From Tubulanus polymorphus (lineage: Eukaryota > Animalia > Nemertea), in assembly GCF_964204645.1 (NCBI RefSeq), contig NC_134032.1, positions 13,938,275 to 14,002,274 on the forward strand: a stretch of 64,000 bases of DNA. The letters are read 5' to 3'. Positions within the stretch are counted from its first letter, which is position 1, and each line of letters opens with the position of its first letter. Made by a program: the position numbers and the translations under genes. This document shows, piece after piece, positions 1-64,000 of this stretch. The notes under the pieces are model-generated. The model was not told where the DNA came from. It saw only the letters and a program-made list of their open reading frames with translations, and did not search any database.

Positions 1-29
1 TTCAAATCGTCTAAGATATCTATGCCTTA

Positions 30-390
30 TTTTCTTAGAAATTTTTTTTTCTTTTCTTACAATAATATATTTTTTCCTTTCTTACAATATATCTTTTCTT
101 TTCTTACAATAATATATTTTTTCTCTTCTTACAATAATATATTTTTTCTTTTCTTACAATAATATATTTTTTTTTTCTTACAATAATATATTTTTTCTTT
201 TCTTACAAAATATATTTATTCCTTTCTTACAATAATATATTTTTTTCCTTTCTTACAATTTATTTTTTCTTTTCTTACAATAATATATCTTTTCTTTTCT
301 TACAAAATATATTTATTCCTTTCTTACAATATTTCTTTTCTTTTCTTACAATAATAATATATTTTTTCTTTTCTTACAAAATATATTTTT
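30..390. repeat. AT-rich degenerate tandem repeat (ttttcttacaataatatat core)
   Basis: About 12 imperfect ~30-bp units. Confidence 0.85.
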
Positions 391-879
391 TCGATAATTC
401 AAGCTTTAATGTAATGTTTTAGGTTTCTCAAAATATGTTTTATGCTTAACATATCTCTCTTCATGTTTTCTACAATTTATTTTCTAATCATCTAAAATAT
501 CAATCCAAGTTTATTTTCAAATACAAATATTTTTCAACCACTAAAATCCTGAAGTCGTAGTCGTAGTTGTCGTTGCTGAAGTTGTCGTCATCGTCGATGA
601 AGTGTTTACGAATTTTAAAACGAGTCTAATTACGCGAAGTAACCAAACGTAGTAACGAATGAACGAACGAACGAGGCGATTCAGCTCCTTTAACTCCTTC
701 CACTACCCGATTACACAATGTACACTATTTCAACCAAATTTTTCTTTCTGGAAAATATCTCGAAATCGCAAGCGAGATGGAACGCTAGCGAGTAATTTGT
801 GCACTGGAACGTTTGTGATTCGACCTGTTTCGTTATTACTCGCGATCGTGACGTATTGGACTATATACGACAGCCCTAT

Positions 880-1085
880 GACAGATAGCGGGTTACTGGA
901 TCCATGATGGATAGCGAGTTACTGGATCCACCACAGATAGCGGGTTTCTGGATCCACCACAGATAGCGGGTTTCTGGATCCACGACAGATAGCGGGTTTC
1001 TGGATCCACGACAGATAGCGGGTTACTGGATCCACCACAGATAGCGGGTTACTGGATCCATGACAGATAGCGGGTTACTGGATCC
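880..1085. repeat. 26-bp minisatellite x8
   Basis: Unit acagatagcgggttactggatccacc. Confidence 0.9.
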
Positions 1086-1247
1086 TTGGTGTCTCAACTC
1101 AGTTCGTCTTGTTTGTTTGTTACTGATGAACATGACGTATTGTATCATATAAGCCTTTTCGCTGTGGGTATCATTCAACTTTCATACTCGATATCGCATT
1201 GTATGAGACGGTCCCGTAAGACTGGATAGCAGGTGACTCTCACGCAT

Positions 1248-1688
1248 TTATATCAGATAGTCTATTGACTGATAACAGCAAACTCTATCATCAATGTTTC
1301 GATAGATTGAATTGTTTCCATATGTTACTTTACATCGCAAAATTGATGTATTGTAATCACATTGGTTTGGTATATTTTTTTCTGAATGCGATTTTCCACA
1401 CTGTTCGGCACATCCTGCTTTACGGTTCATATCATTACAACAGCAAAATGTAGACACTGAAAAACAACAAAATAATCAAAATATAAATTTCAATCAGAGA
1501 TAGATTTCAATCCGATCAAAATATTACAAAGCTACTAATTCGAATACAAAAGGAATTAAGAGAAAGTAATATTTACCTGATTTGCTTGAGTTATTTGTCC
1601 AGTTGACCGTAGATTTGAATTGATCACAGAGCAAGTTGACAGTTACTAATATATGCGCGGTGTCGACTTTGCGCTTAGACTGTCCCAT
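1248..1688 (-). CDS. Possible two-exon 106-aa Cys-rich ORF in duplicated exon modules
   Basis: 1688-1577 (MGQSKRK...NSSKS) joins 1456-1248 (VSTFCCCNDMNRK...YLI*) in phase 1 across a GT-AG intron at 1457-1576. No recognisable domain. Confidence 0.25.
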
Positions 1689-1858
1689 ATCATAACAGCA
1701 GCAAATTGTAGAAACTGAAAAACAACAAAATAATCAAAACATAAATATAGATTTCAATCCAATCAAAATGTTACAAATCTATAAAGTAATTCGAATACAA
1801 GGAATTATGAGAAAGAAATATTTACCTGATTTGCTTGAGTTGTTTGTCCAGTTGATGG

Positions 1859-1986
1859 AACTGATAGCGATACTGTCCACGAGACGAAACTGATAGCGAT
1901 ACCATCCACGAGACGCAGCTGATAGCGATACTGTCCACGAGATGCAACTGATAGCGATACTGTCCACGAGATGCAACTGATAGCAA
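1859..1986. repeat. 29-bp minisatellite, ~4 copies
   Basis: Unit aactgatagcgatactgtccacgagacgc. Confidence 0.9.
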
Positions 1987-3664
1987 TATAGTGGATTTTG
2001 ATTGATCAGATTTGTTCACACTGTACGACGTTGTTTTTGCGAAGCAGTGTTTTCCGGTTCATATCAACAACAGCAAATTGGAGAAACTGAAATGATAAAA
2101 CAAAATATAAATACAGATTTCAAACACATCAAAATATTACACAAAACTACAAATTTTAAAGTGAGAAGTGATGAGAATAAGATAATTACCTGATTTGCTT
2201 GAGTTGTTTGCCCAGTTGACCGTTGAATGTTGGTGGAGTAATAAGACTGAATGACTCCAAGATAGAGTTGACATTAGATCTGACCATTGAGTCGACATTC
2301 AGCTGAGAGTAGCATTGACCACAGTTTGAGTTGACAGTACTGAGTTGATCGCAGTGTTAGATGACCACCGCCAATGACAGTAAATGATAGCAGAGCCAGT
2401 TTATCACGCGGTGAGTTGACAGTACATTCAGTTGACTAACGCGCGTTGACTGTAAATGATAGTAGAGCCAGTCGATCACGTGGTGAGTTGACATTAGGTT
2501 CAGTTGACCACCGCGCGTTGACGGTAAATGATAGCGGAGCGAGTCGATCACGCAGTGAGTTGACATAAGGTTCAGTTGACTACCGCGCGTTGACGGTAAA
2601 TGATAGTAGAGCTAGTCGATCGCGCTGTGAGTTGACGAGTAAGTTGACCACTGAACGTGTGGTCATAGAGTGGATGTTGTATCAGGAGTTAACGGAGCCA
2701 ATTAGTTGTTACTATGGTTACTATTGTTGTCCATCGTTGCCATTCCCGTTGTTGTCGTCATCGTCGTTGTTGATTTACAATATATTTTTTTTTCTTACAT
2801 AATTTTTTTTCTTTCATTACACAAACGTTTTTTTTCTTGTTCGAACCCGAGTCGACTGAAATGTCGAACAATAAATAATCGTATCACATCGAGATTTTTC
2901 ATAATTGATTTTGATGAAGTCACATGAGACTTGAAATAATGTTTACAGGTTCGGTCCCTGAAGATACACATTATTTCTACTAAACTGAAAAGTGTTAAAG
3001 ATTTTATCATTTCTAAACACTTCGGGTTCTTTTGAACCGAGCATCAAATGCAAAACATGGAAACTAAAACATACATGATTCCATGAATAAGAAACTCCTT
3101 TTAGGATTTTACTTTGATGACAATAAATTTCACAAAAACTTCCCAACAAATTTTCCAAAGTTGAGAAGTTCGATATCAGGTTCCGTTTATGAAGTTATGA
3201 ATAAGACATAACTTCATAACTGTTGTAGTTTTCGCTGAAAATGAAAGTATTTGATACCAAAAATAGCAGATTTTGATATCACACACAACTTGGTAATTTT
3301 ATAGTGACAGGTTCGGTCCCTGTAAGCAGAGAAATGTTTGAGATTTCTCCTTAAAAATTTTGTACTTGTTCAAAACCAGCATCGAATACAAAACATGGAA
3401 ACTAAAAAGAAATTCCAACAGGAAAATCCTTTGAGTTTCAATAATTTGATGACGATATGCCAAATTTCAGAAGTTCATTCAATATCAGGTCTAGTTCATG
3501 AAAATCTATGAATAAGACTTAACCTGATACTGTAGTCATTTTTTTGCTAAAAATGAAAGTAATTTGACGTTAAAAAATGGCAATTTAATCAAAAATGATG
3601 AAGAAATTATCCAGATTTAGAGAGCATTTTGACTGTTGCTCAACGTTGTTTAAAGTTCACCATC

Positions 3665-3727
3665 TGGCTCATTGGTAAGAGTAAACCAGATATAATAATC
3701 TGTGCAGTTTCAGGTTCGATTCCTGAT
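3665..3727 (+). repeat. tRNA-derived fragment (SINE head or tRNA pseudogene)
   Basis: A-box TGGCTCATTGG and B-box GGTTCGATTCC at tRNA-like spacing; no intact cloverleaf. Confidence 0.4.
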
Positions 3728-4553
3728 AACAATTTCTGAAATTGGAAAAATTTCACAATTGTGTTTCCAACGTAGACACGAGATTTTATTCACGTGTTTC
3801 ACTTGAGCTTTTCATTTCAATAAAAATAGGATTCTATTCAGGTAAAATTCCCGAATAATGAATGCCTCAAAATAATTTGGTCGTTTTTCAAAAGGCAATT
3901 CATTGGAAATCATAGAAGCTTCCTTTGTTAAGTTCAGCTTCTTGAGTTCGAAGACTCAAATCTTTCAACTAGAATTAGTAATTAGTACATTGCTTACGCA
4001 TGATTTAACTTTTTGTGTTAAATCTGAACTCAGAACCCTATAGAACTGCGTCCTGCCGTTTAGTAATACATCATTATCATCCAGAATGATTTATCCACAG
4101 GTTCAAATCCTGTTGGCAAGAAAATTGAATTAGGCAAATAACTGAGATTCCATATTTAAATTCTGAAGGAAATGATAGTTTCATGGATCATGGATCAATT
4201 TGGTCTCGATTTCAAAGATTTGATAGACAATTTTGATATTTCAATAATGAACATTTGATCTCAATTTCATAGGATTGAGACGCACATTTGATCATTTTGG
4301 TCTCAATTTCACAGATTTGATATCCAAAATTCTTTGAGTATCAATTTCTCTTGAGTATCGACTTTGCGCTTCGACTGTCCCATATCATAACAGCAGCAAA
4401 TTGTAGAAACTGAAAAACAACAAAATAATCAAAACATAAATATAGATTTCAATCCAATCAAAATGTTACAAATCTATAAAGTAATTCGAATACAAGGAAT
4501 TATGAGAAAGAAATATTTACCTGATTTGCTTGAGTTGTTTGTCCAGTTGATGG

Positions 4554-5640
4554 AATTGATAGCGATACCGTCCACGAGACGCAACTGATAGCGATACTGT
4601 CCACGAGACACAACGGATAGCGGCACTGTCCACGAGACGCAACTGATAGCGATACTGTCCACGAGACGCAACTGATAGCATTACTGTCCACGAGACACAA
4701 CGGATAGCGGCACTGTCCACGAGACGCAACTGATAGCGATACTGTCCACCAGACGCAACTGATAGCGATACTGTCCACGAGACGCAACTGATAGCGATAC
4801 TGTCCACGAGACGCAACTGATAGCGATACTGTCCACGAGACGCAAAGGATAGCGATTCTGTCCACGAGACACAACGGATAGCGGCACTGTCCACGAGATG
4901 CAGCTGATAGCAATACCGTCCACGAGACGCAACTGATAGCAATACCGTCCACGAGATGCAACTGATAGCGATACTGTCAACGAGACGCAACTGATAGTGA
5001 TACTGTCAACGAGACGCAACTGATAGCGATACTGTCAACGAGACGCAACTGATAGCGATACCGTCCACGAGACGCAACTGATAGCGATACTGTCCACGAG
5101 ATCGAACTGATAGCGATACTGTCCACGAGACGCAACTGATAGCGATACGGTCCACGAGACGCAGCTGATAGCGATACCGTCCACGAGACGCAGCTGATAG
5201 CGATACCGTCCACGAGACACAACTGATAGCGATACTGTCCACGAGATCGAACTGATAGCGATACTGTCCACGAGACAAAACTGATCGCGATACCGTCCAC
5301 GAGATGCAACTGATAGCGATACTGTCAACGAGACGCAACTGATAGCGATACTGTCAACGAGACGCAACTGATAGTGATACTGTCAACGAGACACAACTGA
5401 TAGCGATACTGTCAACGAGACGCAACTGATAGCGATACCGTCCACGAGACGCAACTGATAGCGATACTGTCCACGAGACGCAACTGATAGCGGCACTGTC
5501 CACGAGACGGCAACTGATAGCGATACCGTCCACGAGATCGAACTGATAGCGATACTGTCCACGAGACGCAACTTATAGCGATACTGTCCACGAGATGCAA
5601 CTGATAGCGATACTGTCCACGAGACGCAACTGATAGCAAT
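4554..5640. repeat. 29-bp minisatellite, ~37 copies
   Basis: Same unit and same flanks as the 1859 array. Confidence 0.95.
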
Positions 5641-7507
5641 ATAGTGGATTTTGATTGATCAGATTTGTTCACACTGTACGACGTTGTTTTTGCGAAGCAG
5701 TGTTTTCCGGTTCATATCAACAACAGCAAATTGGAGAAACTGAAATGATAAAACTAAATATAAATACAGATTTCAAACACATCAAAATATTACACAAAAC
5801 TACAAATTTTAAAGTGAGAAGTGATGAGAATAAGATAATTACCTGATTTGCTTGAGTTGTTTGCCCAGTTGACCGTTGAATGTTGGTGGAGTAATAAGAC
5901 TGAATGACTCCAAGATAGAGTTGACATTAGATCTGACCATTGAGTCGACATTTAGCTGAGAGTAGCGTTGATCGCAGTTTGAGTTGACAGTACTGAGTTG
6001 ATCGCAGGGTTAGATGACCACTGCGCGTTGACGGTAAATGATAGTAGAGCCAATCGATTGCGTGGTGAGTTGACAGTAGATTCAGTTGACTACCGCGCGT
6101 TGACGGTAAATGATAGCAGAGCCAGTTTATCACGCGGTGAGTTGACATTAGGTTCAGTTGACCACCGCGCGTTGACGGTAAATGATAGCGGAGCGAGTCG
6201 ATCGCGTGGTGAGTTGACAGTAGATTCAGTTGACTACCGCGCGTTGACAGTAAATGATAGCAGTGCCAGTCGATCGCTACTTTAATCAAAACGTAAACGA
6301 TCATAAGCGGAATATCGCGATGGTAGCGGATCCGGGTTCGACGGCGACGACGAATCGAGACAAGTAAAAGGATGGTCCGGGTAAAGCCTTTTACGAAACA
6401 TGATCGAACAAAAACCATTTATGATTACAATAAAGCTCCACTGCGGCATAAAAATCCCTCAACTAACCCGTGGTATATCCCTGAACCAAATAAACAAGAA
6501 TCCTATATTGGGCGGGTAAAATGTGATAATATGAGAGGAACAAGTTTATCGCGATATCAATATTAAAAAGTTAACAGGGTAAAACATTTCTTCACAGGAA
6601 TGTTTTCATGTACAGTAAAAATATCAAGGTTACGCCCTCAGTTACAACTGATCTAAACATTAAGTCAGTTTGTATTATTGAATCTATTTACGTAAGATGG
6701 CAATTATACTGCGTAATGAAATCTGGTTTCAGTAAAAACCGGCGAAGGAATCTTCAGATAGATCGAAGGCAAAAAAATCTCAATGAAATCTGGTTTCAGT
6801 AAAAACTGTAAACCTTCAGCAATCTATTTCATCGCAAAATATCAGAGTACAGCAACACTCTGCATTCAACATTAGATCAGATTTTAAAACTTTTTACATA
6901 AGATGGCAGTTAAACTGCGTAATCAAATATGGTTTCAGGAAAACCGTAAACCTTTAGCAATCTATTTCATTGTGAAATAGATGAAAATATATATAGTTGA
7001 CCTCATCATCACATTGTTATAACGGGTGGGTGGGGCCCCCCAAAACATATTGAAGTCCAAGGGCCCCCAACTAGATCTAATTGCCAAGCCACATAAAGAT
7101 CAGTAATAATATATATACAAAGACCATCAACGGTCCACAGTTAAAGTGTCGCAACACTGCAACACATATTCGGATGATAATAATTATCATCATTATCCCG
7201 AGGCTCACGCCAAGTTATCGAGTTCAAAAAAGTGACTTGGCAATGTACCGCAGCGGAGAAAAAATCGATAAAAAACATCCCGGGACCCACCAAAAAAATA
7301 AAAGGGTACTTACTGGCAAAAGCAGACGCATACAGTCGACAGAGGCTCAGATCACAGCGCCACAGCATAAACCGTGGAACAGCGCAGAAGCAGTGAAGCA
7401 CGGACAGAGGAGAGCATGGAAGAGGCGAAGGTATCTTCAGATAGATCGAAGGCAAAAAAAGGGTAACCAGCAGCAAAACACACGTAGTCAACTAATTTGA
7501 CCTACGA

Positions 7508-8275
7508 AATAACGAATGAGTAGTCATATACTTGAACTAACGAATGAGTAGTCATATACTTGAACTAAGGAATGAGTAGTCATATACTTGAACTAACGAA
7601 TGAGTAGTCATATACCTGAACTAACGAATGAGTAGTCATATACTTGAACTAACGAATGAGTAGTCATATACCTGAACTAAGGAATGAGTAGTCATATACT
7701 TGAACTAACGAATGAGTAGTCATATACCTGAACTAACGAATGAGTAGTCATATACTTGAACTAACGAATGAGTAGTCATATACCTGAACTAAGGAATGAG
7801 TAGTCATATACTTGAACTAACGAATGAGTAGTCATATACCTGAACTAACGAATGAGTAGTCATATACTTGAACTAACGAATGAGTAGTCATATACCTGAA
7901 CTAAGGAATGAGTAGTCATATACTTGAACTAACGAATGAGTAGTCATATACCTGAACTAACGAATGAGTAGTCATATACTTGAACTAACGAATGAGTAGT
8001 CGTATACTTGAACTAACGAATGAGTAGTCATATACTTGAACTAACGAATGAGTAGTCATATACTTGAACTAACGAATGAGTAGTCATATACTTGAACTAA
8101 CGAATGAGTAGTCGTATACTTGAACTAACAAATGAGTAGTCGTATACTTGAACTAACGAATGAGTAGTCGTATACCTGAACTAACGAATGAGTAGTCGTA
8201 TACTTGAACTAACGAATGAGTAGTCATATACTTGAACTAACGAATGAGTAGTCATACTCTTTGAACTAACGAACA
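7508..8275. repeat. 28-bp minisatellite, ~27 copies
   Basis: Unit aactaacgaatgagtagtcatatacttg. Confidence 0.95.
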
Positions 8276-8509
8276 CACTTAGTTTTACATCCAAGATAAA
8301 AGCTTGGTTTAGTTGTAGTGAGTATGTTGTAAACATACTTACATCAAAAATATTGAAAATATTCCTGGATAAGATGCAGAAAGCGAGTGCAACTTCATAC
8401 ATAGAGAAAGGCTAATGCCTGAACTTTTAACTTGAATAACTGCATCGTACTGTAAACTCATTAAGAATTACTACCAATTAATGAAACGAATATCTCGGCA
8501 TTTTTATAT

Positions 8510-11500
8510 ATAGGGGTTATAGTTTATCTTACCCCAAAGTGAAGAAATGATTCTTGTGGAGCTTATCTTACTCCAAAGAGAAGATCCATGTATTACTAAA
8601 TAAATAGGGGTTATATTCATCTTACCTCAAAGTAAAAGATTCTTACAGGAGCAGCTTGTCTTGTATTACTTATGTTATATTTATCTTACCCGTAGGAAAA
8701 ATGAGATTCTAACAGGGGTGGCTTATCTTACCCCATAGTGAAATGATTCTGACAGGAGTAGCTCATCTTACCCCAAAGTGAAGATTCATGTATTACTAAA
8801 TAAATAGGGGTTATATTCATCTTACCCCAAAGTAAAAGATTCTTACAGGGGTAGCTCATCTTACCCCAAAGTGAAGATTCGTGTATTACTAAATAAATAG
8901 GGGTTATATTCATCTTACCCCAAAGTAAAAGATTCTTACAGGGGTAGTTTATCTGACCCCAAAGAGAAGATCCATGTATTACTAAATAAAAAGGGGTTAT
9001 ATTTATCTTACCCTAAAGGTAAAAGATTCTTACAGGGGTAGTTTATCTTACCCCAAAGTAAAAGATTCTTACAGGGGTAGCTTATATCTTACCCCAAAAA
9101 GAAGATTGGGGTTTGAACTCAATGACTGAGCTCAAACTAGTAAGCCATCCCTCTCCTCAAGGATAGCTATGCTATATCATAACATACACCAAGCTTATCT
9201 TACACCAAAGTGAAACCTTTTTACAGGGGTTGTAGCCTTATCTTACCCCAAAGTGAAGAAAAGATTCTGACAAGTTTTTCTTTTATTACTAATGTTATAT
9301 TTATCTTACCCGTAGGAGAAATGAGATTCTAGGAGTAGTTTACCCCTAAGTGATATGATTCTTACAGGGGTAGCTTATCTTACCCCAAAGATTCTCACAG
9401 GGGAAGTATGTCTTACCCCAAAGAAAAGATTGTTTGGGGTTTGAACTCATCTAGTTAGCCATACCTTTCCTCAAGGGTACTTAACATACATCAAGCTTAT
9501 CTTACCCCAAGTGAAACATTTTTACAGGGGTTACATTTATCTTACCCCAAAGTAAAAATAGATTCTTACATGAACAGTTTATCTTTCCCCAAAAAGAAGA
9601 AAAGATTCATGTATTACTAAACAAGGGTTGTAGTTTATTTTACCCAAAAGGTAAAAAAACACTTTTACAGGACTATTTTATCTAGGTTAAAAGCATATAT
9701 CACCACAAAGTACAGATTCATGCCTTACTAAACAGGGGTTGTAGCTTATCTTACCCCAAAGTAATAAGATTCTTACAGGGGTAGCTTATCTCACCCCAAA
9801 AAGAAGATTGGGGTCTGAACTCACAGACTGAGCTCAAACTAGTAAGCCATCCCTCTCCTCAAGGATAGCTATATCATAACATACACCAAGCTTATCTTAC
9901 ACCAAAGTGAAACATTTTTACAGGGGTTACATTTATCTTACCCAAACGTAAAAAGTTTCTTGCAGGGGTAGTTTATCTTACCCCAAAAAGTAGATTCATG
10001 TATTTCTAAATAAACAGGGTTATAGCTTATCTTACCTCAAAGAGTAAACAGATTCTTACATGAACAGTTTATCTTTCCCCAAAAAGAAGAAAAGATTCAT
10101 GTATTACTAAACAAGGGTTGTAGTTTATTTTACCCAAAAGGTAAAAAAACACTTTTACAGGACTAGTTTATCTAGGTCAAAAGTGAAAAGTATATATCAC
10201 CACAAAGTACAGTTTCATGCCTTACTAAACAGGGTTTGTAGCTTAACCTACCCCAAAGTAATAAGATTCTTACAGGAGAAGGTTATCTTACCCCAAAAAG
10301 AAGATTGGGGTTTGAACTCACTGACTGAGCTCAAACTAGTAAGCCATCCCTCTCTTCAAGGAAAGCTATACATAACATACACCAAGCTTATTTATTCATT
10401 TATTAATTATCTATCTTACCCGTAGGAGAAAAGAGATTCTTACAGGGGTAGCTTATCTTACCCCAAAGATTCTCACAGGGGTAGTTTGTCTTACCCCAAA
10501 ATAAACAGATTCTTACAGGGGTAGCTTATCTTACCCCCAAAGAAAAGATTCACTGAATAAACAGGGTAGCTCATCTTACCCCAAAGTGAAGATTCGTGTA
10601 TTACTAAATAAATAGGGGTTATATTCATCTTACCCCAAAGTAAAAAAATTCTTACAGGGGTAGTTTATCTTACCCCAAAGTAATAAGATTCTTACAGGGG
10701 TAGCTTATATCTTACCCCAAAAAGAAGATTGGGGTTTGAACTCAATGACTGAGCTCAAACTAGTAAGCCATCCCTCTCCTCAAGGATAGCTATGCTATAT
10801 CATAACATACACCAAGCTTATCTTACACCAAAGTGAAACCTTTTTACAGGGGTTGTAGCGTTATCTTACCCCAAAGTGAAGAAAAGATTCTGACAAGTTT
10901 TTCTTTTATTACTAATGTTATATTTATCTTACCCGTAGGAGAAATGAGATTCTAGGAGTAGTTTACCCCTAAGTGATATGATTCTTACAGGGGTAGCTTA
11001 TCTTACCCCAAAGATTCTCACAGGGGAAGTATGTCTTACCCCAAAGAAAAGATTGTTTGGGGTTTGAACTCATCTAGTTAGCCATACCTCTCCTCAAGGG
11101 TACTTAACATACATCAAGCTTATCTTACCCCAAGTGAAACATTTTTACAGGGGTTACATTTATCTTACCCCAACGGAAAAATAGATTCTTACATGAACAG
11201 TTTATCTTACTCCAAAAAGAAGAAAAGATTCATGTATTACTAAACAAGGGTTGTAGTTTATTTTACCCAAAAGGTTAAAAAAAAACACTTTTACAGGACT
11301 AGTTTATCTAGGTTAAAAGCATATATCACCACAAAGTACATATTCATGCCTTACTAAACAGGGTTTGTAGCTTAACCTACCCCAAAGTAATAAGATTTTT
11401 TTACCGGGGTAGCTTATCTTACCCCAAAGAGAAGATTCACTGAATAAACAGGTTAGCTTATCTTACCCTAAAGTAAAAATAGATTCTCACATGAACAGTT

Positions 11501-12925
11501 TATCTTTCCCCAAAAAGAAGAAAAGATTCATGTATTACTAAACAAGGGTTGTAGTTTATTTTACCCAAAAGGTAAAAAAAAAACTTTTACAGGACTAGCT
11601 TATCTAGGTTAAAAGCATATATCACCACAAAGTACAGATTCATGCCTTACTAAACAGGGTTTGTAGCTTAACCTACCCCAAAATTATAAGATTCTTACAG
11701 GGGAAGCTTATCTCGCCCCAAAAAGAAGATTGGGGTTTGAACTCACTGACTGAGCTCAAACTAGTAAACCATCCCTCTCCTCAAGGATAGCTATACTTAA
11801 CATACACCAAGCTTATTTATTCATTTATTAATTATCTATCTTACCCGTAGGAGAAAAGAGATTCTTACAGGGGTAGCTTATCTTACCCCAAAGATTCTCA
11901 CAGGGGTAGTTTGTCTTACCCCAAAATAAATAGATTCTTACAGGGGTAGCTTATCTTACCCCCAAAGAAAAGATTCACTGAATAAACAGGGTAGCTACCC
12001 CAAAGAGAAGATTCACTGAATAAACATGGGTTGTAGCTTATCTACCCCAAAGATTCTGACAGGGGAAGTATGTCTTACCCCAAAGAGAAGATTGTTTGGG
12101 GTTTGAACTCATCTAGTTAGCCATACCTCTCCTCAAGGGTACTTAACATACATCAAGCTTATCTTACCCCAAGTGAAACATTTTTACAGGGGTTACATTT
12201 ATCTTACCCCAACGGAAAAAGTTTCTTGCAGGGGTAGTTTATCTTACCCCAAAGTAAGAATGGATTCTTACATGAACAGTTTATCTTTCCCCAAAAGGAA
12301 AAGATTCATGTATTAATAAAGGGTTGTAGTTTAAACACTTATACAGGACCATCTAGCTCAAAAGTGAAAAGCATATATCACCACAAAGAACAGATTCATG
12401 CATTACTAAACAGGGGTTGTAGCTTTTATCTTACTCTTACAGGCGCAGTATATTGATCTTTTACCCAAAAAGAAGATTCTTGTATCAATAAATAAACATG
12501 GGTATATCTTACCCAAAGAGATTCTAACAGGGGTAGTCACCCTAATAATAAAAAGATTCTAACAGGAGCAGTTTATCTTGCCCCAAAGTGAAAAATGTTT
12601 TTATAGGTAAAGCTTATCTTACTTCAAAGAAAGAATTCATGTACTACTAAATAAACAGGGGTAGCTTATCTTACCCTAAAGAGAAGAGGGGTAGTTTATC
12701 TAATCCAAAGTGGAAATATTTTTACAGGTGCAGTTTATCTAGGTCAAAAGTGAAAAGCTTATATTACCACAAAGTACAGATTCATGTATTGCTAAACAGG
12801 GGTTGATAGCTTAAATCTTACCCCAAAGTGATTCCAACAGGTGCAGTTTATCTTACTTCAAAAAGAAGATTCTTGTATTACTAAACTGGGGCGGTATTCA
12901 ACTTATCCCAAAGTGAAAAAAGATT
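8510..12925. repeat. Complex 4.4-kb satellite with higher-order duplications
   Basis: Core gattcttacaggggtagcttatcttaccccaaag; block ~9060-9760 recurs ~1.62 kb downstream. Confidence 0.9.
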
Positions 12926-14199
12926 CGTATGATAATAACCGAAGCATCATTAACCGGGTATTGATACAAAAATAAGTGTTAGATACGCATATTCTCAAAT
13001 TATAGACACCACACAAAAACCATAAGATTCTACTGCATTTGAATCGAACTATAACGTTGTCCGCCCTTCGCGGAGGAAATAGTAAAGGGCGCAGAATTCA
13101 TACAGAAAACCATAGTTTCAACGACAGTCTTAATAACGAACCAGCTAAATTCTGGGAAGTAAAACCCATTTGGAAATATGGTTATGAACGTCCATTTCAA
13201 TCGTAATCTAATTTTGCTAGATTTTAATCTAAGTTTGCTCCGAATTGGTAATGAACGTCTCCATTTCAATTCTAATGAAATAAATAATTTTGCAAAATTA
13301 TCGAAGTCTAATTATACTTTTTCTTCCTAAGTTATAATATGGCTGCCTCCTCTTTAGGCTTTGTTTTAACTGATTATCGCGCTCTCAACTTCCGCGCGTT
13401 GAATGACAGAAGAAACTAAGCTATTTGTAACACAGCCAAGACGACTCAATGGTTACCGGGAAGAGCCCAGACACACTTCTCTATTCCCTAATAAAAATCT
13501 GGGTGCGGGTAACAAAGTTATTATAGGAAAAGACTTAACTTCGTTCTACTTTTGAGCAACTGGTTGTACTCAATCGCAGTCATATCCGTCGATGCGCGCG
13601 CTCTGGATCTCGACGATCGACACGCGCCATGCAGTTGCTGCAACTGACCGGTTGTAACTAGATTTCGATGTGCGCGGGGTAATCGTTCGGTAGCAACTAG
13701 TTGTCTCCAATCGCAGTGTCGATGTGCCCTAGGCTTAATAAAAATTTGAGTGCGGGTAACAAAGTTGTTATAGGAAAAGGCCAGCAGACTTAAAATTGGC
13801 CGACCTGAAGGAAAGAATTCTCAATGTCACCAATTGATGCAGATCTCTAGATAAACGAATGCGCACATCCTGTCGTGCTGAACGATAAATTTCTCAGCTA
13901 TATGATATTTTATATCATTTTATAACTCATTTCTATATTTTCAACTATATTTTCATTTTAGGTTCTATATAAGTCGAAGAATCGTTGATCGTCATTTAAG
14001 ATCCGCGCGATCAAAGAATGTCATTTCAGGTGTAGAAATGAAAAAGCGTGCCGCCATGTGCATGAAGAGGTTTAAACATCGACACATGAAAGTTAAGGCA
14101 ATTTACAGCAAAAGTATGAAATATATAACTTTTACGAATCATAGAAGGAAACGAACAGCTGTACCAGCTGCCCCGTACCTGCACCAGCTGCAATGCAGG

Positions 14200-17100
14200 T
14201 TTTCTTTTATTGCACGCGCACCGATCATCATAGAAGACGTCGCCGTCCGGCTGTTCGTCGCGGTGGTTGTCGCCTCCCGAGGGGGAGCGACGCGGTGGCA
14301 GAGAGGACGAGATCAGCGTCGTAGCAGTTCCTGAGGTGGTGGAGGCGGAGCCGGAGCCGGAACCCGTGGTTGAACCGGACCTGGAGCCGGTAGTGGAGGA
14401 TGAGGAGGTAAGAGGAGTTCCTCCTGCCCCCGTGGAGCCGTTGGCCACTGCCGCAGTTTCGGCGCTGGACAGAGTTCGTAGCGGTGGTGTGGCGCCTCCC
14501 GAGGGGGAGCGACGCGGTGGCGGAGAGGACGTGATCGGCGGATGGCTTTAGAGTTTTGCTGTACTCTGATTTCATTATCTACTTTGCAATGAAATAGATT
14601 GCTGTTGCTGATGTTGAAGGTTTACAATTTTTACTGAAACCAGAGAGACATAGTTGAGGAGGTAGTCATGGAGAATGAGGAAGTAAGAGGAGTTCCTCCT
14701 GTCCCCGTGGAGCCATTAGCCGCTGCCCTGGTTTCGGCGCTGGACAGAGTTCTAAAGAAGGTGTACTGAAAGGGCACACAAGCACTCGTGAGGGCACCTC
14801 AAGATATTAAAGGCGGGGGACTGGATCCGCCCTTGATATATTAATTGTTTCTCCTGATTGTTAATGTATTTCTTTATTTTATATTTTACAGTGGAACCTA
14901 TATTAATTGAGACAGTGGAGGATGGTCCGGAGGACGTGAAAGAGGCCATAGACCTCTTTCACTTGAACCTTGGTCCTGTCTTGGACGACCAGCTGGCAGA
15001 CCCCGTTCCAGCTGCTGCCTCCCCGGATAGGCGCCCTAGGCAGCGGACCCTCCGGCAGCCGCACCCTGCTGCGCAAAGGTGGTCCCGTCGTGTGGACGGG
15101 CGGCTGTGGGAGGGGGAGTTTTATATTATATTTTATATTTTACAGTGGAACCTATATTAATTGAGACGGTGGAGGATGGTCCGGAGGACGTGAAAGAGGC
15201 CATAGACCTCTTTCACTTGAACCTTGGTCCTGTGTTGGACGACCAGTTGGCAGACTGCAATCCTGCTGCTGTCAGTTAGGCGCCCTAGGCAGCGGACCCT
15301 CCGGCAGCCGCACCCTGCTGCGCAAAGGTGGTCCCGTCGTGTGGACGGGCGGCTGTGGGAGGGGGAGTTTTATATTATATTTTATATTTTACAGTGGAAC
15401 CTATATTAATTGAGACGGTGGAGGATGGTCCGGAGGACGTGAAAGAGGCCATAGACCTCTTTCACTTGAACCTTGGTCCTGTCTTGGACGACCAGCTGGC
15501 AGATCCCGTTCCAGCTGCTGCCTCCCCGGATAGGCGTCCCATGCAGAAGGCCCTTTGACAGCCGCACCAGGAGGCAGCTATATGTAGAGGTGGTGAGGCC
15601 AGACTGTGGGAGGGGGAGGTTCCTCCCCAGGGGAAGCAACGTGTCGGCAGAGAGGAGGTGATCAGTCATGAGGCAGTTCCGGAGGTGGTGGAGCCGGAGC
15701 TTGAACCAGAGCCAGAGCCGGTTGTTGTGGAGGATGAGGTAAGAGGAGTTCCTCCTGCCCCCGTGGAGCCGTTGGCCGCTGCCCCGATGCCGCACCGAAG
15801 TGCGGGTGGTGGCTCGCGGTTCCGTGGGAGGAGCTTCGATCTTCGGATAGATCGAAGGCTCTCCTACAAGATTTAAAATCAGTTTTATTTAGGCGTGGGT
15901 ACAGGGAGTAGATGAATCTGGATGATCCAGTAACAAGGTACAGGGTGGTGGAGCGAGAGCTGGAGCCACTTCATGGAGGAGATGCTAGTGGAAGTAAAGG
16001 TGGTAAGAGGAGTTTTCCGCAGAGCAATTAGCTGTTTTTGAATTTCCTCAGCTACAAAATTTCATGCTATTCCAACTGGTTATATTGTATGCATCTGTAA
16101 TTTGAAATCTTATCGTCATTTCAAATCAAGATTGAAAGGATGTCACAAGAGTGTCCAAGATTGAAAGGATGTCACTAGTGTCCAAGATTGAAAGGATGTC
16201 ACTGAAGTGTCCAAGAATGAATATGCACTGTGTGCATAAGGAGGTTATGTGGAAAAAAAGGATTTACAACCATCGGCAATTTGTATATTCTTTTACAGGC
16301 AAAACTTACAGTGACGGTGTTGGACATGAAAAGAGGCTATCAACATCTTTCACCTGAATTTTTGACCAATTTTGGACGACCAGTTGGCAGACTGCAATCC
16401 TGCTGCTGTCAGTTAGGCGCCCTAGGCAGCGGACCCTCCGGCAGCCGCACCCTGCTGCGCAAAGGTGGTCCCGTCGTGTGGACGGGCGGCTGTGGGAGGG
16501 GGAGTTTTATATTATATTTTATATTTTACAGTGGAACCTATATTAATTGAGACGGTGGAGGATGGTCCGGAGGACGTGAAAGAGGCCATAGACCTCTTTC
16601 ACTTGAACCTTGGTCCTGTCTTGGACGACCAGCTGGCAGACCCCGTTCCAGCTGCTGCCTCCCCGGATAGGCGCCCTAGGCAGCAGACCCTCCGGCAGCC
16701 GCACCCTGCTGCACAGAGGTGGTCCCGTCGTGTGGGCGGGCGTTCTGTGGGAGGGGGAATTATGGGAGGTAAGCATCATCTCAACATCAATGAGATTTGA
16801 TATTGTACTAACCAGGTGGCGATCGCGTCACCGAAACCACCATGATGGCGATCCCACCATTTACGCCACCAGATGGAAATTTTACGCTTCATTAGCTAAT
16901 AACGAAAATGTTGCAGCCGCCGTGATATTTCAAGGTAAGACATATTCGATTTTAATCAATTAAATCTCGACATCGTCGAGAAGAAAATGCAGCCGTTGCA
17001 GCTGCCGCAGCTGCCCCAGCCGTCGATGCGACGGAAAATGGTAAGTATACACATATTCATGATCCTATTTTAGATATGTCCGTTTGTAGCCAGACATTTT

Positions 17101-18650
17101 TCGTGGATGGGTTTATATATACTTATGTAAAAATCGCAATCGGCAAATCTCATTTGCCCGGGCGGAACCAAGAATTCTAAATAAGAGCTGAAACGTTCGT
17201 ATTTTCAGTTGTACATAATGTATACACGCATACCAAGCGGTCCAGTTCCAGTTAAGATTTGACTCTGTAGAGTTAAAACATTAAAACATCAAAACGAATT
17301 AATTCTATAAATAAATGATCGAAAATATCCATTTCGATTGTGATCAAATTGATAAGTTTAACTAGATTCTCAAAGTCCACCAGATGGCGATCCCACCAGT
17401 TACGCCACCAGATGGCGATCCCACCAGTTATTACCAGATGGAAATTTTACGCTTCATCAGCTAATAACCAAAATGTTGCGGCCGCCGTGACATCTTAAGA
17501 CGTATTCAATTTTAATCAATTAAATCCTAACATCATGATTATTATTATATTATAGGAAGAAAATGCAGCCCCTGCTGCAGCCGTCACCGCCGATGATAAT
17601 TATGCGACAGAAAATAGTAAGTCTACACATATTCATGATCCTATTTTAGATCCGTCCGTTTGTAGCCAGACATTTTTGGCTGAGCTGCCCAAACTGTTAC
17701 TGATTTGTTGTCGCCGCACCTGCACCTGAACCAGTGAGCTCTAAACGGGCTCGAGTCGGACCAATTAAAGTAAGTTTGATTTGTGTCAAATCATTTTCAA
17801 GCTAATTTCAAATAAGTTTATTGATAATCTGGGCAGGGTTTTATAGACCACATCATTTTCTCCTAGGGGTAAATCCTCAACCTTCGCCCGATTTCATAGA
17901 CCGGGTTTCAATGTTGCCCCTAGCTGTAAATCCTCAACATAGGTGACAACCACCATTGTAACAATGATAAACTATGGTAATAACTGACAAATTTTTAAAT
18001 GTTTCCAATTGTCCGAGCGTTCGAACCACTTTTCAAGTGATGTTCACGTCTCTGCACCCACAGTTCATGGTTATTCATGAAGACTTGACCATTATTTCCT
18101 GTTTTAAGTCATGTAGATTATTATCATTGTGGTTCACCAATGATTATGAGGATATTCTATTTTTTTCAAAATCTGCATCGGAAAAAGAATTATCCCTGAA
18201 TCTCTCTGGTCCTACCGAGCTAATTCTGATACCGAACTCTCCAAACAGTAAGAAATCATTGAATGCTTCGATGATTTAGTCAATGTTGATCGTTTTGTTT
18301 TTTCCAGAGAGACGAGATACCGCCGTTAAGGCGATCACCGCGGCTTAGATGCCGTAGAGTAAGTTTGAATCGTTTACTGAGTTAGTGGTATTCCAGATCT
18401 TATAACGACTTAGAGTAGTGCCTCCATTTTTAAGAGCTTTGAAATATCAAAATACTTTCAAGATCACAATGATTTCTAGTTGTGGTTATTTTTCGATCTC
18501 TTTCATCTGAACCTTGGCTGTGGGAGGGGGAGTTACGGAAGGTAAGCATCATCCCAATTTGTTTATTCAAGTCATTGATGAGATAAGGCGGAATACTGCT
18601 GCGGATCCACGGTATCTTGTTAATTTCTTAACGAAATGTAAGTACAACTT
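14200..18650 (+). pseudogene. Inverted, scrambled mosaic of 3' exons of the microexon gene
   Basis: Exon 36 pieces at ~14215-14550, ~14660-14752 and ~15670-15912. Exon 35 copies start at 14892, 15146, 15395 and 16532 (last one 237 nt, frameshifted). Exon 33 copies at ~16980-17040 and 17556-17616; exon 30 at ~17730-17769; exon 32 at 18308-18358; exon 34 at 18572-18637. Many retain intron flanks; order is non-colinear and several are truncated. Confidence 0.8.
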
Positions 18651-19265
18651 TTTGCACTTATACTCTCTTACTCTCTCTTTTCACTGGTCACATCATTTTT
18701 AAAGTACTGGCTGTAATGTTGTAAAACTATCTTGTTTTACGTTATCAATTGTTCGACCGATAATCAGAAGATTATGTATCAAAAGAAATCCTAAATTATC
18801 TCAAATCCTGACAAAACTTGAGAGTGAGAAGCAAAAAACATTTTCATGCCGGTATCATGGTTCCCTCAGTTATATCAATTCAGAATTCCCAAGTATTTCA
18901 TGGGTGTTTTTCAATTTTCCCAAATGGCAATGAACACATATCGTCATGCAACAGTCAAAATTTTAGCGGTGACTGGTTGATAAAGGTGATTTTCAAGGGA
19001 AATTGCTGAAGAAAGTTGCCCTTGGCAAATACAACATGTGAAATATAATGAATTTCCCAAGTATTTTCCTGATATAAGGAAAATTTTTCAAATTCCCAAA
19101 TATTTCCAAACCGGGAATTATTTTTACAAAATTCCCAAGTTTTTCCCAATTTCCCTGTTCTGTGGGAACCATACGGTATAATCCGCACATCGTAAACGGA
19201 CGCGTAGCAAAAATCGAAAAAATAATTTGGTGTCTATAATATGAGAATGTACCTTTATAGGAATA

Positions 19266-22160
19266 ACTAAGTATACATGCGACTAGACATACACATAACT
19301 AGACATACACAAACCTAGACATACACATGCCTAGACATACACATGCCTAGACATACACATGACTAGACATACACATGATTAGATACACACATGACTAGAC
19401 ATACACATGACTAGGTATACACGTGACTAAGTATTCAGGTGACTAGTCAGAGACTGCATTCGTGTTTTAATAGTTGTTATCATTGTTTCCAGAGGGTTGG
19501 AGAAACCTCTGGGGAGTTACTGGACATATCCCTTGAATCGTAGCGGTCTAACCAGGAAGATGACCATATCCAGACCAACCAGAATACCCGCTTTTGTACA
19601 CCCTCTTACATCTTCCCATATTGCTGGCTGAATGCGTGCTCGAGGCGCGTGTTGGGCGTAAATTCTTGATATCTGCACCGGCAACGTGGACCTGAGTAAA
19701 GCTCAGCAACAATTTAGAGGGGAGTGGGTAGGCCAGGGAGGGAGTAGGGCAGGACTAAGAGGGAGAATTTGGGAGGGGAGCAGAAATGGGAGTAAGAGGG
19801 AGATAGAAAAGAGGTAAGGAAGAGGGCAGAGTAAAAAGAGAAGAGGATATGAGGGGGAGAGGGAGGGATGCAGGGAGGGAGGGATGCAGGGGGAAGGAGG
19901 CAGGGAGGGAGGGGAGGGAGGACAAGAAGAGGAAGTGAAAGAGGAGAGGCAGAGTGGAGGGAGATACAAGAGAGGAAAGGAGGAGGGCAGAGCATAGAGA
20001 GAAGAGATTAGGGCAGGGCAGGGCAGGGCAGGGCAGGGTAGGGAAGAGGAAAGGGAGAGAGGGAGGGTCAGGTATGGGAGAGGATGAGAGGAAGAGGGTT
20101 AGGGTAAGGAGAGGATGGTAAAGGAGAGAGGCAAGAAACGTGGAAGGGAGGAGGAAAAGAAGAGAGAGGAGGAGCAGGGTAGAGGATAGAGGAAAGAGGG
20201 AGCCAAAACTAGGGATGCAATATCCAGTTATACTAAGTGAAAATACCAAGAATTTGCGTGCCAAGATAAATGGGGAGGGCCTACAAAAAAAAGTCTAAGA
20301 AAAAAACCTAAGAAAACGAAATACCTAAAAAAAGAAAGTGTTTGGAAAAAAATCAGGAATTTCTGAAAATATTGTGACAAATTATGAATATTTTTGCTAC
20401 ATGATTTTTAAGAATGGTCTAAAGAGCAACGAACCCAGTTTCTCTTTGATTGGTTCTAACTCAATCCTAAACTGAATATCTTCGTGAAACTGGGCCCACA
20501 TAGGAATACCAACCACCCCCACAACCCGAACCCAGCCTCAACCATGTCCCTACACCCCATCCCAGGTTTAATGGGTTTAGACGACACGCGTGAAGAACTA
20601 ACAATCATTCTCGCAAAAACAGAACCAACATTCACTGTATACAACATTCACACACACACACATACTAAGAGAAGCTTCGTAATTGAAACGTTGAAATTAA
20701 TTTCGAATATTTCATTCAATTAATGGATTCACAAAAAAGTATCAACTCCTTAAACGAGTTTCCAACGTTTTTGTTTAACGTTGTCTACGATCGAAACATT
20801 ACGAATTGTTATGAAATCCAAACTACGAATCTATTTCAAATTTTCAATAACGTTCTTCTGAGAGAAAAAAAAGAAGACCAATCTTAATAATGATTATTTC
20901 AAAAATATTCTAAAATATCAAAACATTCTCAGTAGTTCCCGACGCAGATAAAATTTTGCCTAGAATTTTGCCTAAGTTAAACCTGATTTAACCTAATATA
21001 TTTCGTCTGGGATCGATTTTTTTCGGATATTTCTCTGAATCATTTGAACACTTGCCTCAAGTTGGGCTTAAACGACAAGTGAAACTGTGTACTCTGAATA
21101 AAACATTATTTCCCATAATACATTTTACACTGTATCGAAGAATTGTCAACAAGTCTAACAGGGAGAACAATACTCATTTTTTTTAAAATAAATCAAAAAT
21201 AAATTAAGTTCAGAAATTAGCCTACACCTTTCACGCCTAAATACTGAAATATTTTCCAAATGATCAAAATTATAATTTGTCGGCTTGAAAAAATTGGAAA
21301 CACATTGTTAGAAATGAAAAAAATGGAGTCTCTTTTCTCTTATTCAACTAGAGTAGATACTTTTTCTATCTTTCAATACAGCATAAAATGGATATAAAAG
21401 CTAGTTCATTTAGACTGCATCGTTTCACTATCATATCAAGACCAAATTCGAGGCATGCGTTCAAAAGATTAAGAAAATTATCCCGAAAAATCTACCACAG
21501 ACAGAAAAATATAAGACTTATGTTAGATAAGAAAAAAAAAAGAAAAAAAACCGAACTCCTTAAAATTGTAATACTAAAGCCTAAACTATCACTAAACCTA
21601 AACTATGAAAAAAAGGTAGAAAGAGGGGGGCCAAGATCTCGGCACAGCGAGCCAGGGGGGTTAGTGCACATCCTGCGCTCGCTAGGAGGGTACATGACCA
21701 TCCTCCTGCAACCTCGGGAGGACCTCCTACTGCAGCCTCGTGCTACAGCCTCGGGAGATTTTATACCTCCTATTCCGTCACTTCTGACGGAAATACGCCA
21801 TTGCCAGCTCTGGAAGAATGGGATGTATGTTTCGTGCGAGTTTATCTCCGGAAGGCCCGGATCTGCGGCCATCAACCCAGCACCGTACGATTCATATCGA
21901 GATATGACTAGTAACTCCGAGAGGTAGCCCAACCATAGAAACAATGATAGCAACTAGTAAAACAGAATACAGAGTCTGACTAGTCACAAGAATACCTAGC
22001 CACGTATATACCTAGCCACGTATATACCTAGTCATGTGTACACCTAGTCATGCGTACATCCAGCCATGCGTACATCCAGCCATATGTACACCCAGCTATG
22101 TGTACATCCAGCTATGTGCACACCCAGCCATGTGTACAACTGGTCATATGCATACTTAGT
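19266..22160. mobile_element. Putative foldback/long-TIR non-autonomous element
   Basis: ~19266-19545 is the imperfect reverse complement of ~21880-22160, each arm including a 16-bp minisatellite. No transposase ORF inside. Confidence 0.45.
19715..20215. repeat. 500-bp polypurine (G/A) low-complexity tract
   Basis: Almost only G and A on the + strand, with (gggca)n. Confidence 0.9.
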
Positions 22161-22499
22161 ACCTGAATACATATGTACCAAGCACCTAACAGCACCTGCA
22201 CCTAAAAGGATCTGTTCCTGTACCTGAGAGCATCTGCACCTGTACCTAAAAGGATCTGCACCTGTACCTTATAGTATCTGCACTTGGAAAATTGACCGCA
22301 ATTTTTGCAAAGAGTAATTTTTACTCAAATTGTTGAAAATTAGAAAATATTGACGAGGCGAACACGTCGAAAAACGTTTGAAACGCAAAATATTGTTTTA
22401 GAAGAAATCGGTTTAAAAAAATGCCGAGATATCGATCAATGGTTTTTCGAATGATCTGAACTCAATTGAGCTGATTATCAATTTATCGACTGATCGATT

Positions 22500-23150
22500 T
22501 TCAACTGACTACTACGACCGAGTCACTGACTGACAAAGACTTACTGACAACTACTGAATATGATGACTTCGATGATTGAGTGACTACGACCGAGTCACTG
22601 ACTGACAAAGACTTACTGACTACTACTGATCATGACTACTGTGATTGAGTGACTGCTACAGAGTCACCAATACTATTACTATTAATGACAAAATGACTAC
22701 TACGAGTCACTGACTACAACTTAGTGACTACTATTAACCAAAAAATGACCACTACAACTGACTTATAAAGACTTACTGACTACTACTGATCATGACTGCT
22801 GTGATTGAGTGACTGCTACAGAGTCACCAATACTATTACTATTAATGACAAAATGACTACTACGAGTCACTGACTACAACTTAGTGACTACTATTAACCA
22901 AAAAATGACTACAAAAAATGACTACTACAACTGACTTATAAAGACTTACTGACTACTACTGATCATGACTACTGTGATTGAGTGACTGCTACAGAGTCAC
23001 CGATATTATTACTACTAGTAACAAAATGACTACTACGAGTCACTGACTACAACTTAGTGACTACTACTAACCAAAAAATGACTAGTATGACTGTGTAACT
23101 TTACTGAATGACTACACTACTACTGCTGATTAACTGACTACTATGACCGA
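22500..23150. repeat. actact/gactgact-rich compound tandem repeat just 3' of the stop codon
   Basis: About 160-180-bp units (anchor aaagacttactgac). Confidence 0.85.
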
Positions 23151-23273
23151 TGAAAAAAAACTGTTTCGTTGAACTGCTGGTTACCCGGATACAGGAAGCA
23201 GTTGAAACGTAAATGACCCAGTGAAGCAGTGAACAAACAAGCCTACCTCGTTACTGGATCATTTACGATTCAT

Positions 23274-23741
23274 CTACTCCCTGTACCCACGCCTAAATAG
23301 GACCGATTTTAGATCACGAAGAAGAGCCTTCGATCTATCCGAAGATAGAAGCTCCTCCCACGGTCCCACGGAACCGCGAGCCACCACCCGCACTTCGGCG
23401 CGGCATCGGTCGCTGGACAGAACTCTGTCCAGCGCCGAAACCGGGGCAGCGGCCAACGGCTCCACGGGGGCAGGAGGAACTCCTCTTACCTCCTCAACCT
23501 CCACGACCATCTCCTCTTCTACCGGTTCCGGCTCCGGCTCCGGCTCCGGGACCGGTTCAAACACCGGTTCCGGCTCCAGCTCCGGCTCCGGCACCGGCAC
23601 CGCCTCCACCACCTCCGGAACTGCCACGACGCCGATCTCCTCCCCTCTGCCACCGCGTCGCTCCCCCTCGGGAGGCGCCACACCACCGCGACGAACCGCC
23701 GGACGGCGTCGTCTTCGATGCCGAGCGGTGCGCGTGCCCGT
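23274..23741 (-). CDS. Terminal exon (36), Arg-rich then Pro/Glu-rich (PEPEPE)
   Basis: Acceptor ttttttgcag|ACGGGC in phase 0; open 155 codons to TAG (ORF 23274..23759); GC-rich against AT-rich flanks. Confidence 0.8.
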   Translation of the reverse strand, partial: TGTRTARHRRRRRPAVRRGGVAPPEGERRGGRGEEIGVVAVPEVVEAVPVPEPELEPEPVFEPVPEPEPEPEPVEEEMVVEVEEVRGVPPAPVEPLAAAPVSALDRVLSSDRCRAEVRVVARGSVGPWEELLSSDRSKALLRDLKSVLFRRGYRE

Positions 23742-26700
23742 CTGCAAAAAAGAAAACATTCATTTACTAAATGATCGGTTGAAAAGTGATTTTTTACAGA
23801 AAATTTTCGGATCAGTAACCGAGCTGAAATAATGTAACAATATTCTAAAGGGTTAGAAAATAAAGCGAAAAAAAAAATGACGATGGCTCGCTGAAAATGA
23901 AAGTATTATTAAAGAAAAGATATTATAAGTGATTCACAAAAACTGTTCGTGTGAGAGAAATTGACATTCGAAATCAAAACCGAGAGAAATATAAAAAAAA
24001 CATGAGATGATGCTTACCTCCCGTAACTCCCCCTCCCACAGCCGCCCGTCCACACGACGGGACCACCTCTGTGCAGCAGGGTGCGGCTGCCGGAGGGTCC
24101 GCTGCCTAGGGCGCCTATCCGGGGAGGCAGCAGCTGGAACGGGGTCTGCCAGCTGGTCATCCAAGACAGGACCAAGGTTCAAGTGAAAGAGGTCTATGGC
24201 CTCTTTCACGTCCTCCGGACCATCCTCCACCGTCTCAATTAATATTGGTTCCACTGTAAAATATAAAATAGAAAGAAATACATTAACAATCAGGAGAAAC
24301 AATTAATATATCAAGGGCGGATCCAGTCCCCCGCCTTTAATATCTTGAGGTGCCCTCAAGATATTTTAGGAATTTCTTTTTCCATTTTATAAAGAAATAT
24401 CAAGTATTCCCTCATGATGGCTATCGAATAGCCTCGGGCAACAAAATTTCAAAATTTTCTGGGGAGAAACACTTAAGACCCCTTTCATCCCTTCACGAGT
24501 GCTCATGTGCCCTTCAGTAAACCTTCCAAAAATCCTGGCTCAGCCCTTGTAGATTTACAGTGAACCCAGTGTAGCTAGTAATCTCATTAATACAAAATGG
24601 TTGACTTTCCACTTGAAGCGTGATTGATTGCCAATAATTTGTGACATCATCATGCAGCAGAATGTGGGATGCGGAAAGAAGACAATATCAGTCTCCATGA
24701 GTGACAATGATGGGCTGGTTGAGAGTTTAGGTTTGTCGGGACAGGGTTACTACAGTACAGCACAGAAGTAACTAAACATTTCATCATTGTATTGTTCAGT
24801 CACATGAACAAATAAATAGGTGTCATACCATCAGCGAACCATCACTTAACCATCAGTGAACCCCTGCCATAACCGCAAACCATGATTCATGATGATTTGA
24901 AAATAATTCTAAATGGTAGGCATGGAAACTTGTTAAAATTGATCTAGTTCATAAAATGCAGTCTATTTTCTCCGATTCAAATCAGTTCAAGAAGACTTTT
25001 TTGGCAATGCTTCAATAAACAGCGTAAAATGGATGCAAAAACGATGGTTTATTCAGACCGCGCGATTTCACTGGTCGTATTTAAACCAAATTTGATGAGG
25101 TATGTGTTTAAAACAATGAGCGACGTATGGTATATGGAGTATATTACTTAACTAATTACTTACTCACCAAATTACTCAATTAACCTTTTCTTCTCTGTAT
25201 ATATATACCCCTGTTTTTAGTCTCACACCTGACGATGATCTCTAGGGTGAGATCGAAACGTCGTGTCCTTATGTTTTAGATTGTTTCAATAAATAAATTC
25301 TCGATTTTAGAATTCTTTTAATTTTATATTTATTTTTTTGTAAATAAAGTTGGTTTTTATCTTATTAACCCTTTCAGTGCCGACTGATCAATACCCTATA
25401 GTGCTGGAGATAATTTGAAAATTTTGAAAAATTCCGCCCTAGTGTGTTGAATAACGGGAATAGCACTACAGTGCGTCTACACCACGGCGCGGTATATCGT
25501 TAGTTACATTTCTAGGCTGTACCGTCAATAAGACCCGGGGCTTGATGAGGCAGTGGCTGCGTTACTGTGGCAAGCGAGGATCAGCTCGTGGTTACTCCTC
25601 AGTTACCGTGCTTCAATTTCGTCGACACTTCCCGATTGAACTGTAGCCGACTCATCGCTTTATCAATACGCGAAAGTTGCTCGAACAAAAATTCATTTGA
25701 TTATATTTGAATTTTGTAAGCCAAAAAATCGAGTTCGAAAAATAAACTAATTTCATCGCGTATCAACCAGTGTATTTTTGCGCCATCTGGTGTACGCAGC
25801 CAGTACCTTATTCAATGTACATTGAGGATACTTATCTCAACACGAGCGGCGGGGGGGGGGGGGGGGGGGGGATGAAAAATGATGTGATCAGTGGAAAGAG
25901 AGAGGAGAGAGTATAAATGCAAAAAGTTGTACTTACATCGCGTCAAAAAATTAAGTAAATACCGCGGATCCGCGGCGATATTCCGCCTTATTTCTTCGAT
26001 GACTGTAAAATAAATAAATGAGAAAAATTGTTAGTATTTCATTAAATCATGGACGATCAATAGGAGTTTTACGACGTGGACAATACAGTCAAAGTCCGTT
26101 ATACCGCCGCCATACTCCATCAGGAGTGACATGATTTTCGGCATTTTAACGTGCTGGATCCAGTTCCACAAATGAGTTAACTCTGAACTCAGAATCTAGT
26201 TCTACATTTGCGAGAGTTAACACTGAACTCAGAATCTAGTTCTACATTTGCGAGAGTTAACACTGAACTCAGAATCTAGTTCTACATTTGCGAGAGTTAA
26301 CTCTGAACTCAGAATCTAGTTCTACATTTGCGAGAGTTTATTCTGAACTCAGGATCCAGTTCCACAGATGAGTTAGATTTAACTCTGAACACAGAATCCA
26401 GTGCTACAGTTACGAGTTAAAGTTAACTCTGAACTCGGGATCCAGGACCCAGTTCCACAGTTGTGATTTAGAGTTAACTAAATTAATCATCAGTTATCAA
26501 CAGTAAGGCGCTCAGTAACATCTTTCATATTTCTGTTCAAATCAGAGACAAATTCAGTATTTCTTGTCATAAAATGGTAACACATACCGAAAAATCAGTA
26601 ACAGTTTGGGCAGCTCTGCTAAAAATGTCTGGCTACAAACGGACATATCTAAAATAGGATCATCAATATGTGTAGACTTACCATTTTCCGTCGCATCGAC

Positions 26701-29700
26701 GGCGGCTGCGGCAGCTGCATTTTCTGCCTATAATATAATAACAATCATGATGTTAAGGTTTAAGAAAACAACAAAAAACTTTGTCAAAATTTATGCAGTT
26801 TCTAAAAGCGTTTCGATAACACGAATCGTAATTAGAGAGATAATGGGGCTAATTCCCTATATGAAATCAAAAGCTGAAAGAGAGCCTGCAAACAAGAGCA
26901 TTTCAAGAGCTCAACTAATGCAGCGCAAAGTTTCCAAACAAACCAAGAAATCACAATTTCAAAGTTTTTCTTGATTTCTTGTTATAGTACATTCGCCGTT
27001 TATGTATAGCAGTTCCGGTCCATTGGATAATCCTTTCATTATCGCTTTCATGAAATTTGAATAGTAGGGAACTGGCACGCCAGCTATCCCTTCAGATGGC
27101 ACCGCTTAGGTATGTGAGACAATCTAATGGGACAGAAAGTGAATTTCACAGACGTCGTCTGTGCGACAAGAAGTCATCAAATTAGAGCATCGATATTTTG
27201 TCGCGCATCTCTTATTGTATTAATAGTGAGCACTGGATCATATCATTACGGTTAAAAATACCCGACTATTTGATATCTCTAATTTGAGTAGTTTTCACCT
27301 GAATATATGACAACGCAAGGGCTCTAATAACTTACTCTTCGGCGTCTCAGCCGCGGCGATCGCCTCAGCGGCGGTATCTCGTCTCTCTGGAAAAAACAAA
27401 ACAATCAACATTGATTAAATCATCGAAACATTAGATGATTTCTTACTGATTGGAGAATTCGGTATCAGAATAGCTCGGTAGGACCAGAGAGATTCAGGGA
27501 TTCTATATGTGAATAGCTCGGTAGGACCAGAGAGATTCAGGGATTCTATATGTGAATAGCTCGGTAGGACCGGAAAGGTTCAGGGATTCTACATATGAAT
27601 AGCTCGGTAGGACCGGAAAGGTTCAGGGATTCTACATGTGAATAGCTCGGTAGGACCGGAAAGGTTCAGGGATTCTATATGTGAATAGCTCGGTAGGACC
27701 GGAAAGGTTCAGGGATTCTATATGTGAATAGCTCGGTAGGACCAGAGATTCAGGGATTCTATATGTCTTCCTGTTCATTGACGTGTCAGTAATGATCAAC
27801 ACATTCAGTGTATTTGATGCATTATAATTATTTTCACTTATAGTTCAAACTTACATCAGCTTGCGGCGGCGGCGGCGGCGGCGTCGCAGGTGTTTCAGTC
27901 TAAAAAGTAAAAAAACGATATTTCCATCGGTTATAAAAAGATGAAAATGATTCATTTCAACTTAACATAATAAAACTTGGTTCCACAGTTCAGGACCCAG
28001 TCCCACAGTTACAGAACCTGCCTCCGCAGTACTGTTCTGGACCCAGTTCCACAGTTCAGAGTTATGATCTACTAAAGAGTTACAGATGCTGGATCCTAGT
28101 TTTCCAGCCAATGATATTCAGTTAGTTCCGTGCGCTGGTCATCAAGCCGATTGTCATAAATTTCTAGATCTCTCCCTGTCCCGCCGCCCCAGAATTAGGT
28201 ATTTTTACTTTTTTTTGGTTTAGATTTTTTGGTGCCACAAGATCCAAAGCAGAAGAATTCTACACTATTTTAATTCTTTTTCCGATGCAGATTTTGAAAA
28301 CAATAAAATATCCTCATAATCATTGGTGAACCACAATGATAATAATCTACATGACTTAAAACAGGAAATAATGGTCAAGTCTTCATGAATAACCATGAAC
28401 TGTGGGTGCAGAGACGCGAAAATCACTTGAAAAGTGGTTCGAACGCTCGGACAACTGGAAACATTTAAAAATTTGTCAGTTATTACCATAGTTTATCATT
28501 GTTACAATGGAGGTTGTCACCTATGTTGAGGATTTACCGCTAGGGGCAACATTGAAACCCGGTCTATGAAATCGGGCCACGGTTGAGGATTTACCCCTAG
28601 GAGAAAATAATGTGGTCTATAAAACCCTGCCCAGATTATCGAACTTAAAATGATTTGACGCAAATCAAACTTACTTTAACCGGTCCGATGCGTGCCCGTT
28701 TAGGGCTAACGGGGTCCTATAAAATAAAAACAAGTTGAAATCAACATCCAGAATTTTCAAACATATTTCTGAAGGAAATCTCAATTTCATATTATCTTAA
28801 TAATCTTTGGTGAGCCACGAAAATGATAATCTACACAACTAAAAAATGGAAATGAATAATCATGAACTGCGGGTGCAGAAACGACAACACCACTTGCAAA
28901 AAGGGCTTCAACAAACTCTCCACAATCACAAATTCAGAGGCACGTACTACCATCGCGAAAATCTTGTGCCATTTTTTCCATTCCCAAAATAGATGTTCAA
29001 GCCATTTGGAAAGTGGTTTTTTTTCACATCGACAAACTCTCGTCGCAATCACAAATCATACTTGTCGTAAGCTTAAACTTTCACAAGATCCCGTCGGCAG
29101 GCGGACAGACGGAGAGACAGGCACACAGACGGAGAGACAGGCACACAGACGGAGAGACAGGCACACAGACGAACGGACTGTAAAATGATTTGATGAAATT
29201 CAAACTCACCGATGCCGGTACCTTGAGCTTCCTCTTCTATAAAATGAAAAAATCAACTTTAGTTTAACGACGTCAACAAAAATTCAGACATATTTCATCT
29301 GCAGTCGTTTGTGTTCAACTGTTAATTCAATAGAAATGTTCACAATATTTACCGGCACATTCACGCACGTGTGGAATTCATTTCTCTACATAAAAAGAAA
29401 AACAAGAGCTCAATTTAGCATTTATGAAAATCAGAATAAATTATCTCAAATCTCGCATTTTTTTAATAGCTTGGTTGACAAGGTAGACTATTGAAATATC
29501 ATTTCCATATCATTTAAAAAAAAAAGAACTCGCTCAGCGCGATAAACACAGTTTTTGAAGGAAGAGGGAACTATCGATTGGGCAATATACATATGTCCAA
29601 AACAATGATCCTTGGAAAGTTCGAATTCTGCACACAAATGTGATCAAAAAAGAATAAACGTGTGTTTTTCAATTTTTCCATCATTCAAGCCGGGATTCTC

Positions 29701-32700
29701 ATTCGGCGAAGGTGAAAACTTTTTTGCTCGTTTTCCACTGAATTTGTTCCACGGATGGGAGTAAAAAAAAATTCTATTTTTGTTTGACTTTTCTTCAAAT
29801 TTCGGGAGGCGGTTCCCGTAAACCAAGCTATTATAGAAAAAGCCTCATCTGGTGAACCATCAAAAATAGTTATTATTACGTTATAGGTTGTTACTAATGA
29901 TCGGATTTATGAGAACCACAACGGTATAGTGTACATTATGGAATAAAGTTCAAGTTTTTGTCAGTAGATGGCAGGCAGGTGGTATTTATAAAGTGACTGG
30001 GTGTCAACATGTGTAACTGAAATTGTCTATTGAAAACTTACGTCAATTTGCACAATACGCGCGATTTCCGATTCCTAGAAATGTAAAGAAAAAAAATTCT
30101 GAAATCAAGTTTTGAATAACTATACCACGGATGAAAGATTCCATGATCTAAATTCTTAGTTGACCCTCGCTTTAGAGACTATTTTGAGGATAATTGAACC
30201 GATGGATGCTGCGCGACATGATTTCAATATTCTACTAACTCGGTCTGAAGAACATTCACATCGATACAAAACTGTGACCGAGCCGCAACTTTTAAACATT
30301 CTTAGTTTCACTTAAAAACATTGCTTCACGCTATTATCAATACCAATTTTACGAATAATATGAACTCGGTAAGATGAATATTCGCATCGATACAAACTGT
30401 GACCGAGTGCGACTACTTTCAAACACTCTTTAGATAATACTGGATTCAGCTGCGATTAATTTAGGACCGAAGATACTATTGTACATAGCTTAATCAGTAG
30501 CGGATCCAAACTAGATTCCATTGTATTCCGGAATATAGTCGGAATAACATATTTTTTTTTAAAGTAACTCGATCCAACAGAATGTCCCAGATACAAGGAA
30601 ATTAGATCATATTTCAAAATTTTTAATGGTTAGGACCCCTAAACTGCGGCAGCTGCAGCGGTCAGTCAGGCAAAAAATATCTTTAAGGAATATAGCCAAA
30701 TTCACCAGTCCCCCACGGAACTGCCCCTAAGTAATGACATTTTAGAATTGAACCCATGATACCGTATAGCGGCTGCAAACAGATCGGTCACAATTACCAG
30801 TGTTTATGTTTTCGAACAACAAATAAGCTAGCAAAAACTAGGTGCCTTTAGCCTACGAGCAAAATTGTTGAGCAAAATTGTTCGTAGCTTTAGCCAAGTT
30901 TGACCTTGGTGGAGATATGCTATGGGATCTCTTAGAACATGGATAACCTAGGGCGAACTCTTTTATCAAATCGGAGAATCCGTTTGCCTCCAGTCGTACT
31001 CTTTTATTGGTCACGTGACTTGTTGGAGTCTCCGAAAACTCCTTTCTGTCGAGGTGGTGTGATTCGGATTTTTTGGTGCCAACCGAAGATTTCGGACGGA
31101 GACTTCGGAGGTCATAAAAGAGTACGCCCTTAGGGATATTTCAGCAGGAAAATCAATATCAGATTATAATTATCTGGTAAACTACGAAAATAATTATCTT
31201 TTACAACTTACGATAATGGTAGGAGCCTCGGGCTCCGGCGGCGGCGGCTCTGGGAAATCATCATTCTAGTAATCAAAATGAAATATCATGAAAAATTCTA
31301 GCTAACCCTAAAAGCAAGTATATATGGAGCCACCCATTAATGAAAGGGATGGCTCCAAATTCACTGAGAACGAGTAGGCGATCAAAAGGATATTTACCCA
31401 AAGGTCGTCGAATAAGTTGATGTCCTATAAAAAAGAATACAAAAAATTTATTACGATAAAGTATACTTATGTTTTTGGTAAATGACGCTTACTGATCACA
31501 AGTGACATATGGTCACGATAGTATCACAATTGCTTGCCGGTGAGGCTAGGCGTTCACCAGAGCCAAGTTTCATAGATGTTGGGAAAAAATAATACCAGCT
31601 GGGATCATTTCGAAATTTTTCAGTTATTACCAAGGTTTTCATTATGAAGTTATCACCTATGTTGAAGATTTACCTATAGGCAACCAACACGGCTGCCAAC
31701 CTCTGAAAAGTGCTATCGGTAACAAATTGTAATATGAAAGTAAATGTTCAAATCAATCAGTAATCAACAGTAAGACCCTCAGTTAGATCTTTCATACTTC
31801 TCATATGCATCGAACAAATCAAATCAGTATTTCTTGTCATAAAAGAGTAACAAATACCGAAAATCAGGAACAGTTGGCAGCTCTGGGTAACATTCATATC
31901 CGGTTTACAAAATCGGGCTCAGGTTGAAGAAATACCTCGAGGGTATTATTGATATACAGTCTATGAAACAGGGCTAAGGTTATCAATATTTAACATCGAT
32001 ATCGAAAATGATTTAATGAAATTGAAACTTACCTCCTCGCGCCGAATTTTCGGCGGGCTTACAGGTTGCTGTAAAATATTTTAAAAAAAGTTGAAATCAA
32101 CATTCAGATGTTGATACACATTTCTTTAGTAAATCTCAACTTTCAGATAGTCGTAATCTATAGTGAACCACAATGATAATAATCTACACGACTTAAAACA
32201 GGAAATAATCGTCAAGTCTTCATGAATAACCATGAACTGTGGGTGCAGAGACGTGAACATCACTTGGAAAGTGGTTCCACCGACGCTCGGACAATCGGAC
32301 TTTTTTCAATATTCAAAAACCAACATACAGAAACCAATGACCTTTAATGTCGCCACAATCATAGAACATGTCGAAAGCATAAAACTTACGACCACAAGTC
32401 AGCACAACAAGATCCTGTCTACAAGACAGACACAGACAGACACAGACAGACACAGACAGACACAGACAGACACAGACAGACCGAGGGTAGACCACTTTTT
32501 TCCCTGATTTTGTAGTATTAAGAATTTATAAATCCCCTGTGTTTTCCAGGATTTTGGTAAAAATCTATCAAATTCCCCAATCTTTCTGATTCAATGAGAT
32601 TGCCAGGTTTTCTAGGACATTAGCACCCTTGAATTGCTGAACAATGCTTATACCACTGGCGATTGTGAGATCCTATCTATGGACGAAAAGACAGATTGAA

Positions 32701-35700
32701 AGTAATTACAGGAGAACGATTCGATAGAATTGAAACTGACCTCGTCGACGGATCGGCGTCGCTTTCTGGTGACCTATAAAATAAACAAGAAACATTGATT
32801 TAGATTTAATCATTTTTCAAGTTCATGATCACGTGTAGTTCGAACATGGAAAACATTTCATGAGAGAAATTGAGTGGAGCCGATTTAAGACTGCGAGGAA
32901 AGATATCAGTAATGTCAGCGATGAGCGAATACTAAAAACATGGCCAAAACTTACTTCTTTTGTTGTTGTTACTGTTTGTGAACACTGATGCCATGAAAGA
33001 AAAAAAGAGAATTAATTTTAGTTTTGTTATTTTATGTTCAGTAGCACACGTAGGTATCAATATACGTAATAAATGAGTTCTAAGTGACGGATGCCTCGTT
33101 ATAGATATTGTTTTGATTCCGTATCGTTATTTAATAAAACGAACAGGAGAATTTTTATGACTTTGTTCCCGGTATGAAATACATTGGCTGTCAGATAGAA
33201 ATGAACACGACAGAAAATCCATGATACAAAAAAATGCTGACTTACTTCCTTCGGTGACGCTGTTGGTTTCTGTTGCAATAAAAGAAAGAAAATTCAGTAA
33301 GTTTTTTTTTAAATATTTCATATACAGCAGCAAACGTTAATAAACACAGTAGACATAAAAACTGGACAGGTTTATATAGATATCTGTATCTGAAAAATGA
33401 TTTTGATGTCATTAGCATAAATATCTTACATTAAGTTAAGTGCAATTCCTGAGTGCTAATGGATTAAAGTTGACGTTAAGACAGGATCATCTACGCGGGC
33501 ATACACGGGAAACGAATGACGCTTAATTATAAAATTGAAACTTACTCGTGCAGGAATGGCCGCTGCCGCAGCTGTTGCTGTTGGTGTTGGTTTCTATTGC
33601 AATAAAAGAAAGAAAATTCAGCAAGTTTTTTTTTATATTTCATATTCAGCAGCAAACGTTAAACACAGAAGACACAAAAACTGGGCAGGTTTAATATCTG
33701 TGTCTGGAAATCGATGAAAATCACAAAAAATAATTGCCCATAGGCCAAGAGGTTTACCACAGCCTTATGAAATGCTTATATCAGGTAACGAAATAGGGAT
33801 GTAAAGTGTAAGGTGCGAGTAGTTTCGGTCTCGGTTAGAGAAATGAACGTTATCGCGGACCCAAGACAGAGCCGCTAAACCGCGCCGTTCATCAGTCAGA
33901 ATAGGACCAATTCCATCGCATCTCAGCTGCAGCCTCGGTACGGGAATTCAGAGCGTCGTTACGAAATGCGAGTTAAAAACACCTACTTCCCACTTAACCC
34001 ATTAGCACTCAAGCCGCCCGTATCCGCCCTGCCTATTACTCCTCAAGCCGCCCGAATCCGCCCCGGTACTTTTTTCGTATGCTGCACAAAAGTGGGATTC
34101 GAACCCGATAGCTTATAACAATCTACACACCTAAGTCCTCGAAATATCAAACAGAAAATCGACATCCTCCTATTTCAATTTCTCAAGTATTTCGAGTTTG
34201 AACATGACATATCTGAGCGTTCACTTAAAATCAATGTAGCAGTATGTTTGGATGAATTTCGGGGGGGGGGGGGCCCAAAAGGACACAAGGATTTTGGTGG
34301 CCCATCTCCTCAAATCTTACATCATATGAAAGCCTTGACTATTTACTACAAAATAACACTAACTTGTAATGCATGGAAATAAACAGCCAATGAGCTATTC
34401 GGTATCGCGATAAACTTGGATTTTAATTTTAATTTTCTGAGGAGTAATCGACACTACATAGTGCAATTCCTGAGTGCTAATGGATTAAAGTTGATGTTAA
34501 GACAGGATCATCTACGAGGGAATACACGGGAAACGAATGACGCTTAATTATAAAATTGAAACTTACTCGTGCCGGAATGGCCGCTGCTGTTGGTTTCTGC
34601 TGCAATAAAAGAAAGAAAATTCAGTTTTGTTTTATATTTCATATTCAGCAGCAAACGTTAATAAACACAGTAGACATAAAAACTGGACAGGTTTATAGAT
34701 ATCTGTATATGAAAAATGATTTTGATGTCATTAGCATAAATATCTTACATTAAGTTAAGTGCAATTCCTGAGTGCTAATGGATTAAAGTTGATGTTAAGA
34801 AAGGATCATCTACGAGGGAATACACGGGAAACGAATGACGCTTAATTATAAAATTGAAACTTACTCGTGCAGGAATGGCTGCTGCTGCAGCTGTTGGTTT
34901 CTGCTGCAATAAAAGAAAGAAAATTCAGTTTTGTTTTAAATTTCATATTCAGCAGCAAACGTTAAACACAGTAGACATAAAAACTGGACAGGTTTATATA
35001 GATATCTGTATCTGAAAAATGATTTTGATGTCATTAGCATAAATTTCTTACATGAAGTTAAAATCAAACATGGCACATGGTAAATCATTTTGAAGGGAAT
35101 CGAACTCAGATTAAATTCCGTAACTTTTGACAAAATTCTGATGAAAAGCTCTTTAAGAATCGATTGTTATATTATTTGATGATCATTGGTTTACATATAT
35201 CTGTTGGTTAATATTATCAATGAACTTGTGGTACAGTCGCCAATCCCACGCGAAAAATGATTTGGACGCTTGATAATCAGACTTATTTAATATTCAACGC
35301 CCCCTGGTGAAAATATACAAAAACCGTTGACCTTGAAACTCGTCACTATCATAGAAAATGTCGCAAGTGAACAGATGGAGAGATGAACGGACGGACAAAA
35401 AAGTCCATGATACAGAAAACTTCAAACTTACAAATGCTGCTGCTGTTGTTGCTGCTGCTGCTGTTGCTTTCATCTGCCATAAAAGAAAAGAGAATTCATG
35501 AATTTCTTGTGTTATTTCGTATTCAGTTGCAAACATTAAACATCGATCATATCTTGATTAAAACAACAACAAAAAACATGTTTTTTATCTGTGTTTGGAA
35601 AAGCTCTGATATTATGTAACTTTGAAATTGATATTTCTGTATGTTTGTTTTACGGTTTAAAAGATATAAAGTCCATTAAACAGAAAAAATTCAAACTTAC

Positions 35701-38700
35701 TTCTAATGCTTTTTTTTTCCTTTCCCTCTGTAAAAGAAAAGAGAATTCATTTATTTAGTTTTGTTATTTCAGACTCAGTAACTGTGTGACCTAAATCCGC
35801 CTGTAATTATTCGATAGAATTTACTTACTTCCATTTTTCTCTTCTCTTTCAGAGTCTATAAAGTAAAAACGATTCAATTAAATTTTTTTTCTATTTTCAA
35901 GAGTGATGAGAGTAATCAACAATAGAAATTTCAGCGACCTTAAACCAGAAATTATTGTGTGATTGTTTGGTATCAGCTGAGCTGTTAAAATGAGCAGAAA
36001 CTAAAACTTAGCAAAGTGGCAACAACTGGAAGACAGGTAGAGAATGTTGCAGTCTTCGTAAAAAACGACAGAGTTTACTTAATTTGTTATCGACTTCGAA
36101 AGAATTAAGCTTAGCCGTCTTAAAGCGAAGTTTCACGGGAATCCATCGAGAAATACAGGGCAAACTTTGGTTTTTTCGTAGCTAGTCGACCAATGGTTGG
36201 AAATCACTGAACGCGCAATAGCTCAGTCGAAACATATTCCAGCCATCTTGGAATCATGAAGTCCAAACTACAGCGACCGTGCTCAGTCGATCATTTCTGA
36301 CTATAGTTATAACTGACATTCTGTTGCACTTAGTTCACAAATAGTCGACTAAAAACTGCGATAACCAAAGTTCGTCCCGGCTGTGACGCGCTAAAAAGAA
36401 ATTCAAGATGGCCGCCGATGACATCCTTCAATAGGGGTTAACGTGTGCCCTATATCGCACCGAGGATTGCAGGCTGGATGATGCTGGGACTGCACACACT
36501 GAGTAAGATTAGATGGCCCCCACAACCGAAGAAACATTAATATACTCTCATATTTTAGTTGTCATAATCAAGTATGGATATTATTAACACTATTATTCTT
36601 ACCTCCTGCGCGACGAGTCGGTCGCGTAGTTCGTGGGCGTACTCGTAGCAGTTGTCAACTGCTACTTTCGGCCCACGAACTACTACAATTGGGTGTACCC
36701 TCGGCGTATCTACGATCACTTGCTGTAAATAGAGAACAAAAGAATCTGTATGAGCATTTTAAATCAGTAGCAGTTTGAAAGTGATGAGAAATAAACGTCA
36801 TTCACTGAAAGCTCGTTATGTACAACAATGAATTTCAGTAATCTGTTCGTTTATAATCGATATGAAATTATTAAAATGTTTTATTTTGGACGGAATTCTC
36901 AGGTTTATAATAAAACTAACAAATAGTTAGATAAGTCGTTATATCCAAAGTCATTTTAACGTGAAAGTAATGAATTGAATACAAAATGTATAGAGCATTT
37001 TAACCCTTTGACTGTTTAATTTATGTAATTAAAGTGGCTCCCCCTAGGGTAAGCTGCACTTCCTTTGAAATCAATCTTTCTCACATTACCGGATATTTTC
37101 TTGTCAGCGTTTTCTGGAACGAGGCCCTGAGCGACGTCCCCAACTTTAACTCGAAAACTGTTTCGATTTCCTGAAATATAAATGAAAAATTTTACATCTC
37201 CATAAATATCAATTAGAGGAAAACTGAAAGAGGTGTTTATTGACACCTTGAATGACACATGAATTGCTTGTCAACGATTGATGATATATGAATTAATCGG
37301 GGTCCAATTCTGTATTTTCCTTTCATAGGAATGAAAGTTACGAAAGCAGTGTTGTCGTATGTCAGTTACATCTTTATTCTTCAAGTTCTCCGTGTTCCTG
37401 TTCCGTCCGATGAGTCGGGGTAGTCAATCAGTGTGACTACTAGCAGGATCAATAAATATATGTTGATTTTGAATATATCGATGATTGAATTGAACTGACC
37501 GGCAAAATCTCTAGTCTCCAGCCCCGATATATCAACGAGGTAATACCGGTACACAAATGTCTATTGTCAATAAGACATATATAAAATTTATCGAACAGAA
37601 AACATACAGAATGAAATATGTTATATTACAAAATGGATAAGCGAACATTCACAATTGTAATTATTTTGAAATGCTCCAATATTGACATCTTCACCCGTCA
37701 AAGGATTCGAACCCACTACGCTAAAGCTGTTCCCCGAACCCCTTGACCTCACGAGTCGTTGGAGTCGTTACTAGCCGACCAGAATCCGGTCGTACCAATC
37801 ACAGCGCTTGTAACAAACCGTCAGTAGACTTCTGTTGGTTTTCCCGTTTAATGGACCAATCAGCGAACGTTTTACCGAACAAGGAAGTATTTCGCAAATC
37901 GATATATGACGTCACACGCAACAGCGCCAGTAATGAAATCACGCTTCGTGAGGCCAGGGGGCTGGTGGAAGCGAGTTCGGGAGTGAAACCGGACCCCTGG
38001 CAAGCGAGGATGCAATATTGATGACGTAGCACACATTGACTCACACAAAACCATAGGCGTCCCCGAGGGGGGTGCAGGGGTAGCGGACCCTCTTCAAGAT
38101 AGCTAACTTCTCAAGTTAACATGTAATCAATGTTCAAGATTTTTCTTGCCAATTTGACTTAAGTCCTTTAACTCTAAATGATTCATTTAGAGCCTGGAAA
38201 ACGTCTCTAAAGCGTCAAATTTAAAAATTGTTTTTGGGGGAGGCCCCCCAAACACCAGACATTGTGCTTGGATGCTTGATTGATGCTTATTCGAACCCCT
38301 TATGCAAATTCCTGGGGATGCCTATGAGAACCTGTTAAATAACGCACAGGTATGAATGTATATGAACATCTTTGTAATTCCGGTTTTTACGGCATCAAAA
38401 AAGTTGCGATATTTGCTTCGCTATTAACACTCCCGTTAAATTATACAGTCGAATTACTTAAGCTCATCTCTTACAGTTTTCACTCTATGGAGCTCGAAAG
38501 TTTCTATTGATTTTCCTACTTTTATGTTGACAATGATGGGCACTCTGAGGGTTTTTTTTTTATCATCTCTTACAGTTTTCACTCTATGGAGCTCGAAAGT
38601 TTCTATTGATTTTCCTACTTTTATGTTAACAATGATGGGCACTCTGAGGGTTTTTTTTTTTTATCAAATCACCCGTGAGTGCTGAAAGAGTTATGCCCTT

Positions 38701-41700
38701 GGATGATATATACCGGGAGGAGGGTTGATACGACGTGGCTCCTTAACTCATTTCCACCCAAACACGTACTCGTATGTTCGTTATCTCCCATCACATTCCT
38801 GTCAAAACCGTACTGGCAAAATGGTTGGCTTGTTTCTTAACTCAAAACCGTACTGATACGGTTGGCTTGTTTCTTAACTCTAAACTGTACCGATACGGTT
38901 GGCTTGATTCTTAACTCAAAACCGTACCGATACGGTTGGCTTGTTTCTTAACTCAAAACCGTACTGATACGGTTGGCTCGTTTCTTAACTCAAAACCGTA
39001 ATGATACGGTTGGCTTGATTCTTAACTCTAACGATAGATGGCGAATTCATCGCACAACACCAGTTAGTTTAATGCCTTTTACTACTAAACAAACTCATCA
39101 GTTGTTCTATACAGTGTGCGAGTGACATCATCTATTGAAATGGGGGCTGAACACGCATATATTCTGCAAAATACTCCCTCTGCACTGGTTATCGCTACAG
39201 ATTTTATCACTCTTAGACGAAATGCCGCTTATTTTACATGAAAATGCAAGACTAGATCAAAGATACAAAACAAATTTGATGAGAAGATATCTCTTCTAGT
39301 TTTTGTTTTATGAATCTCTGAAAAACACGGAAATCCTGGCAAAACGCAGCATTTCCTAAAAAAAATAGGCGTGGCAGGAAAAGAGTTACGAATTTTTTTC
39401 ATTTATATTCCCGCTTTTTTTTCTCATATACCCTAATTATTCATTCGCCTTAAGCCCGCCGCACCCGGCATAACATTTGTTTCGCCAAAACAGAAAACAC
39501 ACTTTTCAGAACACGTTTTGCCCACAAACAATAAAATGTTCAACGGACACGACATATTGCTGTTCGGCGTTTTGTGTTTTGCCTTCCCCGCACACGGCAT
39601 AACAAACAACAGGCTTAAACCTCATGTACTAACACAGTACAAATTATTTTCATCTCAAGTCTCAACATATTACAATTGATAACCAGCCAACAGAACGGAT
39701 ACATCTAAACTTACTTCGATGTCTGGGGACGCCAACTTGGACCTCGTTCCAGTGTGATGCTGTAAAAGAATAAAATTCATTAATACAAAGCCTAGGAATT
39801 GGTAAATCGACCTTCGAAAAAATCATCTTTTTTTGCAGAAAATCTACCAGGCAAAAGAAAAAAGCGAGTCGGAATCTATTCAATCGTTGCGCTTATGAAA
39901 ATCAGCACCAGTTTATGGGCATAAAAATGTGCGCCAAGAATTGAATTTGATGACCAATACAAATAAACCAAAAATAGACAGGTTTGATATCTGTAACCGA
40001 ATTGGATTTAGAGCCGCTTTTTTCAGGTCAAAAACGATAAGTTACGAAGGGAATCGAACTCTGATTAAATTCTGTAACTTTGATGATAATTCTGATGAAA
40101 AACTCATTAGAATCGGTTGTTTCAAGGTAACAGAAGAATTTATACTTACTGCCTTTGCTGCTGTTTGTTTACGCTGATGACATGAAAGAAAAAAAGAGAA
40201 TTCATTTTAGTTTTGTTATTTCACGTTCACACGTTAAATACAGTAAATATAAATACATCAATAAAAGAGATACATAAAATATATGCACATATATCCGTGA
40301 GCAAATGCTTCCAGATTTTACTGTGTGTGCTAATATTATATTAAAAAAACTTGATTTTAAAATAATTCTAAGTGACGGGAATTTATTTCATTGAAAGCAG
40401 GATTATTTTCATGACTTTGTTCCCGGTATGAAATATACGATGAAAATCACAAACAAATCATCGTCTGTCAGAAAGAAATAAACACCACAGAAATTCCATG
40501 ATACAAAAAACTTCTCACTTACCTCTGGTGCTGGTGCTGTTGTCGTCGTCGCTGAATTCTGTCGCAATAAAAAAAAGAAGAGAATTCATGAATTTCTTGC
40601 ATTATTTCATATTCACTAGCAAACATTAAACACAGGAGATCATATTATAATTAAAACAAAAGACAAGTTTTACATCTGTATTTGGAAAAACCCTGATATT
40701 TCTGTATTCGTTTGTTTGAGGGTTTTATTTAAACAATATAAAGTCCATTAAACAGAAAAATTCAAACTTACTGTATTTGTCGCTGTTGGTCTGTTCTGTT
40801 GCAATAAAAGAAAAGAGAATTCATTAATTTCTTGCATTAAAACTCTGATCTCTGTAACTTTGATATTTCTGTATTCATTTGTTTTACAGTTTGATTCAAA
40901 CGATATAGAGTCCATGAAACAGAAAAATTCAAACTTCTGTTGCTGCTGCTGCTGCTGCTGCTGCAGCAAACTGTCGCGATGAAAGTATAGTAATTAATTG
41001 CGTTGTTATTTCATATTGAGTAGCACACATTTAACAGAGATCATGATTAAAACGAATACCAGACAGGTTTAATATCTGGAAAAAGATTTCATCAGAGTAA
41101 ACTTGTTACAATGAGAGAAAACAAAAAACACCACGCGATAAATCAGTTTGATAATTCCTTTCATCGGGATATTTGCACTTTAAAAATGACAATTGTAATT
41201 ATTATCATTACTATTATCGTTATTACTACGAGTTTGATGATAATTATGAACTATACGTGCAAATATAAGCGTATGTGTAAGTGATCGCGCGCACAAATTG
41301 AAGACGAAATCAGTTGCAACTCGCTTAAAGAGTTATGAAGTTTCAATGACTCTCAGCGATAATGGTAGATATCATATTCCACCGAGGAGATTAATAGAAA
41401 ACTTACATTCACAAAATGTATTTCCGCTTCTACTGTAATCTAGAAAAGAGAATTAACATTCATATCTATAAAAATCATTCATTAAATGATCAATGAATCT
41501 AAGCGCCAGTTTTATGGAGACCAATGTTTACTTTAATAAATCTGGGTTAACTTGATTAAAAGTGAATTCAGTTAACTGAGCACGGGTTAAACATAATATC
41601 AGTCTAACCGGCTTCAGAGGACCAGGTTAAACAAAACAGGTTTATATAAAATGATATCATGAAATTGAAACTTACTGGCGGCGGAATTTCCTCCGGGACT

Positions 41701-42655
41701 TCTGGCTGTTAGAAAAGAACAATAACATTCACATTCAGGTCAAAATCGATAAGTTACGAAGGGTATCGAACTCCGATTAAATTCTGTAACTTTGATGATA
41801 ATTCTGACGAAAAACTCAAAAGAATCGGTTGTTTCAAGGTAACAGAAGAATTTATACTTACTGCCTTTGCTGCTGTTTGTTTACGCTGATGACATGAAAG
41901 AAAAAAAGAGAATTCATTTTAATTTTGTTATTTCACGTTCACACGTTAAATACAGTAAATATAAATACATCAATAAAAGAGATACATAAAATATATGCAC
42001 ATATATCCGTGAGCAAATGTTTCCAGATTTTACTGTGTGCTAATGTTATATAAAAAAAACTTGATTATAAAATAATTCTTAGTGACGGGAATTTATTTCA
42101 TTGAAAGCAGGATTATTTTCATGACTTTGTTCCTGGTATGAAATATACGATGAAAATCACAAACAAATCATCGTCTGTCAGAAAGAAATAAACACGACTA
42201 GAAATTCCATGATACAGAAAACTTCTCACTTACTTCTGGTGCAGCTGTTGTTGTTGTCGCTGAATTCTGTCGCAATAAAAAAAAAAGAGAATTCATGAAT
42301 TTCTTGCATTATTTCATATTCAGTAGCAAACATTAAACACAGGAGATCATATTATAATTAAAACAAAAGACAAGTTTTATATCTGTATTTGGAAAAACTC
42401 TGATATTTCTGTATTCGTTTGTTTTAGGGTTTTATTTAAACAATATAAAGTCCATTAAACAGAAAAATTCAAACTTACTGTATTCGTCGCTGTTGGTCTG
42501 TTCTGTTGCAATAAAAGAAAAGAGAATTCATTAATTTCTTGCATTAAAACTCTGATCTTTCTGTAACTTAGATATTTCTGTATTCGTTTGTTTTACAGTT
42601 TGATTCAAACGATATAGAGTCCATGAAACAGAAAAATTCAAACTTCTGTTGTCGT

Positions 42656-42694
<39 letters not shown>

Positions 42695-44024
42695 AGCAGC
42701 AGCAAACTGTCGCGATGAAAGAAAAGTAATTAATTGCGTTGTTATTTCATATTGAGTAGCACACATTTTTAATCATGATTAAAATTGAGATCATGATTAA
42801 AACGAATACCAGACAGGTTTAGGTTTAATATCTGGAAAAAGATTTCATCATAGTAAACTTGTTACAATGAGAGAAAACAAAAAACACCACGCGATAAATC
42901 AGTTTGATAATTCCTTTCATCGGGATATTTGCACTTTAAAAATGACAATTGTAATTATTATCATTACTATTATCGTTATTACTACGAGTTTGATGATAAT
43001 TATGAACTACACGCGCAAATATAAGCGTATGTGTAAGTGATCGCGCACACAAACTGAAGACGAAATCAGTTACAACTTGCTCAAAGAGTTATGAAGTTTC
43101 AATGACTCTCAGCGAAAATGGTTGATATCATATTCCACCGAGGAGATTAATAGAAAACTTACAAAATGAATTTCCGCTTCTACTGTTATCTAGAAAAGAG
43201 AATTAACATTCATATCTATAAAAATCATTCATTAAATGATCAATGAATCTAAGCGCCAGTTTTATGGAGACCCATGTTTACTTTAATAAAATCTGGGTTA
43301 ACTTGATTAAAAGTGAATTCAGTTAACTGAGCACGGGTTAAACATAATATCAGTCTAACCGGCTTCAGATGACCAGCTTAAACAAAACAGGTTTACATAA
43401 AATGATATCATAAAATCTAAACTTACTGGTGGCGGAATTTCCTCCGGGACTTCTGGCTGTTAGAAAAGAACAATAACATTCACGTTCATTAGAATTATTT
43501 GAAAAATAAGCATCTGGGGGCGGTTGCACGTCAATCGAGTCTTAAGTCCGAAAGTGGTCTTAAATCATAAGACTGGTCTTAAGTTGTTAGATTGGCTATA
43601 GAACCAAGTTGGTCTTAGACTGATCTTAAGTCTAAGCCCTGACTATGGAACCGGCCCCAGAAAATGTTTGTTTTGAATATTGATTGTAACATCAAATGAT
43701 AACCGGTCCCGGGTTCAAATCCACATTTAATTAAATATTCAATCTGTATCCTGGATGGTTAGTGAGGTGGAGATATCTTAACGGAGGAGTGGACGGTATC
43801 TTTGATGGGTTGGTATGAACGCCAACACCAGGGGGAGTGGGGGCGGGGTATTTAAATCTAGCTCCGATATATCAATGAAATACTGCGCACTATCTCAAAA
43901 ATATCGATGACGTAGTGCACATCTACTCAGGTAAGTATATTAGGTTTATCAATGTATATACAGACATATTATTGGAACAAAAAAAAAAATGAATACTTAC
44001 TATCTGCTTTCGTTTTGGAGCCAT
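23274..44024 (-). CDS. 36-exon microexon-rich gene; about 670-aa low-complexity, putatively nuclear protein with a central KH-like domain
   Basis: Each coding exon has a pyrimidine tract+AG acceptor and GT donor (last exon ends at the stop), and the joined frame has no stop. Exons in transcript order: 44001-44024 MAPKRKQI; 43427-43456 PEVPEEIPPP; 43163-43189 ITVEAEIHF; 42479-42502 NRPTATNT; 42234-42266 NSATTTTAAPE; 41862-41885 RKQTAAKA; 41676-41705; 41407-41439; 40772-40795; 40523-40558; 40150-40173; 39715-39759 HHTGTRSKLASPDIE; 37090-37170; 36603-36722; 35829-35855 TLKEKRKME; 35701-35727 RERKKKALE; 35432-35473; 34865-34900; 34567-34596; 33546-33593; 33246-33269 KPTASPKE; 32955-32984; 32741-32773 VTRKRRRSVDE; 32033-32068 QPVSPPKIRREE; 31398-31424 DINLFDDLW; 31212-31265; 30042-30074 ESEIARIVQID; 29353-29385; 29210-29236 KRKLKVPAS; 28675-28716 DPVSPKRARIGPVK; 27855-27899; 27336-27386 RDEIPPLRRSPRLRRRR; 26682-26727 (phase 0-1); 25937-26002 (1-1); 24018-24253 (1-0); 23274-23741 (terminal). 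Confidence 0.8.
24018..24253 (-). CDS. Penultimate exon (35) of the microexon gene
   Basis: tattttacag|TGGAACC...TTACGGGAG|gtaagc; 236 nt, phase 1-0; inside ORF 23934..24302. Confidence 0.8.
25225..25266 (+). ncRNA. Minimal type I hammerhead ribozyme (Penelope-like element pLTR type)
   Basis: ACAC-CTGACGA-T-GATCTC-tagggt-GAGATC-GAAA-CGTC-GTGT. It has both core boxes, a 6-bp stem II, stem I ACAC/GTGT, a palindromic ACGT stem III and a GTC site. A TATATA tract lies upstream and AATAAA downstream. Confidence 0.75.
25369..25505. mobile_element. Truncated copy of the piggyBac-type MITE
   Basis: TTAA-CCCTTTCAGTGC followed by the reverse complement of ~46105-46241. Confidence 0.75.
26174..26375. 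repeat. 40-bp minisatellite x5
   Basis: Unit gagttaacactgaactcagaatctagttctacatttgcga. Confidence 0.9.
27468..27765. repeat. 43-bp minisatellite x7
   Basis: Unit gaatagctcggtaggaccggaaaggttcagggattctatatgt; the paralogous intron near 18200-18235 has only one partial unit. Confidence 0.9.
30950..31130. mobile_element. MITE (Harbinger/Tourist-like ends)
   Basis: TIR agggcg(a/t)actctttta ... taaaagagtacgccct. Confidence 0.55.
36158..36378. mobile_element. MITE
   Basis: Imperfect TIR gggcaaactttggtt ... aaccaaagttcgtccc. Confidence 0.5.
36603..37170 (-). CDS. Exons 13-14 (81+120 nt): KH-like domain without GxxG loop
   Basis: EIETVFELKLGTSLRASFQKTLTRKYP|QVIVDTPRVHPIVVVRGPKVAVDNCYEYAHELRDRLVAQE has a strand-helix-strand-strand-GP-helix pattern like type I KH folds (judged by eye). 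Paralogous copies differ mainly by synonymous or conservative changes. Confidence 0.65.
38052..38326. mobile_element. MITE with CATAGGC ends
   Basis: TIR cataggcgtcccc ... ggggatgcctatg; near-TSD aaaac/agaac. Confidence 0.6.
38803..39030. repeat. 37-bp minisatellite x6 with internal hairpin
   Basis: Unit caaaaccgtactgatacggttggcttgtttcttaact (AACCGTA/TACGGTT). Confidence 0.9.
40022..43483. repeat. Intragenic tandem duplication (~1.7 kb x2) carrying five microexons each
   Basis: 40022-41733 and 41734-43483 are near-identical including introns. Confidence 0.9.
43513..43660. mobile_element. MITE
   Basis: TIR ctgggggcggtt ... aaccggccccag. Confidence 0.55.
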
Positions 44025-44538
44025 ATTTCTAGAAAACAAAATAGAGACATCATAAACATTTGAGCGACGACACTTATCATCATTTGAAAATTGGCATATC
44101 GATTGTAAACAAATCCGCCAGATGACAGATCTGTAATCAGTCAGTGCTATGGAGGGTAGCCCTTGGGTTTTAATAGAAACAATATCAGAGACAACACACA
44201 TTAACATCTGGCCCCAGTGTTACCGCACTATATCAGTATGCATGGTTACTGCAGTTACATGGTTAAAAAATTTCTAAGTATTTCATGGGTGATTTTTCAA
44301 TTTTCCAAAGCGGAACTGAACCGATATCATCATGCTTCAGTTAACATTTTAGCGGTGAATGGTTGATAAAGATGATTCTCAAGGGAATTCGCTGACGAAA
44401 GTTGCACTTGGCAAATACACAAAATATAAATGAATTACCCAAATATTTCCTTGATTTTAGGAAAATTTCCGAAATTTATTTTTGGAAATAATTCCAAACT
44501 AGGAGTTATCATTTCAAAATTCCAAAGTTTTTCCCAAT

Positions 44539-44997
44539 AAAGAAGTTTCCAGTTTCTAGGCGCCATTTTGTGGCGGTCCCTCAAGATCCCCATTGTCCTC
44601 AGGAAAGATATTCAAAAAATTTTAAAGCAGGCCTAAACTGCAAATAACCCTTTTTAACCTCTGTGAAAATTGGAAATATAGCTTTAAGATATACTTAGAT
44701 ATTTCAAAATTAATGAATATCGCGATTTCATTTACGCGCGGTTAAGATATGCGGTCCTTGGTTTCATATCGTTACTGTTCTCAATTGTTGCGTTCAAAAA
44801 ATCCAAGAATTACCAACAAATATCTGCATTTCATTTCCTTTAAAATGGTGTATTAATTAAGTTAATCGAGCAAGGGACTGCAGAACTATATGATATTCAA
44901 TCTAAACTTATGTTTTAAAAATGAGCGCAAATTATCGCAACAATGGGGACCTCAAGGGACCGCCACAAAATGGCGCCTAGAAACTGGAAACTTCTTT
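44539..44997. mobile_element. 459-bp MITE with ~60-bp TIRs nested in a dispersed repeat
   Basis: aaagaagtttccagtttctaggcgccattttgtggcggtccct ... reverse complement. The host repeat (~44240-45022) has an uninterrupted copy at ~18857-19172. Confidence 0.8.
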
Positions 44998-45955
44998 ATT
45001 TCCGCGTTCTGTGAGAACCATGAGTATGCCTGTTTATCTTAGTGCTGAGTGCTGGTGGAATTTTTTAAATCTTTACATCTCCAGCACTTTCGAGTATTGA
45101 TTAGTTCAATGAAATGCTTAACGCACCTTAACATTTCAACAAAATATTTTGTTTAGGGTTTCATTCAGTAAACCATCAGGCCATACATGTAGTTCAACAG
45201 TTTTGGACGCAATGGGATACCGGCAAGGCTAATGAATGAATAAGACCCTAAAGATATTTTCTGTTGAAGACATTTTGAGGGCACCAACGATTCCCTACCA
45301 TTTTTCATTACCAGTTGAAATTTGGTTTATTTCAGAATGTTTTAAATCTAAAAAACTGATCTAGAAATGTGGAACTGGGGGTCCACAACAGTGGAACTGG
45401 ATCCTGATAGCCGCTTTAAATGAAATCTTTTTTACATTTTGGTTGAAGAAATTAAATTTGTGTAGGGTGCCAAAAATCCCAGATCAGTTATCCAAAGTAA
45501 TACACACTAAATTTTTTATTTTCGTGTTTAAACTTTTCTCAACTTGGTCTCAACAGGACCAGCGAAACTGTGCAGTCCAGATAAACCATCGTTTCTATAT
45601 ACATTTTACACTGTTTTGAAGGATTGCCAAAAAATCGTCTTTAACTGATTTGAATCAGAGAAAAGAGACTCCATTTTATGAACTAAATAAATTTTAACAA
45701 TATGTTCCATGCCTACCATTTTAAATCATTTTCAAATCATAGAAAATCATATTTTATAGGCATGGAAACACAAGAAACATTTTGTTAGAATTTCAAAAAT
45801 GGCTGATCTTTTGTAATTGCAACATGAGAAAATGAAGACTTTTTGGCAATTCTTCAATATGGTGTAAAGTGGATGTAAATACAACTGTTTATTCAGACTG
45901 CACATTTTCACTCTGGTCGTATCGAGACCAAATTGAGGTGTGTTCAAAAGTTTAA

Positions 45956-46241
45956 CCCTTTCAGTGCGTCTACACCGCAGTGTGGTATATAAATCGGTGA
46001 TGGATTTTGCTAGTACATCGCACTGCGGTGTCTTGATGTAATAAGTAATTAGTTTTTATCTCTATTGAAAGATGACAGCACCTGTCAAACACAGTGAAAT
46101 ACTAATAGCTAATGATACACCGTGCCGCGGTGTAGACGCACTACAGTGGTATTCCCGTTATTCAACAAACTAGGGCGGAATTTTTCAAAATTTTAAAATT
46201 ATCTCCAGCACTATAAAATTGATCAGTCAGCACTGAAAGGG
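45956..46241. mobile_element. piggyBac-type MITE
   Basis: TTAA|CCCTTTCAGTGC ... GCACTGAAAGGG|TTAA. Confidence 0.85.
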
Positions 46242-48559
46242 TTAAGAGAAATATCACAAAGTAATGGATGTCATGCAAAAATTATGAAGACATCGGTCCA
46301 TTCCGTTTCGTGAACGTAAAAATAAAACCCTGTAAATCAATTCGACATTCACTAAATTCACCTGCATTAATGAAGAAATTTAAAATCGATTTTAAGTGTA
46401 AGATATTTTTTATCTAAGTGGGTCCTAGTCTAATTGGGTCTAACAGTCAGTTTCACAAAAATTTTATCGGCGAGATAAACTTTAGTTAATGATGAAATTT
46501 TGTAATCGATTCTAAGTGTAAGGCTAAACAAAAATGATACCTTGTTTCTCTGCAGCGGCCGGGTCATTTTTATAAAATATAAAATTTATAAACAGTTCAT
46601 TTCTATAGCGGCCGGGTCTGTTATGGTAAAATTGATCACGATTTTAAAAAAAGTAATGTATAGGGTAGATTGGCGGCCAGCCGGGTCAACATTTAAGCTC
46701 AGCAGAGCGGAGAAACAAGGCGGCCAGCCGGGTCAACATTTAAGCTCAGCAGAGCGGAGAAACAAGGCATCAATTTTTTTTTAGCCTAAGATATTCTTCA
46801 TCTAAGTGGGTCCAAGTCTAATTGGGTCCAAGAGTAAGTTTCTCGAAAATTGTACAGCTATTTTCTATTTCGACTTGACTTGCACATCAGGTGGCCTAGC
46901 TCAGTCAGTTTTAGTGGTATATACCTGATAGAAGTCTTATTAGGACCAGAAAGGACCGGCAGTTGATGAAAAACATTGTTTTCTGATCCATTATACACTG
47001 TATTTAAGGATTGCAAAAAAGTCTTCATTGAAAACAGTTAAAATAGAGAAAAGTGGCTCTATGATTCCAACATTAAATTCTAACTATTTATTTCCATGCC
47101 TACATAGCAAACTTCAGTTGCTAAGGCTTTTTTGTAATCATTTGATACAGTGTGCAATGGATTAAAAAACGACTGCCCCTCAGTAAGTTTAGGTAGTATA
47201 TACCTGATATTAAAGAAACGGGTCAAAAGGGTAAGCACAGATGGGCAGCTGATCTAAAAGCATCGGTTCCATTTAAACTGCATTGAGGGATAACCTAAAT
47301 ATTCTTTAACTCAAATGATCTTCAATACAACGTGAAATGGATTAAATATCAAAGTTTAAGGTTGGCCGCCTATCTGTGCCATCTCATTTGAGACCTTTAT
47401 AACAGGTTATGTACTACCAAAACTGACTGAGCTAGGCCACCTGATGTGCGGCCAAATCTAGTTGAAATAGAAATTAATCAAAAAACCAATATTCTTTACC
47501 AACACTAATGGATACAAAAATCTTGTAAAACCAGGGCCAACTAAAATCGGGGAAGCAATTTCATGACATAAATTTGACACCAAAATCTATTTCATGGCTC
47601 AGTATTTTATGAGAATAGATAATTCTAGAATATAATAATATTTTGCCTAGTATTTGTTCATTTGTATCAACATCATCCACAGCTAATAGTGATCTAAGGT
47701 CTCAGTGAGCTGTATTGTATTCAAACAACTGTAAGACATCATTATTAGATCATGCTGTTACATTTTGAGCAGCCAGGGTTTGACTAGTTCGCCATCTAGT
47801 GGATACTATGAATTCGTGTCTATCGGATTAAATTGTCAGCTGGCAGATGAGCTTGGGAAGAAAGTTTTTCAAATCGATTCTAAAAATATTTACATTTTAT
47901 TCAGTTTATCTCACCAATAAATTTTTTGTGAAACTGACCCCTGGACCTTATTAGACTAGGCCTACGTGAAGAATATCTTACTCTAAAATCGCTTTTAAAT
48001 TAGTTCAAAACAGGTGCATATTGAATCGATTTAGGATAAATTTCGTTTGGGGAAAATGTACCCAGGGTCGATTGAACTGGTATTTTCTCAGTTTTGAAAA
48101 ACGGACTTATTCAACAAAAATGTCCAAAAGGGTTTCATATAGGCAGCTATCAGGATCCAGTTTCACAGTTCTGGACCCAGTTCCACAGTTGCAAGTTAGA
48201 GCTAACTGAGTTCATTTTCAATGTTTTAACTACAATCAATTTTGAACTCAGATTTAGAGTTCAGGTTTAAAGCAAATTGAAATGAACTAATTTTAACTCA
48301 AAGTAAACCAAAGATGAAACCGAGATCGAATGCTGATTTTCAGATGCAGCTCTCAATTCAGAATAATTCTTATCAAAATAATTTCTGATCTTTAGGACTA
48401 ATGACCCTTCATTTCACACGCCTCAAAATTGGACAAAAATGAACTCAGCTAGCTCTTCCCCAACCTGGAAGCTTTGTTTATTTTCTACCCTTAGCTACGT
48501 ATAAAGCTCGGGTCTAAAATCAAAACTTCACTTCAAAAACTTAGGCCTAGTTTACAAAA

Positions 48560-49370
48560 AAAATGGCCACCGGGCTGAAGAGGTATGAGGTAGGGAGAGG
48601 GATCGCCGCCGACGGGGCTTTGTTTCTTCAGTTTTCTTCTGCCGTTCGTTCGACCATCTCATTTTTTCAACCAGTCGCTGCTGTGATGATATTCTCCTGC
48701 AGAAATTTGAGATCTCAAAAAGATCGGCTTCAAAAACATCGGCGGCGATCAGGATTGAGGAGCGGGATGGGTGCGGAAAGTGGCGCCATTTCAGACGACA
48801 GAATATCGAGTTAAAACATCGTCTGAAATATCAGTTTACCTCAATAGATGATCGTCAAAAACTATTTCTGCGCCGTCCAAACGATCTCTTCTGTGATATT
48901 GGACGTAAAATCTACCGCAAAACGATCTGATTTAACGGATGTAAAGAGATTTAAATCGAAAAAATCGCCATCACGTTTACTTACATCGCTCGATTTAGCA
49001 TGAATGATAATGCGCGCAACGGGCGAGCCAATCACCGTGACGGAAACAATAGGATCCAATCAACGGAACGGATACTATCGGATGCCGGACCACGTGGTGT
49101 GTTTGAATCGGCGGCATTCGGATACGGATTCTATAACCGAACCGTCGAAATGATATATCATTATCAATTTCAATTGATGTATCGAAATATCAATTCGACT
49201 ATCGATAGAAATAGAAATGATTCTATCGTAGATCTTTTAATATCAGTATCGGATTTTTTTTAGATTTTACCGACGCCCGACGACCAAACAACTCACATCA
49301 TCCTCGATTGCCAGGGGCCGGATGAAACGTTGGACGCGGACCGCGTATCGGCCATCGGCACTATCTAGGC
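48560..49370 (-). promoter_or_regulatory. CpG-rich candidate promoter and 5'UTR exons of the microexon gene
   Basis: Local CpG enrichment; CCAATCA at 49028 and 49056; minus-strand donor GAG|gtaaac at 48840 and acceptor ttctgcag at 48697. Confidence 0.35.
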
Positions 49371-49378
49371 TATGAACC

Positions 49379-50144
49379 CAGGGGCGGATACAGGGGGTCG
49401 CACCTGCGGCACGTGCGACCCCTTGAATTTGTGAAGTGCCCTTTTCAAAAAGATTCTCATGAAAATACAGCGCCCGCAAAATCCGACGTCCGGACCTATG
49501 AAATGAATTAGAATTTGAATTATTGCGGAAAAGGGCACTTTATATTGCAAAAAATGGCACGTTTTATTGAATCAATTGCCAAAAGGCACGTTATATTGTC
49601 AAGAAGGGCACATATATTGCGAAAAAGGGCACGTTCATTTGCCAAAAATTAAGAAAAGGGCTCCAAAAATTGTTTGAAAAATCCTGTTATGGGCACGATT
49701 AATCTCCAAAATGAGGGCGCATTCAATCATATTACCGTACTGATGTGTTCTGACAGGGCACAACTCTGTGACTATCGGCACGTTCAAATTGCCAAAAAAA
49801 TCCTAAAGGCACATTGTATTGCCAAAAGGGCACGTTCATAAAAATTCAGAAAAGGGCTCAAAAATAGTTGTCTCAAAAAAATGACTAATAACTATCACAT
49901 TCTAAAAGGGGCACATTCAAATTGCAATAAATACTAAGAGTGGTTTGTTATTGCCTAAAATTCAGACAAGGGTATTTTTGCTATTTTGATGCCTCAGATG
50001 CTCTGATAGCTGGGCTTCAAATTTTTAACTGATTCTAAACCCCTTCGTACCTTCGGTGCTCGCCTCGTCGTCGTAATACAAATCCGGACAGGTGCCCTCT
50101 TGAATGAGTGCTACCCCTTGAATTTGGGCCTAGATCCGCCCCTG
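49379..50144 (+). mobile_element. 766-bp MITE with CAGGGGCGGAT TIRs and 5-bp TSD
   Basis: GAACC|caggggcggat ... atccgcccctg|GAACC; internal aaaagggca subrepeats. Confidence 0.8.
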
Positions 50145-52891
50145 GAACCGATACCAACCAAACACTTTCAAAAATAACTTGAAACCTTATTTAGAAATAA
50201 TTGCGATTAAGATTTCATCCCCGGCTTTAATTACTCTTGTTAGCTCATGTTTAATTAGTAAAAATGTTCATGTAAGTCCCAGACGAAGTCTCTTGATATT
50301 TCGGCTAAAACATTTACATGTCATTTGCGGTGTATCGTTTTTATATACTTGTAATCGATTTCAATAAATTAATCGATTTTCAATCGTCATTGTAATAATT
50401 TTGTTCTTTTTGAATAAATTTCTTTTTAATGTTTCGGATAATTCTATTGATTTTCCTTGTGTAACAATGAGTGAATTGCTAGCTACCTCCTGAGGGAGAG
50501 ACTCTCTTTAGTGCCTGCGGACCATGGGGGAGCTAAGAGGCTTCAGGATAAACGGGGGGTTGTACGCGGTTCGAACCCTGTACATCGATACTGATTCTTA
50601 GTGATTCCGCTACTGAAAGAGATGGACGGGGGTGTCCCAGGCTCAAATCCAATAGATAGTGACTGATTCTGAGTATTAACTGAAAAGAGGATGCTTTCTA
50701 TGTACTCGTCTATACTCAAACTGGAACCATTCAATGTCAACTAATATCTAGACTTCAAAAAGGTCGATTGAAGTGTTACCTTACAAACCTCAATCATACA
50801 CATGCAGCCCATTTATTAATTGATTAGACTTATTTCTTTTGAATATCATGCCTCAGTTCGGGGGTATATCATATTATCTAGGTCTAAACAGATTCCCAAA
50901 AAGTACGGGGATTTTAGCAGTGTACCGGTATAGCCGGTAGTATAGATATTTTCATAGGGATTGATAGTAGAAAATTGATATATGTGATAATTGAAAAATC
51001 GCCCATGAAATACTTGGTAAAAAGTTATAATGTGGGACTTCTGGGCTTTTGGTTCTATCATCTATCCTGCATGTTCCTTCTGCACACAAAATGAAATCCT
51101 CTTTTGGGAACAAAAATCCAGTTACGTAAACAAACAGCAAACATATCGTTTCGCATTAACCTTTTTCTATATTCAAATTCTAGTATTGAGTGATTTACAA
51201 TTCAATTGTTTATCGAAGATCTTTTTCTAAAAATCTCTAAACACTTATTCTGAATTTGACGGGGATCAATCGCTCAATGATATTTCTCAATAAGTTGTAC
51301 ACCTTAAAATCATAATCTTGAATATTTGAGCCAGTCATATCTATCTAAATCTTCAGTTGTACTTAGTTCCAAAATAAAGATTATAAAGCTAAAATCCATG
51401 AGGAGATCAAATTATTGAAATATTTTAGTTTCTTCAATCATTAAGAGATGGCGATAAGATCTGTTACACTCGTTTTGCACGTAACGGCCGTTAGGTGTTG
51501 TTGTAACTGTGCACTAGTTCATGAATAATCCATTAGATGGCGAAGTCATCTCATTATCATCTTATCTTATCTAAAACCGGCTTTGATGTATTGTAAATAG
51601 TTAATGGATATATTTTGTAAACTTTTTCATTCTCTAAATTTTAATCACTTCAGTGTTGTTTTGTAAATATTTGTATATACATGTGAAATAGTTTTCCTCC
51701 ATATACCATGGAAATGGTTGGAGCGTGAATAAAATCGTAATCGTAATCGTAATCGTAATCGTAATCTTTTGTAAGACTTTCAAACCTTCATTTACGCAGA
51801 AATGAATTTAAAAAAATAGCCTATAATTTGGGGATTTATAACATTGTCTATCTGATTATGACCAATTCTTGCTGAACTTGCGAAAACATTCCAAATTTAG
51901 ACACATTACTTAGAGCTTCAAATTTCCACTCAGCAAAATTGATCCAAGATGGTTTAGATATCATCATAGTAGTGTATAGTAAAGTATCTGTATATTTTGT
52001 CAATAACTTTCATGTCACCGATGTTTTCAAAATGTTTTTATTTTTATCTCGATTAACAAAATTATTTTTCCCCATTTACTATGTAAATATGGTAGGCGAG
52101 TAATGGCATTATCTTGGCGATCTGGTTTTAATTACTCCTCTTCAAAATGGTTTTAGCATTATATTTTTACTGTAAACATTTCAACCAGTTCACCATAGAT
52201 CAACAAGGGAGAGGAAATTCAGAATAAGCTCTATAGAAAAGGGAGGTGCTTGGGGTCTATCCCGAAGTGCTGGAGTTACATCTTCTTTCTTCACTTTTCC
52301 AAGATAAACCAAAAAATTCAGTGTCCAGGCTGGATCATTCCTAGGGTGTTGGCTTTTATCCTCTTTCCTTTCACCTTCTGTTCACAAATAAAATCCTGTG
52401 ATGAGAACAAAAATCCAATTGAACAAACAACAAATATCAAACAATCATAAAAGTCATGTTTTTCCAAATAAATTCGGACATAAATACATCTCTATTTACA
52501 TTTTAAGAAAATTTTCGATGTTCACATTTTTGAACCAAACCCTAAATTGTATATGAATATAATGATTATTATTAAAATGAAAAAAAAATTAACATACATT
52601 TTTGTAACGTAAACCTAAACAAAATTGAGCAAAAACTATCTAGAAAGCGAGGCAAACGTAATATAATCAGATTTCACCTTTTCTGAAAGAAAAAATGGAA
52701 TGTTTCTACTAGTATAAGATTCTTACACAGTTTTCATGATTTAACAATATTTATTTAATTGTATCATGGAAATGTTTCAATATTATCATACAACAATTAT
52801 CAAAATTTATTCAAACAACAAGAAAACTGCAATATTTCTTTCAATGATTATTTTCAATTCTTCCTTCAGTTTTAATCATATCAATGCATTC

Positions 52892-53030
52892 GGGATCATT
52901 CATTTATTACGTACACATTAGGAGAGGGTTGGAGGGGTAGGAGTCAGTGCAATTGTGTACTGTAATGCTTAATGTATACGAAAAAATGAAAAATTCAAAT
53001 TTTATGCGTACGTAATTAATGAATGATCCC
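52892..53030. mobile_element. Harbinger/Tourist-like MITE (second copy ~55207-55372, inverted)
   Basis: TTC|gggatcattcatt ... aatgaatgatccc|TTC. Confidence 0.7.
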
Positions 53031-53535
53031 TTCATCAAAATTCAACTTTTTTCTTACCTACAAAAGATTTTTCGACCAACAAAAAATCCACACAAGAAAT
53101 TCATAATCTCCTTTTCAATGAAATATCTATACCATAGATTTCTATATACAATCAGTTTTTCTCCGATCGAGTCAAATTCAATAAAGTTCAAGTAATTAAA
53201 GATAATTCTATGAATATTCAACCACACAGATACAACAAATAATTAAAGATTATTAAATTCTATAGTATATAGTTTGTATTCAGACCATTCATTCCTTGTG
53301 ATCACCATCAAATTCCAAAATTGGCTGATTTGCATATTGCATGTATATATTTTCACTCACTTAAAATAATCATCTCTTTAGTCTTTTTACAATATGTTTT
53401 TGTAGAACATATAAAATTTTCACATTAAAGCCTTTTTTCAATTCCTAAATTTTTCGATCATTTATTCTAAGTTGCTGCTACTGCTGTTAACGAATATTTA
53501 AACAAATCCAATTTAGTGACTGAAGGAAAGAAGGG

Positions 53536-54470
53536 TGATACTGTCCACGAGACGCAACTGATAGCGGCACTGTCCACGAGACGCAGCTGATAGCGATACT
53601 GTCCACGAGACGCAACTGATAGCGATACTGTCCACGAGACGCAACTGATAGCGATACTGTCCACGAGACGCAACTGATAGCGATACTGTCCACGAGACGC
53701 AACTGATAGCGATACTGTCCACGAGACGCAACTGATAGCGATACTGTCCACGAGATGCAACAGATAGCGATACTGTACACGAGACGCAACTGATAGCGAT
53801 ACCGTCCACGAGATGCAACAGATAGCGATACCGTCCACGAGACGCAACTGATAGCGATACTGTACACGAGATGCAACTGATAGCGATACCGTCCACGAGA
53901 CGCAACTGATAGCGATACTGTCCACGAGACGCAACTGATAGCGATACTGTCCACGAGATGCAACTGATAGCGATACTGTACACGAGATGCAACTGATAGC
54001 GATACTGTACACGAGATGCAACTGATAGCGATACCGTCCACGAGACGCAACTGATAGCGATACCGTCCACGAGACACAACTGATAGCGATACTGTCCACG
54101 AGATGCAACTGATAGCGATACTGTCCACGAGACGCAACTGATAGCGATACTGTCCACGAGATGCAACTGATAGCGATACTGTCCACGAGACGCAGCTGAT
54201 AGCGGCACTGTCCACGAGACGCAACTGATAGCGATACTGTCCACGAGACGCAACTGATAGCGATACTGTCCACGAGACGCAACTGATAGCGATACTGTCC
54301 ACGAGATGCAACTGATAGCGATACTGTACACGAGATGCAACTGATAGCGATACTGTCCACGAGATGCAACAGATAGCGATACTGTACACGAGACGCAACT
54401 GATAGCGATACTGTCCACGAGATGCAACTGATAGCGATACTGTACACGAGACGCAACTGATAGCGATATA
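53536..54470. repeat. 29-bp minisatellite, ~32 copies
   Basis: Same unit; the right flank 54470-55090 is homologous to ~2030-3040. Confidence 0.95.
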
Positions 54471-56937
54471 CAAATTGTTGTTTTCGTGAAGCAGTCAGTG
54501 TCTTCCGGTTCACATCAATAACAGCAAATTGGAGAAACAGAAAAAAAAAATAAAACAAAATATTAAAAAAGATTTGAAACACATCAAAATATCAGAAAAC
54601 GAAGAGTGACGAGGTATTTACCTTATTTGCTTTTGCTGTTTGTCCAATTGGCCATTGAGCAAGTTGACAGTTGCATGTTGACCACAGGGAGAGTTGACAG
54701 TGTTCAAGTTGATCAGTTTGAGTTGAAAGTAGCAAGTAGTTGCCGTTCCTGTTGTTGTCATCGTCATTTTTTTACAATATAGGGGATATATATATATCCT
54801 TTCAGACATCATTTTTTTCATACACAATTTTTTTCTTACATAATCATAATCTATTTTGATTATAATAATTCTTTTAATTGTAAAAATGTTTCTGTTTTTT
54901 CCCTAAACATACTTGTTAGAACTCAAGTCAATCAAAATGTTGATTGTATCAAGATTTTCATAATTGACTTTCATGAGGTCACATGAGACTTGAAGTAATG
55001 TTTTTACAGGTTCGATCCCTGAAGATACACATTATTTTTCCTATTATTTATTTATTCTTTTTAACACTTTGGATTCTTTTGAACCCAGAATTAGTTCAAC
55101 AAAAAATTATTAAATGCGAAACACAATTCGCAAAAACAAATAAACAGAAGAATATTTCTCATTTTCGATAAATATAAAAATCTTTTACAAAAACTACAAA
55201 CACTAAGGGATCATTCATTTGTTACGTACGCATAAAATTTGAATTTTTCAACCCCCCCCTCCCCCTCCGTACGCAAAATCGGCCATTCTTTCATATACAT
55301 TAAGCATTACAGTACACAATTGCACTGATCCCCCTCCCCTAATGCGTACGTAATAAATGAACGAATGACCGATAAGGTTGTTGACCATTGCATGAATGCC
55401 ACTACAGCAAGAATTAAGGCGACATTTGTCCAATAGTAACTTCTATCAATGTTTGATATGGTTAATTTTAGCTTCCTTTCACTGATTCATCAAAGATTAA
55501 CATATCGTAAGCCTACAGTTATACTTGTTATACGGCCAATATTAACAGTTGACAACTGCCAATCAACCACAAACTACTGCGTTATGAAATGAGGATTTTA
55601 CACTATAGTTTCAATGTCAGATGTATATCTTATGATTATCAGTAAAATAACAATTGAAGTAGATACTCTATTGATTAAGTAATTACCAACTTTGGAGAAA
55701 GATAATTAATATCATCATAGTTCTGAAAAGTATATTGTAATTTTGGCACTCTCTCACATGTCAGTTTTACGCTTATGTCAACTCTAGTCATCACTTATAA
55801 ATATCTAATTAACATTTTTGAGATAGTTCAAAAAGTCCAGTCGAGCTCAGTGCAGTTGAGATCAGATCAGAACAGGGCCGACCTGCGAGTCGTGAGCTCC
55901 AGATACTATAACGAAAAGGCCGACCAACGAGTCGCGAGCTTTGACATACATCAATAAATAATATTCACGTCAGATCATCGAAAATATACTACATGTAGTT
56001 AGTATTCTCCTCGTCTGGATTCGGATTTTAAGAGATGTTCGACAAAGGATCGCGTCCGATAGTAGAGCACACCTCTTTAATAGTCTCTCTACAACATACG
56101 CACGGTATCAACTGGTCGACCAGCACGAAATTACACCTTTCTGCTGATCGTGGAATTGGACGAAAACAGTTTAAATCTATTCGTTTCAACTGCATCAATC
56201 ATCGTGTACCAGATACATGTACAGAGTGTTTGCAACTGTCACCTTGGTAAAGTGGGATAACTTGTATTCAGGTTGTTCGATATACATAGTCCTGGACCAA
56301 ACGCCCACGAACTACGGGACAGCCTTACCAAGGAGCAGGATCAACCAGCAAACAAGCCAAAAGAATATGAGGTTCTGTACACCACATAAGAAGTGTTTCT
56401 AATCAAGACTTTATATCATTGTAACTGTTTATTACCCCTTTATTTATATATTTCTAAGAATTTGAATTAATGTTTACCATTATTGACGTTTATCACTTTC
56501 AAACTGCTACTGATTTAAAATGCTCGTACAGATTCTTTTGTTCCCTATTGATAGGAAGTGATGGTAGAATGGCCGAGGTGGCCAACTGCCCCAGTCGTAG
56601 TTGGTGGGCTGAGAGTAGCAGTTGACAACTGCTACAAGTACGATGAACTACGACTTGCAGCAACTGAGAAAATCAGAGAAAAAGAAGACTAAGGAATATG
56701 AGATTATAACAAACAGATTATCTCGCGCTCGCGATACTCTATCTATCAGTGGCCATAAAGAATGATTGCCATGTTTCCCACGGTGAATTTTGATCTAAGC
56801 CGAACCCGGTCTTTAATCTTTCAGAAAATGCCATGAACTGTTCCGGAAAGGATCACAAGGGTCCTCCAGGGGGCGAAGGAATCAATGGACACACCCTCCA
56901 CAGTCGCTCTATCAATAACTACAGGGACAGAATTTAT

Positions 56938-59170
56938 CACGAGCGGACGCAGTAAAGGTGGTCAAGCAAAGGGGAAGAGTAAGAGCAGATCAAATAGAGC
57001 TAGTCCACCGGGACTTGGTAATTTTATCAATAACTACAGAGACAGAATTCATCACGAGCGGACGCGGTAAAAGTTGTCAAGCAAAGGGGAAGAGTAAGAG
57101 CAGATCAACTAGAGCTAGTCCACCTGGACCTAGTCATTTTATCAATAACTACAGAGACAGAATTCATCACGAGCGGACACGGTAAAAGTTGTCAAGCAAA
57201 GGGGAAGAGTAAGAGCAGATCAATTAGAGCTAGTCCACCTGGACCTAGTCATTTTATCAATAACTACAAAGACAGAATTTAACAAAAATTTGTCATTTAT
57301 ATTTCAGGAAATCGAAACAGTATTCGAGGTCAAGATGGGGCGTCAATTAGGGCCTCGTTTCAACGCACACTTGTGCGTAAATTTAAGGACATTGTGGTAG
57401 ATTTGCCCCGGGTGTACGCCATTGTGGTAGTTCGTGGGCCGAAAGTAGCAGTTGACAACTGCTACGAGTGCGATGAACTACGACTTGCAGCAACTGAGAA
57501 AATCAGAGAAAAAGAAGACTAAGGAATATGACTAAGGAATATGAGATTATAACAAACAGATTATCTCGAGCTCGCGATACTCTATCAGTGGCCATAAAGA
57601 ATGATTGCCATGTTTCCCACGGTGAATTTTGATCTAGGCCGAACCCGATCTTTAATCTTTCAGAAAATGCCATAAACTGTTCCGGAAAGGATCACAAGGG
57701 TCCTCCAGGGGGCGAAGGAATCAATGGACACACCCTCCACAGTCGCTCTATCAATAACTACAGGGACAGAATTTATCACGAGCGGACGCAGTAAAGGTGG
57801 TCAAGCAAAGGGGAAGAGTAAGAGCAGATCAACTAGAGCTAGTCCACCTGGACCTAGTCATTTTATCAATAACTATAGAGACAGAATTCATCACGAGCGG
57901 ACGCGGTAAAAGTTGTCAAGCAAAGGGGAAGAGTAAGAGCAGATCAACTAGAGCTAGTCCACCGGGACCTAGTCATTTTATCAATAACTATAGAGACAGA
58001 ATCTATCAAAAATTTGTCATTTATATTTCAGGAAATCGAAACAGTATTCGAGGTCAAGATGGGGCGTCAATTAGGGCCTCGTTTCAACGCACACTTGTGC
58101 GTAAATTTAAGGACATTGTAGTAGATTTGCCCCGGGTGTACGCCGTTGTGGTAGTTCGTGGGCTGAAAGTAGCAGTTGACAACTGCTACGAGTGCGATGA
58201 ACTACGACTTGCAGCAACTGAGAAAATCAGAGAAAAAGAAGACTAAGGAATATGAGATTATAACAAACAGATTATCTCGTGCTCGCGATACTCTATCTAT
58301 CAGTGGCCATAAAGAATGATTGCAAAGTTTCCCACGGTGAATTTTGATCTAGGCCGAACCCGGTCTTTAATCTTTCAGAAAATGCCATGAACTGTTCCGG
58401 AAAGGATCACAAGGGTCCTCCAGGGGGTGAAGGAATCGATGAACACACCCTCCACAGTCGCTTTATCAATAACAGAGACAGAATTCATCACGAGCGGACG
58501 CAGTAAAGGTTGTCAAGCAAAGGGGAAGAGTAAAAGCAGATCAAATAGAGCTAGTCCACCTGGACCTAGTCATTTTATCAATAACTATAGAGACAGAATT
58601 CATCACGAGCGGACGCGGTAAAAGTTGTCAAGCAAAGGGGAAGAGTAAGAGCAGATCAACTAGAGCTAGTCCACCGGGACCTAGTTATTTTATCAATAAC
58701 TATAGAGACAGAATCTATCAAAAATTTGTCATTTATATTTCAGGAAATCGAAACAGTATTCGAGGTCAAGATGGGGACGTCAATTAGGGCCTCGTTCCAA
58801 CGCACACTTGTGCGAAAATTTAAGGACATAACCATTGATTTGCCGATAGCCGCGGTCGTATTTCGTGGGCCGAAAGTAGCAGTTGACAACAAGTGCAATG
58901 AACTAAGACTTGCAGCAACGTAGAAAATAAAAGAAATAGAAGACTAAAGAATATGAGAATATGAATATCAACAACAGAGACAGAATTCATCACGAGCGGA
59001 CGCGCCCAAGGTTGTCAAGCAAAGGGGAAGAGTAAGAGCAGATCAACTAGAGCTAGTCCACCTGGACCTAGTCATTTTCATTAACTACAGAGACAGAATT
59101 CATCACGAGCGGACGCGGTAAAAGTTGTCAAGCAAAGGGGAAGAGTAAGAGCAGATTAAGTAGAGCTAGT
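56938..59170 (+). pseudogene. H2A: Nine histone H2A 5' fragments (about 21 codons, ATG changed to ACG)
   Basis: Units translate to (T)SGRGK[G/S][G/C]QAKGKSKSRS[N/T]RAS, versus the invertebrate H2A tail MSGRGKGGKAKGKSKSRSSRAG. Similarity stops before GLQFPVGR. Confidence 0.8.
58744..58923 (+). pseudogene. Intron-less KH-like copy (exons 13+14 fused)
   Basis: EIETVFEVKMGTSIRASFQRTLVRKFKDITIDLP..VFRGPKVAVDN.. runs without the intron. Sister copies at ~57308-57522 and ~58032-58246 carry a 1-nt deletion (gatggggcg vs gatggggacg). Confidence 0.75.
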
Positions 59171-59323
59171 CCACCTGGACTTGGTCATTTTATCAATAAC
59201 TACAGAGACAGAATTTATCAAAAATTTGTCATTTATATTTTCAGGAAATCGAATCATAATTCGAATTAAAGGGGGGCATCAATTAGGGCCATGTTCCAAC
59301 GTACACTGAGACGTAAATTTCAG

Positions 59324-62300
59324 GAATTCGAAACAGTTTTCGAGTTGAAGTTGGGGACGTCGCTCAGGGCCTCGTTCCAGAAGACGCTAATGCGAAAAAA
59401 TCCGGTCATGTGAAAAAGATTGATTTCAAAGGAAGTGTAGCTTACCCTAGGGGGAGCCACTTTGATTACATAAATTAAACAGTCAAAGGGTTAAAATGCT
59501 CTATACATTTTGTATTCAATTCTTTACTTTCACGTTAAAATGACTTTGGATATAACGACTTATCTAACTATTTGTTAGTTTTATTATAAACCTGAGAATT
59601 CCGTCCAAAATAAAACATTTTAATAATTTCATATCGATTATAAACGAACAGATTACTGAAATTCATTGTTGTATATAACGAGCTTTCAGTGAATGACGTT
59701 TATTTCTCATCACTTTCAAACTGCTACTGATTTAAAATGCTCATACAGATTCTTTTGTTCTCTATTTACAGCAAGTGATCGTAGATTTGCCGCGGGTTCA
59801 CGCAATTGTAGTAGTTCGTGGGCCGAAAGTAGCAGTTGACAACTGCTACGAGTACGCCCACGAACTACGCGACCGACTCGTCGCGCAGGAGGTAAGAATA
59901 ATAGTGTTAATAATATCCATACTTGATTATGACAACTAAAATATGAGAGTATATTAATGTTTCTTCGGTTGTGGGGGCCATCTAATCTTACTCAGTGTGT
60001 GCAGTCCCAGCATCATCCAGCCTGCAATCCTCGGTGCGATATAGGGCACACGTTAACCCCTATTGAAGGATGTCATCATTTTTCATTTATATTTCAGGAA
60101 ATCGAAACAGTTTTCGAGTTAAAGTTGGGGACGTCGCTCAGGGCCTCGTTCCAGAAAACGCTGACAAGAAAATATCCGGTAATGTGAGAAAGATTGATTT
60201 CAAAGGAAGTGCAGCTTACCCTAGGGGGAGCCACTTTAATTACATAAATTAAACAGTCAAAGGGTTAAAATGCTCTATACATTTTGTATTCAATTCTTTA
60301 CTTTCACGTTAAAATGACTTTGGATATAACGACTTATCTAACTATTTGTTAGTTTTATTATAAACCTAGAACATGGAAATTTGAAATCATGAACTTGAAA
60401 ATGAAAAATGATTAAATCTAAATGTTGCTCGTTTATTTTATAGGTCACCAGAAAGCGACGCCGATCCGTCGACGAGGTCAGTTTGAATTCTATCGAATCG
60501 TTCTCCCGTTATTACTTTCAATCTGTCTTTTCGTCCATAGATAGGATCTCACAATCGCCAGTGGTATAAGCATTGTTCAGCAATTCAAGGGTGCTAATGT
60601 CCTTGAAAACCTGGCAATCTCATTGAATCAGAAAGATTGGGGAATTTGATAGATTTTTACCAAAATCCTGGAAAACACGGGGGATTTATAAATTCTTAAT
60701 ACTACAAAATCAAGGAAAAAAGTGGTCTACCCTCGGTCGGTCGGTCGGTCGGTCGGTCTGTGTCTGTCTGTCTGTGTCTGTCTGTCTGTGTCTGTCTTGT
60801 AGACAGGATCTTGTTGTGCTGACTTGTGGTCGTAAGTTTTATGCTTTCGACATGTTCTATGATTGTGGCGACATTAAAGGTCATTGGTTTCTGTGTGTTG
60901 GTTTTTGAATATTGAAAAAAGTCCTATTGTCCGAGCGTCGGTGGAACCACTTTCCAAGTGATGTTCACGTCTCTGCACCCACAGTTCATGGTTATTCATG
61001 AAGACTTGACGATTATTTCCTGTTTTAAGTCGTGTAGATTATTATCATTGTGGTTCAATATAGATTACGACTATCTGAAAGTTGAGATTTACCAAAGAAA
61101 TGTGTATCAAAATTCTGAATGTTGATTTCAACTTTTTTTAAAATATTTTACAGCAACCTGTAAGCCCGAAAATTCGGCGAGACGAGGTAAGTTTCAATTT
61201 CATTAAATCATTTTCGATATTGATGTTAAATATTGATAACCTTAGCCCTGTTTCATAGACTGTATATGAAATATAAAAAAAAAAACTTACTGAATTTTCT
61301 TTCTTTTATTGCAACAGAAACCAATAGCTCCAGCAGCGGCAGCGGCCATTCCGGCACGAGTAAGTTTCAATTTTATAATTAAGCGTCATTCGTTTCCCGT
61401 GTATTCCCTCGTAGATGATCCTGTCTTAACATCAACTTTAATCCATTAGCACTCAGGAATTGCACTTAACTTTATGTAAGATATTTATGCTAATGACATC
61501 AAAATCATTTTTCATATACAGATATCTATATAAACCTGTCCAGTTTTTATGTCAACTGTGTTTATTAACGTTTGTTGCTGAACATGAAATTTAAAACAAA
61601 ACTGAATTTTCTTTCTTTTATTGCAGCAGAAACCAACAACAACAGCGACAGCAGCCATTCCTGCACGAGTAAGTTTCAATTTTATAATTAAGCGTCATTC
61701 GTTTCCCGTGTATTCCCTCGTAGATGATCCTTTCTTAACATCAACTTTAATCCATTAGCACTCAGGAATTGCACTTAACTTAATGTAAGATATTTATGCT
61801 AATGACGTCAAAATCATTTTTCATATACAGATATCTATATAAACCTGTCCAGTTTTTATGTCTACTGTGTTTAACGTTTGCTGCTGAATATGAAATATAA
61901 AAAAAAAAAACTTACTGAATTTTCTTTCTTTTATTGCAACAGAAACCAACAGCAGCAGCACCGAAGGAAGTAAGTCAGCATTTTTCTGTATCATGGATTT
62001 TCTGTCGTGTTCATTTCTATCTGACAGCCAATGTATTTCATACCGGGAACAAAGTCATAAAAATTCTCCTGTTCGTTTTATTGAATAACGTTACGGAATC
62101 AAAACAATATCTATAACGAAGCATCCGTCACTTAGAACTCATTTATTACGTATATTGATACCTACGTGTGCTACTGAACATAAAATAACAAAACTAAAAT
62201 TAATTCTCTTTTTTTCTTTCATGGCATCAGTGCAAACAAATAACAACAACAACAACGAAAGAAGTAAGTTTTGGCCATGTTTTTAGTTTTCGCTCATCGC

Positions 62301-62642
62301 TGACATTACTGATATCTTTCCTCGCAGTCTTAAATCGGCTCCACTCAATTTCTCTCATGAAATGTTTTCCATGTTCGAACTACACGTGATCATGAACTTG
62401 AAAAATGATTAAATCTAAATGTTGCTCGTTTATTTTATAGGTCACCAGAAAGCGACAACGATCCGTCGATGAGGTCAGTTTGAATTCGTGTAGATTATTA
62501 TCATTGTGGTTCAATATAGATTACGACTATCTGAAAGTTGAGATTTACTAAAGAAATGTGTATCAAAATTCTGAATGTTGATTTCAACTTTTTTAAAAAT
62601 ATTTTACAGCAACCTGTAAGCCCGAAAATTCGGCGAGACGAG
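59324..62642 (+). CDS. Inverted paralogous chain of 11 phase-0 exons in shuffled order (partial paralog or pseudogene)
   Basis: Exons 59324-59404, 59772-59891, 60098-60178, 60444-60476, 61154-61186, 61318-61359, 61630-61668, 61943-61969, 62231-62263, 62441-62473, 62610-62642. All are AG/GT-bounded, stop-free and multiples of 3. No start or terminal exon found. Confidence 0.5.
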
Positions 62643-62748
62643 GTAAGTTTCAATTTCATTAAATCATTTTCGATATTGATGTTCAATATTGATAACCTTG
62701 ATAGCCCTGTTTCATCTGTATATCAATGATCAGCGTGCAGCACAAACA

Positions 62749-63502
62749 CAGGGGCGGATCTAGGCCCAAATTCAAGGGGTAGCACTCATTCAAGAGGGCA
62801 CCTGCCCGGATTTGTATTACCACGGGGAGGTGAGCACCGAAGGTCGAAGCCACCAAGGGGTTTAGAATCAGTTTAAAATTTGAAGCCCAGCTATCAGAGC
62901 ATCTGAGGCATCAAAATAGCAAAAAATACCCTTGTCTGAATTTTAGGCAATATCAAACCACTTTCAGTATTTATTGCAATTTGAATGTGCCTATTTTAGA
63001 ATGTGATAGTTATTTAGTCATTTTTGAGCCGACTATTTTTTGAGCCCTTTTCTGAATTTTTATGAACGTGCCCTTTTGGCAATACAATGTGCCTTTGGGA
63101 TTTTTTTTGGCAATTTGAACGTGCCGAGTCATTGAGTCGTGCCCTGTCAGAGCACCTCAGTACGGTAATATGATTGAATGCGCCCTCATTTTGGAGATTA
63201 ATTCTGCCCATAGCAGGATTTTTCAAACTATTTTTGGGGCCCTTTTCTGAATTTTTGGCAAATTGCCCTTTTTCGCAACATAACATGCCCTTTTTCGCTA
63301 TATAACGTGCCATTTTTTGCAATATAACGTGCCCTTTTTGGCAATAATTCAAATTCAAATTTATTTCATAGGTCCGGACGTCGGATTTTGCGGGCGCTGT
63401 AGCGGGCCGACGGTATTTTCATGAGAATCTTTTTGAAAAAGGCACTTGACAAATTCAAGGGGTCGCACGTGCAGCAGGTGCGACCCCCTGTATCCGCCCC
63501 TG
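62749..63502 (-). mobile_element. Second, inverted copy of the CAGGGGCGGAT MITE
   Basis: Reverse complement of 49379-50144; flanks do not form a TSD. Confidence 0.8.
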
Positions 63503-64000
63503 GATAGATGCCCTATATATGACTGAGCTAATAGGACAGACTTGACTGCCCTGTTTTCTGTTTTACGAGAGTATGAACAGGTATTGCAGAAAAAGTAGCT
63601 ATCCCACAAGATAAGATAAGCGTGTGTTATTACTTCTCAGCTACAAGATTTGTATCATTCTAGCCGGCCCAACGTTTTTAATCAAAGTTTTCGGCAGAAA
63701 AATGCGACGCAAACACAAAAAGGTAATGTGGATAAAGAACAGTCCTATTGAAGGGATCAATCTTAACACAGAAGGATCAATCTAACAGAAGGAATTGATC
63801 TATCGCCATAAAGAAATTCCCGCTTCCAAAGAAGTCAGTCTAACATAAACTTCCAGCGACACATAAACGACAGGTAATGTGTAGGAAAAAAAGGGGACAT
63901 CAGTCTTACCAGAGAAATCAGTTTTATTTAAGATTTTGCTTTCAATCAAAGATCAGTCTTACCAAAGGAAACACTGGAAATTGATCTCATCAAAGGAATA

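Follow-up and report, generated by a model that had tools for sequence, protein, structure and literature searches.

Scrambled, inverted copies of a gene's own exons in a young segmental-duplication family of the ribbon worm Tubulanus polymorphus

Results

The 64,000-nt stretch of Tubulanus polymorphus DNA analysed here (the window) holds one of nine ~50-kb segmental-duplication units, and the inverted exon copies on both sides of its minus-strand gene look like leftovers of duplication that now and then swap sequence with that gene. The nine full units lie on three contigs (C8, C9 and C11) and are 92–97% identical, an identity that covers introns, spacer and intergenic satellites as well; several copies of more than 1 kb with at least 90% identity, non-coding DNA included, characterize segmental duplications and ampliconic families, and the unit has all of these features. 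At least 45 more distant relatives occur in arrays with a ~33-kb period, and these distant exon-35 relatives show 48–57% amino-acid identity. The locus is one unit of a young family of segmental duplications within a larger lineage-specific superfamily. Many family copies are situated within ~3 Mb of the low-coordinate ends of C9 and C11. Fragment loci exist besides the full units, and at one of them (C11:3.011–3.016 Mb) both orientations are mixed, which indicates that scrambled fragments are a recurrent by-product in the family.

The window was compared in detail with four paralogous units (n = 5 of 9). By megablast it is collinear with them at 92–97% identity from ~600 to 13532 and again from 16509/16636 to 50532 (Table 1).

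Table 1. Positions in the window of the unit, the gene and the exon copies (a prime marks a cluster copy)
Feature	Position	Matching gene position	Strand or orientation	Remarks
Shared ~50-kb unit (satellites, inverted patchwork, spacer, gene)	600-50532		.	Collinear with 4 paralogous loci except 13.5-16.6 kb
Distal left cluster, window-specific insertion	13863-16321		+	Tandemly amplified inverted ex36'/ex35' pieces at 14192-15940; GC 54%
Left copy	14192-14477	23764-23420	inverted	75%
Left copy	14786-15120	24361-24025	inverted	97.6%
Proximal left cluster, ancestral inverted patchwork	16322-18700		+	4.5 kb past gene 3' end
Left copy	16512-16783	24273-24003	inverted	96.7%
Left copies	16997-17101 and 17520-17706	26.6-26.76k	inverted	
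Left copy	17728-18192	28716-28271	inverted	
Left copy	18192-18365	27501-27329	inverted	
Left copy	18557-18700	26019-25875	inverted	
Spacer, patchwork to gene stop codon	18701-23243		.	Common to all units; 92-94% identity to paralogous units
Orphan gene (putative), part with exons defined here	23275-37170		-	Splice sites and open frames
ex36	23275-23741		-	Terminates in stop
ex35	24018-24253		-	
ex34	25937-26002		-	
ex33	26682-26727		-	
ex32	27335-27386		-	
ex31	28674-28716		-	
ex14	36603-36722		-	
ex13	37090-37170		-	
29-nt satellite, same as at 4557-5641	53537-54468		.	Beyond 50532, where locus ceases matching paralogous units
Right cluster, older part	56492-59313		+	~4 units of ~720 nt
Right cluster, younger part, inverted partial gene copy	59314-62730		+	ex13-intron-ex14, second ex13 piece, three blocks
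Right copy, example of the sequence-only reading	59314-60077	37180-36417	inverted	764 nt, 97.4%
Right copy, near-identical tract	60078-60371	37190-36896	inverted (+)	99.3%; adjoins 97.4% copy of same region
Right copy	60390-61270	32831-31949	inverted	95%
Right copy	61509-62487	33710-32727	inverted	92%
Right copy	62478-62730	32199-31945	inverted	

The sequence-only reading had described a gene flanked by inverted copies of its own exons, often with intron flanks and in scrambled order, and self-comparison bore this out: all cluster-gene matches were inverted (75–99% identity, E-values effectively zero), many retained intron flanks, and the matching bases were mostly intron, not exon. Its example, 59324–60070 as the mirror of 37170–36420, was recovered with slightly wider limits. 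In sense order the left cluster runs 36, 36, 35, 35, 35, 36, 35, 35, 33, 33, 31, 32, 35-tail, 34, and the order is not palindromic; a simple palindrome was rejected because coordinate sums climb rather than stay constant. Near-identity of the exon 35 copies held for two of five (97.6% and 96.7%) but not for the others (93%, 92% and 84%), and the exon 34 copy has the four replacement codons reported (E>D, I>T, L>V, R>K) but seven synonymous changes, not six. Plain retrocopies (processed pseudogenes) do not fit because intron flanks are kept in most modules, nor does transposon capture (Helitron or Pack-type), as the cluster DNA has matches solely in units of the family itself, two in each (gene and patchwork).

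Eight exons of the gene were defined by polypyrimidine-AG acceptors, GTAAG donors and open frames (exon numbers are those of the sequence-only reading), and further micro-exons extend up to ~49 kb. The gene exons are under constraint, with a pN/pS of about 0.2–0.3 (0.31 among the five units; 0.22 after dropping one aberrant exon), and their frames are unbroken in 5 of 5 units, all indels being in frame. The frames favoured by substitution patterns in exons 31–33 do not join directly into one reading frame, so that either an exon is missing from the model or exon 33 is alternative; conservation-based exon finding was uninformative, as the four paralogous units were too similar to one another. 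The family encodes arginine-rich segments, and the gene appears to be an orphan, with no homologue found in searches that took exons singly plus the natural, intron-less ex13+14 frame rather than the joined spliced protein. A Pfam scan of 28 open frames from gene and clusters gave nothing over noise, a word search with exon 35 gave no match, and HMMER returned no homologue of the ex13+14 frame among 1.84 billion representative proteins, its sole match (a repetitive AHNAK-like protein, E = 5.5e-4) being treated as spurious. The ESM Atlas yielded no usable match, and AlphaFold2 reached a pLDDT of 47.7 on the 59-residue ex13+14 frame. A reading as a KH-domain protein was dropped because exon 13, exon 14 and their fused copies matched no Pfam family even at E = 10.

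Each of the nine 50-kb units has inherited the proximal left cluster, which overturns the impression of an arrangement private to one gene. This cluster consists of ex35', the tail of ex33', the head of ex33', ex31' with the 5' part of the intron, the 3' part of the intron with ex32', the tail of ex35', and ex34'. These seven pieces, all inverted, have identical order and junctions in the window and the four paralogous units, and the cluster lies opposite to the gene and is placed alike in 9 of 9 units. The patchwork had a single origin and was then carried along in every unit. The distal left cluster is missing from the four paralogous units, where its flanks abut, and the window has seven exon-35-like plus-strand matches vs one in each other unit. 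Damage in its copies consists of missing donors, a 5-nt deletion or a 1-nt insertion.

The right cluster (56.5–62.7 kb) has no counterpart in the paralogous units, where only their own gene bodies match it. Each ~720-nt module of its older part contains exons 13 and 14 joined without an intron (82–89% to the gene) plus two to three copies of a 115-nt repeat; the intervening intron is gone, yet the upstream intron end and acceptor are retained, and the fused frames run into stop codons (with a 1-nt deletion in two of three). The 115-nt repeat was considered as a captured histone H2A tail and rejected, there being no DNA or protein match elsewhere in the genome. A tree with all nine genes puts the younger right copies in one group with the gene of the window (support 0.976). 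Given a highly repetitive region with nine paralogous units, and tandem arrays that are easily mis-sized, the confinement of the distal left and right clusters to the window locus could signal mis-joined or collapsed copies. We regard such an assembly error as extremely unlikely: the copies have many private substitutions and junctions absent from all gene copies (59314–60077 differs from each of the nine genes at 20–24 of 764 sites), the proximal patchwork recurs independently at nine places, and the contigs are chromosome-scale (77 for 268 Mb).

Cluster and gene have exchanged sequence, leaving footprints of gene conversion. One paralogous unit (La) has a gene whose exon 32 departs from that of the other genes at 9 of 51 sites; all nine states occur in cluster copies, and a cluster-type marker also lies 17 nt upstream. 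Over tract 60078–60371 the window's gene has eight private variants; the tract shares all eight, and the neighbouring 97.4% copy has three of them (8 of 16 over its full length); the direction of this exchange could be either way. The suggestion of a conversion reservoir was therefore right that sequence exchange with the gene occurred, but not in an adaptive sense: the La tract differs by seven synonymous codons and one replacement, and because the exchanged differences are almost all synonymous (pN/pS 0.16–0.19 among cluster copies), protein diversity is not gained. That the clusters have been retained as a functional store of exon variants, on which the expressed genes draw by conversion, agrees with the La tract, with the adjoining 99.3% and 97.4% copies and with six cluster-type exon-32 haplotypes. 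We nevertheless find it very doubtful, since the protein would gain nothing from such transfers, one or two events in five units are few, the right-cluster tract is compatible with either direction, and conversion between close inverted repeats needs no selected role.

The copies are decayed. The acceptor of ex34' is changed from AG to AA in four units, the core of ex31' has a 4-nt deletion upstream in four units and no acceptor in the window, ex33' is present as fragments, donors are missing or the frame is shifted in ex35' copies, and ex36' copies have out-of-frame indels. A coding ancestry, as proposed in the sequence-only reading, is nonetheless apparent from a pattern of purifying selection between cluster and gene (pS 0.2–0.8, pN 0.03–0.2 for exons 31, 32, 34 and 13). 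The exon parts of several copies diverge from the gene approximately ten times more than the adjoining introns, nearly all at synonymous sites (synonymous divergence of 0.2–0.8 vs 1–7% in adjoining introns), so one simple duplication followed by neutral drift is insufficient. CpG decay does not drive this fast exon change: CpG sites account for only about one third of the substitutions in exons, and transversions from one arginine codon to another are numerous. Among themselves, the cluster copies of exon 32 also differ mainly at synonymous sites (pS 0.40, pN 0.06), have no stop in phase 0, carry an in-frame codon deletion, and keep acceptor and donor perfectly in 5 of 5 units; this synonymous bias and the kept splice sites are not predicted by free decay.

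Some cluster exons, chiefly exon 32', might accordingly still be coding, in a plus-strand transcript or as opposite-strand exons used by trans-splicing. In Drosophila mod(mdg4), opposite-strand alternative exons are joined by trans-splicing. The low pN/pS among cluster copies of exon 32' (0.16) would suit such a role, as would the fact that the exons concerned are all short and many are multiples of three long. However, no coherent plus-strand frame joins the patchwork exons, their order is scrambled, a stop or frameshift interrupts the conserved frame of the fused ex33'/31' exon, and the acceptors missing from ex34' and ex31' also count against it, making this reading highly improbable.

Discussion

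We consider it probable that the locus belongs to a young ~50-kb duplication family whose patchwork was inherited and followed by two later local rounds, the copies being role-less pseudo-exons subject to occasional conversion. Before the unit multiplied, a complex rearrangement set a 2.2-kb patchwork 4.5 kb past the gene's 3' end, in which the last exons and their intron flanks are represented by seven inverted pieces, and each unit inherited it. At the window locus, one later round added ~2.5 kb of inverted exon 35/36 pieces amplified in tandem, and the other a 6.3-kb inverted partial copy (exons 13–14 and 18–24) outside the unit's 5' boundary, beside which lies an older array whose exon 13+14 modules have no intron. 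Inverted duplication or template switching probably produced the scrambled order, with later tandem duplication and deletion. The copies would then be non-coding pseudo-exons with no dedicated role, exchanging short tracts with the gene by occasional conversion because they are near, inverted and highly similar. Patchwork identity between units is 88–96%, no higher than the 94–97% of introns, and divergence is highest, and complementarity to the gene lowest, in the exon parts, so there is no sign of selection for complementarity. Counting against this reading are the synonymous bias and the kept splice sites of the exon 32 copies, and the excess of synonymous over intronic divergence between cluster and gene.

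An alternative, already raised in the sequence-only reading, is that the clusters are sources of antisense RNA. By pairing with the pre-mRNA or the mRNA, this RNA would supply an siRNA or piRNA pathway that holds the family in check. Such RNA could be made by read-through from the minus-strand gene or from a minus-strand start upstream, beyond 62.7 kb. A patchwork accompanies every unit, cluster sequence matching the gene amounts to ~3.1 kb on the left and ~4.1 kb on the right (with perfect complementary runs of up to 110 and 275 nt, respectively), and copy ages are layered from 99% down to 75% identity, as repeated renewal would give. Between the stop (23277) and 20572 the minus strand has neither AATAAA nor ATTAAA, leaving 2.7 kb past the stop without a canonical poly(A) hexamer, and the first AATAAA (18567) lies within the patchwork. 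The exon-limited synonymous divergence could reflect escape from small RNAs directed against mature mRNA. On the other side, neither cluster has an internal inverted repeat and so could not fold on itself, the arms lie 5–29 kb apart, the complementarity is mostly intronic, the units are young and so presence in all needs no selection, and patchwork conservation between units does not exceed that of introns. On balance we think this alternative unlikely.

A more elaborate version, which we judge less likely still, would have the antisense small-RNA sources multiply together with a young gene family, arginine-rich and perhaps selfish, in a race of escape and chase that lies behind the synonymous divergence. 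The genes would alter their mRNA, not their protein, and the clusters would be refreshed by new inverted copies and conversion, which would account for copy layers at 99%, 97%, 92%, 84% and 75%.

Several known systems bear on the choice. Pseudogene-derived antisense endo-siRNAs are known, and Su(Ste)/Stellate exemplifies one type of piRNA control. Like these, the clusters are copies of a multicopy gene that are non-coding, partly rearranged and so oriented that transcription could yield antisense RNA, but they lie in cis beside each copy of the gene, not at a locus of their own. Pseudogene donor arrays for conversion include chicken immunoglobulin pseudo-V genes and antigenic-variation cassettes; here too truncated, promoter-less copies lie near an expressed gene and at least one gene tract is of cluster type, but the transferred differences are synonymous, the protein is not diversified and events are rare. 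The amplified, orphan, arginine-rich family also invites comparison with hairpin-suppressed families of Drosophila simulans, in which the hpRNA suppressors Nmy and Tmy act against the young amplified Dox family, hpRNA loci being near-perfect inverted repeats inside one transcription unit that act in trans (bioRxiv 10.1101/2021.08.05.454923; PMC10292708). Common to both are inverted sequence from a presumed target (here evident from the matches to the gene and the tree grouping of the right cluster with the local gene), a young amplified lineage-specific family and several copy ages. The difference is that an hpRNA has two inverted arms in one short unit, whereas no inverted repeats were found within 13.5–18.7 or 56.4–62.8 kb; the partner arm is the gene itself. 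Ampliconic families with partial inverted pseudogenes share the large units (~50 kb, 92–97% identity), rearranged partial copies at the edges and conversion footprints. What sets the patchwork here apart is that the 3' exons of the unit are its only source, that its seven pieces have one fixed layout, that it was co-amplified with the gene, and that synonymous divergence in its exon parts far exceeds the divergence of the adjoining introns.

As duplication leftovers, the clusters clearly illustrate how scrambled, inverted patchworks of a gene's own exons form in duplication-prone regions and are then spread by whole-unit amplification, and they correct a first impression of a bespoke arrangement round a single gene. 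If antisense small RNAs from the clusters were real, suppression of amplified families by self-copies would extend from Drosophila to a distant animal group, and the locus would be a rare case of synonymous escape legible directly in DNA. The roughly tenfold excess of synonymous divergence in these short exons, both between gene and cluster and within the cluster, deserves follow-up, as does the function of a large, newly amplified ribbon-worm orphan family whose nine 50-kb units are joined by dozens of distant relatives in regular arrays.

Results

Self-comparison bore out the sequence-only reading that a central gene is bracketed by inverted copies of its own exons, and this observation is real: all matches between the clusters (14.2-18.7 and 56.5-62.7 kb) and 23.2-37.2 kb were inverted, with 75% to 99% identity, and most modules pair a short exon with flanking intron sequence. 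The pair offered as an example was recovered as 59314-60077 against 37180-36417 (764 nt, 97.4%). The order of the copies had been called scrambled, which held to the extent that it is non-palindromic, with cluster and gene positions increasing together, but some of it can be resolved into collinear sub-blocks (on the left 35' followed by 36', where primes mark inverted cluster copies of the exons; on the right 13'-intron-14' and 33710>31945) that have undergone tandem duplication and internal deletion.

For this minus-strand gene, eight exons (13, 14, and 31-36) could be delimited from their open frames and strong splice sites; it also has many further micro-exons of 30-45 nt. Because these eight exons keep their frames across five units, with indels in frame and a low ratio of replacement to synonymous change (20 and 23 variant codons over 809 and 286 sites, respectively; pN/pS 0.31, or 0.22 after dropping one aberrant exon), we conclude that the gene is real. 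It is an orphan, as a family scan, word search, exhaustive HMMER search, Atlas search, and structure prediction all failed to provide an identity when exons were queried one by one, the sole multi-exon query being a natural intron-less frame at 58744-58920. The encoded segments are short and frequently arginine-, alanine- or proline-rich. On the minus strand, AATAAA and ATTAAA are absent for 2.7 kb past the stop codon (20572-23277), and the first AATAAA is found at 18567, within the inverted patchwork of the left cluster. A tandem duplication within the gene (93.5% identity) carries micro-exons, and its copy number seems to differ among paralogous units. A ~150-nt element is repeated in the gene's introns and in both clusters; it flanks both exon 31 and an exon near 32.06 kb, and these two exons appear to be internal paralogues.

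The main correction to the sequence-only reading is the family context. Left-cluster DNA, right-cluster DNA, and the gene body, used as queries, all led to one common set of loci in the source assembly (268 Mb in 77 contigs), namely nine full ~50-kb units on contigs C8, C9, and C11 and one fragment locus at C11:3.011-3.016 Mb. The window (G000:C8:13938275-14002274) is collinear with four fetched 50-kb loci over ~0.6-50.5 kb at 92-97% identity, including satellites, spacer, and introns, and the sole break is at 13.5-16.6 kb. Exon 14 occurs only in the nine units and their fragments, and more distant relatives of exon 35 number at least 45 (48-57% amino-acid identity, many at ~33 kb spacing), which make up a far larger, lineage-specific superfamily arranged in extensive tandem arrays. 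The fragment locus carries parts of exons 13/14, 34, and 35, some in one orientation and some in the other, and thus provides a second case of scrambled partial copies. GC content in the window is 33-54% and satellites are many; those in the left part of the unit are common to all paralogous units, and the 29-nt satellite reappears past the unit's end. An inverted element pair with 86.5% identity is probably a transposon and lies outside the gene-derived clusters.

Coordinates of features (window positions unless a contig is named)
Feature	Position	Remarks
Gene exon 32	27335-27386	
Window cluster copy of exon 32	18310-18361	further cluster copies in L002, L007, L012, L017
Cluster-type gene exon 32 of unit La	G000:C11:391001-401000	locus L018
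Tandem duplication within gene	40022-41737; 41734-43488	
~150-nt element	18004-18149; 28314-28454; 32151-32294; 60927-61070	
29-nt satellite	1854-1988; 4557-5641; 53537-54468	
28-nt satellite	7506-8273	
72-nt satellite	2375-2645; 6015-6277	
Complex ~93-nt repeat field	8500-12930	
Inverted element pair	49362-50144; 62749-63519	also at C8:6.72 Mb, C5:10.58 Mb, C11:3.23 Mb
Fragment locus	G000:C11:3011504-3016739	locus L029
Distant exon-35 relatives	C6:0.65-1.75 Mb; C3:0.42-1.33 Mb; C8:15.07-16.31 Mb	

The proximal part of the left cluster (16.3-18.7 kb) is a patchwork of the same seven inverted pieces in the same order in the window and the four fetched units (35', 33' tail, 33' head, 31' plus intron start, intron end plus 32', a 50-nt 35' tail, and 34'), and in nine of nine units the cluster lies, by coordinates, 4-5 kb past the gene's 3' end and opposite in orientation to it. 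From this common layout and placement we conclude that the patchwork originated once, before amplification, and is carried with the unit. Its identity among units (88-96%) is not above that of introns.

On the distal left, the flank of the paralogous units at window position 13862 directly joins the ancestral 35' piece, and the window is longer by ~2.5 kb of tandem 36' and 35' pieces; plus-strand exon-35 matches number seven in the window and one in each other unit. The right cluster lies beyond 50532, where the match of the window to the unit ends, and its counterpart is absent from the paralogous units, three of which (Ld, Le, and La, of four fetched) still match each other beyond that endpoint. 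In a tree including all nine genes, copies 59314-60077 and 60078-60371 fall in one group with the gene of the window itself (support 0.976). The older part of the right cluster is 56.5-59.3 kb (82-89% identity), made of units of ~720 nt that carry exons 13 and 14 fused without the intron but with the upstream acceptor retained, interleaved with a 115-nt tandem repeat (56910-59220). A frame of this repeat resembles the histone H2A N-terminal tail, but its capture from a histone gene is unsupported, as the repeat has no DNA or protein match elsewhere in the genome.

The cluster copies are mostly broken. The 34' acceptor is gone in four units, and four units carry a 4-nt deletion ahead of the 31' core. 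The 33' copies are fragmentary, 35' copies either end before the donor or have a 5-nt deletion or 1-nt insertion, indels in the 36' copies are out of frame, and the fused 13+14 modules terminate in stop codons. No plus-strand reading frame coherently joins the cluster copies; the right-cluster exons "stay in frame" because exons 13 and 14 and the measured micro-exons have lengths divisible by three.

Of 51 sites in exon 32, nine set the gene of unit La apart from the four other genes; all nine states occur in cluster copies, and a marker lying 17 nt upstream is likewise cluster-type, likely representing a cluster-to-gene conversion tract of ~350-440 nt. Of eight variants that set the window's gene apart from all others, the cluster segment 60078-60371 has all 8, and the adjoining older copy has 3 (8 of 16 when its full length is counted). 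Together, these patterns indicate that gene conversion occurs between clusters and genes. The exchanged differences are nearly all synonymous.

In cluster copies of exons 31, 32, 33, and 13/14, divergence from the gene is far higher in the exon portion than in the intron next to it: differences were found at 9/33 exon vs. 4/404 intron sites for exon 31 in unit Ld, and at 13/201 vs. 7/563 for the right copy 59314-60077 (p = 0.0003). Exons 34 and 35 showed no such excess. The exon differences are chiefly synonymous (pS 0.2-0.8, pN 0.03-0.2), and CpG decay does not account for the pattern. Exon 32 is hypervariable: among ten copies, inverted ones included, 18 of 51 columns are variable, and third codon positions account for 10 of these, with the protein preserved. 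The cluster-type copies have intact splice sites, a pN/pS of 0.16, and no stop in the conserved frame (phase 0, encoding an arginine-rich peptide); the other two frames have ratios >1 and contain stops, and the 40 nt upstream are nearly invariant. Between genes, 6-9% of sites vary in the measured exons, 2.3% in adjoining flanks, and 4.7% over a 14.7-kb alignment, and exon variability is not below intron variability.

Discussion

The reading that best fits the arrangement is one of duplication debris, inherited and renewed locally, in a gene family that is young and amplified, with gene conversion taking place now and then. The sequence-only reading had proposed, as one of two options, the clusters as a source of double-stranded RNA, and a small-RNA role remains a minority reading. 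Long complementary blocks with perfect runs of up to 275 nt are present, but the complementarity lies mainly in introns, with the exon parts matching least well, and neither cluster is able to form a fold by itself. Also in favour, the stretch from the gene's stop codon to the patchwork has no canonical poly(A) hexamer, the copies are layered by age, and the family is both amplified and orphan; target-derived hairpin suppressors of amplified families are documented in Drosophila simulans (bioRxiv 10.1101/2021.08.05.454923; PMC10292708). Against it, the presence of a cluster beside every unit requires no selection. We assign functional readings of the clusters a low probability.

What most deserves another look is the synonymous divergence confined to exons. 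It may have arisen by repeated short conversion from donors that were functional exon haplotypes, since lost or unsampled; a mutation process specific to exons is also possible, as is selection favouring nucleotide change in the mature mRNA.

Follow-up and report, generated by a model that had tools for sequence, protein, structure and literature searches.

Gene structure

The window analyzed here, a stretch of 64,000 nucleotides from the nemertean Tubulanus polymorphus, carries on its minus strand an unannotated protein-coding gene with more than 30 tiny in-frame exons. Rebuilt from the sequence, this gene has 38 exons and 37 introns with near-consensus splice sites, and its spliced frame runs uninterrupted from an ATG at 44024 to a TAG at 23276-23274 (706 codons; coding sequence of 2,121 nt; no internal stop). 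The gene and the related features around it are as follows, in window positions.

48985..49150, minus strand: candidate first exon, non-coding or short coding, within a promoter-like stretch
44001..44028, minus strand: exon 1 (acceptor AG at 44030-44029, 4-nt leader, ATG at 44024, eight codons MAPKRKQI, GTAAGT donor), identical in seven copies
41862..43456, minus strand: cassette block 1, exons 2-7, all phase 0-0, 24-63 nt
43456-43427, 43189-43163 and 42706-42644, minus strand: exons 2-4, the last a poly-Ala exon with a weak donor
42502-42479, 42266-42234 and 41885-41862, minus strand: exons 5-7
40150..41705, minus strand: cassette block 2, exons 8-13, a tandem duplicate of block 1
41705-41676, 41439-41407 and 40970-40935, minus strand: exons 8-10, the last a poly-Ala exon
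40795-40772, 40558-40523 and 40173-40150, minus strand: exons 11-13
39715..39759, minus strand: exon 14, 45 nt
36603..37170, minus strand: exons 15 (37170-37090, 81 nt) and 16 (36722-36603, 120 nt), the only mid-sized symmetric exons
35432..35855, minus strand: exons 17-19 (35855-35829, 35727-35701, 35473-35432)
33546..34903, minus strand: exons 20-22 (34903-34865, 34599-34567, 33593-33546), a variable-number cassette of the K-P-T...I-P-A-R type
32033..33269, minus strand: exons 23-26 (33269-33246, 32984-32955, 32773-32741 with a GTCAGT donor, 32068-32033)
29210..31424, minus strand: exons 27-31, motif exons (31424-31398, 31265-31212, 30074-30042, 29385-29353, 29236-29210)
27336..28716, minus strand: exons 32-34 (28716-28675, 27899-27855, 27386-27336), the end of the symmetric run, with basic clusters
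24018..26727, minus strand: exons 35 (26727-26682, 46 nt, phase 0>1), 36 (26002-25937, 66 nt, 1>1) and 37 (24253-24018, 236 nt, 1>0)
23274..23741, minus strand: terminal exon 38, 468 nt, 155 codons and TAG
57308..58922, plus strand: three diverged copies of exons 15 and 16 that lack intron 15 (about 57308-57483, 58032-58207 and 58744-58922)
59324..62642, plus strand: inverted, rearranged partial duplicate of the gene (exon types 15, 16, 15, 25, 26, 20-24, 25, 26, each with introns)
14200..18640, plus strand: scrambled mosaic of exon types 32 and 34-38, convergent with the gene, with internal stops and truncated exons

Exons 2 to 34, 33 in succession, have lengths that are multiples of 3 (24 to 120 nt), are in phase 0-0 and open in frame, and are bounded by AG and GT. 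Thirty-one of them do not exceed 54 nt, the remaining two measuring 81 and 120 nt, and the three exons that follow the run are phase consistent. Exons of at most 36 nt, 22 in number, account for 31% of the coding sequence, those of at most 54 nt for 48% and all 33 symmetric exons for 60%. The first-pass annotation had described a gene with a long run of symmetric phase-0 microexons behind an MAPKRK start, and the rebuilt 2,121-nt frame bears this out. Its counts of 36 exons, 31 symmetric exons and 29 microexons agree with ours once two poly-Ala exons (42706-42644 and 40970-40935), whose donor is GTTTGA instead of GTAAGT, are set aside, but the rebuilt model has 38 exons.

A scan of 23.2-44.1 kb for a pyrimidine tract plus YAG with the nearest GTRAGT, in which reading frame and length were ignored, detected 34 strong acceptor-donor pairs for the minus strand as against 1 for the plus strand, and this strand bias excludes a chance origin of the exon array. 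The distance was a multiple of 3 for 28 of these 34 minus-strand pairs and for 24 of the 26 below 70 nt in length, where one third would be expected by chance (P about 5e-10). The gene contains no other long frames, and long frames elsewhere in the window yielded no transposon domains.

The sole GTAAGT donor upstream of the ATG exon is that of the candidate first exon, whose intron starts at 48984 and which contains two inverted CCAAT boxes (ATTGG) about 30 nt apart and one CACGTG. This donor and its flank are kept in all seven full-length copies of the gene, 3.2-5.0 kb upstream of the ATG exon; if used, the candidate exon would supply an in-frame ATG 7 codons upstream.

A family of near-identical copies

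The gene is a member of a family that was amplified recently and comprises about ten near-identical copies, located on three chromosome-scale contigs. Exon 37 has about 11 near-identical copies and exon 16 has 11, which pair up at distances of 11-15 kb. Copies of the gene share 97-98% identity, with their introns and several kilobases of flanks included, and lie mostly in the first 3 Mb of the contigs, some of them in tandem about 80 kb apart. A partner resembling the mosaic at 14200..18640 (plus strand) also lies about 7 kb beyond each paralog, and about 40 distant relatives of the exon-37 segment, spaced about 33 kb apart, are present on contigs C3 and C6.

All seven full-length copies have intact frames of 706-813 codons in 38-47 exons, with no stop. 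The copy in the window is the shortest (706 codons), with two six-exon blocks where the others have three, and the K-P-T...I-P-A-R exon type occurs two to six times per paralog. Among 311 exon copies compared, every exon of the symmetric type is a multiple of 3, and AG and GT are kept in all but one, which has a GC donor on a poly-Ala exon. The paralogs thus vary in their complement of whole exon cassettes and in the length of codon repeats, a combinatorial variation at the level of the DNA.

We consider it probable that this is a multi-copy microexon gene, built by module duplication, that encodes an orphan, disordered protein of a nuclear type. Most of its coding sequence would have arisen by repeated tandem duplication of a small module composed of an intron end, a microexon and an intron start; the starts and ends of the introns cluster into sequence families that are common to different exons. 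Because all modules are in phase 0 and have lengths divisible by 3, the gain, loss or duplication of modules by unequal recombination would never break the frame, and copies built of such frame-neutral modules would therefore come to differ in the manner observed. Along the coding sequence, short motif exons, including several basic NLS-like clusters, alternate with Ala/Thr spacer exons; in eight copies compared, the motif exons are invariant and the spacer exons hypervariable.

Selection on the exons

The exons evolve under purifying and not diversifying selection. The pN/pS ratio was 0.21-0.38 for exons 27-38 and 0.20 for single-copy microexons, with the limit that the copy pairs compared for substitutions are not independent. 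Variable columns fell on codon positions 1, 2 and 3 in the proportions 15/7/30 for all single-copy exons tested (P = 4e-4), 12/6/27 for exons 14-34 alone (P = 4e-4) and 8/2/18 for non-CpG sites (P = 5e-4). Exons 27, 28 and 30 are identical in eight of eight copies, and exons 29 and 31 each differ in one copy. Exonic indels are all multiples of 3, although most occur within repeats of triplets or hexamers, where slippage proceeds in threes in any case; among short intronic indels, the figure is 10 of 69. Variability at non-CpG sites is 3.9% in exons, which is not below that of the intron flanks (2.5-3.3%), and the constraint is therefore moderate.

A very different reading is that the array is a young, non-functional amplified unit, carried along in segmental duplications, with frames that are intact only through recency. 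The near identity of the copies, which extends through introns and flanks, is in keeping with this, as are the decayed and scrambled fragments of the gene on both sides within the window and the failure to find a homolog or a match in one possible RNA run, which perhaps came from another population or species. Since the copies are only 2-3% apart, the intact frames do partly reflect youth. Neutral DNA, however, would not be expected to show the third-position excess and second-position deficit at non-CpG sites or a pN/pS well below 1; none of 46 splice-site columns varies, as against 19% of intron columns (gaps included); and fragments of similar age next to the gene do carry stops and frameshifts, whereas seven long frames are free of stops. 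We therefore regard a non-functional unit as very unlikely.

Splicing

Exon inclusion is predicted to be mostly constitutive, by intron definition, and the gene is probably transcribed at present. Near-consensus splice sites and short introns favor this mode of splicing: the introns measure 101-2544 nt and all have long pyrimidine tracts, and among the 36 that follow exons 2-37, 32 start with GT(A/G)AG (GTAAG in 28), the others with GTAAT (one), GTCAG (one) or GTTTG (two). These features weigh against the combinatorial use that the first-pass annotation had proposed, in which symmetric microexons are skipped in many combinations, as in schistosome micro-exon genes (MEGs), and each copy yields a repertoire of isoforms. 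Its premise, that the frame survives the omission of any subset of the symmetric exons, is arithmetically true, as all are multiples of 3 in phase 0-0. Further signs speak for combinatorial use: the weak GTTTGA donor of the poly-Ala exons is kept in nearly all copies, as would befit optional exons; tandem CAGCAG acceptors are present at exons 20 and 21; exon 9 has a second in-frame donor 6 nt upstream of the first; and the variability of the 80-nt intron flanks does not exceed that of the exons. Most microexon peptides, however, are invariant across eight copies, with a pN/pS of 0.2, and the microexons are thus evidently included often enough for selection to act on them. Moreover, MEG proteins are secreted and fast evolving (PMC5825161), and the present protein is neither. 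Extensive combinatorial splicing of this gene accordingly seems unlikely to us, although it is the alternative that we would weigh most seriously.

Some variation by splicing may nevertheless be superimposed on that between copies. Diversification would then occur at two levels, the germline shuffling of cassettes among about ten copies that is shown here and a putative alternative splicing, for a disordered, intracellular and probably nuclear protein. This proposal, which we make with little confidence, would imply a large repertoire of proteins differing in the set and spacing of short linear motifs and, if true, the first MEG-like case outside parasitic flatworms and outside secreted proteins.

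Indirect evidence of splicing comes from the three nearby plus-strand copies of exons 15 and 16, in which intron 15 is missing exactly at the predicted junction, the boundary of codons 27 and 28. Such a precise loss is a genomic fossil of splicing at this junction; two of the three copies have a 1-nt frameshift. Three sequencing runs that contain about half of the sequence words of the locus proved to be genomic DNA of other individuals, with reads over 31205-37200 that are colinear through the introns and 2-3% different. The possible RNA run (2015) contained no reads on 31205-37200, which, given that its source may be a different population or species, does not indicate that the gene is silent.

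Protein product

The gene is predicted to encode an orphan protein 706 residues long, or 673 if the poly-Ala exons are left out, that appears mostly disordered and is probably not secreted. As the first-pass annotation had stated, its N terminus does not resemble a signal peptide, being charged and having a maximal 8-residue hydropathy of 1.1 within the first 30 residues; the sole hydrophobic window of the protein is an optional poly-Ala exon. The NLS-like motifs noted at the same time are also present, as four runs of four to five basic residues and two K(K/R)x(K/R) sites, and on such simple motifs only the protein is most likely nuclear. Exons 15 and 16 encode a 67-residue segment that looks foldable; an AlphaFold model of one intron-less copy of this segment had a mean pLDDT of 48 and was unusable. 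A "KH domain" label for these two exons was rejected, as neither Pfam nor PDB supports it.

Homology searches were run exon by exon. Pfam, applied one by one to exons of at least 20 residues, gave no domain and a single low-complexity match, to a PARP repeat, far below the cut-off. A phmmer search of the terminal exon against 1.84 billion representative proteins revealed no relatives, its two matches being to P/E repeats with E values above 1e-4. There was no match for exon 37 among word-indexed proteins, none in the PDB for any exon searched, including exons 15-16, and none usable in the ESM Atlas. Two other gene types were considered and set aside: a host gene for snoRNAs or other small RNAs, as no Rfam family reached its gathering score and no tRNA was found in 22-50 kb, and a collagen-type array of 54-bp exons, as glycine accounts for 20 of 706 residues and no Gly-X-Y triplet periodicity is present.

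Exon 34 encodes R-R-S-P-R-L and then four arginines, and S-P-x-K/R sites occur in the protein. We take the former motif to resemble the R-R-S-A-R-L-S-A core of the HMGN-type HMG14/17 domain; at 17 residues, exon 34 falls below the 20-residue minimum of the family scan. Testis-expressed ampliconic genes are amplified where dosage matters, and by analogy the family might consist of germline or chromatin genes in genetic conflict, amplified for dosage and binding chromatin through their arginine-rich segments. Such a role would be compatible with our preferred reading of a gene built by module duplication. The number of near-identical copies, some of them in tandem, and the many distant relatives of exon 37 are consistent with it, as are the arginine runs, the R-R-S-x-R-L of exon 34, the S-P-x-K/R sites and the paired CCAAT boxes of the candidate promoter. 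Fragments that we presume to be like the N-terminal tail of histone H2A are, in addition, interleaved with the neighboring copies of exons 15-16. All of these points, however, are resemblances, no domain was matched, and acidic and basic residues are balanced in the protein (104 D+E, 108 K+R); we consider such a role improbable.

Comparison with known systems

If expressed, the family is an unusually clean natural example of the assembly and remodeling of a gene from frame-neutral exon modules. The microexons would travel with their own splice-site-bearing intron ends, so that peptides of 8-20 residues could be added, removed or duplicated by unequal recombination with the frame intact, and ten young copies record many events of cassette gain and loss. 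With more than 30 consecutive exons, of 24-54 nt, the gene would also be a demanding test case for microexon recognition. Such genes are likely missed by annotation pipelines, and the searches of large protein collections turned up no product of the family.

The likeness to MEGs that had been suggested for this locus holds for the architecture, with long runs of short symmetric exons, divisible by 3 in length, in both cases, and extends to orphan, low-complexity products and to multi-copy families that grow by duplication (PMC5825161). It does not extend further, and the gene is not itself a MEG. In MEGs, symmetric exons of 6-36 bp hold about 80% of the coding region (PMC5825161), as against 31% in exons of at most 36 nt here. 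MEGs are also expressed in parasite glands, their products carry a signal peptide or a membrane anchor, and skipping of their exons is documented. The present protein appears to be non-secreted and lacks a signal peptide, its exons are under purifying selection, and its host is a free-living worm of another phylum. Nor was a sequence relationship to MEG families found in the exon-by-exon searches, which gave no significant match other than two of low complexity.

The PEVK segment of titin (TTN), with exons of about 75-100 nt, is part of a giant sarcomeric protein that contains Ig and Fn3 domains. The two systems are alike in that disordered, P/E/V-rich peptides of an intracellular protein are each encoded by a small symmetric exon, blocks of exons and their introns have been duplicated as units, and exon skipping leaves the frame intact (PMC11578113). 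The present gene is not a titin-type PEVK array, as it has no Ig or Fn3 domain, nor any other Pfam domain on the exons scanned. In contrast to titin, its microexon run accounts for the greater part of a 700-residue protein that has basic clusters and lacks any recognizable domain, and the gene is present in about 10 copies.

Gene model and exon architecture

On the minus strand, the interval between 22.6 and 44.4 kb of the window reads as a series of tiny open segments. Each of them comes after a long pyrimidine tract and CAG or TAG and is followed by GTAAGT or a near variant. With exon boundaries set by script, this unannotated gene is modeled as 38 exons that run from an ATG at 44024 to a TAG at 23276-23274 in a stop-free frame of 2121 nt. 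Every exon from 2 to 34 is a multiple of 3 in length and of phase 0-0: 31 of these measure 24 to 63 nt (30 at ≤54 nt plus one 63-nt poly-Ala exon), and two are larger (81 and 120 nt). Phase-keeping exons of 46, 66 and 236 nt and a last exon of 468 nt follow the symmetric run. The 36 exons, 31 of them symmetric and 29 of them microexons, of the first-pass annotation are recovered exactly when exons 4 and 10 are removed from our model. Both of these exons encode poly-Ala and have a GTTTGA donor, and comparison with sister introns indicates that an ancestral GTAAGT has been lost at each. A poly-Ala exon of this kind is deleted in one paralogue and has a GC donor in another. Exons 4 and 10 may be optional or dead exons; the frame is unaffected in both cases.

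Both strands were scanned for pairs of a strong acceptor and a strong donor, with length and frame unconstrained. The gene interval yielded 34 such pairs on the minus strand versus 1 on the plus strand, and 28 of the 34 were multiples of 3. Chance is ruled out by the pairs shorter than 70 nt, of which 24/26 were multiples of 3 where one third would be expected, an excess far beyond chance; one of the two remaining short pairs is the ATG exon, 4-nt leader included.

Tandem CAGCAG acceptors at exons 20 (34903/34900) and 21 (34599/34596) could add or drop one Gln, and a 6-nt duplication has given exon 9 a pair of in-frame donors 6 nt from each other (41413/41407). In intron 36, 23 consecutive G (read as C on the gene strand) lie at about 25850-25872. 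The introns also hold tandem repeats.

Intronic tandem repeats
27468-27766: 43-bp unit, 7 copies
26174-26436: 40-bp unit, 6.4 copies
38802-39028: 37-bp unit, 6 copies
38464-38660: 99-bp unit, 2 copies

An acceptor lies 4 nt upstream of the ATG in all copies of the gene, and hence at least one exon is expected further upstream. The only GTAAGT donor on the minus strand within 6 kb upstream of the ATG exon is at 48984, in a stretch conserved in all seven copies. The sequence before it (48985-49150, minus strand) is promoter-like, containing a CACGTG and a pair of inverted CCAAT boxes separated by about 30 nt, and is a candidate first exon; joining the 48984 donor to exon 1 would bring in an in-frame ATG 7 codons further up. 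At the other end, no AATAAA was found in the first 250 nt downstream of the stop codon. A satellite-like array with units rich in TAGTAGTCA occupies 22600-23200, starting about 100 nt past the stop codon.

A family of paralogues

Exon copies were sought across the 268-Mb assembly. Exon 37 had 63 six-frame matches, comprising about 11 at 97-100% identity on contigs C8 (which carries the window, at 13,938,275-14,002,274), C9 and C11, several fragments, and about 40 copies with 48-54% identity to the last 60 residues. The latter recur every 33 kb or so on contigs C3 (0.42-1.33 Mb) and C6 (0.65-1.75 Mb), in open frames of about 126 codons; exon 16 was not found at these arrays, which probably represent a distant, tandemly arrayed sister family. 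Exon 16 itself had 13 matches in the genome, two of them diverged copies inside the window and 11 at 93-100% identity, and 9 of these 11 are paired with an exon-37 copy on the same strand 11-15 kb away.

All exon types were mapped on each of seven paralogous sequences, six of which are full length. These six and the focal gene have intact frames that share the 8-residue start and the stop and span 706-813 codons and 38-47 exons. Among the 311 exon copies, all symmetric-type exons are multiples of 3, and AG and GT are kept throughout with one exception, the GC donor on a poly-Ala exon. DNA contigs of other individuals show clustered changes and an in-frame 3-nt insertion in exons 24 (32955-32984) and 26 (32033-32068), which recreate paralogue-type peptide; they stem either from paralogue reads assigned to the wrong copy or from gene conversion or polymorphism among the copies.

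Selection on the frame

As divergence among the copies is just 2-3% in both exons and introns, intactness of the frame is by itself weak evidence. The ratio pN/pS was 0.21-0.38 over exons 27-38 (focal gene versus each paralogue) and 0.20 for the single-copy microexons 14-18 and 25-34 taken together. The paralogue comparisons are not independent of one another, the copies have probably undergone gene conversion, and CpG decay inflates the synonymous sites. CpGs account for 21% of exon columns versus 5% in the 80-nt intron flanks, and they vary 3-17 times as often as non-CpG columns, a pattern that points to methylation and decay of CpGs in the germline and accounts for synonymous divergence (8%) being higher than intron divergence (2.4%).

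We also used a tree-independent test in which every variable alignment column was counted once. Variable columns fell at codon positions 1, 2 and 3 in the ratio 15/7/30, and non-CpG columns alone gave 8/2/18 (P = 5e-4). None of the 46 splice-dinucleotide columns varied. All exonic indels were multiples of 3 versus 10/69 of the short intronic ones, although this test is weaker because triplet or hexamer repeats contain the majority of the exonic indels. Together, the pN/pS values, codon positions, invariant splice dinucleotides and indels show that the predicted frame is translated now or was until very recently.

Reads from the three sequencing runs that match the locus (X1-X3) cover introns and exons evenly and are genomic DNA; no reads from a fourth run, X4, matched there. 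Evidence on splicing comes from three diverged plus-strand copies of exons 15 and 16 (near 57308, 58032 and 58744), which lack the 367-nt intron 15 exactly between codon 27 and codon 28 and retain the upstream acceptor; a fourth copy, at 59324, has kept the intron. The classical explanation for such a precise loss is recombination with reverse-transcribed spliced mRNA. The exact loss is thus indirect evidence that the exon 15/16 junction was spliced as predicted, in the germ line.

Assembly and variation of the exon array

The first 45 nt of 13 introns belong to a single sequence family, as do the last 45 nt of 10 introns, while the exons between them differ. Much of the array therefore grew by repeated duplication of a module in which a microexon sits between the end of one intron and the start of the next. 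Exons 2-7 and 8-13 form a tandem pair in the focal gene, and each of the six full-length paralogues has three such blocks. The K-P-T...I-P-A-R exon is present 2-6 times per gene copy, an additional N-R-Q-T-A-T-N-T exon occurs in one copy, and a poly-Ala exon has been lost from one. At the DNA level, such cassette differences between gene copies demonstrate combinatorial variation among the paralogues. Motif exons (types 2, 3, 5, 7, 14-18, 27-31 and 34) are invariant or nearly so between copies, whereas Ala/Thr-run exons (types 4, 6, 19, 20, 23 and 24) are hypervariable, with 13 variants among 19 copies of type 4, 10 among 20 of type 6 and 16 among 24 of type 20.

Predicted product and known systems

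The 706-residue model contains 15% Ala, 12% Pro, 11% Glu and 10% Arg; disorder-promoting residue types make up 62%, and charge is balanced (108 K+R versus 104 D+E). Its N-terminus is not hydrophobic, and the sole hydrophobic window corresponds to the poly-Ala exon, which may be optional. Stretches of 4-5 basic residues occur four times, and the model also has two K(K/R)x(K/R) and three (S/T)Px(K/R) sites; from motifs only, we infer a nuclear, possibly chromatin-associated, product. Searched singly, no exon had a relative in Pfam, representative proteins, word-indexed proteins, PDB or ESM Atlas.

The systems closest in form are schistosome micro-exon genes (MEGs) and the PEVK exon array of titin. 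MEGs have about 80% of the coding sequence in exons of ≤36 nt (PMC5825161), whereas the figure here is 31%; MEG products are secreted, unlike the product predicted here, and homology to MEGs is lacking. The MEG definition also takes in exon skipping, which the phase 0-0 exons here would allow in frame. The gene is not a member of the MEG family, and the likeness to MEGs proposed in the first-pass annotation is limited to the exons being frame-neutral cassettes. The PEVK array shares an intracellular disordered product, P/E/V-rich exon-sized units and block duplications with this gene but belongs to a giant domain protein.

Neighbouring fragments

Three further stretches of the window contain copies of exons of the gene.

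14200-18640, plus strand: mosaic of copies of exon types 38, 37, 35, 32, 34 and 36, scrambled and with internal stops
56900-59200, plus strand: repeated units resembling the histone H2A N-terminal tail in one frame, interleaved with the intron-less copies of exons 15-16
59324-62642, plus strand: inverted partial duplicate of the focal gene, exon order 15, 16, 15, 25, 26, 20-24, 25, 26

The mosaic includes a tandem exon-37 array in which each copy has only about 30 nt of upstream intron. A fragment resembling exon 37, oriented the other way, is also present some 7 kb past every paralogue, which indicates that the mosaic is part of the duplicated unit. Two of the intron-less copies of exons 15-16 carry a 1-nt frameshift, and exon 14 has about 65-70% nucleotide similarity, in a different frame, to the start of the H2A-tail-like units. 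In the partial duplicate, introns are near-identical to those of the focal gene and all pieces are still phase 0-0.

Follow-up and report, generated by a model that had tools for sequence, protein, structure and literature searches.

How does the beginning of a histone H2A gene come to lie nine times over between pieces of an unrelated gene, and does the resulting array serve any function? The question is raised by a locus of the nemertean Tubulanus polymorphus, in a stretch of 64,000 nucleotides (C8:13938275-14002274 of NC_134032.1, hereafter the window) from an assembly of 268 Mb in 77 contigs. A first-pass annotation, made from the letters alone, had described a captured H2A tail amplified as a 115-bp unit and interleaved with exons likened to KH domains, and had offered two possible uses for it. 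The reading that we prefer is plainer. The array is probably a non-functional, locus-specific higher-order tandem repeat in which a fragment of an H2A gene and the debris of two exons of another gene, here called A'B', have been amplified together.

Nested repeats at a single locus

Tandem Repeats Finder delimits three blocks of period 115 (56910-57279, 57749-58002 and 58462-58714) and a fourth of period 113 (58970-59220), with matches of 90-94%. These hold nine full units in register, starting at 56910, 57025, 57140, 57749, 57864, 58464, 58576, 58970 and 59078 and spanning about 56910-59190; they fall into groups of 3, 2, 2 and 2, every one of which is closed by a partial unit of ~30 nt. In nine out of nine, ACG stands at the initiator position and is followed by codons for SGR..., just as had been noted at the outset. 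The unit measures 115 nt, or 108-113 nt in three copies with small deletions, and pairwise identity between units is 83-99%. Its length is not divisible by 3, and the corollary drawn earlier, that no long frame of successive tails exists, holds as well, as readings in the H2A frame stop in the next unit. Two subtypes can be told apart, a (RSKGG type) and b (RGKSC type), and they follow each other in the same order in each group; the third unit of the first group is an extra b, 98% identical to the second, while the fifth and seventh units are 99% identical.

The groups alternate with other elements in a composite repeat of 713-839 bp, inside which the 115-bp monomer is nested (Table 1). From the left, a remnant of an intron is followed by B' with its tail, a spacer, the units a b b, then A'B' with tail and spacer, a b, and A'B' with tail and spacer again; the right part continues with a b, A'B' with a truncated tail, a b and a remnant of A', and its edge is joined within exon A, at 59314-59324, to a recent copy of the parent-type gene. 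The alternation of two to three units with a second element was thus described correctly at first, whereas the label given to that second element, and its status as an exon, were not. In DNA searches of the whole genome the 115-bp unit is confined to this one locus, as is fused A'B', and the spacer has three local copies, 96% identical, with none elsewhere. A 13-bp duplication (2.2 copies) at 57517-57544, present only in the tail of A'B' copy 1, marks a small slippage event.

Satellites and 20-kb duplications of 93-97% identity surround the region, and in such a repeat-rich setting the copy number or the arrangement might be an artefact of assembly. We hold this to be highly improbable: specific substitutions and indels distinguish the copies, and their consistent nesting is what genuine, diverged copies would show and a mis-joining of reads would not.

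Table 1. Elements of the array and neighbouring gene copies, numbered from the first nucleotide of the window.
Feature	Position	Strand	Remarks
Left-edge remnant, last ~63 nt of the parent-type intron before exon B	56492-56554	+	82-90% identity to 59709-59771 and paralog loci
First B' pseudo-exon, running into a stop without a recognisable splice donor	56555-56692	+	tblastn 59% to exon B; ORF 56558-56692
Spacer copy 1, locus-specific	56693-56909	+	Also at 57523-57748 and 58247-58463; lost by deletion from the fourth repeat
H2A-derived units 1-3 and partial unit	56910-57283	+	ACG at 56939, 57054 and 57169
A'B' copy 1: ~24 nt of intron end, A' fused to B'	57284-57522	+	87%/80% nucleotide identity to parent exons A/B; ends in a stop
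H2A-derived units 4-5 and partial unit	57749-58007	+	ACG at 57778 and 57893
A'B' copy 2, with the 1-nt deletion of copy 1	58008-58246	+	Sole copy with an open frame (57797-58246) linking unit 5 through B'
H2A-derived units 6-7 and partial unit	58464-58719	+	ACG at 58490 and 58605
A'B' copy 3, the sole copy open in its native frame, 60 codons	58744-58923	+	Parent-like base present, unlike in copies 1 and 2
H2A-derived units 8-9 and partial unit	58970-59220	+	ACG at 58992 and 59105
Last A' remnant, stop inside	59245-59320	+	Abuts the recent parent-type copy
Recent rearranged partial copy of the micro-exon gene	59314-62487	+	93-97% identity to copies on other contigs
Full-length copy of the micro-exon gene, parent type	25600-44100	-	Exon A 37170-37090, exon B 36722-36603, ~25 micro-exons of 24-51 nt

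Descent of the unit from an H2A gene

H2A is encoded in the genome by a cluster on contig C10, with six identical canonical genes, by one H2A.X-like gene each on C4 and C1, and by a variant on C5. In the canonical cluster (C10:8.36-8.42 Mb) the H2A copies lie 10-16 kb apart and encode identical proteins, with H2B placed divergently beside H2A; the genes on C4 and C1 end in SQEY. Against these genes of its own genome the unit is identical at 15-16 of 21 residues, in register with the initiator codon and with the SGRGK...SRS..RA tail present; the resemblance to the H2A tail, first noted from the letters, is borne out far beyond chance. The BLOSUM62 score of the match is 82; shuffling the unit peptide at constant composition gives 27.5 +/- 5.1, and none of 20,000 shuffles reaches 82. 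At the nucleotide level, the ungapped local score is 19-21, in an alignment that begins a few bases before the initiator, and the maximum in the background of 13,886 other 115-bp windows of the same genome is 13-15; at most one in 20,000 shuffles equals it. The first-pass annotation had staked its proposal on nucleotide similarity of this kind to the genome's H2A loci, and that similarity is present beyond chance. Searches in both directions are equally exclusive. The first 30 residues of the C4 H2A, searched through the whole genome in six frames, match the H2A genes and the array only, and the unit peptide in the reverse six-frame search matches only the array and the H2A genes (E = 0.006 per genome for the canonical genes).

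The unit peptide is compositionally simple, its nucleotide identity to H2A is 60-63%, and exact matches to any H2A locus reach 11 nt at the longest, all of which would suit a chance likeness thrown up by a low-complexity repeat rich in Lys, Gly, Ser and Arg. The shuffles, the reciprocal and exclusive searches of the genome, and an alignment that is ungapped, anchored at the initiator and extended collinearly have effectively refuted this explanation. Taken on the sequence comparisons, the descent of the array units from the 5' end of an H2A gene can be considered solid.

How much of the gene the unit represents is a further matter. With H2A proteins as tblastn queries against the window, the alignment of the unit covers H2A residues 1-43 and contains two 3-codon gaps, and the reading from one ACG to the next, of 38 codons plus 1 nt, ends in NNYRDRI opposite GNYAERI of H2A. 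The second half of this match taken alone has a P of about 0.016 by shuffling and is by itself only suggestive; it is collinear and in frame. The lengths add up, in that 129 nt less 18 plus 4 leader bases make 115, and the four leader bases with the T preceding them read TCATC, a sequence (tcatc) that also stands just before the ATG in both H2A.X-like genes. The unit therefore probably spans H2A codons 1-43 together with four leader bases, rather than the tail alone, and the tblastn match to residue 43 apparently takes in what is left of the first helix region. The rest of the histone fold is missing: tblastn with three H2A proteins covers only residues 2-43/52 in the window, and a genome search with Histone_H2A_C (PF16211) has no match on the contig of the array. 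The earlier statement that the histone fold is absent can accordingly be kept for all but this first region, and the proposed origin in an H2A gene fragment followed by tandem amplification is supported, with the capture of a tail only corrected to codons 1-43. An alternative account of the 29 nt before the ACG as captured 5'UTR was rejected. Their 10-nt match to the leader of the C1 H2A variant is ordinary, with 10% of windows reaching its score, and tblastn reads the same bases as codons ~30-43 in the frame of the previous unit, which is the better fit.

The donor was sought among the H2A genes of the assembly by comparing the first 21 codons (63 nt). The unit shares 38-40 of 63 nt (60-63%) with the canonical and C4 genes, at a pS of about 0.9 and a pN of about 0.22, and true H2A paralogs share 45 of 63 nt with each other, at a pS of 0.62 and a pN of 0.18; synonymous sites are saturated between the unit and every H2A gene in the assembly. 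The low identity and high pS rule out a recent copy of an existing H2A gene. Because the unit is as distant from the H2A genes as paralogs are from each other, the donor is no H2A gene in the present assembly, and a paralog now lost or unassembled is the simplest reading. Since the divergence is of the same order as that between paralogs, most of it would have arisen while the sequence was still a working H2A gene. The 15-16 residues kept despite synonymous saturation point either to such a donor, gone or unassembled, or to a spell under constraint at the protein level.

The interleaved elements as remains of a micro-exon gene

The elements between the unit groups derive from a gene carried on a segment of at least 20 kb, of which contigs C9, C11 and C8 together have at least 10 copies with 93-97% identity. 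The parent gene consists of many symmetric micro-exons of 24-51 nt (~25 or more) with canonical splice sites and of two exons of normal size, A (81 nt) and B (120 nt), separated by an intron of ~370 nt. In the recent copy at the right edge of the array the order of the pieces is scrambled, with exon A, exon B and exon A again, and then micro-exons out of order. In the minus-strand parent gene there is also an internal tandem duplication of 1.7 kb (40022-41737 against 41734-43488), each part having the same five micro-exons, one of which encodes RKQTAAKA. Other repeats occur in the window as well. A 29-bp satellite (32-37 copies, 90-94% matches) flanks the duplicated gene block at 1854-1988, 4557-5641 and 53537-54468, and a 72-bp repeat occurs twice (2375-2645 and 6015-6277). 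A 249-bp segment is repeated at 14875-15521, 16465-16800 and 23934-24302, on both strands and with the same open peptide of ~50 residues (…EPILIETVEDGPEDVKEAIDLF…), and looks like exons of another duplicated gene.

The KH label could not be upheld. Searched against Pfam, KH_1 (PF00013) included, the naturally fused copy at 58741-58920, which served as the domain query, had no match at E up to 10, and neither had the ORFs of parent exons A and B, taken one by one. The translations of exons A and B contain no GxxG loop, and an exhaustive HMMER search among 1.84 billion representatives found no relatives except for one repeat-protein artefact. The best match by language-model features (ESM atlas) scores 0.76, within the noise range, and belongs to a cluster with 10% KH_1 members; a single-sequence AlphaFold2 model has a pLDDT of 46 and is unusable for reading the fold. 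A KH identity thus finds no support in any of these five approaches.

The relation to the parent exons is much clearer. A' has 77% and B' 65-81% protein identity to exons A and B, with 80-87% identity at the nucleotide level. The two are fused in frame, at exactly the length that precise removal of the ~370-nt intron would leave, and ~24 nt from the end of the intron preceding A remain attached to A'. Copies 1 and 2 have in common a 1-nt deletion in A' by which they are frameshifted. The A'B' copies run on to a stop ~10 codons beyond the position of the parent donor site, where a reading of the sequence finds non-GT bases and no recognisable donor, and no micro-exons of parent type lie inside 56492-59313. 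Exon B also contains a 21-nt near-perfect palindrome (VAVDNCY codons), seen in the parent and in the array copies (56615-56635, 57445-57465, 58169-58189 and 59829-59849).

What had been called KH-like exons are older, diverged and intron-less pseudo-copies of the two parent exons. The pN/pS of A'B' against the parent, about 0.4, and a length preserved across the missing intron suggest that A'B' was probably once a coding exon, and the data are compatible with A'B' having been a coding paralog of the micro-exon family that is now dead.

Function, history and meaning of the array

In regard to function, the first-pass annotation had envisaged raw material for a chimera of histone-tail mimic and KH domain, or a template for small RNAs that match H2A mRNA. 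There are open frames that invite the former idea. Two repeats contain an ATG-started ORF of 61 codons with one H2A-like stretch (56885-57070 and 57724-57909); its counterpart in the third repeat (58427-58621) starts with GTG, is 64 codons long and has an ATG in frame 4 codons from its start. In the second repeat, the open frame at 57797-58246 joins unit 5 to the end of B', and its ACG-started stretch comprises 117 codons; ACG is a known near-cognate start codon, and here it has a purine at -3. The array might on these grounds encode protein, either 61-residue micropeptides or an ACG-initiated H2A(1-43)-A'B' chimera that mimics the histone tail, but we consider this very unlikely. Differences among the units are mostly non-synonymous, with a pN of 0.061 above a pS of 0.033, so that the frame of the unit appears to be under no coding constraint now, and the copies of the 61-codon type likewise differ from one another by amino-acid changes. 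Of the four groups, a single one lets the H2A frame continue into an exon copy, by way of a derived 1-nt deletion that leaves the first strand of A' out of frame, and in the others the frame is closed; there is no long ORF in the array. In the whole-genome searches no copy has ATG at the H2A start. A splice-site reading of the unit was also discarded, as the donor-like GGTAAA and GAGTAAGA stem from the codons for Gly-Lys and Ser-Lys, and splicing at either would put A' out of frame. The chimera proposed earlier is in this light speculation. According to a related account, this lineage had a chimeric gene of its own, of which the array is the relic or a locus with some weak activity left, and in which residues 1 to ~43 of an H2A variant were joined to the only folded domain of the micro-exon family, again as a histone-tail mimic. 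Such a gene would explain why the H2A protein sequence was kept while synonymous sites diverged, and why the reading length of A'B' was kept across the missing intron; as an account of the locus it is quite improbable.

A function in RNA must be weighed separately. The array lies immediately upstream of the recent gene copy and on the same strand, and A'B' is 80-87% identical to the parent exons over about 80-100 nt, which would fit a transcribed non-coding locus (a lncRNA, or a source of small RNAs of piRNA type) that possibly acts on the micro-exon family and not on H2A. Against this, which we think unlikely, stand the confinement of the array to a single locus of 3 kb and the lack of long inverted repeats in it, the palindrome inside exon B being the only hairpin; the shortness of the exact matches to H2A loci speaks in the same direction. 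Rfam has no match anywhere in the window. As for small RNAs directed at H2A mRNA, even the best in-register 24-mer has 6-7 mismatches between unit and H2A. Together, differences that mostly change amino acids and exact matches of at most 11 nt leave both coding constraint and H2A-targeting small RNAs unsupported.

For the non-functional higher-order repeat that we favor, we infer the mechanism and the order of events as follows. The starting piece would have been an H2A gene fragment that took in ~4 leader bases and the codons up to about 43, with its ATG already changed to ACG and with two 3-codon deletions. This piece may then have been duplicated head to tail, with the junction in a sequence of ATTCATC type where the leader resembles codon 43, a likeness that suggests tandem duplication mediated by microhomology. 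The tandem pieces would have diverged into an a/b dimer, and the dimer, the A'B' element and the unique spacer would have come to form one repeat of 0.7-0.8 kb. Unequal crossing-over or replication slippage presumably multiplied this repeat to about four copies, after which the array may have suffered small deletions and gained an additional b unit in its first group. A later recombination inside exon A would have brought the recent copy of the parent gene to the right edge.

This history has partial parallels in several known systems. Histone orphons are single histone genes that lie apart from the main cluster, and the array resembles these, and unprocessed gene-fragment pseudogenes, in being a histone piece away from the cluster on C10, with a dead start codon and a frame free of selection. 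Unlike orphons, it has only about codons 1-43, in nine head-to-tail copies that form a composite with unrelated gene fragments, and no donor can be recognised for it among the H2A genes in the assembly. Higher-order tandem repeats and young satellites can arise from gene fragments, and the array shares with higher-order repeats a 115-bp monomer nested in a repeat of 713-839 bp and subtypes in a fixed order, as from unequal exchange. A satellite DNA family, however, has many copies, usually at several loci; being tiny, with 9 full and several partial monomers in about 3 kb at one locus, the array is not a satellite family. Helitrons and transposons of the Pack-MULE type capture gene fragments, and the mosaic of unrelated fragments, with pieces of exons and intron edges, is reminiscent of their cargo. 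Transposon-borne capture was nevertheless rejected, as the array has no second copy in the genome, no long ORF and no recognisable termini, and local duplication explains its structure. Antimicrobial peptides of the buforin and parasin type are cleaved from the N-terminal region of genuine H2A protein; the unit encodes the corresponding region, but lacks both an ATG and any constraint.

Our findings also call for caution in annotation, since a histone-tail-like peptide can be read from a locus where nothing indicates that it is produced. The array would bear on histone-tail mimicry only in the event of RNA or peptide evidence. Of modest interest are the absence of the donor paralog from the assembly and the intron-less A'B', which suggests that the micro-exon family once had an earlier member that has since died. 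More broadly, the locus offers a worked example of how a small fragment of a highly conserved gene may be duplicated at microhomology, joined with the exon debris of a fast-expanding orphan family, and amplified locally.
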